64,000 nucleotides of DNA. Source: Botryllus schlosseri (lineage: Eukaryota). Numbering within the stretch: the stretch's first letter is position 1; each line of letters starts with the position of its first letter. The position numbers were made by a program, and so were the translations under genes. The stretch lies in NCBI GenBank assembly GCA_051294905.1, contig CM119373.1:1428001-1492000 (forward strand). The letters are read 5' to 3'. Shown in pieces: positions 1 to 64,000 of this stretch. The notes beneath the pieces were generated by a model. It was not told where the DNA came from, did no database searches, and saw nothing but the letters and a program-made list of their open reading frames with translations.

Positions 1-134
1 CCTGACGAAAGAAGAAGTGAGGGAATTTGTCGCAACTCAACTGAGCGACAGTAGAATGGAAATGACAAGACAGCTTCTGTACGGGTTGATTTTGGATGAC
101 AAAGTTACGAAACCCATGACTAATTACCTTGCAG
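1..134 (+). CDS. NLR-like gene exon A (5' part lies outside window); LTKEEVREFVATQLSDSRMEMTRQLLYGLILDDKVTKPMTNYLA, resembles post-NACHT helical region
   Basis: Open frame from nt 2, ending at donor GCAG|GTATGT (phase 1), which matches the phase of the acceptor at 7834. Confidence 0.7.
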
Positions 135-582
135 GTATGTGTATTAGGGATGGTGTGAACGTGAGGTCCACGTTCGCGTTCTTAGTGTGAACCTCAGAAA
201 TTTAGAGGATCGCGTTCACAATCGAACCTTGGCACGCTCTGCACTCTGAACCTTATTCATATATTGCAATTTTCATTTTTGCATGGTTACTATAATTAAA
301 GGTCGGCGCGTCTGCCCAGACTTCCTCGCGGCCAACTTCGTTCAACATCGTCGCGATATCGCGAACCCAAGAATAAAGGCGGAATGCCCCCAGGTTTAGA
401 ACAACTATCTTTGAATAAGGCATCCAATCGGCCTAAACCGACTCTATGGATATACCGTTATCTTTTAATTGCGATTATAATTAGACTGATTTTGGTAAAT
501 GAATGTTTTAATTGTTTATTTTTAATCGCAGTTTCCGCGCGGTTGGTAGTTCCCATATTAAAACCAATATAATAATAATAAT

Positions 583-1268
583 AATTGGTACGATTACAGC
601 CCAGCACCAGTGACAGAAAACGAACAAGTAAAAATTCTGTGGGATGTACCAGTTATAACTGACCGCGAAATCAGGAGCAACCGCCCGGATATAATCGTCA
701 AACTAAAAAAGAAAAGAGAATGCTTATTCATTGAACTGGCTGTCCCAGCTGATCACAACCTACTGCAAAAAGAATCAGAAAAACACTCCAAATACGCAGA
801 CCTCAAAATGGAATGTGAGAAAATGTGGCGATGCAAAATAAACATTGTACCGATAGTCATTGGTGCTACAGGGGTCGTGAGCAAAAAACTCATGAGGCAT
901 ATCCAACAAATTCCGGGTAACGTTCGATTCGACATGATCCAGAAGATCACATTATTGGGCACTGTGCACATTCTTCGGAAGGCCTTGAATGCACCACTGG
1001 ACTAAAATTACAGTTGTGAATCACAGCATAATTTCTGTAATTTCGATTCTTCATCTTCAATCATCTCTACCTCTGCTCTGTAACCCTTGCCAATTCTTCA
1101 TCTGCTGCAATTCTGTAATCTGACCTCTCCGTGTATTGCATAGGAATAACAATTTGAATGTATTACTGAAATTTTAAAAATTTACTCCAATCTCGCCATT
1201 TTCCTTTGGGGGCAGGTTGCTCCCCGGATTATGTGTGTATCTACCAGTTTTACTGTGAATAAAGAATA
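583..1268 (+). mobile_element. RLE-type non-LTR retrotransposon (R4/Dong-like), 5'-truncated copy 1
   Basis: ORF to 1005 with restriction-like endonuclease motif RPD..FIELAVP..K..KY; 3'UTR near-identical to copies 2 and 3; flanked by (AAT)n. Confidence 0.9.
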
Positions 1269-1282
1269 TAATAATAATAATA

Positions 1283-2623
1283 ATCCCCAGAAAAAAAGGT
1301 GGTCGAGGACTACAAGAAATTGAACAAACTTTCAAAACAGAAATCATCGGCTTGTCACAGTACATCAACAACAGCGAAAACATTTACTGCATACTCATTG
1401 CACAGGAAGACAAACAGCGCAAAACAAAATCTCTGAGCTATCGTCACGACAAGTACGTCAGAGAAGTCAACATGGAAACAGCTAATCTGTACACTGCTGA
1501 AAACACTGTTGCCAAACCCACAACAATAGCAAAAGCAGCACGAGTTCAGTACAAAAATGCAATGCTCAAAATGAGAGAAACGATATGGGAATCGATGCCT
1601 CTTCATGGACAGCACAAGAAGTTAACTTCACAGCCCCATGTAGACGAGCTTTCATGGACCTGGCTATCCAGCTCAGGCCTGAAACCGGCAAGCGAAGGAT
1701 TCATTTTCGCAGCACAAGACCAATCGCTTCCTACAAAATACTATCGCAAAAGAATTCTGAAGCAAAACACGGACGGCAAATGCAGAATGTGCCACAACCA
1801 AAATGAAACTGTAGCACATCTCATGTCCGGCTGTGGTGCACTTGCAGCTACCGAATACACATTGAGACACAATAGGATTGGTCACTACATTCATCTTGAA
1901 TTATGCAAACATTTTAACATCACCACTTCGACAAAAAATTGGTACGATTACAGCCCAGCACCAGTGACAGAAAACGAACAAGTAAAAATTCTGTGGGATG
2001 TACCAGTTATAACTGACCGCGAAATCAGGAGCAACCGCCCGGATATAATCGTCAAACTAAAAAAGAAAAGAGAATGCTTATTCATTGAACTGGCTGTCCC
2101 AGCTGATCACAACCTACTGCAAAAAGAATCAGAAAAACACTCCAAATACGCAGACCTCAAAATGGAATGTGAGAAAATGTGGCGATGCAAAATAAACATT
2201 GTACCGATAGTCATTGGTGCTACAGGGGTCGTGAGCAAAAAACTCATGAGGCATATCCATCAAATCCCGGGTAACGTTCGATTCGACATGATCCAGAAGA
2301 TCACATTATTGGGCACTGTGCACATTCTTCGGAAGGCCTTGAATGCACCACTGGACTAAAATTACACTTGTGAATCACAGCATAATTTCTGTAATTTCGA
2401 TTTTTCATCTTCAATCATCTCTACCTCTGCTCTGTAACCCTTGCCAATTCTTCATCTGCTGCAATTCTGTAATCTGAATTCTCCGTGTATTGCATAGGAA
2501 TAAGAATTTGAATGTATTACTGAAATTTTAAAAATATACTCCAATCTCGCCATTTTCCTTTGGGGGCAGGTTGCTCCCCGGATTATGTGTGTATCTACCA
2601 GTTTTACTGTGAATAAAGAATAT
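1283..2623 (+). mobile_element. RLE-type non-LTR retrotransposon (R4/Dong-like), 5'-truncated copy 2
   Basis: Frame open 1283..2359: PRKKGGRGL (end of RT), CCHC knuckle CRMC..ETVAHLMSGC, RHN, PD..E..K endonuclease; AATAAA then (AAT)n tail. Confidence 0.92.
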
Positions 2624-2640
2624 AATAATAATAATAATAA

Positions 2641-3612
2641 TCATGGACCTGGCTATCCAGCTCTGGCCTGAAACCGGCAAGCGAAGGATTCATTTTCGCA
2701 GCACAAGACCAATCGCTTCCTACAAAATACTATCGGAAAAGAATTCTGAAGCAAAACACAGACGGCAAATGCAGAATGTGCCACAACCAAAATGAAACTG
2801 TAGCACATCTCATGTCCGGCTGTGGTGCACTTGCAGCTACCGAATACACATGGAGACACAATAGGATTGGTCACTACATTCATCTTGAGTTATGCAAACA
2901 TTTTAACATCACCACTTCGACAAAAAATTGGTACGATTACAGCCCAGCACCAGTGACAGAAAACGAACAAGTAAAAATTCTGTGGGATGTACCAGTTATA
3001 ACTGACCGCGAAATCAGGAGCAACCGCCCGGATATAATCGTCAAACTAAAAAAGAAAAGAGAATGCTTATTCATTGAACTGGCTGTCCCAGCTGATCACA
3101 ACCTACTGCAAAAAGAATCAGAAAAACACTCCAAATACGCAGATCTCAAAATGGAATGTGAGAAAATGTGGCGATGCAAAATAAACATTGTACCGATAGT
3201 CATTGGTGCTACAGGGGTCGTGAGCAAAAAACTCATGAGGCATATCCAACAAATCCCGGGTAACGTTCGATTCGACATGATCCAGAAGATCACATTATTG
3301 GGCACTGTGTACATTCTTCGGAAGGCCTTGAATGCACCACTGGATTAAAATTACACTTGTGAATCACAGCATAATTTCTGTAATTTCGATTATTCATCTT
3401 CAATCATCTCTACCTCTGCTCTGTAACCCTTGCCAATTCTTCATCTGCTGCAATTCTGTAATCTGACTTCTCCGTGTATTGCATAGGAATAACAATTTGA
3501 ATGTATTACTGAAATTTTAAAAATTTACTCCAATCTCGCCATTTTCCTTTGGGGGCAGGTTGCTCCCCGGATTATGAGTGTATCTACCAGTTTTACTGTG
3601 AATAAAGAATAT
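2641..3612 (+). mobile_element. RLE-type non-LTR retrotransposon (R4/Dong-like), 5'-truncated copy 3
   Basis: Starts at tcatggacctgg (internal to copy 2); frame to 3348 with CCHC and RLE motifs; (AAT)n tail. Confidence 0.92.
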
Positions 3613-4785
3613 AATAATAATATAATAATTTATAGAGCGCCGAATATAACAATATATCATTACTACACTAGGGCGCTGTACATAAAAGGCAATAAAATAC
3701 AAAAGTAAACGATATGTATAAAAGAAGAAGTGCATAGTTGTAGGGCGGAATGAACACTAGGCCTACTCTAGTTCGAACGCTCGTGTGAATAAAACGGTCT
3801 TGATTTTGCGTTTGAAAACATATAGCGATTAACATAGTCTGATAGAAATTGGAAGATTGTTCCACAGAATGGCGGCCGAGGAAGAAAAGGTTCTCTCGCC
3901 GTAGGTCGATGTTCTGACTCTTGGAACGGACCAGAGCTTTTGCGACTGAGAACGTAGCGCTCTTCCGGGATTATACATTGACACTAGCTCACGAAGATAC
4001 GCTGGTGCACTTCCCTCCATGCATTTGAAGACGTACAGAAGAAGCTTGTATTCAGACCTAAATTTCACGGGTAACCAATGAAGGGGTCTAAGAATCGGTG
4101 TTACGTGATCACGCTTCCTTGACCGAGTTACCAAACGAGCAGCGATGTTTTGGATCTTTTGTAGCTTGTCGATGCAATTTTGGTTTACCCCGTAAAGCAG
4201 AGCATTTCCATAGTCGAACCGTGATATCACCAGCGACAGTATTATGGCTTTGCATGCATCCTCAGATAGGTAGTTCCCGATTCGACTGATCTTGTGGATA
4301 TACATGAAACAGATTTTTGATGTATAGTCGATATGTTTTTCCATTGAGAGCATGCCGTCAAAGTGAATACCTAGGTTACGTACGCAGGTCTTGGCTTGGA
4401 TGGTGTCTGGTCCGAATCTGATGGTGAATTGATTGTGGTCGATGGGGCGTCTGGTTGGCGTAAAAATTATGAGTTCAGTTTTCTCTTTGTTTAACTTGAG
4501 ACGATTTTGTGTCATCCAGAGCTCAATATCAATAAGACATCGCTGTAACTTGGATGACACGCTCTCCCAATCATTGCTATTTCTCATAAGACCGTAGACC
4601 TGTGTATCATCCGCGTAGCAATGGTGGAAGAAACCATGGCGACGGCAAATATCTCCGACTGGCTTCGTGTACATGAGGTAGAGCAATGGGCCGAGAACAG
4701 AACCCTGTGGTACGCCTGATTCGATTTGAATCTCTGACGAGCGGACACCATAACAATTCGTGCGCAGCGCGAAGAAATATTTCAT
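3613..4785 (-). mobile_element. L2/CR1-group LINE, 5'-truncated (RT C-terminal half, 3'UTR and TAT tail)
   Basis: ORF 3829..4785: GVPQGSVLGPLL, YADDTQVY, NRLKLNKEKTE, SRFDYGN, LHWLPV; 3' end ...gcgctctataaat(tat)n, typical of L2. Confidence 0.9.
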
Positions 4786-5260
4786 GTAGCAAAAATCTGC
4801 CCAACAATACTATTGTCTGTGTTGAATTACGAAAAAATATGAGTTTCCTTCAAGCATTCAGAATTCCAGACATTTGGGCAGATTTTAGAATTTCCTCCCG
4901 GACGCAGTTTTAACAGTGAAATTCCGGACGTATGGCAACCCTACACTAGAAGATCATGCACCTAGACCAGGGGTTCTCAACCTGGGGGGCGGAAGGCTCT
5001 CAGGGCGGGGCGAGAAATTTTTGTCAATTTTGTCAATGTCTGTATAAATTGTGACTAAACATGTATTTCACAACCATTCTGAAGAGATGATTATTGAAGA
5101 TTAAACCTAATTAGTATTCTAGAAAGCTTGCCAAACTCAAACTCCAGCAGTCGCGCTCAACGGAGTATAGGCTGACTTCAACTTCATTTGAGCAAATTTT
5201 TGATATTCTTTGAAGATTTAGAGAAATTCCTATACGTGCAAGTCATTCATTACTTTATAG

Positions 5261-6150
5261 CAGGGGTGGGCAAACTTTTGAGCTCGCGGGCCGCATTCAA
5301 CATCTGAATCCATTCGCGGGCCGCACTATATAAAATTGAGATTTGTAAACCAAAACGCAATATTGATATTTGATTATATAGTGAGGACATGGAGATAATA
5401 TATGTGCTTATTTAAAACAAGCCGAACATTGCTTTGATGATATCGTACACGCGTCAGAAACATATATTGGCGAGAGAGGCTAGCGGACCTCAATAACCAA
5501 TTTGTCAAAACTATAGAGATGAAAGTCGGTTGGCCCGATTCTTAGAACAGGATTGAAAATTAAATCTGTGAGCAGCGATCTGTACATAGATTTACTAATT
5601 CCACTTTTGGTTCAGTTCCAGGACACACAATGCTGACAGCACCATAACCATGTCAGCTTCAATCACGCTTGCACTATGTGTAGATCAAATATAAATACCC
5701 TGATTCTACCCATACAGACAACGAATCTACCTAAGACACGCCCGAATCGTTTTTTACAAGCACATCACTGAAGTAATTAAAAATGGAGTGGCCAATCTGA
5801 AATCCCACTCGTGATCCAAATTATGTCAATCTCATTGCAGCTATCCCGCTGTGATATTAAGTATTTACCTTAGATCAGTGGTTTTCAAACTTTTTAAGAC
5901 ACGCCCCCCAACCTTATGATGCTTTCACGCCCCCAAGGGGGGGAGGGGGCGCCCACCAGTTTAAGAACCACTGTCTTAGAATTATCATGGTGAAATATAC
6001 TACGAAAAAGTTAATCAAGTCCCTGCAATAATTCGATTTTTAGTACGCATTTTATCAATATTTTTTAAAAGTTTCTTTACACTCTCGCGAGCCGCACAGA
6101 ACGTGTTGCGGGCCGCATGCGGCCCGCGGGCCGTAGTTTGCCCACCCCTG
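5261..6150. mobile_element. hAT MITE (nested)
   Basis: TIRs caggggtgggcaaac / gtttgcccacccctg; perfect 8-bp TSD ctttatag; gcgggccgc subterminal motifs. Confidence 0.9.
5876..5973. mobile_element. Mini hAT MITE (98 bp, nested)
   Basis: TIRs cagtggttttcaaac / gtttaagaaccactg; TSD ccttagat/tcttagaa. Confidence 0.75.
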
Positions 6151-6489
6151 CTTTATAGCCTTGGCAGTAGCCCAAATCTCTGTGCGCTAGGTAGCTGTTG
6201 TTGATAGTTGGCGAACTGCACTGCCTAAAACAGACTTAGATGCAATATGGGTTGCCCGGTTTTGCCCTCAATTTGGCTATAAATCAACACAATTTATTTC
6301 ATTTCCAAAACTGATCAAATTTAGCATGGCAGGACAGGACGACGCCGTGCTCTCTGTAGCATCAGGATTAGTCTCATTAGTCTCAGTGCAGCCTGCCTTG
6401 AAATTAATTGATGTCCTTTTCAATGTTTTTTTTGTTATTTTCGAACAAGTTTGGGGAAGTTTGTCAGTAATGTAAAAGACTTGACAACT

Positions 6490-7011
6490 GGAATGTGGGC
6501 AGCCCGTACGGCCGCATGCGGCCGTAGAAGGGAATTTGTGCGGTCGTCGATGCCTAATTCAATTAGTATGTGTTGGCAGCCGTAGACATGCAAATTGCAA
6601 TTACGAATTCACTCCCGAATTTTCGAGAGATTTTATTTAATCTTGAAATTTTCTCCGCGCTCCGCCCAATTAAACAAGACTTAATGCAGTAGCGCCCTTC
6701 TTACTTTGAGCAGGAATGGGAATCGTCTAGAAATAACAATTCATTCGCGGCTCTGAAAAATTTCCGCGCTCCGCGCGACAATATTCACTCCCAGCAACTA
6801 TTCATAACATTGCCACGCGCGATTTCGGTGCGTACAATAGGCCGTTGTGAAAAGTTGAATAGTCAGGAGTTCACAGGGAATGGATATGGACAGTTTACCA
6901 TAGGTATTTTGCGTCCAGATCGTTCATTGCGGTTATGCACTGGAATGCGGCCTCGGGCTACATAAGTAATCGAAATGCGGCCATGGTTAGCAGGAAGGTT
7001 GCCCACCTCTG
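6490..7011. mobile_element. Degraded hAT MITE, related to 49871-50572 in opposite orientation
   Basis: Right TIR aggttgcccacctctg; shares gcggccgtagaagggaatttgtgcgg motif; left TIR decayed. Confidence 0.5.
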
Positions 7012-7833
7012 TATTAGATGACGTGCACTTTTTGACATGACGATAAATGTAAGGGGGGTTAGGGGGGCGCGATGTTTTTGATCATCTCCAGGGGGCGCCT
7101 GTCAAAAAAGGTTGAGAACCGCTGGTTTAGACAATTCGCTGCGATGCGCATAAGTAACATAAAATTCGAATTCCTCTGTTCCTCTGTTCCTTTTAGGTTC
7201 AGTGCATCACATCTTCGTATTGTTTGGGGTGGATCTTGGCCACGAATGTGCTACGTACAAATATCGAGATACGTATAATGCACAAGATAGCTCAAGTATA
7301 AAACAATTTGATCAATTTGGTGTCATATTATCACTGGTTGGGCGTTGTATATACAGTACACCGGAATTGGACTGAGTGACATTCAAATATTGCAATGCAA
7401 ACCCCTGCGACCCATGACTAAGACGAGACTAATATTGTAGCCAATCGCCTCGCGAATAAAATTAACTTGTACTATATTTTGCAACCCCAGATTCGGTTTC
7501 CAAGTTTCTTGATGAAGTTTGATGAAGTCAGAATCAGGAGTATTCGTTGAAGTTGTACTTTGCTGTGTAGTAGTGTCGTAGTTGAGTATGGATGCATCTT
7601 ATAATATCAGCTAGCAGTAGATTTAGTGTTTCTGACTCTCTGAAGAGACACGATCGTCCGATGAGCTATCTATTTTTAAAACTTTATTCACCAAACCTAA
7701 TTACAACCATATGCTAAGCATAAAGTGTTTCCTGCGTGATATCTGATATACTGCCCATATGGAACACTTTCATCATACTTTCAACTGCGATCTCTAGTTT
7801 GCAATATTATTAATACAAAATTCTTTATAACAG

Positions 7834-8156
7834 ATAGGAAAACGTCTATCAAGGAGTGCAGAGAAATATTGATCGAACAACTTGATGGCATGACAGAAAA
7901 TGGCATCATTCGAGACATTCAAACAATCAAGCTTCTGAGTGGATGTGGAGATGGGACTATAGAGAATATGAAGCAAAAAGTACAAAGAATCGTCATCGAA
8001 TATCTGCCATACCTACTACAGAATGATCGCATATTATTGGCTTCAATGATAAAAAGACTATCACCTCTCGCTGAAGTGAAATTCAATCAATTCAATTTGG
8101 ATCCTTCCCTGATTCCACTCGTGAATGATTTTCTCTCTGCGGTTGACGTGTTCGAG
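7834..8156 (+). CDS. NLR-like gene exon B (DRKTSIKECREILIEQLDG...DFLSAVDVFE)
   Basis: Acceptor ttctttataacag|AT, donor TTCGAG|gtaata; overlaps ORF 7869..8171; phase 1 in, phase 0 out. Confidence 0.8.
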
Positions 8157-8309
8157 GTAATATTATCATAATTATGGTATTCAAATCAGGTCACAATCAA
8201 TTGGAATTGCATATCCACGAGATGCTCCATGACGTATCCCTCATTCGCAAATTACCGGTTTTTATAAGTATTTCAATAGGATTGTGCGCTTTCACCCTGT
8301 GAATCCATA

Positions 8310-8560
8310 TGACGAGATAGTGTGATAGTGGTACGGTCGACAGTTTAAAAACCAAGGGTTTGCGAGTTCGAGTCCGAACGAGGTCGACTCTGGTATTCCT
8401 GCCAAAGTGTTAAAATTTTTAGGCTCCTCCGCGCCATGTTATCCACGTCTTAAAAGCCGAGAATGAAACTGACCGTGCTAAATTCCGGCTGATTAGGAAT
8501 CTTAATAAAGATTATCGACTTGTTCTAAATGACCATAGCAGTCGACAACCGACTGAACTC
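8310..8560 (+). mobile_element. tRNA-derived SINE, diverged copy
   Basis: B-box gagttcgagtcc; body (gaggtcgact..taggctcctc..ccgtgcta..taaatgaccatag) homologous to the SINE at 52662-55016. Confidence 0.7.
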
Positions 8561-8851
8561 TTTTAGTTTCATCAACCCTTTGCTAAACTACTGTTGCTGA
8601 TAAGTTACACAAAAACGCAACGACACAGCCAATCAATTTAATTACCGGACTGTGACGGTGAATCGTGGTTTCTTCCCGGTTTCTCGTGATCGAATATGCA
8701 ACATCGAGGAAAGGATATTTTTCGATTGAAATTTATATTTGTCCCCATCATCGTGTTTTCACAATGATTACTGAAATAAGATATATTCTAATGATCCGAA
8801 CCGTCGTTTTCGTCTCACAACATTAAGAATATGACACCGTTCTATTTCCAG

Positions 8852-9016
8852 CTTGAATGCATGGCTATCGAGGATACATCCTTAGCGCACGAAAATATTG
8901 TTGGGTATTTGGATATTTGGCGACATTGTCCTAGCAGTGAAATCTATCTATACGAATGTAATCTGACTAAGGAAAATCTCACCATGATTGCTCAAGTCTT
9001 CCAGAATTTTAACCAG
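8852..9016 (+). CDS. NLR-like gene exon C, LRR pair (LECMAIEDTSL...EIYLYECNLTKENLTMIAQVFQNFNQ)
   Basis: Acceptor tctatttccag|CTT, donor AACCAG|gtattg; 165 bp, phase 0/0; LxLxxCxL LRR motif. Confidence 0.85.
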
Positions 9017-9350
9017 GTATTGATTCTCATATCGTTATCTATACCCTTGTAGAAGTATATATTCACCTTATCCTAATTAGCAATATCTGCATCCAATCAT
9101 TGGCGGTGTCACAACCGATTCACACCAAGAAAATCACCGATTCAATGTTTAATTATAGATAACTAACATACGGATGGATGAGGGGCTCAGTCATTACACT
9201 TGAATAGGCCCAGACCTAATGATGAGTCGGCTAAAACCAGCATTATTGGTAGCCGCATACTTGGCGATACGAACCCTGAAATGCAATAAAACTAGTTTTC
9301 ACTGAAAGCTAGTGTCAGTAGTTAGTATGATCGGTCGTGAGGTGCGTGGG

Positions 9351-9600
9351 GCTCTTATGGCGGGGTGGTGAGCGGCTGGAAAACCGGGGGTGGTGAGCGG
9401 CTCCTTATACCTTATGGCGGGGTGGTGAGCGGCTATTGTGTCTTATGGCGGGGGTGGTGAGCGGCTCTTATTTCTTATGGCGGGGGTCGTGAGCGGCTGG
9501 AAAACCGGGGGTGGTGAGCGGCTTTTATGTCTTATGGCGGTGGTCGTGAGCGGCTATTGTGTCTTATGGCGGGGCGACATGCGGCTATTGTGTCTTATGG
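9351..9600 (+). repeat. GC-rich subterminal tandem repeats of element 1 (mirror at ~22536-22785)
   Basis: Repeated CTTATGGCGGGGTGGTGAGCGGCT / GGAAAACCGGGGGTGGTGAGCGG units. Confidence 0.9.
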
Positions 9601-12600
9601 ATGCGGGATAGCTCGCACGCGGCTTCGTTGTTGGCATGTCGTACTTCGTGTTGAATATGTATCAAGTAAATAGTCATGTGATTGGTCCTTAGGTAATGTG
9701 TATATTCCAAATTACGGCGAGTACGACAATGATATATCGTTATTCTTATGGGCACGGCGATGATTCGTACTTTCGTTTATAGACTGCGGGTGGCATGTCG
9801 TACTTTCAGCAAAAAAGGTGTGAAATAGTTTGCTAAGTCTAGGAATCACTTGCAAGGTAATGTTTGGGTAATTAGATTACCACAGAGCCGGCGTAGACGG
9901 CAATTCGAATATCAACAATAACCACGCTCACAAACTAACAGTTCAAAAATGTGTGAAATAGTTTGCAAAACTCCGCGATCGCCCACAAGATAATGTCTCG
10001 GACATAACCATCTTTAGTGACTTGGTGTTACAGGCATATCGATCACTCACGCGGTGAAATTTTCGTAAGCAGTTTGGCACAGAGCTTGATTTCACTCGTA
10101 AGATTTAATAAGTAACGAATAACAGACCGCCAGTGTCGGTAACTTGAATAGCGACAAATTGTCACTTATTTCCGCTCTAACCCTAATCCTTTGTGAAGTG
10201 AACGCTTATTCAAAAGGGTGTGATATAATTTTAAAATCCGACGACCACTCACCGGATAATGCTTCAGACGCTCACAAGGTAATATTTCGGTAATTAGTTT
10301 GTCCCAGAACCGTCGCAGGCGGTGATTCGAAAACCAACAATTTGTCACTCGCCCGCGATCGCTATATGTTTCACACCTCCAGAATAGTGGCTGACTTTAG
10401 TTGCGTGATAAGATCCATGAAAATATTCAATCAATGTGTTAGTTTGTCAACTTGAAATGAAACTCACTACACAAATCAAGTCGATTCGTATCTGAATGTT
10501 TTAAATCGGTACAACTCTAATCCTTTGACAAATCCCTTAACGCGTTTTTGTTGAATCGACCGTAACCCGAATATTACTGACGCCGACTTTCAGCCGCATC
10601 GAATTATTCGCACATTCCGCACCACTGTTTCACACTTATAGAATCAATACAAGAATCAAGAATCACAAGTATGTGCATTACACAGTTATTGTCTTTATTA
10701 ACTTGAAATCAAACACTTAACAAAAACACGCAACTAATCATTTGGCAACTCTAGCATTACCAAAAAATTCCAGTATTGTTGATTGGAAATCCTTGAGTCA
10801 TTATTATCAAAAATGTTATAGTACCGCATCGGAATCCATTCGCGGGATGTACTAAAGGTAAATCCAGATAATCCAAAATGAAATATTTGGACTTTGACAA
10901 ACATGACTACCAACTTTGATCCAGTCACATTTCAAGATCATACTTTGAAACAATCCTTGAAACTTACAACTCTATTCACGACTGAGTTTTCCGTTTATCA
11001 AATAGAGTTTCAGCAAATACTATCGCGATATTTTAATGTGTTACTACACACAATAGAATCAATCAATGAAATAGCACCTGTTGTAAATATTTCTAACTTG
11101 ACAACCACGATCGACTTGTGACGCGATGAGTTAAATCGGAATATTTCAATCTATTTGTCGAAACCTTGAACAAACTATCAGGTTATTTTTTGTTGCAATC
11201 GAGTGAACGGAAATAGTATTACGTCTCAACATTTCAACATCTTCCCATACACAAAAGAGTAAAATACAAAAAACCTTGTCAAGTCAATCCGTTTGTAACT
11301 TACCCAACCAAAACAAAAAGTATCCTTACGAAAAGTAGACAAGACTACGCAAGTAATCACTACAACCAACAAACATATCAAGTTCGGTTTTAGGCATATA
11401 CCACCAACTCGTCTTATTGGAATGTCAGCAACTCTTTACGGTCGTAGTTACAACCACATAAACTAATTTACCCTGCCCACACGTCATGATCATTCCTGAA
11501 ATCAACACAAACTCGACCACTGACTTGAGTTAACCACAAAACGGCATCAAGTTTTTAATCCACGTATAGCTGACAGATTATTCGAATACATCGATGGAGA
11601 ATATTATTGAACTCGTCGGTATTGTTACTTCAACAAATTACACCGACTGCGAAAGTTAATATGGAATGGTAAGACTTGATCACATATTTGTTGAACACAG
11701 ACATGACAAAGAACATGATCGGGATTTTATAAACTAGTCATATTACTTTTCACATCTATCAATATCAGAATACAAGTCATCAAACTTTTTGTTAAATGTA
11801 ACATAGCACTTTTGGAATCGGATTCGTTATAGTCGTACAAATTGTATTAAACCCAACATCAAAACAAAAGGACTTTTTTAGTTCATTGAAATCAAACCAT
11901 TCGTCTTCGACTTGTGCTTTTTTAGATTGCCCGCGACAATTCGTTTCGAGTGAGTTGTAACCAAAGTCAAGATATCTTTGTGTCCACAGATATGGAAGAT
12001 GAATATAGCTAACACAATCACGAATCGACGTTTCAGAGTATTTCACGGATGTAATAAACTTGTTAGTGTCACCTATCTAAAAGTACGCACGCGTTCGATT
12101 TCCATACCGACTGTTGCGATGTTTAGGATTCACTTACAATAACCACGGGTGAGGATTTAACATCAACGTCGTTACTGGTGGTATTCACAACAGAGAATCG
12201 AAACATTACACAGTGTGAAAATATATCTTTGATATCAAAGCATTATCCCAAGTATACGATTAATAGTCAACTCCGTTCACACTTTCTATAGAACGTGCTA
12301 AATGTAAAATATCAGGAGGTTGCACTCTAAGACTTTGATCATTACAAAAGTAAATTGGAATATGTTTGCTGGATGCATTCAATTCAGCTAGAAATGTCTA
12401 GTGCACAACAATCGTAATATCAAGGAAGTACTTGCTATCACTAAACGTGTTTTGTATCGTTGTTCATTTGTAGTATTTATTGAAATTGTTTTTGAACACT
12501 CAAATAATAATTCCCGACATGAAACCAAGCCGCTGAAAGTCGTTACCATAACAAAGAAACAATTTGTACGATGTTTGGCAAATGTACCCTATAGTTAGGT

Positions 12601-14289
12601 GTACTAGAATTATTTGTGTAACACATACACCGACAATGCAATCGAAATTTTTTCCGTTGTCATTCGCTAAAGTAAATGTCATCACAATACTCTGTCACTA
12701 AAAGACGTTACTCGGACGTGCTTGAATTCTAGGCATAGTTCTGATTTACCCAACACAAGACCCAAGGACAACCCTAGTTTCAGTCGAACACAGATATCCA
12801 AAATATCGCACACTTCGCTATTCCTAAAGCGCAAACAGCCGATATAAAATATTACTGGTTGTGTTGTTGCGGCATCATCTTCACAATATCACCCTCAATA
12901 CAAATGATGTTTATGTGTAAAATGCTATTGATTTGAATCACACCCACCTGACGGAAGAGGATTTACTCAATCTTTACAAAATGGATATTGACCAACATCA
13001 CATCGCCGGATTGTATCTGTTTTGCTGGATACGAGTTATGTTAGTTTAACAGTAAACAAATTTCACCCTCTTGGATTATGAACTCAATGCGTTAGCAGTC
13101 ATTCAATATTTTGTTTGTGTCAACTAATAGTTACGTTGTATGATACGACTGATGACCCCCGCGACTTTTCAGACCCCAATATGAAAGATATTTACATCAC
13201 ACGAAATACTCCACTCGACATTCTCACACTACGAAACTAAAGAATGGTTGGTTAGACTATACAAACTGTTTTGGTATCACAAGAACTTTTTTTACACGAA
13301 TGGTCACGCATCTAAATATTCAAATAATCCAACAGACAATTATAATACTTACAGAAATATCATAGTTCTTGTAACAAAGTTGTATGTGTACAATGTTTAT
13401 CGTAAGTCCTACACATTCATGATATCCGACCGAGTTTGACTTTTAGAAAACATTATACCGACATCGCGACATCTTTCAAAATCAAAACCATGGTCACTGC
13501 TTGAGATACCTACCATGTCATCACAGTAATCCAGTTACTTCCACAAAAGATTATGTATTCGACTTACGTTCCACAAATCTAACGCGCAAAACAATTTACT
13601 TTGCTAACGAAAAGTGCTTAGTCATCATATGGTTGTCCTCACAACAATGCAACTAAAACATACTATCATACAAAATGGTGGTTATAGTTTGCACACCAAC
13701 GGTACATCGTACAAGTAACAAGTCTCGAGAATCTGTTAATTGAAAAAAAACGTGAAAGTGTTTCTCTTGCGCCAAGTCGTTATGTTGACGAAAGCGTATA
13801 TTGTGATATCACGATCAATTTGCATTCGTTGGTCACAAACTGTCACTACTCTAAATAATTCTTTTTCACTCAAACACAAAAGCATACTTGTCACCATTCG
13901 TTTTCATCAAACACGAGTTCAAGAAACTTACTTACCACGACATGAATTGTTATTTTTATGTTGAGTAAATAGGTAATAATTAATTCAAGTAACACTATAT
14001 CAACATCATCGAGCTGTGCGAATAGATTTACAGGTGGTCTTGTGGTTTTAATCGAAGCATACAGCATGGTCTAATGTAGACTCTTCTCTCTTGTACAGCA
14101 ACTCGCTAATCGAAATGCATGCATTCACATTTGAACAACGATCTTGTTTCGTCGCACCAAAAATATGTTCACTGTCACAATACTCTGCACATAACGTGCA
14201 AATCCTTTTCACCCTCGTAATAGTATACCAACGACCACCGACGACAACGTTTAACAATACCAACGACACTGGAAACACTGAACCCACGA

Positions 14290-15140
14290 CACTTACCCAA
14301 GTAAAAATACATTTTCCTTTGGCTACATGACGCTCACCAGAGTAAAAAATATCATTATCACCTGGAGATCCACCGTTACCCGAACAACAAAACCATTTTC
14401 CTTTGGAGATCTATCGTTTACCCAGTGTAACAATACATTTTCACATGGTGATCCATCGTTTACCCTGAGCAACAAACCTTTTTCACTTGGAAATATATTT
14501 TTTCCCTGGGTAACAAACCTTTTTCACTTGGAAATATATTTTTTCCCTGAGTTACAAACCATTTTCACTTGGAAATATATTTTTTCCCTGAGCAACAAAC
14601 CCTTTTCACTTGGAAGTATATTTTTTCCTGGAGCAACAAACGTTTTTCCACTTGGAAATATATTTTTCCCTGAGTAACAACCCCTTTTCACTTGGAAATA
14701 TATTTTTACCCTGGATAACAAACCCCTTTTCACTTGGAAATCTATTTTTGCCCTGGATAACAAACCATTTTCACTGAGTACCAATACCGTTTTCACTTGG
14801 AAATATATTTTTTCTCTTGGTAACAAACCTTTTTCACTTGGAAATATACTTTTTCTCTGGTTAACAAACCTTTTTCCCTGAGAAACAAACAATTTTCACT
14901 TGGTGGTCCATCGTTTACCCGAGTAAAAATATCATTTTCTTTTGGAGATCCGGCGTTTACCCAGTGTAACAATACATTTTCACTTGGAAAAATACTTTTA
15001 CCTAGAGTAACTAATCATTTTCTCCTGGGTAACAAATCCTTTTCATCTGGAAACTATCATTTACCTGAGTACCAATACCGTTTTCACTTGGAAATCTATC
15101 TTCTCCTTGGGTAACAATATCATTTTCGTTTTGAAAACTG
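14290..15140 (+). repeat. ~40-bp minisatellite in element 1 (mirror at ~16996-17846)
   Basis: About 20 units of TTTTCACTTGGAAATATATTTTTTCCCTGAGTAACAAACC. Confidence 0.92.
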
Positions 15141-18100
15141 ATAACCACACCGGCCAATTTGATATTTTTGTATATTGTTACAACGGGCAGTGACAAAATA
15201 TACACCAACAACGGCTCCGGTACATCTGTCTAATCAAATATTCACTTGCTCTGATGCATCCCATCAAAATCATCGGTTACTCACATACAATAACAATGAG
15301 CTGTTGTACATCGACATGTATGTTTTCGGAATTGGTGAATAAAGAGGTTTCCGATATGTCCGTGATGTCCGGGTTCGTGCTTTGGATTTTCCAGAGTCAA
15401 AATGTCTGAATAAAACACCTCCTCGACTTTGGTAACTGGTTGATACACGGATAATGGCGTTTGGAAAACGGATGAATTTATGTTCCCCATCGCGCTAACA
15501 ACTCCGAGTTACTTGTGAGTTTCCTCAGGTCTGTTTACTATATTGTGTCTTTACTGATCAATACATGTCGCTCCAGTCAGCTGAAACCGGATCACTAATA
15601 TGAGAAAGTGTGCGGGGGCCTGATCCGGATATTCACTCATGAACCAACGAGCAATATTCAAGTAAACATGCTACAGACCGTGTTTTGTCTCCATGAAAAA
15701 TACCAATGCATACACCACCACATACAAGTAACGTCACGATTGTTCACAAGTATTCGCGTAAACGAGGTATACATACAATGTGTCGGTGTACAAACATCAT
15801 GGAAAACAAATTCATGTTCTCAAGTCTCATCATGCGACGACTCTGTACATTCAATGTGGGTATAGATGACACACGGCATGATACAACGGACAGTGCGTTA
15901 TGCATACCGATATATTCTCAGTCAAATATGCGAACCATACACAACCATATACCCCGATTTTCGCTGAATATCCACAACACCAACAAATCTGTACATTTCT
16001 TTTCCCTCAACCTTGACGATAGAGTTGACCTCCCAATGTACCAATCGAGTGTATGGTTCATCAGGTGTAAAATCCAAATCAAATGTCACCAAGGTATCGT
16101 TTTTCATTTTTAATATTTCCACTGCCGCATCTTGTCTGTGTCGTAAAACCACGGCGTGGGGCCAGAGGAATCTATGGACAGTTACGCGTAGTCCCATATT
16201 TACTCGTGGATATGGTTAGGTTATGACGACGTTTTCTCAATGGTCTGTGTGGGTGCACCGTTTCAATACGTAGCTGGATCAACTAGATCAAAAGTTTCCA
16301 ACCGTGTTTTATAACGACCTGTAGAATTACGAGATAGCACCCTCTTGCGGTGTGATTAACACGAAATAAACCTTCAACTCGCAGAGACACACCTTGGATT
16401 ACATTATCTAATCGTAATCGAACTCGAGATTCACACACACACACAGAGTCCCTGTTTACGATTTCAATCCGGAGTCACTGCTCACGATGTTTATCTGTAG
16501 TCCGGATCCGGATCAGGCCCCCGCACACTTTCTCATATTAGTGATCCGGTTTCAGCTGACTGGAGCGACATGTATTGATCAGTAAAGACACAATATAGTA
16601 AACAGACCTGAGGAAACTCACAAGTAACCCGGAGTTGTTAGCGCGATGGGGAACATAAATTCATCCGTTTTCCAAACGCCATTATCCGTCTATCAACCAG
16701 TTACCAAAGTCGAGGAGGTGTTTTATTCAGACATTTTGACTCTGGAAAATCCAAAGCACGAACCCGGACATCACGGACATATCGGAAACCTCTTTATTCA
16801 CCAATTCCGAAAACATACATGTCGATGTACAACAGCTCATTGTTATTGTATGTGAGTAACCGATGATTTTGATGGGATGCATCAGAGCAAGTGAATATTT
16901 GATTAGACAAATGTACCGGAGCCGTTGTTGGTGTATATTTTGTCACTGCCCGTTGTAACAATATACAAAAATATCAAATTGGCCGGTGTGGTTATCAGTT
17001 TTCAAAACGAAAATGATATTGTTACCCAAGGAGAAGATAGATTTCCAAGTGAAAATGGTATTGGTACTCAGGTAAATGATAGTTTCCAGATGAAAAGGGT
17101 TTGTTACCCAGGAGAAAATGATTAGTTACTCTAGGTAAAAGTATTTTTCCAAGTGAAAATGTATTGTTACACTGGGTAAACGCCGGATCTCCAAAAGAAA
17201 ATGATATTTTTACTCGGGTAAACGATGGACCACCAAGTGAAAATGGTTTGTTTCTCAGGGAAAAAGGTTTGTTAACCAGAGAAAAAGTATATTTCCAAGT
17301 GAAAAAGGTTTGTTACCAAGAGAAAAAATATATTTCCAAGTGAAAACGGTATTGGTACTCAGTGAAAATGGTTTGTTATCCAGGGCAAAAATAGATTTCC
17401 AAGTGAAAAGGGGTTTGTTATCCAGGGTAAAAATATATTTCCAAGTGAAAAGGGGTTGTTACTCAGGGAAAAATATAGTTCCAAGTGGAAAAAGGTTTGT
17501 TGCTCCAGGAAAAAATATACTTCCAAGTGAAAAGGGTTTGTTGCTCAGGGAAAAAATATATTTCCAAGTGAAAATGGTTTGTAACTCAGGGAAAAAATAT
17601 ATTTCCAAGTGAAAAAGGTTTGTTACCCAGGGAAAAAATATATTTCCAAGTGAAAAAGGTTTGTTGCTCAGGGTAAACGATGGATCACCATGTGAAAATG
17701 TATTGTTACACTGGGTAAACGATAGATCTCCAAAGGAAAATGGTTTTGTTGTTCGGGTAACGGTGGATCTCCAGGTGATAATGATATTTTTTACTCTGGT
17801 GAGCGTCATGTAGCCAAAGGAAAATGTATTTTTACTTGGGTAAGTGTCGTGGGTTCAGTGTTTCCAGTGTCGTTGGTATTGTTAAACGTTGTCGTCGGTG
17901 GTCGTTGGTATACTATTACGAGGGTGAAAAGGATTTGCACGTCTTGTGCAGAGTATTGTGACAGTGAACATATTTTTGGTGCGACGAAACAAGATCGTTG
18001 TTCAAATGTGAATGCATGCATTTCGATTAGCGAGTTGCTGTACAAGAGAGAAGAGTCTACATTAGACCATGCTGTATGCTTCGATTAAAACCACAAGACC

Positions 18101-21100
18101 ACCTGTAAATCTATTCGCACAGCTCGATGATGTTGATATAGTGTTACTTGAATTAATTATTACCTATTTACTCAACATAAAAATAACAATTCATGTCCTG
18201 GTAAGTAAGTTTCTTGAACTCGTGTTTGATGAAAACGAATGGTGACAAGTATGCTTTTGTGTTTGAGTGAAAAAGAATTATTTAGAGTAGTGACAGTTTG
18301 TGACCAACGAATGCAAATTGATCGTGATATCACAATATACGATTTCGTCAACATAACGACTTGGCGCAAGAGAAACACTTTCACGTTTTTTTTCAATTAA
18401 CAGATTCTCGAGACTTGTTACTTGCACGATGTACCGTTGGTGTGCAAACTATAACCACCATTTTGTATGATAGTATGTTTTAGTTGCATTGTTGTGAGGA
18501 CAACCATATGATGACTAAGCACTTTTCGTTAGCAAAGTAAATTGTTTTGCGCGTTAGATTTGTGGAACGTAAGTCGAATACATGATCTTTTGTGGAAGTA
18601 ACTGGATTACTGTGATGACATGGTAGGTATCTCAAGCAGTGACCATGGTTTTGATTTTGAAAGATGTCGCGATGTCGGTATAATGTTTTCTAAAAGTCAA
18701 ACTCGGTCGGATATCATGAATGTGTAGGACTTACGATAAACATTGTACACATACAAATTTGTTACAAGAACTATGATATTTCTGTAAGTATTATAATTGT
18801 CTGTTGGATTATTTGAATATTTAGATGCGTGACCATTCGTGTAAAAAAAGTTCTTGTGATACCAAAACAGTTTGTATAGTCTAACCAACCATTCTTTAGT
18901 TTCGTAGAGTGAGAATGTCGAGTGGAGTATTTCGTGTGATGTAAATATCTTTCATATTGGGGTCTGAAAAAGTCGCGGGGGTCATCAGTCGTATCATACA
19001 ACGTAACTATTAGTTGACACAAACAAAATATTGAATGACTGCTAACGCATTGAGTTCATAATCCAAGAGGGTGAAATTTGTTTACTGTTAAACTAACATA
19101 ACTCGTATCCTGCAAAACAGATACAATCCGGCGATGTGATGTTGGTCAATATCCATTTTGTAAAGATTGAGTAAATCCTCTTCCGTCAGGTGGGTGTGAT
19201 TCAAATCAATAGCATTTTACACATAAACATCATTTGTATTGAGGGTGATATTGTGAAGATGATGCCGCAACAACACAACCAGTAATATTTTATATCGGCT
19301 GTTTGCGCTTTAGGAATAGCGAAGTGTGCGATATTTTGGATATCTGTGTTCGACTGAAACTAGGGTTGTCCTTGGGTCTTGTGTTGGGTAAATCAGAACT
19401 ATGCCTAGAATTCAAGCACGTCCGAGTAACGTCTTTTAGTGACAGAGTATTGTGATGACATTTACTTTAGCGAATGACAACGGAAAAAATTTCGATTGCA
19501 TTGTCGGTGTATGTGTTACACAAATAATTCTAGTACACCTAACTATAGGGTACATTTGCCAAACATCGTACAAATTGTTTCTTTGTTATGGTAACGACTT
19601 TCAGCGGCTTGGTTTCATGTCGGGAATTATTATTTGAGTGTTCAAAAACAATTTCAATCAATACTACAAATGAACAACGATACAAAACACGTTTAGTGAT
19701 AGCAAGTACTTCCTTGATATTACGATTGTTGTGCACTAGACATTTCTAGCTGAATTGAATGCATCCAGCAAACATATTCCAATTTACTTTTGTAATGATC
19801 AAAGTCTTAGAGTGCAACCTCGTGATATTTTACATTTAGCACGTTCTATAGAAAGTGTGAACGGAGTTGACTATTAATCGTATACTTGGGATAATGCTTT
19901 GATATCAAAGATATATTTTCACACTGTGTAATGTTTCGATTCTCTGTTGTGAATACCACCAGTAACGACGTTGATGTTAAATCCTCACCCGTGGTTATTG
20001 TAAGTGAATCCTAAACATCGCAACAGTCGGTATGGAAATCGAACGCGTGCGTACTTTTAGATAGGTGACACTAACAAGTTTATTACATCCGTGAAATACT
20101 CTGAAACGTCGATTCGTGATTGTGTTAGCTATATTCATCTTCCATATCTGTGGACACAAAGATATCTTGACTTTGGTTACAACTCACTCGAAACGAATTG
20201 TCGCGGGCAATCTAAAAAAGCACAAGTCGAAGACGAATGGTTTGATTTCAATGAACTAAAAAAGTCCTTTTGTTTTGATGTTGGGTTTAATACAATTTGT
20301 ACGACTATAACGAATCCGATTCCAAAAGTGCTATGTTACATTTAACAAAAAGTTTGATGACTTGTATTCTGATATTGATAGATGTGAAAAGTAATATGAC
20401 TAGTTTATAAAATCCCGATCATGTTCTTTGTCATGTCTGTGTTCAACAAATATGTGATCAAGTCTTACCATTCCATATTAACTTTCGCAGTCGGTGTAAT
20501 TTGTTGAAGTAACAATACCGACGAGTTCAATAATATTCTCCATCGATGTATTCGAATAATCTGTCAGCTATACGTGGATTAAAAACTTGATGCCGTTTTG
20601 TGGTTAACTCAAGTCAGTGGTCGAGTTTGTGTTGATTTCAGGAATGATCATGACGTGTGGGCAGGGTAAATTAGTTTATGTGGTTGTAACTACGACCGTA
20701 AAGAGTTGCTGACATTCCAATAAGACGAGTTGGTGGTATATGCCTAAAACCGAACTTGATATGTTTGTTGGTTGTAGTGATTACTTGCGTAGTCTTGTCT
20801 ACTTTTCGTAAGGATACTTTTTGTTTTGGTTGGGTAAGTTACAAACGGATTGACTTGACAAGGTTTTTTGTATTTTACTCTTTTGTGTATGGGAAGATGT
20901 TGAAATGTTGAGACGTAATACTATTTCCGTTCACTCGATTGCAACAAAAAATAACATGATAGTTTGTTCAAGGTTTCGACAAATAGATTGAAATATTCCG
21001 ATTTAACTCATCGCGTCACAAGTCGATCGTGGTTGTCAAGTTAGAAATATTTACAACAGGTGCTATTTCATTGATTGATTCTATTGTGTGTAGTAAGACA

Positions 21101-23553
21101 TTAAAATATCGCGATAGTATTTGCTGAAACTCTATTTGATAAACGGAAAACTCAGTCGTGAATAGAGTTGTAATTTTCAAGGATTGTTTCAAAGTATGAT
21201 CTTGAAATGTGACTGGATCAAAGTTGGTAGTCATGTTTGTCAAAGTCCAAATATTTCATTTTGGATTATCTGGATTTACCTTTAGTACATCCCGCGAATG
21301 GATTCCGATGCGGTACTATAACATTTTTGATAATAATGACTCAAGGATTTCCAATCAACAATACTGGAATTTTTTGGTAATGCTAGAGTTGCCAAATGAT
21401 TAGTTGCGTGTTTTTGTTAAGTGTTTGATTTCAAGTTAATAAAGACAATAACTGTGTAATGCACATACTTGTGATTCTTGATTCTTGTATTGATTCTATA
21501 AGTGTGAAACAGTGGTGCGGAATGTGCGAATAATTCGATGCGGCTGAAAGTCGGCGTCAGTAATATTCGGGTTACGGTCGATTCAACAAAAACGCGTTAA
21601 GGGATTTGTCAAAGGATTAGAGTTGTACCGATTTAAAACATTCAGATACGAATCGACTTGATTTGTGTAGTGAGTTTCATTTCAAGTTGACAAACTAACA
21701 CATTGATTGAATATTTTCATGGATCTTATCACGCAACTAAAGTCAGCCACTATTCTGGAGGTGTGAAACATATAGCGATCGCGGGCGAGTGACAAATTGT
21801 TGGTTTTCGAATCACCGCCTGCGACGGTTCTGGGACAAACTAATTACCGAATATTACCTTGTGAGCGTCTGAAGCATTATCCGGTGAGTGGTCGTCGGAT
21901 TTTAAAATTATATCACACCCCTTTGAATAAGCGTTCACTTCACAAAGGATAAGGGTTGGAGCGGAAATAAGTGACAATTTGTCGCTATTCAAGTTACCGA
22001 CACTGGCGGTCTGTTATTCGTTACTTATTAAATCTTACGAGTGAAATCAAGCTCTGTGCCAAACTGCTTACGAAAATTTCACCGCGTGAGTGATCGATAT
22101 GCCTGTAACACCAAGTCACTAAAGATGGTTATGTCCGAGACATTATCTTGTGGGCGATCGCGGAGTTTTGCAAACTATTTCACACATTTTTGAAGTGTTA
22201 GTTTGTGAGCGTGGTTATTGTTGATATTCGAATTGCCGTCTACGCCGGCTCTGTGGTAATCTAATTACCCAAACATTACCTTGCAAGTGATTCCTAGACT
22301 TAGCAAACTATTTCACACCTTTTTTGCTGAAAGTACGACATGCCACCCGCAGTCTATAAACGAAAGTACGAATCATCGCCGTGCCCATAAGAATAACGAT
22401 ATATCATTGTCGTACTCGCCGTAATTTGGAATATACACATTACCTAAGGACCAATCACATGACTATTTACTTGATACATATTCAACACGAAGTACGACAT
22501 GCCAACAACGAAGCCGCGTGCGAGCTATCCCGCATCCATAAGACACAATAGCCGCATGTCGCCCCGCCATAAGACACAATAGCCGCTCACGACCACCGCC
22601 ATAAGACATAAAAGCCGCTCACCACCCCCGGTTTTCCAGCCGCTCACGACCCCCGCCATAAGAAATAAGAGCCGCTCACCACCCCCGCCATAAGACACAA
22701 TAGCCGCTCACCACCCCGCCATAAGGTATAAGGAGCCGCTCACCACCCCCGGTTTTCCAGCCGCTCACCACCCCGCCATAAGAGCCCCACGCACCTCACG
22801 ACCGATCATACTAACTACTAGTGTCGCGCTCTTTACGAAAATACAAATTAAAATGTGGTCAGGGCAATGGAACAACTCCCAAGTAGCCGTAAAACTCGAT
22901 TCATCTGAACAATTGGAGCGCAGTATGACAATGAACAAGAAAATGGCTGATTCCATCGCGCGATTTTCTGACTTTGACGGCAATTTCAGGGGGATTCCAT
23001 TTCCCTGGCCAGATTTCAATCTCCATTTTTGTAATCAGTGCGACCCTAGCTTTCGATTAAGACCAGTTATATCACATTTGAGCGTTCGAATCTCCCAGAT
23101 ATAGGAATAACAATTATGCTGCAACTCCCACCGTGAAACATCGAAATATCAATCAACTGTAACCCCACCAACAAAAATTGGCGACGTCATAGTGGCACGA
23201 AATCGACGTTCAGCACATAGCATCTGTCCTGGTCGGTATATACTCCCGTGTCACAAAGTGATGTGATGTAATAAACCCCTGGCTATTAAGATATACACTC
23301 GGTCATCGAGAATCAACATTGCATGACTAGTCGTGATACATTCTGATTCGAAGGAATGTAGACCTTCATAATAAAACGTTTGTCTCCTTTGTTAGCTACA
23401 ATTCTACGGGATTGATATGTCCGATGTAAATGCAGAAGTTTTGAAGAATGAAATTTTTTCTCCGTAGTTATTGCGATCATTCCTCAATAGATAACAATTC
23501 ACAATATGAAAATGTATTTGAATGTAACATGAATCTTGCTATTCCTTATTATA

Positions 23554-23899
23554 TAGGCTTACCATATTTTGGAAATCAAAAAAGAGGACACTTTTTCAGA
23601 AATTTGCAACTTGCAAAACCGGAGTGGAATTCTCAAAATTCGGTTAATTTTTCCCACATTGTGATCGGTTGACTAAAAAAAAAAAAAAAAAAAGTCATCT
23701 TTTCGCTCAGAGCTAAATTCACCGTTTTTCAACCGTCGGAGCTTCACTTCTGTGCCAATATGTGGCATATCACTCGCAATTTGCTCTAAATCTGCTCTAA
23801 ATCCTAAAAAAGAGGACAAAATCTCAAAAAAGAGGACAAAAGGGCGTCCTCCGAGGACACTTTCAAAAAAGTCAAAAAAGAGGACGTATGGTAAGCCTA
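23554..23899. mobile_element. hAT MITE with GAGGAC subterminal repeats
   Basis: TIRs taggcttaccata / tatggtaagccta; 8-bp TSD ttattata. Confidence 0.88.
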
Positions 23900-26800
23900 T
23901 TATTATATAGTTTCGGCTTTGTAATTCATATGCATTGCATATGCATACCAATAAATAGAGAAGAGCTTTCGCGGACTGTTTCCTATAAAGTAACAATTGA
24001 TCCTATTTCTCCACAACTAAATTCCATTGGTCCAACATTTTTATTTGTCCATATTGTTATCAGGACAATCAGTGACAATAAATTGCGTGGAGCGTGAAGA
24101 AAAAATCCCAATGTGAATGAATTTTCCTGGAAATATACTCTACTTTATGCAGATGTGCGCAGTAACGTCGAACCTAATTCGTGTTTTTGCTATCAATGAG
24201 GCAATTAAGTAGTAGGATGGGATTCGTTTGTTACCGTCCAATCACAGAAGGCCACGTCGCCTTAATTGCCACGCCTACATTGCCACATCATCCGCCCATT
24301 TATTTAGAATGTAAACACTCTCATAATATAATTTGCGTCGGACTATGCCTGGTTTATGATGTCATCACAGAGGAATTAGGCGACTGCAATGCTTTGTGAA
24401 TTTCAATACCGATTTTCCATGTGTATTTAGCAATATGTATTGAATACCTTTGCGATTTTGAGCGCTGCGACTTGATAATATCAATCCCTACGCTTCTGAT
24501 GTATGATTTTTTTTTGTGTTAAGGACCTTGGTAACATTCAGAGTCTGCAACGATTGTTTGGATATACATTATAGCAATACCCCACCAAACTATAGGCGGT
24601 TATATTACTCTATTGGCCAGAGATAACTCATCCGTCCATATTTTTAAACTTGATTTTATGTATACAAGTTACGGTCTCTGCAGCCTCAACATTTTACGAC
24701 TTATTTTCATTAGACGCAGGCAAGCGGTTCTCCAGTTCGGAGCTACGAAAACAAGTCACTTGCATGTGCGCGTTCCGAATAGTCTTGTAGAATTTTCTAA
24801 AGCCGTAACAGCTAAGTAGCATATACGCGAATCCCAAGGCGAAAATAATCGAACAATAATTTTCTAAAGTCGTAACAGCTCAGTAGCATATACGCGAATC
24901 CCAAGCGAAAATAATCGAACGAACTATAGCCGCAGGCGTGCGATTCGCGGGACTTTAATTATACAAACACTTCCGATGCCTGTACGTGAACCCCGGCGTT
25001 ATAACGATTAGATCTAATTAGCGCGTTCTGAAGCCGTAAATTTAGTCAACATCATTGAGATAACCCTGATTTAAAGATGATGATCGAGTGTGACAATAGC
25101 ACTCGTCAAGGTTATACTAACATACCCTTAAACTACTCTCTACTTCACAAAATATAAAGTTAACGATTCCTAACTCGCAGTTACGAAGCAAAAGTCGATA
25201 TTGCTTTGTGATGATTTTGATGTTGTTCCATACCGATTGGGAAGATAGCACACCTAATTTCGTAACTAACTACATAATCCCTAGTAACGTAGTAAGACGC
25301 ATAACGGAATTTACGCAAAATCGGTATTGCTCTGCGATAATTTTGATCACTATGTTTTGATAATGACTTGCTTCCAAGAAATAAATCACATTCATTATAC
25401 GTTAGATGATACTTTTCCTTGATATTCTATCATGTGTATTTAGGACTAATGCGACATCACTATGTTTACGGCAGGTCTGATTTGAACACACTAATTTTGC
25501 GTATCACACCACAAACTGCGAGAGCCTTCAAAGTTGATAAGTAAACAAGTATTTGCACTCCATCATAATACTAAAGTAGCTTTTCGCGTATTTGTACCTA
25601 ATACTAAAGTGTTTATGATTTCAAATTGCTTCAACTTCATGACATTTTCAGTATTAAACAGAAATATAGACCTAGAATACTAACTTTTATTCGTAAATAG
25701 CTACTTCCTATACCTTAATTTAATGGATTTATCTGAGATCATTCCTTTACTTAATCTCTCCAAAATGTGCATTATACAAGTACGTCACCATCGAAACCCT
25801 CTCGCTATAACTATCTGGCAGTATAATTGCATTTAAGACATTATGGCAATGTACCATGTCAAATTTTGTTACGCATTTCATGATTAAACAACTTTAAAAC
25901 CAACGTAGTTCTATACCGACATTTGCGTGAATCTGTTTTGCGGGAGCGTAGCACATACCTATGCGTAGTCAACTTTAATGGCGGAATTACAGATGCAATT
26001 AAGTTTCAACACTTTTACAACGATTCTTGCTTCCTATAACTTCCCACTCGAGGCCCTCGTTATTAGACTATGATCTCAGCCTGAGCTATGTCTTGAAGCC
26101 TACGGGACTCTGCTAATTGTTTCGATTTATTCTGCCCGTTTTAATTTAAGACAAGGAAGCCCATTTCACTCAATGTATCGATGCCTACGGTACTCTACAA
26201 AATTTCTTGAATAATTCTCCCTATGTTAATTTACGATAAGAAAGACAATTTGACTCCTGAAGTCCGAAATACTTGTTCGCTTGAGCTCAGCCGCAGCGCC
26301 TGGAGTGGAATTTTATAGTTCTTGTAAAAAGTTGTTTGTGCACAATATATGTTTAAGGTAGGTCCTACGCATTCATGATTTAGTCCGAGTTTGTATTTTA
26401 GTACTACAATTTTATCGCGGAGCGCAACAAGATAAATCGTATGAATTTGTAAACTACTTATTCATGACATAGTAATAATTCTACTTGTGTACTTTTTCAT
26501 ATTTTGCAGCAATTTTAGTAGTACTTAAATAAAATTCGGAATATAAACTAATCGAAAAATTCGGTAACCAATTTCGCATAGGCTATGCATACAAATGAGG
26601 AAAGTTACATCAACGCGTGTTAACTAATTGAATTATGTAGCTTGTAATTCATGCAAGTTTCGAAACTTCTACACTGAATCCTTTAAAGTAGATAGAATCG
26701 AAAAAACTAATCGAAAATATTCACGAAGTTTGGATGCGACATATTTGGGTTTTTTAAAATCATTCATACCCATGATTCGAAATACTTTAACTAACTTATG

Positions 26801-27379
26801 TTTTCGACATAAGATAAGCGTGAAATGTACAAATTTCTATGTTGCGCAAATACCACAAACTTTGCTTGCTTTCAGACCCGGCAACTAAATGCAAGACAGA
26901 ATTTACGCAAAAGTTGCTATTCTGAAAATTTTGTCAAGGTAATAGTTTAAAAGTTTACACTTGAGCACTACGAAATGTTCAAGTACTTTATCTTTACACG
27001 ACGTTTTTTGTAAAATGAATACCAATATTATTGAAAAAATAAAAAATAAAAAGAGCGAATAATTACATTTTATCCCGGAACGCAACAAGAAAAATCGTAT
27101 GAATTTGTAAACTAATAAACATTAATAATTCTACTTGTACACTTTTCCACACTTTATAACACTTTAAGTAGTACTTAACAGTTTCAGTTTTAAATAAAAT
27201 ACGGAATATAAACTAATCGAAAAATTCGGTTACCAATTTCGCGTAGGCAATGCATACAAATGAGGAAAGTTACATCAACGCGTGTTAACTAGTTGTATCG
27301 AGTTATCGAATGACTTTTTTTTCTTTACATCAAAATAACTAGAGTGTGTAACTACATTAAAAACGTATCTAAATGAGCT

Positions 27380-28540
27380 CCAGGTCATTGTGATTATGCA
27401 GCATACCAAATTTCATCACACATTTCATGATGGAACAACTTTAAAACTAACGCAGTTCTATAGCAACTTTTGCCTAAATCTGTTTTCGGTAGCATGTACA
27501 TATCCATAGTCAGCTTTAATAACAGAATTACCATGCTAATATGTGACTCCTCACCTTGAAACTTGGTACGTAGTTGTAGGACATTGTGATTATGCAGCAT
27601 ACCAAATTTCTTCACGCATTTCATAATGGAACAACTTTAAAACTAACGCGGCTCTACATCGACTTTTTGCGTACATCTGTTTTGCGGGAGCGTATAGCAC
27701 GTACCTATACATAGTCAACTTTAATAACGGAATTACCATGCTTAACATTGAATCCCAACTCTAAACTTGATTCGTAGTTGTAGGACATTGTGGCAATGCA
27801 CCATGCTAAATTTCATCGCACATCTAATGATGGATCACCTTTAAAACTAATGCAGTCGAATACCGACTTTTAAGCATATCTGTTTTGCGTGAACATAGCA
27901 TATACCTATGCATAGTCAATTTTAATAGCAGAATTACCGTGTTAAACATTGAATTCCCACCTTGAAAGTTGGTACGCGATTATAGGACACTATAACGATG
28001 CACCATACCAAATCCCATCACACATTTCATGATGGAACAACTTTAAAACTAACGCGGCTCTACATCGACTTTTTGCGTATATCTGTTTTGCGGGGGCGTA
28101 TAGCACGTACTCATACATAGCTAACTTTAATAACGGAATTACCATGCTTAACATTGAATCCCAACTCTAAACTTGATACGTAGTTGTAGGACATTATGGC
28201 AATGAACCATGCTAAATTTCATCACATATCTAATGATGGAACACCTTTGAAACTATCGCAGTCGAATACCGACTTTTACACATATCTGTTTTTCGTGAAC
28301 ATAGCATATACCCATACATAGTCAATTTTAATAACAGAATTAGCATGCTAAACCTTAAATTCTCACCTTGAACGTTGGTACCCAGTTGTAGGACATAATA
28401 ACAATGCACCATACCAAATTTCGTCAGGCATTTCATGATGTAACACTTTCAAAACCAACGCAGTTCTATACAGGCTTTTGGCTAAATCTGTTTTTCCGTA
28501 GCGTAGCACGTACCTATACATAGTCAACTTTAATATCAAT
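27380..28540 (+). repeat. ~203-bp satellite (alternating units, ~406-bp dimer) in element 2; mirrored at ~36330-40170 with an extra dimer
   Basis: Recurring ggacattgtg..gca..atac/atgc..aaattt units near 27382, 27580, 27783, 27986, 28189 and 28391. Confidence 0.85.
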
Positions 28541-31500
28541 ACATGTTTATCGTAAGTCCTACACAGTCATGATATCCGGCCGAGTTTGACTTTTAGAAAA
28601 CATTATACCGACATCGCGACATCTTACAAAATTGAAACCGCGGTGACTGCTTGAGAGACCTACCAGTGATATCGCGGTAATCTAGTTACTTCCACAAAAT
28701 AGTATGTATTCAACTTACTTTCCACAAATCTAACGCGCAAAACAATTTACTTTGCTAACGAAAAGTGCTGAGTCATCATATCATTATCCACCCAACAATA
28801 CACCTAAAACATACTATCGTACAAAATGGTCGCTAACCTCTTTGTGCACCAGCTGTAAATCTCACAAGCAACAAGTTTCAAGATTCCAGTTATTGAAAAA
28901 ATGTTAAAGTGTTTCTCCTGCGCCAAGTCGTTATGTTGACGAAAGCGTATATTGTAATATCATGATCGATTTGCATTCGTTGGTCACAAACTGTCACTAC
29001 TCTAAATAATTATTTTTCACTCAAACACAACAGCATACTTGTCGCCATTCGTTTGCATCAAGCACGAGTTCAATAAACTTACTTAATACGACATGAATTG
29101 GTATTTTTATGTTGTGTAAATAGGTAATAATTAATTTTAGTAACACTATACCAACATCATCGAGTTGTGCGAATAGATTTACATGTGGTGTTATGGTTTT
29201 AATCGAAGTACACTGCACGATCTAATGTAGAGTCATCTCTATTGTATAGCAACTCGGTAATCGAAATGCATGCATTAACATTTAAACAGCGATCGTGTTT
29301 CGTCACGCGAAAAATACGTTCACTACCGCGATACTCTGCACAGGGCGTGCAAATCCTTTTCACACTCGTAATAGTATACCAACGGCTACCTGCGACAACG
29401 TTTAACAATACCAACGACACTAAACATACGATACCTACCCAATCTGCAAATTGTTTCGATTTATTCTGTCCGTTTCAATTTAAGATAAGGAAGCCCATTT
29501 CACTCAATGTATCGATGCCTACGGTACTCTACAAAATTTTCTGATTAATTCTCCCTATGCTTATTTATCACAAGAAAGATGATTTGACACCTAAAGTACG
29601 AAATACTTTTACGCTTGAGCTAAGCCGCAGCGCCTGAAGTGGAATTTTACGGGGTATGTGGACTCATTTCGTAGGGCTCTATGCCATAGGAGCATACTTT
29701 ACGCTCCAATTCGATTCCCACACATTCCATATAATTACTAACAGAACCATTGAGTACCAGCCTTGACATTTTCCGTAGTACTAGATGGCATGTATACAAT
29801 TTCACGACATCCGACATTACGACGAAGACTATCAAAATATCGAAAGAAGCCCTCTATTCTTTTCTGAAATAATCAAGGTTTTATCAGGACTTCCCTTCAT
29901 ATAAACTCCAGCAGAATCACTAATAACCTCTCAAGTGTACTCAATTTACTCTAATTTGATACTCGTGTACCAAATCCCTATTTTCCGCAAGTATGATAGA
30001 GGCTATCGCTCGATACTCAACGATTCGTAATTTTGCTGGAATACAAGTACAATTAGTTTAAAGTAGTTTGAGGTTACGTTTGTATCACCTTGACAAGTGC
30101 TATTATCAAAAAATGCTTTTGCTAAACTCTTACCCTTTCACTAAACTTCTACACGGAATCTTGTAAAGTAGATAGAAAAGGAAAACTATTAACATAAGGT
30201 ATGTGAGAAGCACGCAAATTTCGATTGCATACAAATGCCACAAACTGCGCTAACTTCCAGAGTTGTTAAGTATAGAAGTACTCGTACGTCTTGAGAATAC
30301 CCAAGTAGGTTTTTTGCCTACATGTACCAAATACTCTCTAGTCCTTATGATATTGGAGTACATCAACTTCATGATAGCTACAGTATTAAACAGAAATAGA
30401 CCTAGAGTACTAACGTTTTTGTGCAGTGAGAGTTCGCAAATTATCGAAGTATTTTTGTTATTTTTATTGCGATAAGTCATTCTGCAGCGCAAAAATGCGT
30501 CGTAGGATATAGATGAAACTAGCACCACTCATCAAGACCGCTGATAACAGTACATTTCAACATTTAGTTGCAGTAAATTTCGAGTAAAGTACAAGAAGTG
30601 ATGATTTCCGAGTGAGTTAAAAAGTAAGTATTGCAGGTATAGTTTACCTGAAAACCGAATACTCTGAAATAGAAGTAGATGCAGTGTAAATAGTTAATCA
30701 CTTGATTAAGTATAGCGAAAGCAGATAAAACCTATACTTGAGTACTACAAAATACACGAGTACTTCGCTATCGACTCCCTCCACGTAATAAGTGACTACG
30801 GTTTAAGACTGCTTTTACCGATACTCGTCAGTTTCCGTTTTAGATAGAATTCGGAAACCAAATAATTTCATAAACATAAGCTAATTAAATGAATTTACTC
30901 GAATGTACTATGCCGCGCTGATAAGATTAATTATAATATACTTATCATGTTAGAGCGATTTTTCTAGCGTAGAAAATCTTTAAAATGTAGTAAGCAGGCC
31001 AAAATGAAGATATTCGTTGAGCTGAATAAACATAAAAAATACTCTAGACTACTTTATCGGTACTTTACAGTTTCAGTTTTAGATAAAATTTGTCCATTTC
31101 ACTCCTCGCTATCTAAACATGTTTAGAATATATTATTTGCGATGATACGAACCCGTAAAGTACTCAAGTAGCTTTTCGTTGGATATAGATGAAACTGACA
31201 CCACTCACCAAGACCACTGGCCCACCGACAAAAAGTACATTTCAACATTTTAGTAACAGTAAAGTCCTACTAAAGTACAAGAAGTCATGATTTCCGAGTG
31301 AGTTAAAAAGTAAGTATTGAAGGTATAGTTTGCTCGAAAACCGAAAAACTCTGAAATAGAAGTAGATGCAGTGTAAATAGTCAATCACTTCATTTAGTAT
31401 AGCGCAAGCAGGCCAAACCTATACTTGAGTACTCCAAAATATACAAGTACTCCCTCCACGTAAAAAAGCGACTAGGGTTTAGACTACTTTATCGGTACTT

Positions 31501-34485
31501 GACAGTTTCAGTTTTAGATCAAATTTGGTGAGACTTTAAATTTTGAAGTAGTTTGAGCTTACGTTTGTATCACCTTGACAAGTATCATTATCAGACATGA
31601 AAATGATACTATCACCTAATACAGAAGTTAACACACGTCAATGTGCTTCGGAATTCACGAGAAATTGCTTACTAAGAGAAGTATATTCTTGTATACACAA
31701 TAGTGGAGAGAATCTTTAAAATGTAGTAAGCAGGTCGATGGGTATTCATTGAGTTGTATAAGCATAAAAAACATTCCCGCGCGCTCCTAAACCTAACACT
31801 TCCTACCCTACCACCTTATACTAAGACGCGCGCGGGAATGTTTTTTATGCTTATACAACTCAATGAATACCCATCGACCTGCTTACTACATTTTAAAGAT
31901 TCTCTCTACTATTATGTATACAAGAATATACTTCTCTTAGTAAGCAATTTCTCGTGAATTCCGAAGCACATTGACGTGTGTTAACTTCTGTATTAGGTGA
32001 TATTATCATTTTCATGTCTGATAATGATACTTGTCAAGGTGATACAAACGTAAGCTCAAACTACTTTAAAATTTAAAGTCTCACCAAATTTGATCTAAAA
32101 CTGAAACTGTCAAGTACCGATAAAGTAGTCTAAACCCTAGTCGCTTTTTACGTGGAGGGAGTACTTGTATATTTTGGAGTACTCAAGTATAGGTTTGGCC
32201 TGCTTGCGCTATACTAAATGAAGTGATTGACTATTTACACTGCATCTACTTCTATTTCAGAGTTTTTCGGTTTTCGAGCAAACTATACCTTCAATACTTA
32301 CTTTTTAACTCACTCGGAAATCATGACTTCTTGTACTTTAGTAGGACTTTACTGTTACTAAAATGTTGAAATGTACTTTTTGTCGGTGGGCCAGTGGTCT
32401 TGGTGAGTGGTGTCAGTTTCATCTATATCCAACGAAAAGCTACTTGAGTACTTTACGGGTTCGTATCATCGCAAATAATATATTCTAAACATGTTTAGAT
32501 AGCGAGGAGTGAAATGGACAAATTTTATCTAAAACTGAAACTGTAAAGTACCGATAAAGTAGTCTAGAGTATTTTTTATGTTTATTCAGCTCAACGAATA
32601 TCTTCATATTGGCCTGCTTACTACATTTTAAAGATTTTCTACGCTAGAAAAATCGCTCTAACATGATAAGTATATTATAATTAATCTTATCAGCGCGGCA
32701 TAGTACATTCGAGTAAATTCATTTAATTAGCTTATGTTTATGAAATTATTTGGTTTCCGAATTCTATCTAAAACGGAAACTGACGAGTATCGGTAAAAGC
32801 AGTCTTAAACCGTAGTCACTTATTACGTGGAGGGAGTCGATAGCGAACTACTCGTGTATTTTGTAGTACTCAAGTATAGGTTTTATCTGCTTGCGCTATA
32901 CTTAATCAAGTGATTAACTATTTACACTGCATCTACTTCTATTTCAGAGTATTCGGTTTTCAGGTAAACTATACCTGCAATACTTACTTTTTAACTCACT
33001 CGGAAATCATCACTTCTTGTACTTTACTCGAAATTTACTGCAACTAAATGTTGAAATGTACTGTCATCAGCGGTCTTGATGAGTGGTGCTAGTTTCATCT
33101 ATATCCTTCGACGCATTTTTGCGCTGCAGAATGACTTATCGCAATAAAAATAACAAAAATACTTCGATAATTTGCGAACTCTCACTGCACAAAAACGTTA
33201 GTACTCTAGGTCTATTTCTGTTTAATACTGTAGCTATCATGAAGTTGATGTACTCCAATATCATAAGGACTAGAGAGTATTTGGTACATGTAGGCAAAAA
33301 ACCTACTTGGGTATTCTCAAGACGTACGAGTACTTCTATACTTAACAACTCTGGAAGTTAGCGCAGTTTGTGGAATTTGTATGCAATCGAAATTTGCGTG
33401 CTTCTCACATACCTTATGTTAATAGTTTTCCTTTTCTATCTACTTTACAAGATTCAGTGTAGAAGTTTAGTGAAAGTGTAAGAGTTTAGCAAAAGCATTT
33501 TTTGATAATAGCACTTGTCAAGGTGATACAAACGTAACCTCAAACTACTTTAAACTAATTGTACTTGTATTCCAGCAAAATTACGAATCGTTGAGTATCG
33601 AGCGATAGCCTCTATCATACTTGCGGAAAATAGGGATTTGGTACACGAGTATCAAATTAGAGTAAATTGAGTACACTTGAGAGGTTATTAGTGATTCTGC
33701 TGGAGTTTATATGAAGGGAAGTCCTGATAAAACCTTGATTATTTCAGAAAAGAATAGAGGGCTTCTTTCGATATTTTGATAGTCTTCGTCGTAATGTCGG
33801 ATGTCGTGAAATTGTATACATGCCATCTAGTACTACGGAAAATGTCAAGGCTGGTACTCAATGGTTCTGTTAGTAATTATATGGAATGTGTGGGAATCGA
33901 ATTGGAGCGTAAAGTATGCTCCTATGGCATAGAGCCCTACGAAATGAGTCCACATACCCCGTAAAATTCCACTCCAGGCGCTGCGGCTTAGCTCAAGCGT
34001 AAAAGTATTTCGTACTTTAGGTGTCAAATCATCTTTTTTGTGATAAATAAGCATAGGGAGAATTAATCAGAAAATTACCGTAGGCATCGATACATTGAGT
34101 GAAATGGGCTTCCTTATCTTAAATTGAAACGGACAGAATAAATCGAAACAATTTGCAGATTGGGTAGGTATCGTATGTTTAGTGTCGTTGGTATTGTTAA
34201 ACGTTGTCGCAGGTAGCCGTTGGTATACTATTACGAGTGTGAAAAGGATTTGCACGCCCTGTGCAGAGTATCGCGGTAGTGAACGTATTTTTCGCGTGAC
34301 GAAACACGATCGCTGTTTAAATGTTAATGCATGCATTTCGATTACCGAGTTGCTATACAATAGAGATGACTCTACATTAGATCGTGCAGTGTACTTCGAT
34401 TAAAACCATAACACCACATGTAAATCTATTCGCACAACTCGATGATGTTGGTATAGTGTTACTAAAATTAATTATTACCTATTTA

Positions 34486-35750
34486 CAGAGGTGGTCAAAG
34501 TAGTCAAGAAAACTACTCAAGTAGAAGTAGAAGTAGCGACGAAAAAATCTACTCAAGTACGAGTAGAAGTACTTTTTCAATAAGCCCCCTAAAACTACTT
34601 GAAGTAGAAGTAAAATTGACTGACGTTAAATCTACTTTTAAGTAAGTAAGTAGTTTTGAAAACAGTCATAATTCGTACGCATGGACTGTCAAAAGCTGCG
34701 AATTCAGCTATGCTGTAGGTGCAGAGAGCTTGATTCGTATTGATGCATTCCAGGAGGTATCAATTTTCGACAGCATAAGCATTGTTTCGCGCCATGGGAT
34801 GAAAATTATAGTATTGATATGAGAATGCAATACTAACCCTTTGTTTACTAGAAGACCCCGTTAGATATGGCACCCCACCCCATATTATAAGGCCCAAGTT
34901 CAGGCGAAGAGCAATACGTAGAAGTTGTATCGGATACGGTTTCATCACTTTTCGCGATTAGGAAATAACAAATATTGTGCATCGTAAAAGTTATATTTAG
35001 TGTATACCTTTTATTTCGGAAAATAGAGGCATTGCTACACTTGCTTTTAAGGTTCAACATGTTTGTTCTGCAGACAAAAGAACTGAAAATAATTAGAACT
35101 CAAAGTATGATACTCGCAATTGAAAGTGAAACACAAATACCACTTTTAAACAGCAGAAAATATATTTCATGTAATTTGTCCATAAAGCTTCAAAGGTGAT
35201 CTTCTGAAACAGGTGTAGCGTTAAACAGCTGGATATTCGAGATTAGCAAGACACGTAATGTGCTGCTAGATTACGATGTGATTGGTAACTGCTAGATTGC
35301 GAATCGGTAGTTTCAAACGTCATGATGGGCCATATTTACTGTGATGAAATATTTAATATGGGCGACAATGAGGTGTGAGAGGAACCAAGCAATCCGGTAC
35401 CTGAATTATATTCACTGATACTTTCATGAAAACATATTTGTCATTCCACCACTACTATGCGCGAATCACAACAAAATTATAGGATTTACTTGACTTTTAT
35501 GAAAATTGAATGTTGATACTCCGTGAAAACAGCCCCGAAATTCCTCAGGCTATCTTTCACATTAGGGGTAATAAACTACTTCTACTTGACAAACTGAAAA
35601 TAGCGAAAAGTAAGTAAGTAGATCACAAAATTTTACGAAGTAGAAGTAAAAGTAGAGAAAATCAGATCTACTTGAGTAAGTATCAGAAGTAGAGGAAAAC
35701 TACTTGAGTACTTCCAAAAAGTAGAAGTACTTCGTTACTGACCACCTCTG
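34486..35750. mobile_element. hAT (Tol2-like) MITE, in the right arm of element 2 only
   Basis: TIRs cagaggtggtca / tgaccacctctg; TSD cctattta; tactcaagta/agtagaagta subterminal repeats; empty site at 29117-29124. Confidence 0.93.
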
Positions 35751-36967
35751 CCTATTTACACAACATAAAAATACCAATTCATGTCGTAGTAAGTAAGTTT
35801 ATTGAACTCGTGCTTGATGAAAACGAATGGCGACAAGTATGCTGTTGTGTTTGAGTGAAAAATAATTATTTAGAGTAGTGACAGTTTGTGACCAACGAAT
35901 GCAAATCGATCATGATATTACAATATACGCTTTCGTCAACATAACGACTTGGCGCAGGAGAAACACTTTAACATTTTTTCAATAACTGGAATCTTGAAAC
36001 TTGTTGCTTGTGAGATTTACAGCTGGTGCACAAAGAGGTTAGCGACCATTTTGTACGATAGTATGTTTTAGGTGTATTGTTGGGTGGATAATGATATGAT
36101 GACTCAGTACTTTTCGTTAGCAAAGTAAATTGTTTTGCGCGTTAGATTTGTGGAAAGTAAGTTGAATACATACTATTTTGTGGAAGTAACTAGATTACCG
36201 CGATATCACTGGTAGGTCTCTCAAGCAGTCACCGCGGTTTCAATTTTGTAAGATGTCGCGATGTCGGTATAATGTTTTCTAAAAGTCAAACTCGGCCGGA
36301 TATCATGACTGTGTAGGACTTACGATAAACATGTATTGATATTAAAGTTGACTATGTATAGGTACGTGCTACGCTACGGAAAAACAGATTTAGCCAAAAG
36401 CCTGTATAGAACTGCGTTGGTTTTGAAAGTGTTACATCATGAAATGCCTGACGAAATTTGGTATGGTGCATTGTTATTATGTCCTACAACTGGGTACCAA
36501 CGTTCAAGGTGAGAATTTAAGGTTTAGCATGCTAATTCTGTTATTAAAATTGACTATGTATGGGTATATGCTATGTTCACGAAAAACAGATATGTGTAAA
36601 AGTCGGTATTCGACTGCGATAGTTTCAAAGGTGTTCCATCATTAGATATGTGATGAAATTTAGCATGGTTCATTGCCATAATGTCCTACAACTACGTATC
36701 AAGTTTAGAGTTGGGATTCAATGTTAAGCATGGTAATTCCGTTATTAAAGTTAGCTATGTATGAGTACGTGCTATACGCCCCCGCAAAACAGATATACGC
36801 AAAAAGTCGATGTAGAGCCGCGTTAGTTTTAAAGTTGTTCCATCATGAAATGTGTGATGGGATTTGGTATGGTGCATCGTTATAGTGTCCTATAATCGCG
36901 TACCAACTTTCAAGGTGGGAATTCAATGTTTAACACGGTAATTCTGCTATTAAAATTGACTATGCAT

Positions 36968-39225
36968 CAGACATGGGGTGATTACTTTATGAATGTAATC
37001 GATTGCGATTACGATTACTTCGGAATCACGCGATTACGATTACGATTACGATTACAGCAAAATCAGGAAGTAGTCGATTACGATTACGATTACATTGAAA
37101 AAGTAATCACGATTACTCACGATTACATTTGTTTTGCTTAGGACTATAATCTTAAATGATATATGGGAAGACAATACAAGGATTGTGATGAAAAGGCTTA
37201 ATGAGATATCAACTTTCTTCATACATCTTGCGTCATTTGCTTATTACGTCATAATATATCAATTGCCAACTTTATAGTGGATGATTTATCGCATCCAACG
37301 ATTTGCATTATTGCCAGGTCTTTACCTGCCGCACCCCAAATTCCTTAATAGAGTGGGGAGCGTGCTCAAACGGGACTCATAAGTATTTCGTAAACCAACA
37401 TAAATTATAGAGTATTTTCGAGAATTCAATTAATTCTTGTAAATGTTTTTCGAGCTTTGCGATTCAAATATTTCTAGTACAGGGGTCATCAACGCGGACC
37501 AAATGAGTCGCCCGCGGTCGCTGTAGTAGTGGTGGCTTTTGGGGTGGGCGAGGTGGGCGGTCGCCAGGGGGGGCTGGTCGAAGGGCTCCCCTATTTGGAT
37601 TATGCGCTTTTTTCAAGGATAATAACGGATAAACATGGAAATCCGTGTAAGGCAAGAATAGGATTCCGTACAGATGTGTCAATCAGCATCAAATCTCTGC
37701 ATTTGTTAGAAAAGTACCATATCCCGATAATCATCACGTCTCTGCATGTGGTAGAATTACTTAGTTTTAATGTCGTCTATCTTTGCACACATGAAAAAAT
37801 AGACATGGCCGAATCCAGCACCTGGCCAAACCTTGATAGATAGATAATAATAACAGATACGAAAGAGGGGTCTGGGGGGCGAAGCCCCCCATAAGTTACG
37901 GATAGATACTTATAGGGGCCCCGGTAAGTCTCGCTCAGCCCCCCCCCCGTTCGTATGGCCACCACTGCGCTGTAGCAATGCAATGTAATAACAATGCAAA
38001 TGTCACCCGGCGCATCCACAAATGAATAAAGCCATGACAATATGTGTGTGCGTTTCACAAAAGATATTCTTTTAGTCTGCTACGTTTGGGCGAGTATAAT
38101 ATCTTGTGATTATACAACGGACTGGAGGTCGCGAATTAACAAGATACAGTAATTATAACAACATACCCGATGCTATGAATATGAATTACGTGCCCCAGCT
38201 TTACAGGTAAATCTGACACTCGGGGCTCAGAGAGGTTATAAATGAATAGTAATATAATGCAATTACCATTATTATTGACGAAATTCACTTTTGAAAATTG
38301 ACCAACGGTTGGACAGGGGAATTGCTGTTTTGGCTGAATTGCTGATTCTAGCTACCTACAACCCACGCTAACATGTCAGGCTAAATAAGCGGATGGCTAT
38401 GGCGGCAGGTCCAAATGCTAAGTAACGAACTGTGAAATAACGATTGACGCCCGTTTCAAGTAGTTATATGAGAATAAGATATGGTTAACATAAAAATTCT
38501 GCCTTCAACTTAATACATATACAGCGAACTGATGTTACGAGAAACGGCTAAGCACGGCTCGGTTATGATATATATCAGCAGCTGTTTATTTGTAATGCTT
38601 CGTTGTGGAAACTGCAATGTCTTATTCGACGAGTACAGAATTCCGAATCTTCGTCAGGTGCACGTGCGTAAGTAGGCCTCCTGCTCGCCAAGCAGCAATG
38701 GTAAACTGCGTTTAACTAAGCATACAACCAAACATTAATACATAATAAGTTACTATTTGAAACTATAGGCAGAGTGGTGATCAATATCCTGCTGCGAGGT
38801 AGCGGCTTCTGTAGTGTATTGATAACCTGATATACACCACGGGAGGTATTCTTACAATCACACTACAATGTCCATCGCATGTCTGTTTACTATGTGTGGA
38901 TACTTGTTGCGCAATGACGAGCGGAGCTAATACTTCTGACGTAATAATGAGTCAGTGGCGTTTGAAAACAGACGTTTGTGCTATCGCTAACGTGGTATAT
39001 TATCTCATTCTTGTTCACGAATATTCAGTTTATATCATAGTCCTTGTACAAACAAAAAGTAATCGTTCTTTCACAAACTAATCGATTAGATATGGGAAGT
39101 AGTCGATTACGATTACGATTACTTCGGATTTTTTTCGAATGTAATCGATTGCGATTACGATTACTTCAAAATGCTGTAATCGTCGTAATCGATTACGATT
39201 ACTAATCGCGATTACCCCATGTCTG
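36968..39225. mobile_element. hAT MITE with (CGATTA)n subterminal repeats, in the right arm of element 2 only
   Basis: TIRs cagacatgggg / ccccatgtctg; TSD ctatgcat at 36960-36967 and 39226-39233. Confidence 0.93.
37527..37967. mobile_element. hAT MITE nested in 36968-39225
   Basis: TIRs tagtggtggc / gccaccactg; TSD cgctgtag. Confidence 0.85.
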
Positions 39226-42200
39226 CTATGCATAGGTATATGCTATGTTCACGCAAAACAGATATGCTTAAAAGTCGGTATTCGACTGCATTAGTTTTAA
39301 AGGTGATCCATCATTAGATGTGCGATGAAATTTAGCATGGTGCATTGCCACAATGTCCTACAACTACGAATCAAGTTTAGAGTTGGGATTCAATGTTAAG
39401 CATGGTAATTCCGTTATTAAAGTTGACTATGTATAGGTACGTGCTATACGCTCCCGCAAAACAGATATACGCAAAAAGTCGATGTAGAGCCGCGTTAGTT
39501 TTAAAGTTGTTCCATCATGAAATGTGTGATGGGATTTGGTATGGTGCATTGGTATAGTGTCCTATAATCGCGTACCAACTTTCAAGGTGGGAATTCAATG
39601 TTTAACACGGTAATTCTGCTATTAAAATTGACTATGCATAGGTATATGCTATGTTCACGCAAAACAGATATGCTTAAAAGTCGGTATTCGACTGCATTAG
39701 TTTTAAAGGTGATCCATCATTAGATGTGCGATGAAATTTAGCATGGTGCATTGCCACAATGTCCTACAACTACGAATCAAGTTTAGAGTTGGGATTCAAT
39801 GTTAAGCATGGTAATTCCGTTATTAAAGTTAACTATGTATAGGTACGTGCTATACGCTCCCGCAAAACAGATGTACGCAAAAAGTCGATGTAGAGCCGCG
39901 TTAGTTTTAAAGTTGTTCCATTATGAAATGCGTGAAGAAATTTGGTATGCTGAATAATCACAATGTCCTACAACTACGTACCAAGTGTCAAGGTGAGGAG
40001 TCACATATTAGCATGGTAATTCTGTTATTAAAGCTGACTATGGATATGTACATGCTACCGAAAACAGATTTAGGCAAAAGTTGCTATAGAACTGCGTTAG
40101 TTTTAAAGTTGTTCCATCATGAAATGTGTGATGAAATTTGGTAGGCTGCATAATCACAATGACCTGGAGCTCATTTAGATACGTTTTTAATGTAGTTACA
40201 CACCCTAGTTATTTTGATGTAAAGAAAAAAATCATTCGATAACTCGATACAACTAGTTAACACGCGTTGATGTAACTTTCCTCATTTGTATGCATAGCCT
40301 ACGCGAAATTGGTAACCGAATTTTTCGATTAGTTTATATTCCGTATTTTATTTAAAACTGAAACTGTTAAGTACTACTTAAAGTGTTATAAAGTGTGAAA
40401 AAGTGTACAAGTAGAATTATTATTATGTCATGAATAAGTAGTTTACAAATTCATACGATTTTTCTTGTTGCGTTCCGGGATAAAATGTAATTTTTCGCTC
40501 TTTTTATTTTTTATTTTTTCAATAATATTAGTATTCATTTTCCAAAAAACGTCGTGTAAAGATAAAGTACTTGAACATTTCGTAGTGCTCAAGTGTAAGT
40601 TTTTAAACTATTACCTTGACAAAATTTTCAGAATAGCAACTTTTGCGTAAATTCTGTCTTGCATTTAGTTGCCGGCTCTGAAAGCAAGCAAAGTTTGTGG
40701 TATTTGCGCAACATAGAAATTTGTACATTTCACGCTTATCTTATATCGAAAACATAAGTTAGTTAAAGTATTTCGAATCATGGGTATGAATGATTTTAAA
40801 AAACCCAAATATGTCGCATCCAAACTTCGTGAATATTTTCGATTAGTTTTTTCTACTTTAAAGGATTCAATGTAGAAGTTTCGAAACTTGCATGAATTAC
40901 AAGCTACATAATTCAATTAGTTAACACGCGTTGATGTAACTTTCCTCATTTGTATGCATAGCCTATGCGAAATTGGTTACCGAATTTTTCGATTAGTTTA
41001 TATTCCGAATTTTATTTAAGTACTACTAAAATTGCTGCAAAATATGAAAAAGTACACAAGTAGAATTATTACTATGTCATGAATAAGTAGTTTACAAATT
41101 CATACGATTTATCTTGTTGCGCTCCGCGATAAAATTGTAGTACTAAAATACAAACTCGGACTAAATCATGAATGCGTAGGACCTACCTTAAACATATATT
41201 GTGCACAAACAACTTTTTACAAGAACTATAAAATTCCACTCCAGGCGCTGCGGCTGAGCTCAAGCGAACAAGTATTTCGGACTTCAGGAGTCAAATTGTC
41301 TTTCTTATCGTAAATTAACATAGGGAGAATTATTCAAGAAATTTTGTAGAGTACCGTAGGCATCGATACATTGAGTGAAATGGGCTTCCTTGTCTTAAAT
41401 TAAAACGGGCAGAATAAATCGAAACAATTAGCAGAGTCCCGTAGGCTTCAAGACATAGCTCAGGCTGAGATCATAGTCTAATAACGAGGGCCTCGAGTGG
41501 GAAGTTATAGGAAGCAAGAATCGTTGTAAAAGTGTTGAAACTTAATTGCATCTGTAATTCCGCCATTAAAGTTGACTACGCATAGGTATGTGCTACGCTC
41601 CCGCAAAACAGATTCACGCAAATGTCGGTATAGAACTACGTTGGTTTTAAAGTTGTTTAATCATGAAATGCGTAACAAAATTTGACATGGTACATTGCCA
41701 TAATGTCTTAAATGCAATTATACTGCCAGATAGTTATAGCGAGAGGGTTTCGATGGTGACGTACTTGTATAATGCACATTTTGGAGAGATTAAGTAAAGG
41801 AATGATCTCAGATAAATCCATTAAATTAAGGTATAGGAAGTAGCTATTTACGAATAAAAGTTAGTATTCTAGGTCTATATTTCTGTTTAATACTGAAAAT
41901 GTCATGAAGTTGAAGCAATTTGAAATCATAAACACTTTAGTATTAGGTACATATACGCGAAAAGCTACTTTAGTATTATGATGGAGTGCAAATACTTGTT
42001 TACTTATCAACTTTGAAGGCTTGCGCAGTTTGTGGTGTGATACGCAAAATTAGTGTGTTCAAATCAGACCTGCCGTAAACATAGTGATGTCGCATTAGTC
42101 CTAAATACACATGATAGAATATCAAGGAAAAGTATCATCTAACGTATAATGAATGTGATTTATTTCTCGGAAGCAAGTCATTATCAAAACATAGTGATCA

Positions 42201-43354
42201 AAATTATCGCAGAGCAATACCGATTTTGCGTAAATTCCGTTATGCGTCTTACTACGTTACTGGGGATTATGTAGTTAGTTACGAAATTAGGTGTGCTATC
42301 TTCCCAATCGGTATGGAACAACATCAAAATCATCACAAAGCAATATCGACTTTTGCTTCGTAACTGCGAGTTAGGAATCGTTAACTTTATATTTTGTGAA
42401 GTAGAGAGTAGTTTAAGGGTATGTTAGTATAACCTTGACGAGTGCTATTGTCACACTCGATCATCATCTTTAAATCAGGGTTATCTCAATGATGTTGACT
42501 AAATTTACGGCTTCAGAACGCGCTAATTAGATCTAATCGTTATAACGCCGGGGTTCACGTACAGGCATCGGAAGTGTTTCTATAATTAAAGTCCCGCGAA
42601 TCGCACGCCTGCGGCTATAGTTCGTTCGATTATTTTCGCTTGGGATTCGCGTATATGCTACTGAGCTGTTACGACTTTAGAAAATTATTGTTCGATTATT
42701 TTCGCCTTGGGATTCGCGTATATGCTACTTAGCTGTTACGGCTTTAGAAAATTCTACAAGACTATTCGGAACGCGCACATGCAAGTGACTTGTTTTCGTA
42801 GCTCCGAACTGGAGAATCGCTTGCCTGCGTCCAATGAAAATAAGTCGTAAAATGTTGAGGCTGCAGAGACCGTAACTTGTATACATAAAATCAAGTTTAA
42901 AAATATGGACGGATGAGTTATCTCTGGCCAATAGAGTAATATAACCGCCTATAGTTTGGTGGGGTATTGCTATAATGTATATCCAAACAATCGTTGCAGA
43001 CTCTGAATGTTACCAAGGTCCTTAACACAAAAAAAAAATCATACATCAGAAGCGTAGGGATTGATATTATCAAGTCGCAGCGCTCAAAATCGCAAAGGTA
43101 TTCAATACATATTGCTAAATACACATGGAAAATCGGTATTGAAATTCACAAAGCATTGCAGTCGCCTAATTCCTCTGTGATGACATCATAAACCAGGCAT
43201 AGTCCGACGCAAATTATATTATGAGAGTGTTTACATTCTAAATAAATGGGCGGATGATGTGGCAATGTAGGCGTGGCAATTAAGGCGACGTGGCCTTCTG
43301 TGATTGGACGGTAACAAACGAATCCCATCCGACTACTCAATTATTCTTTCACAG

Positions 43355-43522
43355 CCGCCGAGTCTGACCATAACCGATGCCAAAATGTCAGCCGACGCTT
43401 ACCGCGAAATCGCATTTACACTCAAGTCTATGGGATGCAAAAATATAATCTTTCAACAATGTGATTTGACAAGATCGAAGCTCTCTGAATTCTACACTGG
43501 GTGTAAAGATAGCAATATATCA
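43355..43522 (+). CDS. NLR-like gene exon D, LRR pair (PPSLTITDAKMSADAYREIAFTLKSMGCKNIIFQQCDLTRSKLSEFYTGCKDSNIS)
   Basis: Acceptor ttctttcacag|CCG, donor TCA|gtaagt; 168 bp, phase 0/0; aligns by eye with exons C, E and F. Confidence 0.9.
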
Positions 43523-44664
43523 GTAAGTTTATTTACTCAAGCAACGATGGACAGATTTTGGATCAGGGATGCTCATTAGGGTGATCGCCAATTCATTCCC
43601 GGCTGATCGTAATACAATTTCGATGGAAATTGTGTTGTTGTGCGGACTGATCTGGTAAATCATACATGTGATAATTAAAGATTTGTGTGTGCGACTCTAG
43701 CACGTAACTCGAGCTAGAGCTTATTACGATAGGAATCACCGAAGTTGGACAATATTTCAGGAGCATCTCTCTCATTTGCGGCTTTTCCACTGTTTAGGTC
43801 AATGCATCAAAGTAGTGTAACTTGCTACGTAAATGACTTTCTAATCAATATCAACTTACAAAGTCGTAATAACAGATAATATGTCAGGTTCAAATTGAGA
43901 TATTTTGGCTAAAATAATGCTTGAGACAAACAAAATACGGTATTTCATCCTGAAGAATCGAGGGTTTATTTTCGATTTCCAAAAGTGATTAATTCTGGAT
44001 CCTAAGCCCAGCTTGTGCGGCATTGAAGCTCCATCACTGTGATCAAAACGGTCCGGTATGAAAATCGCAATCATAATATCTTCGTATATTGCGCTTTGAA
44101 TGTGCTGCTACTTGGATGAGGAAACGGAGCAATGCTGTATCCTGTAAATACGCTAAGTATTCGATGCTCATTAGTCACCCACCTGCGTCACTCAACGTAC
44201 GATGAATCACGTTACTGTGGGGTAGACACCATTACGTGTATGTGATGTACAAATGCATACCGTGTTGGGAGTTGGGAATGGAGACTGCGCTGGAACTGGT
44301 CGCTCTTATAACTTATTCCACAGCGTTTCGATATTTTATATTTACACAAGATATCTCTAGTTAGAGACGAACTAATAACAACAGGGTAACAACCCCGGCA
44401 CGCGCTCAGTGTTACTGGTTTTAGGAGAACTTTGTCCCTTTGCTGACGCGAAAGCTTCGCTAGAAATATCTGTACCAATGAGTGCGCCTGTACTGAGGAG
44501 GTCTTTGAAAACTTGGTTCAAGGACATATGTCGCTCCGTATCAAACTCTGGAAACGGAACATTAACCCAAACGCGATTGTTCTCACTCTTAACACGTACC
44601 CGTGTTACAAGCTAACGAACCAATTAACACACAGTAGTAGTGTAATTAAGGGGCGGTGATGTGC

Positions 44665-44950
44665 TAATATAATAAATAAACAAAGAATTTGTGATTCGTA
44701 ATATATAATAAACAATTAAACACTTCCGGAGTCGTAAATGTTGCATTTTGGAGTCACAAACACTGCATTTTGACATGCTAAAAGCGGTCGATATCGTTTC
44801 GCAAAATATAAAAGATAAACAAAGATTTCGTGATTCGTAAAATATAATAAACAATTAAACACTTCCTGAATTGGAAATGCTGCATTTTGGAGTCACAAAC
44901 ACTGCATTTTGACGGGTGTGACACGCCGATATCGTTTCGTAAAATATAAT
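44665..44950 (+). repeat. ~139-bp tandem duplication, subterminal in element 3
   Basis: aacaattaaacacttcc at 44711 and 44850. Confidence 0.85.
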
Positions 44951-45493
44951 AAGTAAGCCGACACAGGAAATTCACTAAAGCGCGCTTCGTGCAGGCTGAT
45001 TTTGAAAAACAGATGTTTGCGGTTGCGTTTTGACATGTGTGACCCACTAAATACGTCCGTTTCAGAAATTCGGAAACGCGGCCCGTTGTGCAAGAGGATT
45101 TCGAGCGCGCGCGACCTATATTTCGAATGACCTGCGCACTGAATTGTTTCCTGTCCAGCTGCATGTCTTGCGCTACAGTATACTGAACTATCGTATCGAT
45201 TATTACGACCTGAGCCAGAAACAATCGCTCAGCGCCAAACTGACTCACTGTGTTAAGTATATCACAAATCACAGATGTATACATTTAATGTGTTTATTAG
45301 TCACCCGCAATCAAGCTCTTTACAAATGCACGGCTACAGTATACTGGACTATCGTTTCGATTATTACGAACTGAGCCAGAATCAATCGCTCAGCGTCAAA
45401 CTGACTCTGTATAACAATATTACGCATGTGCGGTATTTCAGAATGGAATGATGTCATTATCAGTAAATATTTCACAAACTTAATCGTTTACAC

Positions 45494-47503
45494 CAGTGAT
45501 TCCCAACCGCGGCCCTCAGCAAGCCTTTTTGCGGCCCCCACAAAAATATTGAGAAATCTATTTAAGAAAAAAAAAATATATTTATAAAATAATCTTGCTT
45601 GGCTTGAAGTCAGGAGTTTTCAGTTAGGATTGCAGGAAAGTTGTGAGTAGACTGCTAAGATTACGTCACTGCTGTTTCAATGCAATGTGCCCTAACTTTC
45701 CAGTTGAACGAGCAGTATCTATAGATATAGGTATTGACACGACCGTAACTGCCGCACCCCAAGCCCCCAATTAGGGGGGAGCGAGCTCGGAGGGGGCCCA
45801 AAATTATTTAGTGAATTAGCATAAATTATAGAGTATTTTATGAAATTTTATGCAACTTTTTCAAATTATTTTCGCGCCGCGCGCGATTTCAAGTTTCCAA
45901 GTACCTTAATTATTGGGTACTCCTCCAACAAGATAAAATACGCAAGATCTATAGAAGTGCGCATATCGGCATTGGCCATTACCGCGCCACGACGCACGAA
46001 GACATATAAAGTTTTAGCCCATGTAACATGCGACTCCAAGAAGTGTGCCAGAACGATCAGCAGCGAGAAAACCCTGACCGAAAAGGACTGCCCTTACGCT
46101 GTCGGAAAACTTCGTTATGTATATACAAAATACATATAGGTATAATTGACCATAGGCGCCTAAATGACTGGCGCCGAATGTTCCTGTCTTGGCAATCTGA
46201 ACCTCACGAGACAAATAGGCTACCACCCCACAGGGAAGAATTATATGCCAGTGAAGAACTACCAATTTGAAATCGTGTGCATCTTTTAGTTTAGTACGTT
46301 TGGGCGATTCTATATTTTTTGATATAGCAGACTGGAGGTCACGAAATAACATCATGTAACGAAGTCTTAGCAACGGGCTCCGCCCATCCGAATATCTTTA
46401 ATTATTATTTACGGGCCCTACAATTTCCAAGACACCTCACTCAGCTCAACCGATAAATCTGATAACGTGAGCAGAGAGGACACGTAATTGATAGCAATAT
46501 ATATGCAATTCCCGATCTTATTGGCCTATTTTATTTTGAATTATCGAACATTTTCGTGCTTCACTCTGGCTCACTAAACGGTGATCCTGATTTCGTGGCA
46601 GAAGCGAACAACGGGACGGGGGTTTGGTTTATCGCCCTATGGGAGCTCAAGACCTAATAAGTGTTTGGGGGGCCTGACGAAATGCTGTTTCGTTCCTGCC
46701 AACGGGTATACGCCCGAAGATGTTTAATTAATATTGAGTGGTCCTACCTTTTCGAACACAACTCACTCGGCTCAACCGGTCAATATGATTACGTGAGCAG
46801 AGAGAGGATAAAAATTGATACCAATATATATGCAATTGCCGATTATATTGACCGATTCAAACATGAATTATATAAATTTTTCGAGCTTCGCGCAATTAGT
46901 CGAGAGTAGCTGCCTAAAACGGACATCCGATTTAGATGATAAATAGCGGTAAACAGCCGTCTATAGCCTGAGGGGAGTCTTGGGGGCTTCGAAGTTCGGT
47001 TTTTCACCCTTATGGGGGCCCAAGAGCGAAGTTTTTTTAGGGGGGCTGACGAAGTGCTGTCACGGCTCTGGGTATTGATAACTAATTTACAGATAGATGT
47101 GCAACAAGTGACTCACGATTGAAAACGCCGAGATGCGTACTGCTTAGCCGGCAAAAAGCAACATAATTGGTAGTCCTATAGCTCGCGACCGAAGGGTCCG
47201 AATAATTTGATATGTCGGTGTTTATCGAAAGCAAGTGTCGCACTGATTCCAATAATACGAATTGAAATCTCGCCAGGGCAATAAAACTACTCTGAAATAG
47301 CCACCAAATGTTGATTGTTATGAACAACGGGAGCGTGGCAACACAATGGCCAATGGCGTCAAGCGAATGATCGGAACAATGCCAATTTTCATATTTTGGT
47401 GACTATTTTGGGCTCCTTTCACTGCCCTGGTATTCGTGCGGCCCCGACCGTACTCAGAAATTCTAAATTTGGCCCTGCCACCGAAAAAGGTTGGGAACCA
47501 CTG
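45494..47503. mobile_element. hAT (Charlie-like) non-autonomous element
   Basis: TIRs cagtgattcccaacc / ggttgggaaccactg; TSD gtttacac. Confidence 0.9.
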
Positions 47504-48000
47504 GTTTACACGATTCAAAGCTAAAGTTGAAACAGCAATATCAAGGTTTGAAACCTTGCAACTCGATCAGTGATTTTTTTATTTAACTGTAAAATAAGTT
47601 TATATTCTGTAAGACACAGAAATTATTGCTCGGCCAATGTGAATTTGAGATTACCAAATTGTATATTGAGTTTACGAGATTTGAATTTTTGACTAGTGAT
47701 AGATTGAAAAATATCTCACAAGAGAATCCATGTGTTATAATGCAGGATATCGTGATACAAACAAATTCAATACGGAATACCTATTAACCAATTGGTCCGC
47801 AACCCGAGATTCGAGTGTTCGATCAGCGCTCGATAAAAATTATTTTCATGTATACCACCTCTTGCGTTGTGGTGAAGGGCGTTATGATATGAGCAAACTT
47901 TTAATAAACACCATTATCACCACCCCGATTGGGAAAAAACTTGTCTCGTATGTATGAAAAGTGCTTGACTGGGAATTTATCTATTTCTCACAATCCCGCC

Positions 48001-48114
48001 ACTGTTTTTGAGGACTGGTGTTATATGATTATTAAATAATATTTCACAAACTCAAGTCACTGTTTTTGAGGACTGGTATTATATGATTATTAAATAATAT
48101 TTCACAAACTCAAG
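48001..48114 (+). repeat. 58-bp tandem duplication
   Basis: actgtttttgaggactgg at 48001 and 48059. Confidence 0.9.
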
Positions 48115-48622
48115 CCTCATCGTAAGACTTGAGAGAAATCACGTATTCGCTTGACGATAACACGCATGCGACAAAAAACATCACCGCGATTTTGTAAACT
48201 GATCATACTAATCAAGATATTTACCATCGCGGGAACTGAGAATTAAATTACCACAAGTGAATCCGAATATTACACCGTAAAATATTTTGAATGTCGGCAA
48301 CTCTTTACGACATAGTTATTACCACATTAACTAAATTAACAGCTACCCCGTCATGTTCATTCTCGAAATCAACGCAAACATGATCACTGACTTGAGTTAA
48401 CCACAAAACAGCATCAAATTTTAAATTCTGCTTGTAGCTGTCGGATTATTCGCATTCGTCGATAGAGAATATTACTGAACTCGTAGGTATGCTATTTCAA
48501 CGAACTTTCGTTTTATTCCAACCGCGAAAAATAACGTCTAATCGTAAGACTTGAATCAAATCACACATTCGTTTGATGATAACACACATACACCCAAACA
48601 TTATCGTGATTTTGTAAACTGG

Positions 48623-48932
48623 TCATACTAATCAATGCATTTGTCAATATTAAAATACAAGTCGTCAGACCATTTTGTTTAAAGTATCATTTTGTAAGCT
48701 TATCATGCTAATCAACGCATTTGTCAATATTAAAATATAATTCATCACACCATTTTGTTTAAAGTATCATTTTGTAAGCTTATCATGCTAATCAATGCAT
48801 TTGTCAATATTAAAATACAAGTCGTCAGACCATTTTGTTTAAAGTATCATTTTGTAAGCTTATCATGCTAATCAACGCATTTGTCAATATTAAAATATAA
48901 GTCATCAGACCCTTTTGTTTAAAGTATCATTT
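48623..48932 (+). repeat. 80-bp tandem repeat, about 4 copies
   Basis: ttgtcaatattaaaat at 48641, 48721, 48801 and 48881. Confidence 0.92.
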
Positions 48933-49870
48933 CAAATTGTAGAAATAGATTTGTTGTTGTCTATGTCATTCATACAAAATTACATTTCTGCGAGACCGAG
49001 GCAAAGTATTTTTTTTTATTTGGACAAAACAAATCATTCATCTTCGACGTGTGGTCTTAAATCACATTCGACAATTCATCACGAATGCGTTGTAACGAAG
49101 TTACGAAACAGTTGCACAGCAAAATTTTTGAAAACATTGTTATTACCATCTCTATTTGTGAATCTATCTAACACAATTGCGAGTCGATGTTTCCAAGTAC
49201 ACGGCCGCGTATTAAAATAGCTAGAATTTTCAATGTAAAATTACGTGTGTGTTCGAATTTCATAATGAAATATTCTTGATTGGGAATTAATCCATTACTC
49301 ACCTCTGTATGTATTACAGAATGCTATAATGTGCTTGCTAAGATTTTACAAATCGGTCAGTTGTAATCGCCATGATCAAATGTAAAGCAACAATATGGTT
49401 AATGTTGAATTTACAGACCAACACAAAACATATTTTAATAATTTTCGTTGGCAAGTCGTTATTGATACATTTAACAATCGGTTCAATATTTTATTATTAG
49501 AGTGTGTGGCGAGAATTAAAACACTTACGCACATTTCTGGGTTTCAAGATATCACACTATGTGAATTGACATACCGCTCTAAATGTAAAATATCGCGAGG
49601 TTACACTCTAAGACAGTGGTTTCCAACCTTTTTCCACCCACGTACCATTTCCAGGTTTTATGCAGTGCTCGCGTACCACCTACATCCACCATTTATGACG
49701 TCACAATCACGTATTTGACCTATGCGAGGTGTTATAAGAAATTCTATTAAACTAGGCATTATCAGCCAGGGTTGATGTTGAGATGCATGGAATTGTTTTT
49801 TCACCACCAGTCACAAGAAGAACAACAACTTAATGAAATAAAAACAAGCAACATAAGCTCATTATTAATG

Positions 49871-50572
49871 CAGGGGTGGCCAACCTTTTTGCTATTCACA
49901 GCCGCATTTTGAGTAGTCATGTAGCCCACGGCCGCATTCCAGGACATAGTTCGTAATGAACAAACTAGATGACAAATACCCATTTTAAACTGTACATGTC
50001 CATTTTCGGTGAGCTCCAGACTAACCTGTTTATTCATATCGGCGTACGTACCGAAATCACGAGTGGTCATGTTATGAATGATATCTCCGGTATAAAGTTG
50101 ATGGACGGCGTGTTTTCGAAAATTTAGGGCATCAGTTATAAATGATGATGTATCTTCGGGTGGACCAAATGTAATAAGTCACTTTGTTGAATACTGCTAT
50201 TTCCTGACCTCCCATCAGGATTGGGGGAGGGGTATATTGGAAAGATATTGAAATCGCCCAAACGCAACATAGAAATAAATTTCTTTCGTGAGAAGGACAC
50301 GATTCCAAGTTGGTATTTTTATCTGGGGCGCATCAGTTTTCGTTGCTGTTCACATCTGTACTGTGGTGCTCAGGTTGCAAAGGGCGCTACTACATTAATA
50401 TCGAAAAAAATGAAGTAGAAGAAAATTTCAAGGTTAATCAAAATCTCCTAAAAATTTGGGAGTAAATTCGTGAATTCAATTCTCATGTCGACGGCCGCCA
50501 ACACATACAAATTGAAATACGTGTCCACGGCCGCACAAATTTCCTTCTACTGCCGCAGGTTGGCCACCCCTG
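49871..50572. mobile_element. hAT MITE (nested)
   Basis: TIRs caggggtggccaacct / aggttggccacccctg; TSD not preserved. Confidence 0.75.
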
Positions 50573-51829
50573 GTCTATTTTTCGACATGCCGGTACGAGA
50601 GAAGGGTGCCGTAATTGAAACCACGATATATTACATATTAATCGTGCTAGGTCGTTGTTGTTCATTTCTGTGAATAGATATTGTTCGTACAAGTTCATTG
50701 ATACCTTGTTATTTGATATTTATTATATCGAAGACGTCAAAATCGTATATCAAACACCGTAGATAATTATGTTGCAAAATGCACTGTGTCGGCAATTCGC
50801 GCGTCATTGACCACAATCAGATAACGTTCTGTATGTTTCGTTCTAGCCGCCTTCGGGCATAGTTGTTTCATTATGTCAATAGCTAGTGTCCATACAAGTC
50901 CACACATATCTTCATATCTGATATTAGTTACATCTAAGCTGATCAAAAGCTATGTGATAGGCCGCGTGACAAAAATATCCGCCGAAGCATCATTTCGCAG
51001 ACACGCGCGTTCCTCATACCCGCCATATACACTGTCGTTTAGTTGGTTTTATTCGTCATAACCAGCTGTAGTTTGTTGCTATGAATAGCGATTGTCAGTT
51101 TCTGTTTATATTGTGCTAAAGCAACTATACTAGTTAGTTCTATACCGCTCAAGGTTTCATTTGAAAACCGGGAAGCGAATTCCGTCAGACTACCATACCA
51201 GCCTCAAGCACACGGCTGAATACCCGTCACATAACGTGAAATATATCGTGTTCTAATAGGCATACACCTTCATAGATTGTGTCTGTGAATTGTTGTTGTC
51301 TATATGATTCTAAATAACGGCAAATGGTAAAGTATAATTCGGAATACATACAATATTACTCAGCGATTATACCTACGCAAAAGCGTGCGTCTGGGTATAC
51401 AAAGAGCTGTCGTACATCGATATATATCTTACGTTGTAGTAATGATAAGCATTTGCAGTAAATCATTATGGTAAGGACTGTAAATATCCGTCTACGAACA
51501 CTAAAATGACTAATATAGGGTCACAACAGTTAGAGTTATGCAGGGTTGCCATCGACATGGACCAAAAAATAAGGACAGTCGAAAAATTAAATTAGCATAA
51601 AAAGGCGTTTTTGTACATACTTTGTATTTATACAAGCCGTGGGATATCACATTCCATACCTTTCACCAGAAACAATCTGCTCCAGCCACTCCCCGTAATT
51701 AGAAAGTGCTTCATGGATCTCGCGACATCTCAGTTCTAGGTTTACCTTTATTGATGGCCAAAACAGCACTTTGTCAGCCCCCCCTAAAAAAACTTTGGTC
51801 TTGCCCCCCTGGCGTGATAAACCAAACTT

Positions 51830-52330
51830 CTTCATCTCGTTAGAGGCGTCAACCAAGATGGAAAAACGCCGTACACCAAGTTGAGACAAAATCATTTTTG
51901 AGCGTATGGAGCAAAAACTCCAGTAACAATGCTTGTAGTCTTGGTCCTGGCCGAAGAAAACTTATTTGCAATGTTGGAATCGGGGAATTGTGCTTTGAAC
52001 AATTGCGATGTGCAATCGTTGGTGAGGAATGATCGCTGGTGTTTGGCAATATGGCATGCCCAGGTACCCTTTGCAGCAGCTGCCTTGTAGTCTGAGGTTG
52101 TTGGTGCTGATCGACTTGAGGAAAAATTATTCATCGACTGCATAGCTCAAATTAATCATCATGACACACTTATTGTGTTTTGGGGTATCAATGTAAGTTG
52201 AAGTCGCGGTCTTTCCTATGGCCTCCAGGTTAATGTCTGAACTGTAGATATTGCTATGTGCGAAACACTCGCCCTTCGTTAGATACCTTTGAATTCTCTC
52301 TCATAATCGTCACGAAAAACGTTTTTACGC
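51830..52330 (-). pseudogene. Frameshifted hAT-type transposase N-terminal fragment
   Basis: HQRSFLTNDCTSQLFKAQFPDSNIANKFSSARTKTTSIV..AP followed, in another frame, by FSILVDASN (first catalytic Asp motif). Confidence 0.75.
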
Positions 52331-52718
52331 CTGTTTATTTCAACTATTCAGATTTAGCCTTATTTGTAGCTAAAACTATATGCGCAAGTGCAATATAATT
52401 TAGATAAATTTATCAATGATTTATAGCTTTACTACTTTTTAACCAATGTGTCGACTGCACCGCGCCTTTTTTCACTACGCAATAAATGCGGCTTTCCCCA
52501 CAGCTTGAGCTTATTCTGCTGTAGACCAAACAGCAGTAACTTGACATTGATGTTTACTGTTAAAATGGCGTCCGCTGAGGTAGCTTGGTACAGCCGAAAG
52601 AGCTGTACCACCACCCACTGCCCTAGCCATCTCACCTCTTAGAAGTCAAATCTTGTGGTGTGCGTGGCGAGATAGCGCAGTGGTGTAATCCGCGACTGCA
52701 ACACCAATGGGTGCGGGT

Positions 52719-54789
52719 CCGGGCTGTGGAGTCGGTAAATTTTACCACCGACTCCGGCTCCGACTCCGACTCCACACATTTTCAATATACCGACTCCGAC
52801 TCCGACTCCGACTCCTGAGTCTTTAAATGTACCGACTCCGACTCCGACTCCGACTCCTGGGTCTTTAAACGTACCGACTCCGACTCCGACTCCCGACTCC
52901 GACTCCAGCATTATTACCAATTTATATGCCACATCATTGTCCGTTGAAAGACTATCATACAACCATTAAACATATGTAAACATATGATTAACTGTGGCAT
53001 GCTAAATTCTTTCATTGTGGCACAGCTCGAATTATCCACTATGCAATTAAATTGAAATAAAGATTTGATAAATATCCTTCCTTATTCAAGTTATTATAAA
53101 ATGGACTCTCTAATATCCTGAAATGTATGAATCATTCAAATATGGCAGATAGGCTATCCAGTCCTGTATAATAAAAATGTAGATCAAAAATTCAAGTGTA
53201 TCTCTTGTGTATGACTCAGCAACTAATAAAGAAATTGAACTTACCAATTTTGTCATTGCACACTATCCTGATTACAAGCACAAACACTCTTACTACTAAT
53301 AATAGACATTGGTCATAAATGGAATTTAGTTAAGTAGTCAAAGACCATAGCCTATGTCTAGTCTACATGTATTTAATCAAGTATTCAAGGATTGGGACTT
53401 GTAGTCTTTCTTAATCATTTGTTCGACCCAAACAGCTAAGCTACACTACAAATATTTTTAATTTTGTCAAGTGGGAAGCATCGTTTGGTGATATTTACAT
53501 AATTTTTACAATTTCACAAAACCAGCCGATGCATTTTCTCTGTCACAGTATCATGGTATAATTCCAAAAATTGCATCAATTTTGACTGCATCGCGAAAAC
53601 GCATCTTGTGATTTTCTTCTCCTCTGCAACTGAGTTGTAATTTGCAAGTAATGTCTAATTTTATCTATATCAGGGGTGGGCAACTTTTTGGGCGAAAGGG
53701 ATACCTGAGATTTACGAACCATTGCGCGGGCAACTGGAATGTTGATAACCTTTTTTTAGTCGTCGATAGGAGCGAACCGAATTAGGTAACATTGCAAACA
53801 AGACTTTACGCTCTAAAATTTATAACAATATGTCATGCAACAGTGCAGTGCGCAATCAGGCCCTGGTCGCGCCAAGCGCGAATTTTTTTTGAAAGATAAC
53901 GACTGAATTAGGCTATAGCTATATCAATAAATATGTCGCTAACATACATTGGGTGTCGCATCTGCATACCACTGGGCTCATTTGGCAAGGACGGGATTAC
54001 TCGACGTTTAGACATAGCAAAATCGACGGTATCAGTGAACATGCCTCTATCATTTTGTGCAAATGTTTTGTCAACGACCTCGCTGCGAGTGCACAAGCGA
54101 AGCCGTATCTCCTAATTGCGAATATAGTTAGACTCAATTCTGTGAATAATATGTATTTATAATTTTTAGAAGGGGGCTCAAATGCAAGAAATCTAGTGAC
54201 AATGAATCGTGCGAAGTACCGGGAAAAAGTTCAAGTCAAATAAATCTGCTATGAAATATTCTACTTCATGGTCATATACGAAGATCTGGAATAAATGTGG
54301 CTGACCCCTGGATACGTCAATGCGTCAGAACTGTTGTTTTAGTCATCATCAAATTTCGCGGTCATGCTAATCAAATTTTGGTTGGCCTTGCAATTGTACC
54401 TCATGTCATAAATAATTTCGAGAATTACCTCGCAGGCCACACCTAACCTACTCGTGTGCCAAATTTGGCCTGCGGGTCACGGGCTGGCCGCACCTGATCT
54501 GTATGGTTAATAATAACAGTGATTGGTGGTACCTAAAAATTATATTGAAAATTCTTTGAAAGCAAATGTTTTCATGATAGAGAAGTTGGAGTCGGAGTCG
54601 AAGTCATAGTCATTCTCACAAACTCCGACTCCGACTCCAGTCAGTATTTTCCCACCGACTCCGACTCCGACTCCGACTCCAGCTATTATAGTTTTCACGA
54701 CTCCGACTCCGACTCCGACTCCATCAAGCGAAAATTACCCCGACTCCGACTCCGACTCCACCGACTCCGACTCCGAATCCACAGCCCTG
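52719..54789. mobile_element. hAT MITE with (CCGACT)n subterminal repeats
   Basis: TIRs ccgggctgtggagtcgg / ...tccacagccctg; TSD gtgcgggt. Confidence 0.92.
53671..54496. mobile_element. hAT MITE, innermost of the nest
   Basis: TIRs caggggtgggca / tggccgcacctg; TSD atctatat/atctgtat. Confidence 0.75.
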
Positions 54790-56712
54790 GTGCGGGTTCG
54801 AGTCCGACCGAGGTCGACTTCCGAATTCCGATACCTAAGTGTTGGAGGTTTACCTAGGCTCCTCCTCGCCACCTCATCCGCGTCAGCGGTGTCTTACAAA
54901 AGCCTAGAGGTGGGCCGTGCTATAAGTCGGCAGTTACGGGAAATAAGAAGAATATCGGCCTGGTGTAAATGACCATAGTAGTTGACAAACACCATGAATA
55001 CCCCAAAACAAACAAACAAATCTTGTGGTGTATGTCACGAGAGTTCCTTTCATTCATGATTTAATAAAATCTCGACGAAAAAGCATACTTTAGAATATTA
55101 TGCAACACAGATACCATAGAAAAACGACCGAAGTTCTGTAGCGGTTGAAAATAAGACAAAATAAGGACGCAAGTCGAAAATAAGGACATTTCTTAGAAAT
55201 AAGGACAGTCGAGTTTTCTAAGACGTGACCCTTCAAAATAAGGACAAATCTTAGAAATAAGGACGGTATGGCAACCCTGGTTATAAGCCTTCGAAGTTAC
55301 CATACGCGCGCGAATCATGCACCATGACTCACTCTCTCGGCGGTCTGCCGCGAGCTGACTAAAACGCTCGGCATTGTTTTGATTAGAAATTAGCGCCTGC
55401 TAGACGTAGACCGTCGACTCAGGGCTCTCTAGAACGATGAATTCTGAGCATATACAATACACCAGACTGTATGGTCGTCGAATACCTATACTAAGGTTCA
55501 TAAGGTCCGCAATTTAGCATTTCTGTTTCCAACCAACGTTTTCACGGCTTGCTCTTGATATAAGTGGCCAGACACAGAGCTCGAAATGATTTGAGTGGCG
55601 CAATCGGATCCGCGTTGAAATTCTGAATCGAACGCTACCTTGTTTACCGGGCTCCAATCCCATTAAGGCACAGTTTTTCGATTTTGAAAATTGAAGTAAA
55701 ATCTTTCGAAAATTGCAGCCGTTGCCATTCGGTTAATGCGATGGCTGCATTTGTTTATTTTCCACTAGCTGGTCGATGCGTGGCATACGTTTGCTCACAG
55801 CGCATCGAAAGTCATGCATGAGCGCAACAAGTCGGTTTCTTTTGTTCGCCGTACCTTACCACGACGATGACGGCGGCTTCAGAAAACTCAAAATCAACCC
55901 CAACTGAACTAATAACTCCCTTCGGTCGAAAAAAAGCAGAATCCACTCGCGTACCACCTGGAAGACCTTCGCGTACCACTAGTGGTACGCGTACCACAGG
56001 TTGGGAACCACTGCTCTAAGACTTTGATCATTACAAAAGTAAATTGGGATATGTTTGCTAGATGCATCGAATTCAACTAGAAGTGTCTAGTGCATAACAC
56101 TCGTAATATCAGCCATTCACACGGCCAAAGGGTCACATTATCGGCAACGTTGGAAACAAGACTTATGTTACTATGTTTTAAAAATGATTACAAATATGTC
56201 ATGAAAACAAATGGACAGTGGTCATTCATCGCGCGAAATGCGTTCAAAGTTGATGAATGAATTTGATCAATAAATATGAATTGTTACGGAAGACAACACC
56301 ATTCGAGCAATCTCGCGTCAAATAAGTAATATATTTGTACGTCATAACAAGGTTCTTTGAATACGCATAGTTTCACGTTCGCGAAATGTCATCACAGTTA
56401 AAATCAGTAAAATCTGATGCAACGTCCTGTTGCATCGTGCTGTCAGAGGGTCAACGTAAAATTGTGATTCGAGTCCGACATACAAAATATGACGTGTAGT
56501 TGGGAGGAAACTGTACGTTGAGAAGCGTCTCTGTTGTAACTTCTTGGTTTTATGACGTATCGAACTTCTACGTTTAAACAAGAGATAGTTCTGGTTAGAG
56601 GTGAACTATCTGATGAGCCCTGCGCAGGCGCACCTGATGCCAATTCTTCAGGTGGAATAGGACCTTTCACAGCGAAACTAGCTAAAGTACCTATCTGGCC
56701 ATGCACATTAAT

Positions 56713-57131
56713 TAGGGTTACCATATTTTGGAAATCTGATAAGATGATTCTCTTTCATAATTTTCAAACTTTAAAATCCGGAGGAAAATCCTAAATGATG
56801 GTAATTTTTTCCCACTTCGTTGTCGATTGACTGAAGAAAAAAGTTAAACTTTCTAGCTCAACTCTCGAAAAATCCTTTATCTTTAACATTATCAGGTGCG
56901 TGACTAAAAAAGGCCAACTTTCCGGCCCAACTTCCCGAAATAACCGCCGGACCGTTCTTATATTGCTGACTTATTGTATGTCAGTCGAATGTGGCCCTGT
57001 ATTTAACCAAAATTATCAAAGAAGAGGACAAAATCTCAAAAATGAGGACATTTGAGCGTCTTCCGAGGACACTTTTAAAAAAGTCTACAAAGAGGACAAA
57101 TCCTCTTAAAAGAGGACGTATAGCAACCCTA
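56713..57131. mobile_element. hAT MITE with GAGGAC repeats (family of 23554-23899)
   Basis: TIRs tagggttaccata / tatagcaacccta; TSD acattaat. Confidence 0.88.
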
Positions 57132-57414
57132 ACATTAATCAAAGTCTAACCAACGAAGCAAGCCAGGCCCAAGCTAGCCTAACCATATTCTGATATTGTG
57201 GTAAGCTTGTATTCTTCTCATATCCGCTAGTTAGCCTAGTATATTAATTCAGACGTCATCCACATGTGAAATATGGTTCAAACGTTAGTGGAGTTGTGAT
57301 CATATGCAAAAATATTCACGATAAATGGTATTTCCCGTTATAATATGATATCGATAAAATCATTTACGATTAGCATTATCGGTCCAATGCAATTGCTACT
57401 TTGCTACATTACAG

Positions 57415-57582
57415 ATTTCGGAACTGCGCATATTTGATAATACGATGCCTTCCGACGCATATTCCGAACTGGCAGCTGTTGTTCAAGCTTCGAAGTGCGC
57501 ATTTGTCTCATTCGGGAATTGCGATTTGTCAAATCTCAAATTGGAATGCTTCGGGAAGGGATGCAAGGAAAATCAAGTTTCA
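57415..57582 (+). CDS. NLR-like gene exon E, LRR pair (ISELRIFDNTMPSDAYSELAAVVQASKCAFVSFGNCDLSNLKLECFGKGCKENQVS)
   Basis: Acceptor ctacattacag|ATT, donor TCA|gtaggg; 168 bp, phase 0/0; clear paralogy to exon D (DAY.E.A...C.L...KL..F..GCK). Confidence 0.9.
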
Positions 57583-58543
57583 GTAGGGCGAAATATGGTC
57601 CTTTACATTTGTAAATGCTTGTGTATCATATGGACGACACGAGATGCAATCAGTAGCGTTTACATTCCGATATGCTAAGAAATATGGTATATTTCATGTT
57701 AACAGAATACTACGATTGAATCGGCAACATATGTGTTACTGAGGAGGTCGAAATTCCAAGTTGTGAAAGGAAACAAGCTCATGAGTTATCCTCGCTTCAT
57801 CCAATAGTTTATTCCACAACATGCTAGGGTGTTTTTGTGTCATCGATGATATGAATTCTGATTTTCGATGTACTTATGCTGGAACGAATGACTTGCATTT
57901 CATAACTAATTCCCAAAACACATATTACATAAAAGATTTTGTTGACTATAGTTGAGGATACGTCGAATGCTTTGGTCGGCGTTTAAATCTTAGCCCGCAT
58001 CAGAACGATCTCCTTAAAAATTAAATAGAACCTGGCACCTTTCGTGCTGGGCAGTACGATTCGGTTACTCGAATACGAGTCCGAATCAGTCATCATGGTT
58101 CAGGCCGAGTGTTGCGTGCAGATAAATTCGATTATTGAAATTATATTCTCTTCACTCCAATACATATTTTATCAACAGAAAAAATATAGCTTGGTATCCG
58201 AAACAAGTTGCATACACCTATAAGCATGTTCGTTTACACGAAATAAGAGTAAGGAATCGACTCGCGGCATCTTCCAAACACGGTATGAAACAGCCATGGT
58301 CCGTTAGAGATATGTCGCTTGACTTGAAAGTAAGGCTTATATGCCTGTGACCGCAAAAACTACACATTTTTCAGCTTTCCTGGTCATCAGTAATCTTGTT
58401 GTAATGTCGTGATCAGTGGCACTTCAAACACTCGACTCCACTCGTTACCTAATATTCGATTTGGCTTCTTCATTATCGCAGCACAGTAAAGGGATGGAGA
58501 TAATTTTACGGATAGCTGTCATTAATATATACTTCCTTATCGC

Positions 58544-59461
58544 TAGGGCCATTTTTATATGACCTTGAAAAATCCATAATATGACTTTATTTTTCGGAAA
58601 ATATGACTTTATATGACTTTATTTGAAAATAGTGTATTTTTACATGCGAACAACGTCACTCACGGAACTAAAGAGTAAAACATACGCAACATAACACATC
58701 CATTTTTATTTGAAGCCACTGTTGTAGTACAGTTTCATGTAGTGCGGAATGTTAGAGTCTTTGAAGTTACGATTTGGACGTAAAATGACTGTAGTAAGGA
58801 AAATGAGCGCTCCACAGACGCTGATGTGGGTTGACACTTCTGCAGTTTTGCATAAAGCGATGGTGAAATGTCTCGTCTTTGTAGCCCCATAATTTGTTTC
58901 ACATCGATTTTGTCCAATTGCTTCTTGATGTAATTTTTGAGCTCAAGCGGATCTTTTCCGAAATCAGGGGCATTTAGATCAGCATGGGCGTTCACGAAGG
59001 CTATAACTTTCCATTACAACATCACATCTGTTTGACGGTGTACGTAGGCTATAATTTTCCATTTTCAGTATTAAGTTTGAAATATTGTTATAGTGGAGGC
59101 AAATTGACTGAATAGTCAACTTTGGATCGTTGACTGAATTTTTGATGCCATTTACAATAACTTCACCTTCCTACGTCTTGGCATAATATTGAGCAGCATT
59201 CGACCAGCTACCCCAACGAGTAACTGCCGTAGTTTCTTAGTGCATGATTGCTTCACCGCTTAAATTGGTACTTTTTATTTAAACTATACCAAAAATATGA
59301 CTTTATAACTTTTTATGACCTAACCAGCAAAATATGACTTTATATGACTTTATAACTTTCTTAATATACCCCATAGGCATGCGGTTTTTGCGTTAAAATT
59401 GATTCCACGACTTACTGATGCATAGAAAAAAATATGACTTTAATGACTTTAAATGGCCCTA
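58544..59461 (-). mobile_element. Internally deleted hAT element (hAT19/CGGBP-like transposase remnants)
   Basis: TIRs tagggccattt / aaatggcccta; TSD cttatcgc; atgacttt repeats; minus-strand VTRWGSW..AAQYY (~59180-59230) and CQPTSASVERSFS (58735-58995). Confidence 0.88.
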
Positions 59462-59509
59462 CTTATCGCCCTCAATACAGTAATTGTGTAAAATATTTAT
59501 TTGTTTTAG

Positions 59510-59677
59510 TTACAAAAGCTCGGTATCCGTGAAAATTCAATGAAAGAGGATGGATATGAAATACTCTCTGACGTTCTGAAACTGTCAGGCTGCAAAGAGT
59601 TGGTGTTCGACCGCTGTTGTCTCACCAAGACAAAGTTGCAAGGAGTATCGAATGGATGCCAGATTCAAAACATTCAG
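59510..59677 (+). CDS. NLR-like gene exon F, LRR pair (LQKLGIRENSMKEDGYEILSDVLKLSGCKELVFDRCCLTKTKLQGVSNGCQIQNIQ)
   Basis: Acceptor tttgttttag|TTA, donor CAG|gtgcgt; 168 bp, phase 0/0; absent from the ORF track, found by reading. Confidence 0.88.
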
Positions 59678-62600
59678 GTGCGTCATATATTTTTTTTGTT
59701 GTTGATATTTTTTTAATTGGCGATTAAAACGCACGTGGTGTAGTTCGCCATTTCCAAAAATCTTTTTACATCGAGGGATGGCGGTGCGTCCTATGAACAA
59801 TCCGTCATACTTTATCTGTCATATCACCGAACGATTCGAAATCTTTGGTCATCTTACTCCTCATGAAACACGTCGCTTGATAAAACTGCTAGCGGTTGAT
59901 TCAATCTTTATCAATACTCCTGAGATGTAATTCCAATACTGTGGGTTTTAAGTATTTTTAAACACTTAAATCGCTGCATATTTTTGAAAATAATTCCCGG
60001 TAGAATTTGGGATGAATTGATTTTCATGCAATCGAAATTTAAATCATTCAAATTGCTTTATCCGGGTTCAAATTCCCATTTTTAAAATCCTCCACACCAA
60101 ATTTTGTAATGTAGAAAGAAAATAACTTGTACTTATGTATCGAAGACTCAACACTAAATTTTGTAGACATAAACGTGTGTGTACTCAACTACTAAACACT
60201 CCAAACAATATTTATAAAGTACAACGAAAAGTACTTTTATTTATCTATTCTAACTCTGCATTAAATTTTCTAAAGTAGATATAAAACTGCTTGTACTCAC
60301 TATACTAATCACACTACACCCGATTCTGTAAAGTAGAAAAACGACTTGTAATTGATTATTGAACACTTTGGACTCAATTTTGTGAAGTAGGAAGAAAACT
60401 TCATTTACCAATCCCCTACGCGCTATAGTCCGGATTTCGGAATGTAGTGCATTGTGCAGGGATGTTTGGGTATTGCTGGGTAAAAGTAGAGCTATCCAGA
60501 GTATTTGGTTTAGGTGACTGGTTACGTAACCTGGAAGTCATATCCTGTACGTATGAGAAACCCTTACCAGGTGGGTGTATTATACATGATATGGCATGTC
60601 TCCGTTACCGATTTCTCTATGTTGACACGCCCTAGACATCGGGTACTACGGTTTTTGAAAAGCTGGGACTTTTCCAGTGCATTTGGTACCTTACTCAAAA
60701 ATTTTGGTTTGTAGAAATGAAAAAAAAAAAATTAATAAAAATATGGTTATCACCTAAAATTTCCAGATATTTTCCGAGTGGTAAGTATTGTCGGAAAATC
60801 TGCCAGAACATCAGAAGTCGAGATGTAGGCCTACGGTATTTTGTGTAAATTTTCAGTTTCAAACATCAAAACATGTTCTGGAGAGTTTTCTGATGGGGAT
60901 ATGTTAATTTTGGTCACGCTTCAGTGATTTTCAATATCTCGATCAAGTTCAAGTCCTAATTCAGACGGCATATGAGTCATAAACAGGTTTACTATGCCTG
61001 CAAATGGTTGAATATGACAAGAAAAAGCATATCGCGTTGTTTTATGCCATAAATCGGACTATAGGGGCCGACTGAGTCTTGATCATGAACCTGACCTCGA
61101 TGACTACTCACTGACCACGCCCATTTGTAAATATTATATGTGTTTTCCGTTTTTCTATATCTGACGAACCGAGCGATTTACAACCATGGTTCACGGCTTG
61201 TTTGAAACCAGGCAACAGTGGCTACGCACTGAAGCATCATATTCATCTCTCTGACGCCATCCTGAGGGTCAGCCTTGAAAATTGAGAGAGAGAGAGATTT
61301 TTGGGGAGAAAGTTTGTTTATTTAAACTTATTAAAAAACCTCAGACATGTCATAGGGTGTCGATCAAAGGTGGAATCGGTAGAGGGCTATACTCCGCCCA
61401 CTTTTAAACTGGAACGGACAAGATTCAAGTCCTGGTGGGGTCACGGTGAGAATTTGAAAGGTGATGGTCAATTTTGCAAAATATGACCCCACCTCATAAG
61501 GGTACCACAGATATTACTCAATACATACGAATATATTTCAGACGTTGATCCAAGTAGGTTTTCCAATGAATGTCCTCGATTCTCTCGAATTCTGATTTAA
61601 TACATGACGTAAGTTGAGACAGGGTGTAATCATTGATTGCCACCTGTGGCGAGATAAATACACATGATTGAGACATCCATGGTACTGCTGCAATATGTAT
61701 GTGATAGTTGGTTAATTTCTTGCGACAAAATATTTTCGTCCGGCCTTGCGCGATATCCTGTACGTGTCAAAGATCACTGTATTGACCGTCGCTTTTTGGT
61801 GAACACCTTCGATACTGATATGTTCAATTGTCGAAATGATCGGCTACTACTCTGCTTCAGTCCTTGCAAGCTGAGTAGACAATAGTAGATATGCGATACC
61901 AATGTGACGTGCAGAAGAAAACAATACACTCTGGTTGAGATCGCGTGCGTGCGACATGTTCTATGGAGCGGCGTTGCATAAAACTGTTTGTCTCCACGTT
62001 CTCCATGTCATACATACCCGTAAAACGTAGCATATAAATACTAGAAATGCATTATTTTTATTGTGTGAGTCTTTGGTCGCGACTTGCCACTTAAACGATC
62101 ACGCGGTTTTAAAAGTTCCAGAACTAATGTTATATATGTTGTACCAACATCTAAGGCAGTGACTCCCAAACTGTGTGATGTCGCATATTCTCAGCTGTGA
62201 TGCTAGTCTTTTAGGGACTTTGGCAGCAACATTGTATAATATTGAATACCTTACATGCATACAAGGAGATAAGACTATAAATCAGGTTAATATCTTCAGC
62301 AGGCTGATATATAAGCAGATTTGGCCATTTTTATGAAACTAATCGCGACAATGCCGATGAATGGGTTGATATCTACATCATCACTAGGTAGCTGGATGAA
62401 CCTTTTTAATTTGATTCATATGGACTCATGAACTGGAAATCATGCCACAAATCATGAGCGCAGCGTTTGCAAGTCCATACTTACACTTCAACAATAGTTC
62501 TCAGGATTTGCTGCAAACAGATGTAGGTCGGTACTCGGTACTTAATCCATTGGAAAGCCTCATTGATTTATGAAACGCCCCGACTGTTCAAATGCTTTCT

Positions 62601-63078
62601 CCACGTAAAGTTTTGGATGTATCCTTCCAATTCATGATCCATAATGCATGCAATCAAACTTTATCATTTACACCTTATTTGGTGTGTAAACATCTAGTTT
62701 TGACTGAAATTAAAAGCAACGGAGAGACATTGCTCGAAAATAAAAGAAATGCGACAATGTTTGTTAAAAATTAAACATCGGTTCAATCGTATATACATGT
62801 TTGCAAAAACAAGCATGGCCAACGCGTCAACACGTGAATAGATTTTAAGCTATACTTTCTTGTAAGTGTAATGCGAGAGTCAAATAATATCTCTAACGTA
62901 CCACAAGCCGAAAAAGTTTAACCCTCATACTAATAACAATGATGTTGCGCGATGCTCGTTATGGCGATCTTGATATGAATGTAGATCGTGAATCCATTGA
63001 TGGCAGATCGCTGGAGCTATATAGCAGAGAGCGCTGTCATGCGCATGATAAGTTACAATGGACGGAGCATGTCATAGT

Positions 63079-63271
63079 CAATGTTCCGTCTAAGGTGCGC
63101 CCGTCCATTAATGCGCAATGCTGGCACGGTCTCTGCGCAAATAAAATCTAAGTTGCGCACAAAAAATTCGAAGTGATGACCTTTTTTTAGTCATCACGCA
63201 CTGTTGTCCAAGGGCCTGCGAAGTGAGTTGGTGAGTGTGCGCAGTATTGTCACAAATTAGAGGGAACATTG
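63079..63271. mobile_element. Short hAT-like MITE
   Basis: TIRs caatgttccgtctaa / ttagagggaacattg; TSD gtcatagt/gtgatagt. Confidence 0.75.
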
Positions 63272-63428
63272 GTGATAGTGACACTCAATTAAATATATTA
63301 GTAAAGACAAAACAAACAGTTTAAAGCGACAGTGATAAATCAATGAAATAAATAAATCGAAATCAGCTAAATAGTTGGCACTGCAGCATCAGATGTTCGG
63401 GTTCGCATGAAAGCGATCTTTATTACAG

Positions 63429-63554
63429 GTTCGCTCGCTCAAACTCGATCTTAGCTTTAAGAGGTTTCGAAGGAACTTTTGCACCGACATTAACACACCG
63501 ATCTCCATATTTGAAGATCCAAACGGTGCTTTCATCAACATCTTCCGACTATAG
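63429..63554 (+). CDS. Possible terminal exon of the NLR-like gene (VRSLKLDLSFKRFRRNFCTDINTPISIFEDPNGAFINIFRL*)
   Basis: Acceptor ctttattacag|GTT, phase 0; starts with an LRR-like LxLxLS motif; AATAAA near 63904; no further support. Confidence 0.4.
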   Translation, partial: VRSLKLDLSFKRFRRNFCTDINTPISIFEDPNGAFINIFRL

Positions 63555-64000
63555 ACACAGACATTATGTGTTTTCCCTCTTCGATCCCGACTCCACAGCC
63601 CTGATGCTAACGGATTCCTAACGATATTTTCCATAGATAGGCCTGCACACCGACACACTTATTTTTCGCAGTTTTAGATCCGTACATTCTTAGCGAAAAG
63701 AAGGTGTATGCACAAGCACACTCCAAAAGGTGGTGCACGAAAACAGAACAAATCCCCGTTGCCTATGTACGTGACCAGAACTCACCCCATTTATAAGGTG
63801 TACATTGAAAATTTCAGCCCACCGATTAGAATTGGAATGGGTGTAATTTCCGTATTAACTGCAGTCAGTTCCTACTACTCCTTCGATACGCCATACTTGT
63901 GCAAATAAACAACAGATCCGACCTTGATTGCGTCAATTCTTTATGAATTGCACCGTAATAACTAGTGCGTTTTTTTTTTGACATTTCAAAAATAGTCAAA

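Follow-up and report, generated by a model that had tools for sequence, protein, structure and literature searches.

Architecture of the element

The window, by which we mean the whole 64,000-nucleotide stretch analysed, contains a 13.5-kb insertion that consists almost entirely of two inverted arms. The paired part of the left arm starts with AGTAGT and occupies positions 9317..15630 on the plus strand (6,314 bp); the right arm, of the same length, lies at 16506..22819 on the minus strand and ends with ACTACT. Perfect direct copies of the 6-bp TSD AGTGTC flank the element on the plus strand (9311..9316 and 22820..22825). The arms are 99.56% identical, differing by 26 substitutions and two one-base indels, and 93.5% of the element is paired. 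A sequence-only reading of this DNA had described such arms, termini and TSD, subterminal tandem repeats, a share of inverted repeat of about 94%, and no ORF over ~135 aa, and our analysis bears it out on all these points (the longest ATG frame is 135 aa). The 875 bp between the arms are partly unpaired arm, because the window copy has lost 585 bp that are present in a relative (345 bp of loop and 240 bp of right arm, at the 16502/16506 junction). The spacer comprises 240 bp from the inner end of the left arm (15631..15870, plus strand), whose mirror is deleted in this copy, and ~635 bp of true loop (15871..16505), the remnant of a central loop that measures ~975 bp in close relatives.

The left arm, read on the plus strand, begins with a stretch clearly common with the TIR of a coding Maverick (9317..9774; 458 bp, 91%), which likely represents a putative origin and integrase site and which includes a hypervariable end segment (9323..9353). 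G-rich tandem repeats with units of 32, 57 and 121 bp follow at 9353-9574 (mirror 22536-22783), and a 41-bp tandem array lies in the inner arm (14353..15127, mirror 17000-17788). The module at 13393..14277 is shared, at 88%, with a second palindromic family next door. This neighbor (24208..43337, no strand assigned) has AGTAGT ends, the TSD CAATTA, a 43-nt loop (31785-31827) and two one-armed inserts (34488-35750 and 36968-39225). We found no helper for it; a second coding family, with ~80% similarity in a 423-aa frame, has different ends. Rfam gave no matches between 9000 and 44000 of the window. The window element does not encode the core Maverick proteins (pPolB, integrase, ATPase, protease and capsid), but the earlier description of it as non-coding has to be given up, as the loop holds a single-exon gene on the minus strand (16197-15922) for a 91-aa orphan protein, predicted to be all-beta and under purifying selection.

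Copies in the genome and the coding Maverick

The end pattern matched 1,008 times in forward and 1,001 times in reverse orientation genome-wide, and not once in the control; the genome holds ~1,000 end pairs and several hundred similar insertions. The 29 sampled pairs include 24 palindromes and one coding Maverick, but the sample omitted five pairs larger than 20 kb, four pairs fetched earlier and unpaired ends, so that the size and helper fractions are approximate. All 29 left ends are distinct, and a perfect individual 6-bp TSD is present in 27 of these pairs, as well as in all 16 pairs, out of 19 groups, for which both ends could be placed. The other copies with different TSDs for which the sequence-only reading proposed to look therefore exist, and its view that these are Maverick/Polinton ends on a real insertion agrees with the AGTAGT/ACTACT termini, the individual TSDs and the many copies. 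The target preference is NNYRNN, with CG at the center in 22 of 44. The hypervariable segment varies among copies and is nearly always identical at the two ends of a copy; helper Mavericks and palindromes draw their end alleles from one common pool. In 21 of the 24 palindromes the core is 13.0-14.8 kb long. The identity between copies has a median of 87%, with the differences arranged as mosaics. A 26.9-kb copy was considered as a concatemer; this was rejected, as it proved to be a nested insertion that has a separate TSD. Among the papers listed in a literature search there was no description of such palindromic Maverick-ended elements.

The coding partner that had been postulated is present in the same genome: a coding Maverick of 15.4-15.8 kb with the same ends. 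Its TIRs are short (0.55-0.8 kb), which disposes of the earlier proviso that partners might themselves have 6-kb TIRs. Two coding elements with palindrome-type ends encode an integrase with chromodomain (E 3e-16); pPolB was recognized in one of the two (E 1e-7), the A32 ATPase match is weak, and three catalytic motif strings that we checked are missing from one of the two polymerase frames. The capsid and protease candidates, assigned by size, order and known motifs, have no match in Pfam, PDB or PHROGs. The 82 capsid-like frames are mutually 96-100% identical, with 207 further candidates unscored.

The window element overlaps with the coding Maverick only in the outer ~460 of 6,314 bp; the sole further likeness is a stretch of ~170-240 bp at ~70%. 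When 30 helper ORF translations were compared by tblastn with 76 loci and the window, there were zero matches in the window, and only the 211/218-aa translations matched any palindrome. The 211-aa gene from the left end of the helper is present in both arms of three palindromes, which carry 0.9-1.6 kb of the helper's left end there. The loop gene is missing from all 10 helper stretches fetched. Since only the outer ~460 bp are common with the helper, internal deletion and plain copy-back of the helper both fail to account for the window element, and the earlier proposal that one Polinton end was copied back on itself is not supported. Judged from its sequence, the interior of the palindromes is an independent, deeply diverged and recombining lineage with its own gene.

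The loop gene and mirrored change in the arms

Among 33 distinct intact alleles of the loop gene dN/dS is 0.27-0.47, with dS up to ~0.9, and 149 of the 150 matches scored, from 1,099 candidates, are free of stops. The antisense frame also has a low pN/pS (0.49 versus 0.40), but it contains stops. The possibility that the ORF is an internal exon was rejected, as start and stop are kept at 91 codons. Neither a codon scan nor ORF clustering revealed a gap-free signal in the arms comparable to that of the loop gene. The search for relatives of the protein returned four matches, all from the same family and none longer; a comparison with 1.8 billion sequences yielded one real match and two matches to repeat proteins, and there was no match in Pfam, PDB, PHROGs, phages, viral contigs or the Atlas. 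Homology to a minor capsid protein or SSB was rejected (best hhalign probability 5%, and 0.3% with an alignment). Fold searches returned weak beta-sandwich matches only. The predicted model (pLDDT 67) may resemble an HSP20/CS-like fold, with a best Z of 5.9 (rmsd of 4.0 over 66 aligned positions) and a Foldseek E of 0.012. One RNA run, in which 57 reads match, 53 of them only partially, is uninformative on this gene. The gene is missing in four of 24 palindromes. It is dispensable in cis; therefore, its protein would act in trans. That it does so, most plausibly on replication or packaging of the helper, is a suggestion we hold with rather less than even confidence.

The two arms of a copy change together. 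A four-way test, with 13 informative of 14 pairs, counted 4,420 mirrored and 350 private differences and no shared one-armed differences; the closest sister copies have 28 mirrored, six private and again no shared one-armed differences. Arm divergence ranges from about 0 to 1.7% across copies, rises with the number of indels (rho 0.78, 24 copies), and amounts to 0.36% where large one-armed indels are present, compared with 0.095% where they are not. Because it rises with decay, arm divergence behaves as an age clock. Across 43 copies, the inner third has three times the density of arm differences for which both alleles recur in other copies (0.64-0.71 per kb, against 0.04-0.22 elsewhere), and differences with novel alleles are likewise denser inside (2.6 versus 1.0-1.6 per kb); ectopic conversion after insertion could be the source of this inner excess. 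The inner excess coincides with the 41-bp array, and the tracts are not independent. Pooled over 40 groups, the arm differences comprise 230 transitions, 30 C/G, 67 A/T and 117 other changes. The window copy has six C/G differences among 24 isolated ones; an origin as residue of mismatch repair was rejected, as the 40 pooled groups show no C/G excess.

A probable Maverick satellite and its alternatives

The ends and individual TSDs of the palindromes, together with a coding Maverick that has the same ends and short TIRs, make mobilization in trans likely, and from ends, TSD and target preference we consider it very probable that a Maverick mobilizes the family. The window element is probably a Maverick satellite that replicates and inserts with helper enzymes, and its arms are probably regenerated in the course of replication. 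The protein-primed polymerase of the helper would initiate at either end and displace a strand, which would snap back into a ~6.5-kb hairpin, the end of which would be a ready duplex origin. This might be an advantage over the helper, which would have to pair short TIRs across 14 kb. Past the loop, the new strand would often fold back and copy itself, which would erase differences between the arms, with the greatest certainty for the outer ones; the helper integrase would then insert the complete duplex and generate the 6-bp TSD. The length of the palindromes, 83-95% of the helper's, would suit the helper capsid, with the arms mostly serving as stuffer; from this length, packaging in helper particles appears slightly favored.

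Palindromes on animal sex chromosomes are homogenized by arm-to-arm gene conversion, and conversion in the host chromosome could act on a non-autonomous Maverick-ended transposon that requires neither a special mode of replication nor packaging. Tracts of foreign alleles in one arm resemble conversion events, and the spectrum of arm differences is unremarkable (230 transitions and 214 transversions). However, arm divergence that spans ~0-1.7% and climbs with decay, large one-armed indels that persist in eight of 24 copies, and a nested element in only one arm of a palindrome with 99.8-100% identity all speak against this explanation, as does a size floor for which it does not account; we regard it as unlikely. 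A foldback-type DNA transposon, cut and pasted by the Maverick integrase alone or by an unrelated DDE transposase, would need neither polymerase nor capsid. Foldback, Galileo and TU elements have long modular arms with tandem arrays, which the window arms resemble, and an integrase by itself accounts for ends and TSD; but such elements usually shrink, and this route offers no way to mirror every change, including kilobase-scale swaps, into both arms or to arrive at end alleles common with the helper, which makes it improbable.

Had the resident Maverick recently given rise to a snap-back defective genome, with one helper end copied back, this would explain why the ends are the helper's and why three copies carry helper left end in both arms, and AAV snapback genomes offer a precedent in the available part of PMC8235507. 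However, well-matching sequence in the window copy is limited to 458 bp, the 211/218-aa translations stand alone among 30 helper ORFs in matching palindromes, and the loop gene, absent from 10 of 10 helper stretches, has a dS of up to ~0.9 compared with 96-100% identity among the helper capsid-like frames. An origin from the present helper is thus largely refuted and this explanation improbable, although an ancient copy-back from another, lost helper is possible. The assembly might also have folded back on itself: no contig of the runs examined spans the element, and one 30-kb nested case contains a 100-N gap. Against such an artifact, the direct 6-bp TSDs and the flanks are individual to each copy, the asymmetric loop is conserved, one-armed insertions and private arm mutations occur, and every bin of the element is covered by contigs from three runs, each of a different study; we consider it highly improbable.

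The Maverick satellite that we prefer has its own genome, not derived from the helper, and its own selected gene. In its fullest form, which we place narrowly short of an even chance, this reading would make the family an endogenous satellite virus that exploits animal Mavericks. This self-complementary DNA replicon, old and recombining, would keep a capsid-filling length by means of its mirrored stuffer arms, exchange hypervariable ends with a helper that it outnumbers several-fold, and act on that helper through one orphan protein; a second family in the same window would have arrived at this design too. Whether animal Mavericks replicate through folded single strands and form particles is a long-standing question, and here a parasite several times commoner than its helper seems shaped by fold-back replication and packaging. 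The mirrored arms would be a trace of the fold-back intermediate and the size floor one of packaging, both testable on natural tissue. The family would make up an estimated 2-3% of the genome (~900 x 14 kb) as 6-kb inverted repeats, a load that would affect genome stability, assembly and the annotation of repeats; its arms provide an insertion clock similar to that of LTRs.

Viral satellites, such as phage satellites and satellite DNAs, borrow replication or packaging, have few genes of their own and a history that outlasts any helper strain. The palindromes resemble them in their apparently borrowed machinery, small gene content and an age beyond one helper strain; they differ in being palindromic and residing in an animal germ line, and their packaging is putative. 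MITEs and Foldback-type transposons are non-autonomous, mostly inverted repeat and of high copy number, with tandem arrays in the arms, all of which applies to the palindromes, but the latter are ~14 kb long with a size floor and have Maverick ends and TSD, re-homogenized arms and a selected gene. According to the available part of PMC8097293 (Barreat and Katzourakis 2021), Mavericks/Polintons have (AGT)2//(ACT)2 or (AG)3 termini, a perfect 6-bp TSD, a length of 12.7-24.6 kb and TIRs of 46-1,447 bp (mean 402). The window element agrees in ends, TSD and length, and the Maverick gene set is found in the helper, by order and partly by Pfam; however, the palindromes have arms of ~6.4 kb and, in place of the core genes, one unrelated 91-aa gene. 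Butterfly polintons have ~2-kb gene-bearing TIRs (bioRxiv 10.1101/2025.02.07.637071), and these kilobase TIRs that duplicate genes recall the captured 211-aa gene; as far as the available text of that preprint goes, they retain core genes and fall short of being near-total palindromes. AAV snapback genomes, as described in the available portion of PMC8235507, are self-complementary and helper-dependent, with an optional loop and template switching as the proposed origin. The palindromes share the self-complementary genome and, by our reading, the dependence on a helper; but the AAV genomes are transient pieces of their parent virus, whereas the palindromes number in the hundreds, are inherited through the germ line, and combine an interior that is unrelated to the helper with their own gene.

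Copies of the palindrome and their duplications

In a self-BLAST of the window (C3:1428001-1492000, from a genome of 495 Mb in 219 contigs whose repeats suggest an animal), 9317-15630 and 16506-22819 form a single inverted match of 99.56% identity, and a global alignment of these arms reveals 26 substitutions and two one-base indels. The element's self-complementarity is about 94%. Its termini are AGTAGT on the left and ACTACT on the right, with AGTGTC immediately outside each. The long inverted arms, termini and target-site duplication (TSD) described in the sequence-only reading are thus borne out by self-BLAST, alignment and reading of the flanks. Both the subterminal and the inner part of the arm contain tandem arrays. 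A 585-bp segment, starting about 300 bp upstream of a gene in the central loop, is missing from this copy.

With the first 304 bp of the element as query, convergent end pairs were recovered across the genome. A perfect 6-bp TSD, own to each copy, is present in all 16 groups with both ends located (19 groups were fetched), and a tight end pattern has 1,008 forward and 1,001 reverse matches genome-wide, compared to 0 in the control. From the first 100 matches listed we drew 29 pairs on contig C1, a sample that omits five pairs longer than 20 kb, four pairs already in hand, and unpaired ends; 24 are palindromes (more than 4 kb paired), one is a coding Maverick and four are decayed or mis-paired. 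Perfect TSDs flank 27 of the 29. The proposed genome-wide search with the terminal sequence has found further copies with TSDs of their own. The 24 palindromes have a median arm of 6.4 kb and loop of 0.92 kb; the core length, taken as loop length plus double the arm length, falls at 13.0-14.8 kb in 21, and the three outside this range all have large one-armed indels. The insertion target preference of the family is NNYRNN. A subtype (fetched loci L145, L191 and L064/L065) has a loop of about 340 bp, arms of 6.6-6.8 kb and no detected loop gene. At one locus (L051-L053, 26.9 kb) a palindrome with its own TSD is nested inside a single arm of another; a second (L058-L061, 30.4 kb) is a palindrome of higher order in which two copies of the loop gene lie symmetrically; a 100-N gap interrupts it, and the structure may be artefactual.

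The unlike flanks, the individual TSDs and the one-armed insertions exclude assembly fold-back as an explanation for the family. Three runs, each from a different study and one bearing a second species label, yielded contigs over every bin of the window element; none of these contigs spans the whole element. About 36% of the element's words are present in sequencing runs X9-X11 and X13, which carry the second species label, and X9 contigs cover the element and not its flanks.

The helper and the loop gene

Two coding pairs of 15.4 and 15.8 kb, with terminal inverted repeats (TIRs) of about 780 and 550 bp, have the same ends as the palindromes and a Maverick-like gene set; we call them the helper. 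They encode an integrase with a chromodomain (E 3e-16) and a weakly matching A32-like ATPase, and one of the two has a pPolB match (E 1e-7). Frames of 423 and 167 aa matched nothing in the libraries searched and are taken, by their order, size and motifs, for a putative capsid and a putative protease. Scoring 99 of the 306 candidates for the 423-aa frame gave 82 near-full matches at 96-100% and a further 11 at about 80%, which suggests that the palindromes exceed this helper in number several-fold, perhaps tenfold. A second coding Maverick family (L197-L200), at about 80% in the 423-aa frame, has different AGTAGT ends.

The sequence-only reading saw in the window element one Polinton end copied back on itself. 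The helper and the element have 458 bp in common at 91% and little else, which rules out both a deletion derivative and a plain copy-back of the helper. The description of the element as non-coding does not hold either, because the loop carries a frame of 91 codons (16197-15922, minus strand), with start and stop both conserved, whose dN/dS is 0.47, 0.35 and 0.27 as distance rises (dS up to about 0.9). By a strict rule 38 of the 46 hits uncut by a locus edge are intact, as are two of the remaining eight with one extra codon; the other reading frames contain 1.3-4.8 stops per sequence. Genome-wide, 149 of 150 scored hits (1,099 candidates in total) are stop-free. Of the 24 sampled palindromes 20 have the gene, all 10 helper stretches lack it, and the loop is the best-conserved part among divergent copies. 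By the sequence searches run, the gene is an orphan; the model of its predicted protein is all-beta (pLDDT 67), and the HSP20-like matches of this model are all weak.

Arms, ends and the neighbouring family

Twenty left arms have a median identity of 87% over a median of 3,793 aligned of 6,200 columns, and their similarity is a patchwork, the best partner switching along the arm. The two arms of the same copy differ by a median of 0.1-0.2%. Of the differences in a four-way comparison (13 informative pairs of 14), 4,420 are mirrored and 350 private, four are unlike in both, and none is one-armed and shared; for sister copies of 99.4% identity the mirrored, private and shared one-armed counts are 28, 6 and 0. 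The helper's left-end 211-aa gene is present in both arms of three palindromes, revealing that kb-scale swaps are mirrored too. These three (L037/L038, L066/L067 and L165/L166) are still within 12.8-14.5 kb, and the gene product has a faint OB-fold hit (E 0.08-0.13). Copies with more indels have more divergent arms (rho 0.78), and arm divergence is 0.36% in those with large one-armed indels and 0.095% in those lacking them; the arms thus appear to be equalised near the time of insertion and then to drift, as LTRs do. With its 0.41% arm divergence, the window copy somewhat exceeds the median age. Arm differences with both alleles present in other copies are concentrated in the inner third, as would be expected from a newly made strand folding back on itself at variable positions past the loop; the 41-bp array and ectopic conversion are confounders.

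The first 38 bases are distinct in 29 of 29 copies and nearly always identical at both ends of one copy, and end alleles of palindromes also occur in helpers. This combinatorial variation (9323-9353 in the window) is found at all family ends, helper and satellite alike; the 29 copies hold 12 variants of one hexamer and 21 of an 11-mer, and in a few copies the two ends have different standing alleles.

The neighbouring AGTAGT-ended palindrome at 24208-43337 (TSD CAATTA, 43-nt loop, two one-armed inserts) represents a second family. Under a strict rule, TSD pairs were recovered for eight of the 11 relatives fetched, and the apex is the same in all eight centres displayed. A module of about 890 bp is common to both families; a helper of the second was not found. 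The 43-nt loop is conserved and C-rich/G-rich, with telomere-like words, and is flanked by CCCGCGCGC stems; the arms are shuffled modules, and in some copies they contain the 91-aa loop gene. The right-arm inserts (34488-35750 and 36968-39225), each with short inverted ends at its boundaries, look like other non-autonomous DNA transposons. Judging by eye, we assign 562-3629 to a non-LTR retrotransposon, of which it holds three 3' pieces in tandem (98.5% identity), and read 3829-4809 as part of a reverse transcriptase, encoded on the minus strand.

Proposed propagation, possible packaging and known systems

In the Polinton model, as outlined in PMC4196379, a single-stranded racket-like intermediate is copied by pPolB and then integrated. 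The self-complementarity of the palindromes would turn the racket into a hairpin with a ready origin, the second arm would be regenerated by fold-back of the new strand, and the full duplex would be the form that integrates, because integration needs two ends. Fold-back regeneration is proposed for AAV snapback genomes (PMC8235507), and we infer the same step here. The palindrome cores are 83-95% of helper length. Adenovirus packages poorly below about 75%, and non-autonomous transposons normally shrink. Taken together, these observations favour packaging as the probable reason for the size floor; like replication and integration, this step is one that we infer.

By membership the window element is not a Maverick; it works like the satellite of one. 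Should packaging occur and the loop protein act on the helper, the family would represent a novel type of endogenous satellite virus. No palindromic Maverick satellite is described in the literature listings and abstract openings searched, a scope outside which lie subscription papers and Repbase, and the string "palindrom" is absent from the text searched of a giant-transposon review (PMC6431247). TIRs span 46-1,447 bp in intact vertebrate Mavericks (PMC8097293) and reach about 2 kb in butterfly polintons (bioRxiv 10.1101/2025.02.07.637071), whereas the arms of the window element measure 6,314 bp.

Follow-up and report, generated by a model that had tools for sequence, protein, structure and literature searches.

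Two palindromic Polinton-like elements in one intron of a NACHT- and LRR-like gene of Botryllus schlosseri

The window, by which we mean the whole stretch of 64,000 nt of Botryllus schlosseri DNA analysed here, holds part of a gene with NACHT and LRR-like exons. The NACHT exon lies upstream of the window (G000:C3:1422171-1423298) and matches PF05729 at E=1e-14. Exon A starts just upstream of the window; its 3' part (1-134, +) is 75% identical to a paralogue exon and carries a GT donor. Exon B (7834-8156, +) is 72% identical to two paralogues. Exon C (8852-9016, +; 165 nt, phase 0) has an open frame between AG and GT and is 50-69% identical to its paralogues. The LRR-like exons D (43355-43522, +; phase 0), E (57415-57582, +) and F (59510-59677, +) are 168 nt long each, and F is followed by a 42.5-kb intron that leaves the window. 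Exons G-L further downstream were provisionally placed in the same gene, on the sole ground that the DNA between them yielded no NACHT, A, B or C exon. A profile built from 16 LRR-like exons matches the LRR protein PDB 4r5d at E=3e-5, and the Pfam search returned no LRR match among the repeats of the gene. The NACHT match and the profile match bear out the original prediction of an immune-receptor-like gene.

The closest named relatives of this gene are ascidian. It is one of dozens of paralogues, and at least 150 matches to D-like exons were found. The seven host exons examined are all still open, and dN/dS is 0.14 for the NACHT exon and 0.23-0.56 for the others. These ratios indicate that the gene has been under purifying selection in the long term and is thus not old debris. 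Such long-term selection counts against the reading given below, in which the elements persist under weak selection. One downstream LRR exon copy in the gene model is broken, lacking the acceptor and the first 18 codons. Besides the 42.5-kb intron, the model also contains stretches of 13.9, 20.8 and 21.4 kb, and the inverted repeats in these regions do not exceed 246 bp.

The intron between C and D (9017-43354, +) is 34,338 nt long and has GT...AG ends. Two palindromes, E1 and E2, together account for 95.0% of its length. Without the two elements, and with each 6-bp duplication counted once, 1,693 nt remain, which corresponds to a 20.3-fold inflation. The values predicted originally (an intron of about 34.3 kb, 95% of it palindromic, grown about 20-fold from about 1.7 kb) agree with the recomputed coordinates and arithmetic, and the flanking exons are, as had been claimed, open, in phase 0 and joined to canonical splice sites. 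The order of C and then D is backed by four paralogues, in which this intron measures about 1.0, 1.4, 7.2 and 8.3 kb. The residual host DNA between the elements (22826-24201, +) contains a branch-point-like CTAAT at 24174-24178, and a small inverted-repeat element lies inside the residual 1.7 kb at about 23555-23900. Beside exon D, 11 nt of the native acceptor remain (43344-43354, +), comprising a pyrimidine tract and the AG. E2 is therefore 11 nt from the 3' end of the intron, or 17 nt if the duplication is counted, and the native branch-point zone now lies 19 kb upstream. This insertion so near the 3' end of the intron is the new feature of the locus.

E1 (9317-22819; 13,503 nt, no strand assigned) consists of two arms (9317-15630 and 16506-22819) around a spacer of 875 nt, and the arms differ by 26 mismatches over 6,313 aligned bases. 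It is flanked by the 6-bp target-site duplication AGTGTC (left copy 9311-9316, +; right copy 22820-22825), and direct 6-bp duplications likewise flank seven of the nine E1-type copies retrieved. The spacer holds a 91-codon ORF that is antisense to the host gene and conserved in the family (15922-16197, -), with a dN/dS of 0.20-0.29 versus three copies. The Atlas search with its 91-aa product gave no match scoring above 0.78.

E2 (24208-43337; 19,130 nt, no strand assigned) has the same terminal hexamers. Its left arm (24208-31784) and right arm (31828-43337) are separated by a loop of only about 43 nt, so pairing could begin immediately, and the centre folds at z=-53 in the RNA folding computation. 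The arms show 43 mismatches over 7,566 aligned bases. The stem of about 7.6 kb is interrupted twice by insertions in the right arm only, one of 1,265 nt (34486-35750) and one of 2,258 nt (36968-39225), each with short inverted ends and an 8-bp duplication; we take both to be hAT-like. The target-site duplication is CAATTA (left copy 24202-24207, +; right copy 43338-43343), and eight of the nine E2-type copies retrieved have direct 6-bp duplications. Segments of copies at C13 and C1 match E2 with 98-99% identity. In none of the nine E2-type copies does an ORF reach 220 aa, the terminus of E2 does not match the one gene-carrying Polinton copy examined, and no gene-carrying partner was found for it. 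This lack of a partner counts against a Polinton origin with persistence under weak selection.

Both elements start with AGTAGT and finish with ACTACT. Terminal motifs of (AG)3 or (AGT)2 and a 6-bp target-site duplication are part of the vertebrate Maverick definition, as given in PMC8097293. Over its first 458 nt, E1 shares 90% identity with the terminal repeat that bounds a gene-carrying Polinton of this genome (G000:C2:33149836-33166020), and the two elements have a common end. This Polinton is 16.2 kb long with terminal repeats of 800 bp and encodes an rve integrase (E=3e-16) and a chromodomain; a Pox_A32-like ATPase (E=0.002) and PolB_2 (E=1e-4) both fall below the cut-off. A DJR-like capsid look-alike has a score of 0.98, its family being present on 14-30% of the cluster members; searches of PDB and PHROGs did not identify this candidate. 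A search of the genome with PF03175 gave no match and its control was likewise silent, and the polymerase piece was later found directly. E1 and E2 contain no ORF longer than 138 aa and none of the core genes (PolB, rve integrase, ATPase, capsid), and a comparison with the 15 ORFs of the gene-carrying Polinton gave a single match (E=0.008). Exact-motif searches found at least 43 and at least 63 related elements. Within the palindromic copies, arm identity is 98.9-100%, and arms are much more similar within one copy than between copies. The arms show no CpG decay that would point to methylation (1 of 26 mismatches in E1, 1 of 43 in E2). A probable second NLR on C1 harbours, in an intron of 51 kb, another palindrome of this family that is 13,352 nt long. 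[quoted passage not shown]

We consider it fairly probable (about 65%) that E1 and E2 are palindromic, helper-dependent Polinton derivatives which inserted independently and recently and which persist because selection is weak. The two elements would have entered the same intron of the NLR-like gene separately, 1.4 kb apart. As the ends and duplications suggest, the protein-primed polymerase and the integrase of a helper probably copied and inserted them. Mirror symmetry is likely made or renewed during DNA replication, by fold-back or copy-back from one end, and the RNA hairpin would then be a by-product. The host gene is one paralogue among many, its introns are already swollen by other repeats and its LRR exons are frame-symmetric, so the elements may persist here under weak selection; the many D-like exon matches, the long stretches free of long inverted repeats, the broken LRR exon copy and the second NLR on C1 speak for this. 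In a transcribed allele the stems would probably form and probably be edited or diced, a step not needed to explain why the elements are there. With 300-1,400 copies, the expected number of insertion pairs no more than 1.4 kb apart is 0.25-5.5 genome-wide. Under neutrality since insertion, the flanking exons would be intact by chance with a probability of about 0.35, and their intactness is weak evidence for tolerance or selection. NLR clusters show no detectable enrichment of the elements (1 of 106 versus 0.76 expected), which leaves the idea of a special sink unsupported.

A second possibility, which we regard as clearly less probable though serious, is a null or altered filled allele. Here, E2 would cripple the acceptor of exon D, inserted as it is 11 nt from the intron end, or transcripts would terminate inside the elements, where sense-strand AATAAA hexamers occur 5 times in E1 and 15 times in E2; their density of 0.4-0.8 per kb is, however, lower than the 1.15 per kb in the D-E intron. 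As all LRR exons are in phase 0 and frame-symmetric, loss or skipping of D (C to E) would preserve the frame. Alternatively, D may receive a spliced leader by trans-splicing, a process that occurs in tunicates according to PMC4122922, and function may be supplied by close paralogues or the other allele. A 92%-identical variant of exon D with about twofold depth in DNA run X3 fits these proposals, as does the low RNA depth on exon D described next, whereas the open state of all exons examined speaks against them.

Reads of one DNA run and three RNA runs were mapped to the stretch 41200-47900. RNA depth in the bin of exon D (43440-43663) was near zero in all three RNA runs (0, 0.15 and 0.23), although these were sampled at 3-13% and came from animals that may not carry this allele. 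Among the read joints and loose ends listed for this stretch, none falls at the borders of exon D. In RNA, the places with A>G/T>C compared with G>A/C>T numbered 32/20 versus 31/21, 18/22 versus 20/8 and 58/44 versus 50/45, and in the DNA run 51/39 versus 47/31. Relative to the DNA run, RNA thus shows no surplus of A>G/T>C over G>A/C>T, a comparison that is uninformative about editing because the arm reads stem from near-identical copies (E2 is matched on C13 and C1) and other repeats, and because filtering removes reads with heavy editing. No spliced C-D product turned up in protein searches, which is weak evidence.

We regard it as improbable that splicing of the allele depends on the fold itself. 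In such a rescue, nascent RNA would zip from the palindrome centres; E2, as a giant downstream stem, would place the native branch point some 48 nt before the acceptor, and the two stems together would cut the effective intron to about 1.7 kb. The 17 nt of host DNA between E2 and exon D and the short loop of E2 are in favour of it. The filled acceptor has no yTnAy at -18 to -45, and a CTAAT lies in the displaced host DNA at what corresponds to -42, but yTnAy is present in just 14 of 34 paralogue acceptors and its absence thus carries little weight. The displaced DNA weakly resembles the acceptor region of a paralogue, with 224 of 2,000 shuffles scoring equally well. PMC12350175 provides a small-scale precedent from yeast, where zipper and downstream stems assist splicing, and PMC2773006 puts forward the hypothesis of stems formed by repeats (SINE/LINE hairpins) in large introns; the precedent stems, however, measure tens to hundreds of bases, and bulges of 1.3 and 2.3 kb, both on one side, interrupt the stem of E2. 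No C-D junction showed among the reads mapped to 41200-47900, a stretch that covers exon D. The original prediction of dsRNA stems of 6-7 kb holds in that, from the sequence, a transcript through the intron could form multi-kb stems, while the E2 stem is longer than stated and discontinuous. Its further proposal that folding explains tolerance finds no support: the same gene model has a larger intron, of 42.5 kb, and three stretches of 14-21 kb, all without long inverted repeats. Folding as the cause of tolerance is unproven and probably unnecessary. The original prediction does not name the hairpins as Polinton-type mobile elements, whose symmetry probably arises at the DNA level. Just as improbable as fold-dependent splicing is the view that E2 acts as a downstream stem that greatly exceeds those known from yeast in length and that the family is partly invisible to splicing, which would aid its accumulation in genes.

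It is very improbable that E1 and E2 have no relation to Polintons and are instead cut-and-paste transposons of the foldback type. The tandem repeats inside their long arms and their small central ORF are reminiscent of FB/Galileo elements, and Polinton protein remnants are limited to the one match at E=0.008; against this stand the 6-bp duplications, the (AGT)2 ends and the 90% identity to the terminal repeat of the gene-carrying Polinton, by which this reading appears largely refuted for E1. Near-perfect palindromes are a familiar long-read artefact, and assembly from chimeric fold-back reads can be practically dismissed here, as the arms differ in sequence, insertions are present in one E2 arm only, target duplications flank both elements and the same architecture recurs elsewhere in the genome with different flanks.

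Given the displaced branch-point zone, the filled allele is a natural test of ultra-long-range fold-out. If splicing by folding is true, the known range of structure-assisted splicing would grow from hundreds of bases to some 15 kb, the large-intron stem hypothesis of 2009 (PMC2773006) would be tested directly, the spread of giant palindromic elements in genes would have an explanation, and an invertebrate chordate would routinely produce self dsRNA of several kb. Otherwise, two insertions have simply landed in an NLR gene already swollen by repeats, and the interest of the locus rests in the element family.

Polinton/Maverick elements are reportedly the subject of Kapitonov and Jurka 2006. 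In titles and abstract openings, no description of whole-element palindromic Polintons or of a similar intron was found; most subscription journals, Repbase reports and supplements lie outside this coverage, and a prior description is possible. E1 and E2 resemble Polinton/Maverick elements (PMC8097293; review PMC6431247) in their (AGT)2...(ACT)2 ends, 6-bp duplication and size of 13-19 kb, and differ from them in having no polymerase, integrase, ATPase or capsid genes. Their inverted repeats of 6.3-7.6 kb compare with 46-1,447 bp in intact vertebrate Mavericks (PMC8097293) and with roughly 2 kb in the polintons of butterflies (bioRxiv 10.1101/2025.02.07.637071). The Styela clava NACHT proteins XP_077976001.1 and XP_039248824.1 share 33-37% identity and a collinear order with the host gene. 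As in exon-modular NLR LRR domains (PMC6642158), NACHT is followed by frame-symmetric two-repeat exons; unlike there, the repeats escape recognition as LRR by Pfam. Palindromic non-autonomous transposons of C. elegans located in genes are ADAR-edited or diced (PMC7084138), and the long inverted repeats embedded here would likewise yield dsRNA if transcribed, although the stems are much longer and the element class is another. As with the intronic stems of PMC2773006 and PMC12350175, the inverted repeat would shorten the distance from donor to acceptor or from branch point to acceptor. The stems in these two papers, proposed or shown to aid splicing, do not exceed a few hundred bases, whereas the stems that E1 and E2 would form are 6-8 kb long, 99.4-99.6% paired and each derived from a single insertion.

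Self-comparison of the window revealed two giant inverted repeats, the palindromic mobile elements E1 (9317-22819) and E2 (24208-43337), both within the intron between host exons C (8852-9016) and D (43355-43522). This C-D intron (9017-43354) spans 34,338 nt with GT-AG ends, and the two elements together fill 95.0% of its length; without them, 1,693 nt remain. The original prediction of a 34.3-kb intron, 95% palindromic and about 1.7 kb without the elements, matches these values; the canonical splice sites and intact flanking exons it described were also found, exons A-F being open. C precedes D in four paralogues, which makes this order of exons, as well as an originally short intron, plausible; the paralogous introns measure ~1.0, 1.4, 7.2, and 8.3 kb, two of the four not being short.

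The host was expected to be immune-receptor-like, which is supported by a NACHT exon (PF05729, E=1e-14), situated 4.7-5.8 kb before the window starts and sharing 85% identity with a paralogue 0.5 Mb distant, and by exons D, E, and F. The latter are 168-nt phase-0 LRR-like cassettes whose profile matches a PDB LRR protein (E=3e-5), while none of the Pfam LRR models matched them. Among named proteins, the NACHT proteins of Styela clava are most closely related (33-37%), the long-run dN/dS of the gene is 0.14-0.56, and the genome holds at least 150 D-like exons. Downstream lie five more intact cassettes and a duplicate of exon E (G000:C3:1550454-1550567), which lacks the acceptor and the first 18 codons and abuts a short tandem repeat. 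We infer that these cassettes belong to the same gene; no NACHT, A, B, or C exon was found between them and the host exons. Within the A-B intron, the 3' end of a LINE (zf-RVT-like) is repeated in three tandem copies of ~990 bp each (window 562-3629), and a separate reverse-transcriptase fragment lies at 3829-4809. In the DNA read run X3, an exon D variant (window 43412-43573; 92% identical) occurs at ~2x the depth of the exact version, with no equally close match among the assembly matches listed.

The element anatomy, the family, the end in common with a gene-carrying Polinton, and the host gene class are direct observations. The elements probably persist through redundancy of the host gene and skippable exons (probability about 0.65). 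Only the 6-bp duplication and 11 nt separate E2 from exon D. The acceptor as it now stands has no yTnAy at -18 to -45, and the nearest relaxed match lies inside the E2 right arm, where it would be paired. Damage to the allele by E2, which would be compatible with the element account, is conceivable but somewhat unlikely.

The same proximity favours the proposal that RNA stems of E1 and E2 loop out the insertions and bring the splice signals back together, as does CTAAT at the equivalent of -42 in the native intron DNA now displaced upstream of E2; lariat branching would then occur at 24177. As a yTnAy-type motif is present in only 14 of 34 paralogue acceptors and the displaced DNA resembles a paralogue acceptor non-significantly (224 of 2,000 shuffles score as well), a displaced branch-point signal as a special feature is a lead. 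Genome-wide, 1-5 insertions equally close to an acceptor are expected, assuming 150,000 introns. A transcript through the intron would be able to fold into the long stems anticipated, since 611 nt at the E2 centre gave -485 kcal/mol (z=-53) in a folding computation. That folding is required for tolerance is nevertheless improbable. The same gene model contains intron stretches of 42.5, 21.4, 20.8, and 13.9 kb with inverted repeats of at most 246 bp. With arm divergence as a clock, the 2,252 coding bases are expected to have gained ~1 inactivating change in all after the E2 insertion, which gives intact exons a probability of ~0.35 without selection; under arm homogenisation, this value would be smaller and the true age older. 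For 300-1,400 copies, 0.25-5.5 insertion pairs at most 1.4 kb apart are expected across the genome. Depth was 0-0.23 in the bin over the second half of exon D in three RNA runs (read to 3-13%, from animals not known to carry this allele), with no exon D junction among those listed. Finally, symmetry is common to the whole family at any location, hence an RNA-level cause is not needed. One of 106 mapped elements lies inside NLR clusters versus 0.76 expected, which counts against a simple 'junk sink' view; it sits between two LRR exons in a 51-kb stretch (G000:C1:24902536-24953959) with nested palindromes and an intact 13,352-nt E1-type palindrome with its 6-bp duplication.

E1 has 6.3-kb arms that differ at 26 of 6,313 aligned bases, with a spacer of 875 nt between them, and E2 has arms with 43 mismatches in 7,566 aligned bases and a ~43-nt loop. 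Two later insertions (1,265 and 2,258 nt, each with an 8-bp duplication) occur only in the E2 right arm. Transitions are few among the arm mismatches (9/26 in E1, 20/43 in E2) and CpG decay is absent, which suggests unmethylated element DNA. The E1 spacer carries a conserved 91-codon ORF (window 15922-16197, minus strand, antisense to the host gene; dN/dS 0.20-0.29), which is absent from E2 and matched no Atlas family; 15 matches were found among other fetched copies, three with a stop.

Both elements start with AGTAGT, end with ACTACT, and lie between 6-bp duplications, which is the signature described for vertebrate Mavericks in PMC8097293. Searching the genome with each element end (40 of 2,052 and 40 of 818 candidates scored) gave, among those scored, pairs of matches in opposite orientation, separated in most cases by 9-27 kb; exact motifs put the number of related elements at no fewer than 43 and no fewer than 63. 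Direct 6-bp duplications flank 7/9 fetched E1-type copies, the other two lying inside larger palindromes, and 8/9 E2-type copies. Arm identity inside palindromic copies is 98.9-100%, and E1 resembles other copies in patches only (65-91%). A gene-carrying Polinton among the E1-type copies (G000:C2:33149836-33166020) is bounded by terminal repeats of 800 bp and encodes a chromodomain-containing rve integrase and a DJR-like capsid look-alike, as well as, both below the Pfam cut-off, a Pox_A32-like ATPase and a PolB fragment. It has 458 terminal bases in common with E1 (90%), and none of its genes is present in E1. Judged by sequence, the elements appear to behave like non-autonomous Polintons, outside the autonomous class. 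That they are non-Polinton foldback elements is very improbable, and an assembly artefact as the source of the palindromes is close to negligible; E1 and E2 are a real feature. In another palindrome (L026/L027), both arms contain a 214-aa ORF that lies near one end of the gene-carrying Polinton (L025:4945-5598; 95% over 1.55 kb), which shows that an arm descends directly from one Polinton end.

A helper polymerase and integrase would replicate and insert E1 and E2. Mirror symmetry is likely renewed by fold-back copying because the variable terminal segment differs among elements yet matches at both ends of one element (identical in 8/11 pairs, 1-2 base differences in 2/11, 1/11 not comparable). 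In E2-type termini (L089-L118; window 24214-24236), bases 7-24 past the invariant AGTAGT are hypervariable, being distinct in 17/18 elements with a mean identity of 45% versus 81% further in. They look mosaic (all four combinations in 76/136 site pairs), yet within an element the two ends are usually identical; diversifying selection may be the cause, or else template switching at the origin. A further copy (G000:C13:7506499-7519181; L052/L053) matches most of E2 at ~99%; the 43-nt loop is retained, but the inner 2.6 kb on the left is missing, hence its 'spacer' may stem from one-sided deletion, or else E2 from fold-back extension.

The looping-out reading of this intron is a hypothesis that the data do not call for. 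For large introns, looping out has been proposed in print (PMC2773006), short intronic stems were measured in yeast (PMC12350175), gene-embedded palindromes are edited and diced in C. elegans (PMC7084138), and LRRs of human NLRs are exon-modular (PMC6642158); further sources were PMC6431247, PMC4028283, and PMC4122922. Among the titles and abstract openings searched, none described whole-element palindromic Polintons. Inverted repeats are 46-1,447 bp in vertebrate Mavericks (PMC8097293) and roughly 2 kb in butterfly polintons (bioRxiv 10.1101/2025.02.07.637071), whereas those of E1 and E2 are longer than either.

Follow-up and report, generated by a model that had tools for sequence, protein, structure and literature searches.

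Self-complementary motifs at the arm ends of two palindromic Polinton-ended elements: a probable secondary junction in one and a probable primary fold-back in the other

The DNA polymerase of phi29 and the PolB of Polintons belong to the same protein-primed class, and phi29 has palindromic subgenomic DNAs. To our knowledge, template switching by a Polinton-type polymerase has been the subject of little direct study. Polinton/Maverick traits were reportedly described by Kapitonov and Jurka in 2006, in a publication that may also cover non-autonomous Polintons with long terminal inverted repeats (TIRs). The template-switch mechanism as such is known from other systems. In phi29 strand displacement, a displaced 3' end can prime again where 2-21 bp are complementary, and inversions with deletion result (PMC1855051). 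In yeast, the inversion junctions attributed to ODIRA lie at interrupted repeats of 2-14 bp that are 40-80 bp apart (PMC10766183), and where the spacing is wide, one arm is taken to have suffered a secondary deletion (PMC10766183; PMC10766186). The Maverick signature consists of (AGT)2//(ACT)2 ends and a 6-bp target duplication (PMC8097293). Full-text searches, which returned mostly listings and the starts of abstracts and covered few subscription papers, found no paper on the junction motifs of palindromic Polinton derivatives, and the accessible part of PMC6431247 makes no mention of such palindromes.

The DNA analysed here is a stretch of 64 kb (the window) with two palindromic elements that share with Polintons/Mavericks the (AGT)2//(ACT)2 ends, the 6-bp target duplication and a size of 13-19 kb (PMC8097293; PMC6431247). 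Element 1 (9317..22819) is a palindromic non-autonomous Polinton/Maverick-ended element of 13,503 nt that begins with AGTAGT, ends with ACTACT and is flanked by an exact 6-bp target duplication, AGTGTC (9311-9316 and 22820-22825). Its left arm (9317..15630, plus strand) is 6,314 nt long and its right arm (16506..22819, minus strand) is the reverse complement of the left; the alignment of the two contains 6,287 matches, 26 substitutions and 2 one-base gaps. Element 2 (24208..43337) is also a palindrome with AGTAGT...ACTACT ends but of another family, is flanked by the exact 6-bp target duplication CAATTA, and has arms that align with 7,509 matches and 41 mismatches. Later insertions with CAG-starting inverted ends, which we take to be hAT-like, are present in its right arm at 34488-35750 and about 36968-39225, each with an apparent 8-bp target duplication (CCTATTTA; CTATGCAT). 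As these insertions are confined to the right arm, the arms of element 2 were not homogenised after integration.

It is extremely unlikely that these palindromes are artefacts of assembly or amplification, such as a fold-back read or an MDA chimera. MDA does yield inversions with deletion at microhomology (PMC1855051), and the strand switch from 16505 to 15630 occurs in no contig listed from the public runs described below, which cover 15 nt of the right arm and show presence only. On the other hand, the arms of element 1 differ at 28 places, element 2 has arm-specific insertions, and both elements are flanked by exact 6-bp target duplications.

The vertebrate Polintons/Mavericks described in the accessible parts of the literature have TIRs of 46-1,447 bp and core genes (PMC8097293; PMC6431247), whereas the elements described here have arms of 6.3-7.6 kb and lack a recognisable core gene. 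The genes for PolB, integrase, ATPase, protease and capsid were looked for in element 1 and element 2, and none was detected in either. Of 59 stop-to-stop frames with a length of 62 aa or more, taken from the left arms, the spacers and the two insertions, not one reached the Pfam cut-off, and one sub-threshold match to DUF7499 was obtained; the longest frame in the two elements is 138 aa, and Rfam gave no match within the 64-kb window. Because the core genes are absent, neither element is an autonomous Polinton; the best interpretation is that they are helper-dependent palindromes with Polinton ends, from two families. Four scans of viral, metagenome and genome collections for homologues, by pattern and by protein, gave no confirmed match. 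Candidate loci from other collection scans (12, 1, 1 and 4) share at most a 16-27-nt seed with the window, as expected by chance, and were rejected.

By analogy, palindromic Polinton-ended elements would work like ODIRA or MDA switching, or like snap-back genomes. As in ODIRA, the junctions here lie at short inverted repeats, the 40-80 bp spacing corresponds to element 2, and a wide spacer that results from the secondary loss of one arm corresponds to element 1; in contrast to these mobile palindromes with target duplications, ODIRA concerns chromosomal fork errors that lead to triplications, and self-complementary junction words are not reported in the accessible text of those studies (PMC10766183; PMC10766186). 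The phi29 MDA chimeras resemble our elements in that displaced 3' ends re-prime at 2-21 bp, with inversion and deletion, but they are an in vitro artefact whose products do not integrate, and the paper makes no mention of palindromes (PMC1855051). In AAV snapback genomes, one end is likewise copied back on itself, in symmetric and asymmetric forms (PMC10924063). These defective genomes are transient by-products, while the elements described here are integrated, inherited and multicopy, and one has a conserved loop gene.

A preliminary description of this DNA proposed that the fold-back centres sit on short self-complementary motifs. The motifs and their coordinates were correctly given for both elements, and the inverted arms stop exactly at them. 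The left arm of element 1 ends internally with ATCCGGAT, an 8-bp palindrome at 15623..15630 that is internal read-through sequence in other copies. On the right side, the spacer motif copy abuts the arm copy to form the tandem 6-mer TCCGGATCCGGAT (16501..16513), which contains the second ATCCGGAT at 16506-16513; the tandem TCCGGA-TCCGGA makes a 12-bp palindrome at 16501-16512 that runs on into the spacer. A third copy of TCCGGA is located at 16468..16473, 33 nt before the junction, so that four of the eight TCCGGA sites in the window lie within 15624-16512. In element 2, the left arm ends with the CG tract CGCGCGC (31778..31784, including GCGCGC at 31779-31784), and the right arm starts with the 8-nt CG tract CGCGCGCG (31827..31834, including GCGCGC at 31828-31833), which extends one letter into the loop. 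The statement that both arms end at the motif is true, yet it is a single fact for each element: the right arm repeats the left in reverse complement, any palindrome at the end of one arm must also occur at the end of the other, and the independent observations number two rather than four.

To judge how unusual such ends are, random fold-backs were simulated (20,000 per template). The arm ended on a palindrome of 8 bp or longer in 0.8-0.9% of them and on one of 6 bp or longer in 2.2-2.6%. With the added requirement of an inverted microhomology that spans no fewer than 6-7 nt, the proportions were 0.7-4.7% and 3.7-6.5%, respectively. The joint chance for both elements is roughly 2 × 10−4 to 1 × 10−3, uncorrected for the after-the-fact choice of the pattern, and remains about 1 × 10−3 with microhomology required. 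The paired palindromic arm ends are somewhat unusual, with n = 2 and the cases chosen after the fact. As a general rule, the proposal was not confirmed. The palindromic junctions are two of the four examined, namely the two that prompted the claim, while the probable family arm end at 15870 and a strand-switch joint at 15414/15462 lack a palindrome; the latter was seen in a single contig with a depth of 3.94, has 3 letters that fit both sides, and has non-palindromic ends. The enrichment of such motifs at other centres is not borne out by these two further junctions, one of which is weak.

A programmed site would be another way to explain the pattern: short CpG palindromes would serve as binding or cleavage sites of a dimeric factor, or would stall the displacing polymerase, and arm ends and internal deletions would recur there. 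The joint chance of about 2 × 10−4 to 1 × 10−3 speaks for it, as do the clustering of half of the window's eight TCCGGA sites at the centre of element 1 and a weak hint of a hotspot, in that 15622, the position immediately preceding ATCCGGAT, is where two of the 14 joints listed for other contigs end. We nevertheless consider it quite unlikely, as the two elements use unrelated motifs, neither 15870 nor the joint at 15414/15462 is palindromic, and the joints at 15622, for which the intervening sequence is recorded as not known, might either mark where an alignment resumes at a conserved block or be plain direct-repeat deletions. The related idea that these satellites re-draw their arm/loop boundary in the course of strand-displacement replication, by preferential switching at short words that contain CpG and are self-complementary (TCCGGA, CG tracts) and that would be recognised as places to pause or switch, is similarly improbable. 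If it were true, the inherited copies would be a record of template switching by a eukaryotic protein-primed polymerase in vivo. The junction regions of element 1 fold no better than shuffled sequences (z from -0.4 to -1.2). The coincidence of the motifs is real but was over-read, and it probably reflects no dedicated signal for folding but short homology of the ordinary kind. By itself it is modest, with two cases and a counter-example.

The reading that we favour, and hold to be rather more probable than otherwise, is that element 1 has a secondary junction and element 2 a primary fold-back, with self-complementarity as a by-product. For the centre of element 1, this was assessed with contigs from four of the 24 listed public runs (X1, X6, X16 and X17, of which X1 may be the source sample and X6 carries another species label), which were aligned to 15150-16520 in 30 bins; all 30 bins were covered in all four runs. 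The preliminary description took each centre to be the founding fold-back of a non-palindromic parent at the motif, with the spacer as the original loop. In agreement with its expectation, arm and spacer are colinear with other copies, as contigs bridge 15630/15631 in all four runs (X1, X16, X17 and X6), and a second motif copy, TCCGG, is present at the right end of the spacer (16501-16505). The motif does not, on the other hand, appear to be the arm boundary of the family. In X6, one contig with a depth of 53 runs unbroken from 15463 to 15870, across 15630, and the next, with a depth of 27.6, starts at 15841; the resulting 30-nt overlap is what a branch in the graph typically produces. The depth of the loop contig is 24.7. 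Among the 24 loose contig ends listed out of 513, X6 and X17 show another continuation that departs at 15870, for which no convincing match was found within the 64-kb window.

The depth profiles were compared with the reservation that contig depth is no copy number and that contigs show presence only. The halving of depth expected at 15630 from a family arm boundary at the motif is absent in three of the four runs (X1, X16 and X17): the ratios of segment means across 15630 are 1.15, 0.97, 1.17 and 1.58 in X1, X16, X17 and X6, and those across 15870 are 1.92, 4.13, 2.53 and 1.27, so that in X6 the step in segment means is larger at 15630 than at 15870. Between 15861 and 15876, every one of the four runs shows a drop in per-site depth (81,092 to 13,536; 13,278 to 2,122; 97,498 to 5,116; 139.6 to 27.6), and the best change point is at bin 15886 in X16 and X17, at 16208 in X1 and at 16024 in X6. 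The last bin, which holds the right junction of element 1, drops to 0.17-0.44 of the preceding segment in all four runs, which may in part be an edge effect. In X6, the last two bins fit contigs that match to about 16502-16509 and then leave, and a full read-through at lower depth fits them too. In most copies of the family the arms probably reach about 15870, as deduced from short contigs. The sequence that ends there is not palindromic, and with the joints 15870 to 15880 (X6) and 15870 to 15898 (X16) that were seen, 15870 may merely be the start of a variable stretch. A depth peak of about three times the surroundings was also observed at 15380-15425 in all four runs and suggests a motif common to further families.

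If the precursor had longer arms, the first 240 nt of the apparent spacer (15631..15870, plus strand), covered by the X6 contig 15463-15870, are an orphaned inner arm that has probably lost its mirror partner, and the spacer is not the original loop. Judging by the contigs, the precursor already was a palindrome, and its arms extended to about 15870. The founding fold-back of the preliminary description is unlikely as a full model. It draws on the colinear left junction with the second motif copy at the right end of the element 1 spacer, on the size and lack of structure of the element 2 loop, which fit a primary hairpin, and on loop-gene contigs of 922-1,192 nt, which suggest a similar spacer size in relatives; it is contradicted by the X6 contig, unbranched at 15630, by the lack of depth halving there in X1, X16 and X17, by the branch and drop at 15870 together with the poor representation of the right junction in all four runs, and by the failure to find a parent among the viral, metagenome and genome collections scanned. 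The left and right parts of the element 1 spacer show no decayed inverted or direct similarity to each other (score 20, with 170 of 200 shuffles as good). Two 7-nt words within 16483-16500 correspond, with their order exchanged, to 15663-15669 and 15671-15677 read as reverse complements, either as a templated patch or by chance. A templated insertion in which 16494-16500 derives from the reverse complement of 15671-15677 (a 7-nt match found by eye) was set aside as near chance.

In the favoured reading, a secondary junction in element 1 and a primary fold-back in element 2, both elements would be copied by protein-primed strand displacement, and one arm would be re-templated from the other. 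The ATCCGGAT end of element 1 would be a later scar in an already palindromic precursor and not the founding fold-back. A nascent strand that has passed the loop gene would reach TCCGGA(T) at about 16501-16507 and re-prime on the displaced strand's copy at 15623-15629; a microhomology deletion in the right half could give the same product. In either case, the inner 240 nt of one arm and some of the loop would be lost, and a 6-nt tandem duplication would be left behind. The actual breakpoint of the rearrangement would then be the tandem motif on the right side (16501-16513). As regards the proposed template switching at a short inverted repeat, the inverted microhomology fits an established route (PMC1855051; PMC10766183), but a self-complementary word is not needed, since switching requires two inverted copies of a word, which are then absorbed into the arm. 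CG tracts and repeated palindromic words could base-pair with another copy whichever way it is oriented, giving duplexes that are short but strong in a sequence of 35-40% GC; palindromic CG-rich words may be over-used because pairing works in either orientation and strongly.

A formally identical product (motif, insert, motif) is predicted if a perfect palindrome were cut in a staggered manner at its hairpin tips and a foreign piece inserted, with duplication of the central 8 (or 6) bases. We regard such a break at the centre, followed by capture, as very unlikely. In element 1, other copies treat 15631-15870 as part of the arm, and they do not share the right junction throughout the family. 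In element 2, it could be invoked that an internal paralogue ceases to be similar some 11 nt short of the loop; the paralogue itself, however, looks chimeric at this point, and it is not possible to attribute the break to the centre of element 2.

The centre of element 2 agrees with the primary fold-back of the favoured reading. Its loop (31785..31827, plus strand) is 43 nt long, G-poor and nearly unstructured, with a minimum free energy of -0.2 kcal/mol, and on its two sides it has CG tracts, one of 7 nt and one of 8 nt. A CG tract forms an inverted repeat with every other CG tract, and these two, 43 nt apart, would have provided the short inverted repeat where the strand folded back; element 2 is probably a primary fold-back at these tracts. 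The loop size falls within the 40-80 bp that primary fold-backs in yeast prefer (PMC10766183). The centre had no other copy within the window and no match in the viral or genome collections.

The loop of element 1 contains an intact ORF of 91 aa (15922..16197, minus strand) that encodes a conserved, beta-rich protein without a known family. Four homologues with 66-93% identity were found on contigs of 922-1,075 nt, and the members of the protein cluster add contigs of 1,064, 1,192 and 2,005 nt. No Pfam family was assigned to the protein; its structure model has a pLDDT of 38 and leaves the fold unresolved, the Atlas matches reach at most 0.78, and the profile search recovered its own family and one repetitive 300-aa protein (E-value 2.8 × 10−4). 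Four of the nine variants listed inside the ORF are silent and five change a residue. Judged from its sequence, the loop appears to be a maintained module and not mere leftover DNA, since its ORF is intact and has homologues at 66-93% identity.

Variants in the arms of element 1 tell how the arms are related. Among the 40 variant rows listed out of 160, there are 12 arm sites, of which ten have the non-majority letter on both arms, two of these ten being alleles below 1% in X1, and the other two differ on the left arm only. Rare variants shared by both arms indicate that the arms were copied from each other during propagation. After insertion, the arms of element 1 drift apart.

If the arm/loop boundary does shift, the elements would keep rearranging their centres by microhomology while the small loop gene is retained, and a list of centres from the whole genome would be a natural data set for studying how a Polinton-type polymerase switches template. 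It would then also be unsafe to equate the place where the arm of any one copy ends with the point of origin of its family.

A number of further features were noted in the window. The gap between the elements (22820-24201) is only about 1.4 kb, so that members of two families are inserted side by side. The two otherwise unrelated elements have in common an 885-nt module with 88% identity (13393-14277 and 28543-29426), which in each adjoins a tandem array, of 41-bp units in element 1 and of 202/406-bp units in element 2. G-rich subterminal tandem repeats with units of 32/57 bp lie 40 nt inside the ends of element 1 (9353-9574 and 22536-22783) and are candidate origin-binding sites. Outside any palindrome, 48286-48690 is a 75%-identical fragment of the element 1 arm (11417-11804), and three near-identical (98.5%) direct-repeat copies of 0.7-1 kb are found at 580-3629.

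Follow-up and report, generated by a model that had tools for sequence, protein, structure and literature searches.

How did a 19-kb stretch of Botryllus schlosseri DNA come to consist of two mirrored arms around a centre of only 43 nt, and what kind of mobile element is it? The palindrome, element 2, lies in a window of 64,000 nucleotides, by which we mean the whole stretch of DNA that was analysed. An initial annotation had described AGTAGT ends, a target-site duplication (TSD) CAATTA, arms of ~7.6 kb, a 43-nt centre and a length of ~15.2 kb once later insertions are stripped out, and all of these are present in the sequence. The element and its borders are as follows.

24208-43337: element 2, a 19-kb stretch, a single inserted, AGTAGT-ended palindrome without genes
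24202-24207, no strand: left TSD copy CAATTA, the hexamer that adjoins both ends of the element
24208-24300, plus strand: left terminus, 93 bp with Polinton homology; it has the AGTAGT reiteration and, at element positions 31-37, a CCAATCA box
43245-43337, minus strand: right terminus, the mirror of 24208-24300, with C in place of A at element position 7
43338-43343, no strand: right TSD copy CAATTA, a perfect match to the left copy

The outermost bases read AGTAGTAGGATGGG... from 24208 and, in reverse complement, AGTAGTCGGATGGG... from 43337. Between the termini, the arms and their later additions are arranged in this way.

24208-31784, plus strand: left arm, 7577 bp, non-coding, defined by arm pairing
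about 27382-28535: internal repeat units of roughly 400 bp in the left arm
31785-31827, plus strand: asymmetric loop of 43 nt, non-complementary, C-rich (CCCTAA-like) on the plus strand
31828-43337, minus strand: right arm, 11,510 bp, mirroring the left arm but lengthened by three later additions
34486-35750, no strand: later insertion 1, right arm only, 1265 bp, with a 12-bp terminal inverted repeat CAGAGGTGGTCA
36968-39225, no strand: later insertion 2, right arm only, 2258 bp, with terminal inverted repeat CAGACATGGGGT
39226-39639, minus strand: extra 414-bp repeat unit, right arm only, 21 differences from the left-arm unit

The left (L) and right (R) arms pair in three blocks: an outer block (L24208-28321 with R43337-39226), a middle block (L27908-29124 with R36967-35751; 3 mismatches in 1217) and an inner block (L29115-31784 with R34487-31828; 14 mismatches in 2670). 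Complementarity of about 99.5% over 7.6 kb excludes chance as the source of the palindrome. Insertion 1 is flanked by the 8-bp duplication CCTATTTA (34478-34485 and 35751-35758) and insertion 2 by the 8-bp duplication CTATGCAT, and we take both to be hAT-like, an assignment made by signature only (terminal inverted repeat plus 8-bp duplication). The true partner of the left-arm 414-bp unit is 36554-36967, with 0 differences. In a related copy, c1, both arms are arranged like the left arm of element 2, and the extra unit of element 2 is thus a gain. Subtraction of the two insertions and this unit leaves ~15.19 kb. Coding content is minimal: element 2 has one ATG open reading frame of at least 80 aa, and a Pfam search of its stop-to-stop frames (19, each 60 aa or longer) gave no family above the cut-off, neither an rve integrase nor any remnant of a Polinton gene.

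The palindrome is not private to this locus. A 1013-bp probe across the centre matched on both strands at all 40 loci scored among 996 first-look candidates, which places the centre at a minimum of 40 loci, and the 43-nt loop was 97.6-100% conserved in each of the 12 centre loci read. The loops of two subfamilies, represented by copies c7 and c7b, are homologous to that of element 2 but diverged. A terminal probe gave 74 matches, many of them as plus/minus pairs 13-19 kb apart. Copies with these ends that are not palindromic were looked for, and the five further whole copies are all palindromic; four (c7, c1, c2 and c7b) are related to element 2, and the fifth is the neighbouring element 1. 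The suggestion of the initial annotation that this is a recurrent class rather than a one-off rearrangement was therefore borne out, and the possibility that each palindrome has a centre of its own is contradicted by the shared centre and loop. Some copies with 964-bp arms about 100 bp apart had appeared to have different centres. This was ruled out, as they are copies with a mirrored internal deletion and the same loop; three such short copies retain the loop of element 2.

Each of the seven palindromic copies is flanked by its own perfect 6-bp duplication (CAATTA, TAGGGG, GGTGTC, CACAAC, CACAGC, TAAGTC and AGTGTC), and the molecules that integrated were thus already palindromic, as the initial annotation had read from the TSD at the two ends of element 2. 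Element 2 was almost certainly inserted as a palindromic unit. The rival readings are that an element inserted in the ordinary way was duplicated in inverted form in situ, or that a chimeric fold-back read misled the assembly. Long-read assemblies can contain false palindromes, and the left junction is bridged by no read record with at least 31 letters on both sides; the best record over 24207/24208, among short contigs, reaches 28 letters (run X1). Against this, one centre and loop recur at the 40 scored loci on many contigs, and flanks and duplication differ for every copy. An artefact would moreover be a perfect mirror, and the three one-arm additions and 42 arm differences of element 2 count against it. 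The family is also abundant in DNA runs from three separate studies, contigs from which cover it at high word depth. Among these short contigs no extrachromosomal, hairpin or protein-linked molecule was seen, which speaks neither for nor against such forms. We consider formation in situ or by misassembly scarcely credible. In one bulk RNA run, depth over the arm was 0-2.4, on both strands. A genome search with the 308 bp to the left of the insertion returned itself and one weak 84-bp match only; this flank is single-copy, and there is no paralogous empty site for element 2.

The neighbouring palindrome was compared with element 2.

9317-22819, no strand: element 1, a palindrome with AGTAGT ends, 6314-bp arms, an 875-nt asymmetric centre and TSD AGTGTC

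Its centre is also multi-copy, with matches at 40 of 40 scored loci and hence at no fewer than 40. The initial annotation had regarded elements 1 and 2 as two different families. This holds for the ends beyond AGTAGT and for the centres, which differ, but not for the whole interior, where the two elements have stretches of 165-543 bp in common that are 86-94% alike (pairs I10, I16, I17, I22 and I23).

The assignment to Polintons had been made from the AG ends and the 6-bp TSD. It is now strengthened by complete AGTAGT-ended Polintons with a homologous terminal repeat in the same genome, two of which (17.6-17.9 kb) were examined. The first, on C11 (G000:C11:2511867-2529739; 17,873 bp), has 242-bp terminal repeats with AGTAGT ends and a 6-bp duplication CAAAAC, and encodes an rve integrase (E = 2e-13) with a chromodomain, an A32-type ATPase and a 1310-aa polymerase. 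The polymerase was identified through its homologues (454 at E ≤ 0.001; among the 120 listed, the majority carry PF03175) and through an atlas search, in which 19 of 30 matches were PF03175 clusters; against PDB sequences it gave chance zinc-finger matches only. Profile searches of the genome with PF03175 and PF00770 gave no matches, which for PF03175 is a proven miss, the true C11 polymerase itself failing this Pfam profile at E ≤ 0.01. Protein-primed polymerase loci were matched in 35 of 35 scored cases, which puts their number in the genome at 35 or more; in most of them the frame is open over about 1290-1310 aa. They form four classes, and the Polinton families beyond those examined include polymerase classes at 91% and 65-67% identity. 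The second Polinton, on C4 (G000:C4:15223819-15241408), has a 131-bp terminal repeat and AGTAGT ends; a perfect target duplication is absent from this copy.

The left terminus of element 2 (24208-24300) aligns from its first base to the 131-bp repeat of the C4 Polinton, at 87.4% over 95 columns (E = 1e-26), and the termini of c1 and c7 align to the same repeat at 90-91%. AGTAGT begins 11 of the 12 termini read, both Polintons included, and a CCAATCA box (CCAATCC in two) stands at positions 31-38 of those termini printed that far. Palindrome c2 holds a Bcl-2 gene with 80% DNA identity to the C11 Polinton's own Bcl-2. The Polinton similarity of the family arms ends after the first 93-150 bp (in c7, 294 bp at 76.5%), and at the DNA level the rest of the element 2 arm resembles neither the C11 Polinton nor the parts of the C4 Polinton that were compared (its ends, with about 6 kb of interior).

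These observations bear on whether element 2 might instead be a foldback-type or other cut-and-paste transposon unrelated to Polintons, its AG ends and 6-bp TSD being coincidental. Animal foldback transposons have long, subrepeat-built inverted repeats, 7-9-bp duplications and P- or MULE-type transposases, and element 2 resembles them in its very long inverted repeats, its internal repeat units and its little or no coding capacity; the lack of Polinton gene remnants would also fit. It differs in the TSD, 6 bp long in 7 of 7 copies, in its Polinton-repeat ends and in arms that meet at a single conserved loop. Coincidence is further opposed by the homology from base 1 over 93 bp to the repeat of a polymerase-bearing Polinton, by the near-constant AGTAGT, by the box that follows it and by the Polinton Bcl-2 gene inside a related palindrome, and we judge an unrelated transposon very unlikely. 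Element 2 is probably a non-autonomous element without genes, palindromic over its whole length, that derives from the co-resident Polinton (Maverick, adintovirus-like) elements. That it is Polinton-derived and mobilised in trans, whatever its detailed history, appears highly probable from sequence comparison; from the common ends and the duplication length only, we infer that the Polinton integrase and polymerase would be responsible.

Polintons are described as 13-25 kb long, bounded by terminal inverted repeats of 100-1500 bp and flanked by duplications of 5-8 bp (PMC10748475); a polymerase of the protein-primed type and an integrase like that of retroviruses are part of their definition (PMC5499653). 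As in non-autonomous Polintons or Mavericks, the ends of element 2 have homologues at the termini of autonomous Polintons in the same genome, its TSD is 6 bp, and it is gene-less and multi-copy. In contrast to them, its inverted repeat is total, with 7.6-kb arms that meet at a 43-nt loop, and its interior is not that of a deleted Polinton. The literature searched, as excerpted, contained no description of Polinton derivatives that are total palindromes.

The second question is how the arms have stayed alike. Arm-to-arm mismatches number 2 in 7549 for c7, 12 in 7744 for c1, 15 in 6032 for c2, 21 in 7593 for c7b, 26 in 6315 for element 1 and 42 in about 7587 for element 2. Thus, divergence is 0.03-0.55% between the two arms of a single copy and 1-5% or more from one copy to another. 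Among nine intact centre loci (L037, L040 and L042 were left out, as one arm is interrupted within 1.9 kb of the loop), the nearest neighbour of an arm was its own partner in seven, and the remaining two loci are a tandem duplicate; no loop-oriented arm differences common to several copies were seen in these nine. For element 2 the margin in this comparison is thin, at 0.63% to its own arm and 0.79% to the nearest other copy. Over the inner 1300 bp, within-copy distances were 0.08-0.69%, element 2 differed from c1 by 1.15-1.46% and c7 differed from either by 4.4-4.7%; c7b was omitted here because it is homologous to element 2 over only ~260 bp per side and has an insertion in one arm. Larger rearrangements behave in the same way: the module swaps that distinguish element 2, c1, c7, c2 and c7b are mirrored in both arms in every case seen, and an internal deletion of roughly 1.2 kb is mirrored in both arms at three or more loci. 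Taken together, the within-copy identity and the always-mirrored deletions and swaps mean that the family behaves as if one arm is inherited.

Large sex-chromosome palindromes are inverted repeats kept alike by gene conversion, and the same could apply here, to a palindromic Polinton derivative that transfers as double-stranded DNA, passes through no hairpin or one-arm stage and has its arms made alike in the chromosome. Arm identity by itself fits this model as well as a one-arm model, and the own arm of element 2 is only marginally its nearest relative. The later insertions of element 2 persist in one arm only, which means that any homogenising process leaves large differences in place. The same fact is awkward for conversion: kilobase-scale differences between copies are always mirrored, yet insertions of 1.3-2.7 kb stay unconverted. 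In addition, the arm mismatches of element 2 are not grouped in converted patches; their distribution is rather even, at 25 in about 3700, 3 in 1217 and 14 in 2670. We therefore think chromosomal gene conversion an unlikely, though not negligible, explanation. For a hairpin or one-arm stage in each cycle of the family, with the hairpin itself deduced from the pattern, we find the case evenly balanced.

The loop offers a further clue. When three diverged loops were aligned to (CCCTAA)n, the observed score was reached by 1, 0 and 4 of 2000 shuffles, the figure for the element 2 loop being 1 of 2000. Only 2 of the 12,792 43-nt windows in the 64-kb window scored at least 17, both at the element 2 loop. 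The telomere repeat of the host is TTAGGG, with (TTAGGG)n at two of the six contig ends read. Judged by these scores, the loop is a decayed tract of ~7 repeats of the host's own telomere type. It contains no exact CCCTAA hexamer, so a telomeric origin rests on the alignment score. The long centres of element 1 (875 nt) and c2 (1175 nt) contain no telomere-like tract, and a telomeric founder is thus not an account that extends to both of them. The telomere-like loop and the concerted identity of the arms are the two features not contained in the initial annotation.

With reasonable confidence, we favour a reading of the element 2 family as defective 'snap-back' Polinton genomes that are moved in trans. 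The founder would have been a one-ended linear DNA derived from a Polinton, its broken end carrying about 7 telomere repeats. This end may have folded back and primed synthesis, giving a hairpin-capped half-molecule, replication of which would yield a dimer of inverted halves that bears the same functional Polinton end on both sides. A founder healed by telomere repeats is a tentative proposal, to which we give somewhat less than even weight. The Polinton integrase would then act in trans on the palindromic copies and move them, and this would explain the 6-bp duplication; the protein-primed polymerase of the Polintons probably copies them too. During strand displacement, the displaced strand of a palindrome could snap into a full hairpin in which one arm templates or corrects the other, so that each new insertion would begin with identical arms. 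The stripped length of ~15.2 kb in all four copies with the element 2 centre, set against helpers of 17.6-17.9 kb, suggests a packaging-size constraint. The complete scheme, in which an animal Polinton virus has snap-back satellites that are integrated in the genome, with a telomere-capped founder, a single-stranded full-hairpin intermediate, one arm per cycle and packaging size selection, is possible but rather doubtful as a whole.

Several elements of this scheme have precedents. The incomplete particles of adenovirus contain snap-back defective genomes with large inverted repeats, and a 'hairpin plasmid' deletion derivative of the yeast linear plasmid pGKL1 was reportedly found by Kikuchi et al. 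in 1985. As in such genomes of protein-primed replicons, element 2 has one end twice in inverted orientation with arms complementary up to the 43-nt loop, and is a gene-poor, probably helper-dependent molecule close to the length of the helper genome. Those genomes, however, are extrachromosomal and short-lived, whereas the element 2 family is integrated and heritable, with dozens of copies and subfamilies, and its arm is not a contiguous copy of a helper end, only about 93-150 bp of helper sequence being kept. Palindromes can also arise when a broken end folds back and primes synthesis or when the polymerase switches template, as in Tetrahymena rDNA. Element 2 is likewise a very large palindrome whose centre is short and asymmetric, as a hairpin loop would be expected to leave it; unlike those palindromes, it has a loop of telomere type, and what results is a unit able to transpose, with ends that an integrase could presumably use. 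Origin-dependent inverted-repeat amplification also proceeds through hairpin-capped linear DNA (PMC10766183 and PMC4689423). The terminal reiteration of element 2 is a further likeness to snap-back genomes, being suited to protein priming; the invariant AGTAGT, a repeated trinucleotide, may correspond to the end that adenovirus employs in jumping-back, where a 3'-GTAGTA reiteration is described (PMC5175343).

If these readings are correct, palindromic defective Polintons would be a new class of mobile element, and the family would illustrate a route by which a linear element deficient in one end regains two functional ends. A telomere-type tract at the turn-around point would link end-healing to the birth of a transposon. 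For the host, the family adds perfect inverted repeats of 15 kb at dozens of places, where the chromosome might be fragile and from which long double-stranded RNA might come. Such palindromic derivatives are easily taken for assembly errors or masked as two separate repeats. Protein priming and strand displacement in Polintons have been deduced from their polymerase, and we know of no experimental demonstration of their mode of replication. Mirrored rearrangements, concerted arms and Polinton ends in dozens of copies are the pattern expected from a hairpin replication intermediate, which makes Polinton replication testable in a genome where many helpers seem to be intact. On the complete snap-back scheme, the mode of Polinton replication would have left its first traces in a genome here, in the arms, their mirrored rearrangements, AGTAGT and the telomeric loop.

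An inverted-repeat scan of the window gave complementary blocks that chain inward from 24203/43342 to 31784/31828, with 43 nt separating the innermost arms. The bounds of element 2 were set by reading both of its ends, AGTAGTAGGATGGG on the left and, reverse-complemented, AGTAGTCGGATGGG on the right. At the centre, a GC-rich stem end (CCCGCGCGC / GCGCGCGGG) encloses a 43-nt loop that has no self-complementarity. Alignment of the left arm to the reverse-complemented right arm showed the right arm to be 3.9 kb longer.

Features of element 2 (window coordinates)
24208-43337: element 2
24202-24207 and 43338-43343: 6-bp target-site duplication CAATTA, directly adjoining both ends of element 2
34486-35750: insert 1, right arm, 1265 bp, 12-bp inverted ends, 8-bp duplication
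36968-39225: insert 2, right arm, 2258 bp, 12-bp inverted ends, 8-bp duplication
39226-39639: extra 414-bp repeat unit, right arm, 21 differences from the left-arm unit

Both inserts are taken to be hAT-like from the signature of inverted ends and 8-bp duplication alone. The true right-arm partner of the left-arm unit lies at 36554-36967 and is identical to it. With the paralogous 414-bp unit removed, the arms of element 2 carry 42 differences in ∼7587 positions, and without its additions the element is ∼15.19 kb. Thus, the end reading, arm alignment and centre reading agree in every particular with the initial annotation, which had described ∼7.6-kb arms, a 43-bp loop, the CAATTA duplication and a stripped length of ∼15.2 kb. 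The extra unit, beside insert 2, is 5% off its neighbour unit and is absent from the related copy c1; insert and unit may both have arrived by ectopic conversion from a different member of the family. Element 2 has no coding capacity: it contains a single ATG ORF of at least 80 aa, and none of its 19 frames of at least 60 aa matched a Pfam family above cut-off. The final 308 bp left of the insertion is single-copy. Further out, ∼140–700 bp left of element 2, window 23500-24067 was repeated at high copy in every DNA run, and RNA read depth there (∼8–19) exceeded that in the rest of the mapped stretch.

The B. schlosseri assembly searched for further copies comprised 495 Mb in 219 contigs. A terminal 593-bp probe gave 74 matches, many as +/− pairs 13–19 kb apart (best 40 of 968 candidates scored), and a 1013-bp centre probe found at least 40 distinct loci (best 40 of 996 candidates scored). 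All 40 scored centre loci matched on both strands at one place, with 92–100% identity, and so all are palindromic at the centre. The centre of element 1, the neighbouring palindrome, was also present at at least 40 loci (40 of 40 scored). The class is thus recurrent rather than a one-off, as had been proposed, and the centre of element 2 is common to its copies rather than unique and formed in situ. The five further copies retrieved whole were all palindromes.

Palindromic copies retrieved whole
c7: 15,146 bp; centre as element 2, 48-nt loop; 2 arm mismatches in 7549; no later inserts
c1: 16,958 bp; centre as element 2, 43-nt loop; 12 arm mismatches in 7744; one later insert, 1421 bp
c7b: 17,513 bp, ∼15.2 kb without inserts; centre as element 2, 44-nt loop; 21 arm mismatches in 7593; two later inserts
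c2: 13,237 bp; 1175-nt asymmetric centre; 15 arm mismatches in 6032; no later inserts
element 1: 13,503 bp; 875-nt asymmetric centre; 26 arm mismatches in 6315; no later inserts

Perfect 6-bp duplications, all different, were found in seven of the seven palindromic copies with both ends read. The 43-nt loop was 97.6–100% identical in all 12 centre loci read, and the loops of subfamilies c7 and c7b are diverged yet recognisably homologous to it. Since palindromic copies share a centre and carry their own duplications, the palindrome is older than the insertion and was already the form in which the family spread, which upholds the suggestion that an already palindromic molecule integrated. The same observations rule out in-situ duplication and assembly error as its origin, as do the secondary inserts and point differences found in only one of the arms. 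Together the copies constitute a multi-copy family of defective Polinton derivatives that are palindromic.

Complete centres (arm, loop, arm) also occur in tandem, 5.4–5.6 kb apart, at G000:C7:16867524-16877574, where the arms of the two units are identical (0.00% apart), and at G000:C5:22921331-22931087. These could reflect recent tandem duplication, concatemer-like insertion or an assembly issue. One copy has a second, partial loop and stem ∼750 bp from its main centre (L040, G000:C11:10677801-10678312).

A search of the genome with Pfam PF03175 gave no match; a weak A32-ATPase match pointed to a complete element (G000:C11:2511867-2529739; L007+L055+L056), nested in another palindromic family member. 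This C11 element spans 17,873 bp between AGTAGT ends; its terminal repeats measure 242 bp, and its duplication is CAAAAC. Its coding content comprises an A32-type ATPase, an rve integrase with chromodomain, a ubiquitin-conjugating enzyme (PF00179, E=2e-48), a Bcl-2 family protein near the right end (E=9e-20) and a 1310-aa protein. The translation of the last has stretches that we take to resemble conserved family-B polymerase motifs; it has 454 homologues at E<=0.001, with PF03175 on most of the 120 listed, and 19 of its 30 atlas matches are PF03175 clusters. With both a polymerase and an integrase, the C11 element is a Polinton as defined in the literature. Adintoviruses carrying Bcl2 homologues are on record (PMC8502044).

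A polymerase search of the genome found at least 35 loci (35 of 35 scored matching, best 35 of 355 candidates), in four identity classes (98–100, 91, 65–67 and 61%) with mostly uninterrupted frames. The PF03175 model misses these entirely, and Pfam-based screens would rate the assembly as Polinton-free. A second Polinton, of the 61% class (G000:C4:15223819-15241408), is 17,590 bp and, from its retrieved ends, has a 131-bp terminal repeat beginning AGTAGT. The first 93 bp of element 2 match this repeat at 87.4% (E=1e-26), aligned from the very first base; c1 matches it at 90–91% over 129–150 bp and c7 at 90% over 99 bp. The Polinton signature noted initially is thus that of a Polinton terminal repeat, with AGTAGT ends common to both Polintons. 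Past its ends, the arm showed no similarity to the Polinton DNA compared. Element 2 is therefore a non-autonomous element bearing Polinton ends, and not a deleted Polinton.

The ends of c2 resemble those of the C11 Polinton, and its Bcl-2 gene is 80% identical in DNA to the C11 gene. Each c2 arm has an open 158-aa Bcl-2 family frame (L047:4973-5446 and its mirror in L048; Pfam E=3.5e-15), so some palindromic derivatives retain a gene in two copies. Eleven of the 12 termini read start with AGTAGT, the other with AGTAGA. Past position 6 the sequence is variable up to a CCAATCA box at positions 31-38 (CCAATCC in two; termini printed that far). The box lies at window 24238-24244 in element 2 and is also in both autonomous Polintons; it could be a protein-binding site for the replication origin or the integrase.

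The three diverged loops of element 2, c7 and c7b align nearly full length to (CCCTAA)n, with scores reached by 1, 0 and 4 per 2000 composition-matched shuffles, respectively. A score of 17 was reached by only 2 of the 12,792 overlapping 43-nt windows of the 64-kb window, both at the loop. (TTAGGG)n was found at two of the six contig ends read, and is thus the telomere repeat of the host itself. Contigs C7 and C1 end in it; the C11 end has GACTT-type and 22-bp satellite repeats (L066, L067, L068). The exact hexamer is absent from the element 2 loop, and no telomere-like tract occurs in the centre of either element 1 or c2. Judged by sequence, the loop is a decayed telomere tract, in the element 2 centre type only, a feature unforeseen in the initial annotation.

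The comparison of arms covered the nine centre loci at which neither arm is interrupted over 1.9 kb, and excluded three others with an interrupted arm. Inside a copy the arms differ by 0.05–0.63%, and at seven loci an arm is closest to its partner in the same copy; the other two loci are a tandem duplicate. Across the inner 1300 bp, the arms of one copy were 0.69, 0.38 and 0.08% apart, against 1.15–1.46% between element 2 and c1 and 4.4–4.7% between c7 and either. Larger between-copy differences are always mirrored, with whole modules in or out of both arms; at least three loci have a ∼1.2-kb internal deletion in both arms and retain a loop of element 2 type. Post-integration insertions, by contrast, are confined to one arm. 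Transmission as a plain duplex should leave arm-specific differences shared by descendants, yet with the arms oriented to the loop no position at the nine loci had a consistent arm-type difference across copies. Chromosomal gene conversion could also keep arms alike, if it corrected point differences with high efficiency and yet failed to act on insertions; we consider this less likely. We favour, at about an even chance, a cycle passing each time through a state where one arm determines the other; such one-arm inheritance had likewise not been foreseen.

The unit insertion, Polinton ends, shared centre, concerted arms and telomere-like loop are observed; from them we infer every step of the following mechanism. 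The founder would be a one-ended linear fragment derived from a Polinton, its broken end capped by about seven telomere repeats, whose 3′ strand would fold back and be extended along its own arm. In the element, pairing sets in exactly at the first base outside the telomere tract, the arrangement expected from fold-back. Replication of this hairpin-capped half-molecule would give an inverted dimer whose two ends are identical Polinton ends, both of them integrase substrates. AGTAGT is a trinucleotide reiteration comparable to that used in adenovirus jumping-back, which follows protein priming (PMC5175343). When a total palindrome is replicated by strand displacement, the strand set free would snap into a full hairpin, the stem end restoring the origin, and mismatch correction or re-copying at this stage would make the arms alike and carry each rearrangement over to both. 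Without later additions, the four copies with the element 2 centre measure 15.15–15.54 kb, compared with 17.6–17.9 kb for the helpers; a lower packaging size limit would fit these lengths, doubling of a 7.6-kb fragment being one solution.

Polinton terminal repeats span 100–1500 bp (PMC10748475), and non-autonomous Polintons are already known. A full-text literature search found no total palindromes with Polinton ends, although supplements or papers beyond it could hold one. Foldback transposons differ from element 2 in duplication length and ends. The nearest functional analogues of the family are adenovirus snap-back defective genomes and the hairpin derivative of plasmid pGKL1; palindromes formed via hairpin-capped linear DNA are a further analogue. 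The earlier interpretation of recurrent palindromic non-autonomous Polintons is supported and extended, and the proposed one-arm inheritance and the telomeric centre make Polinton replication testable.
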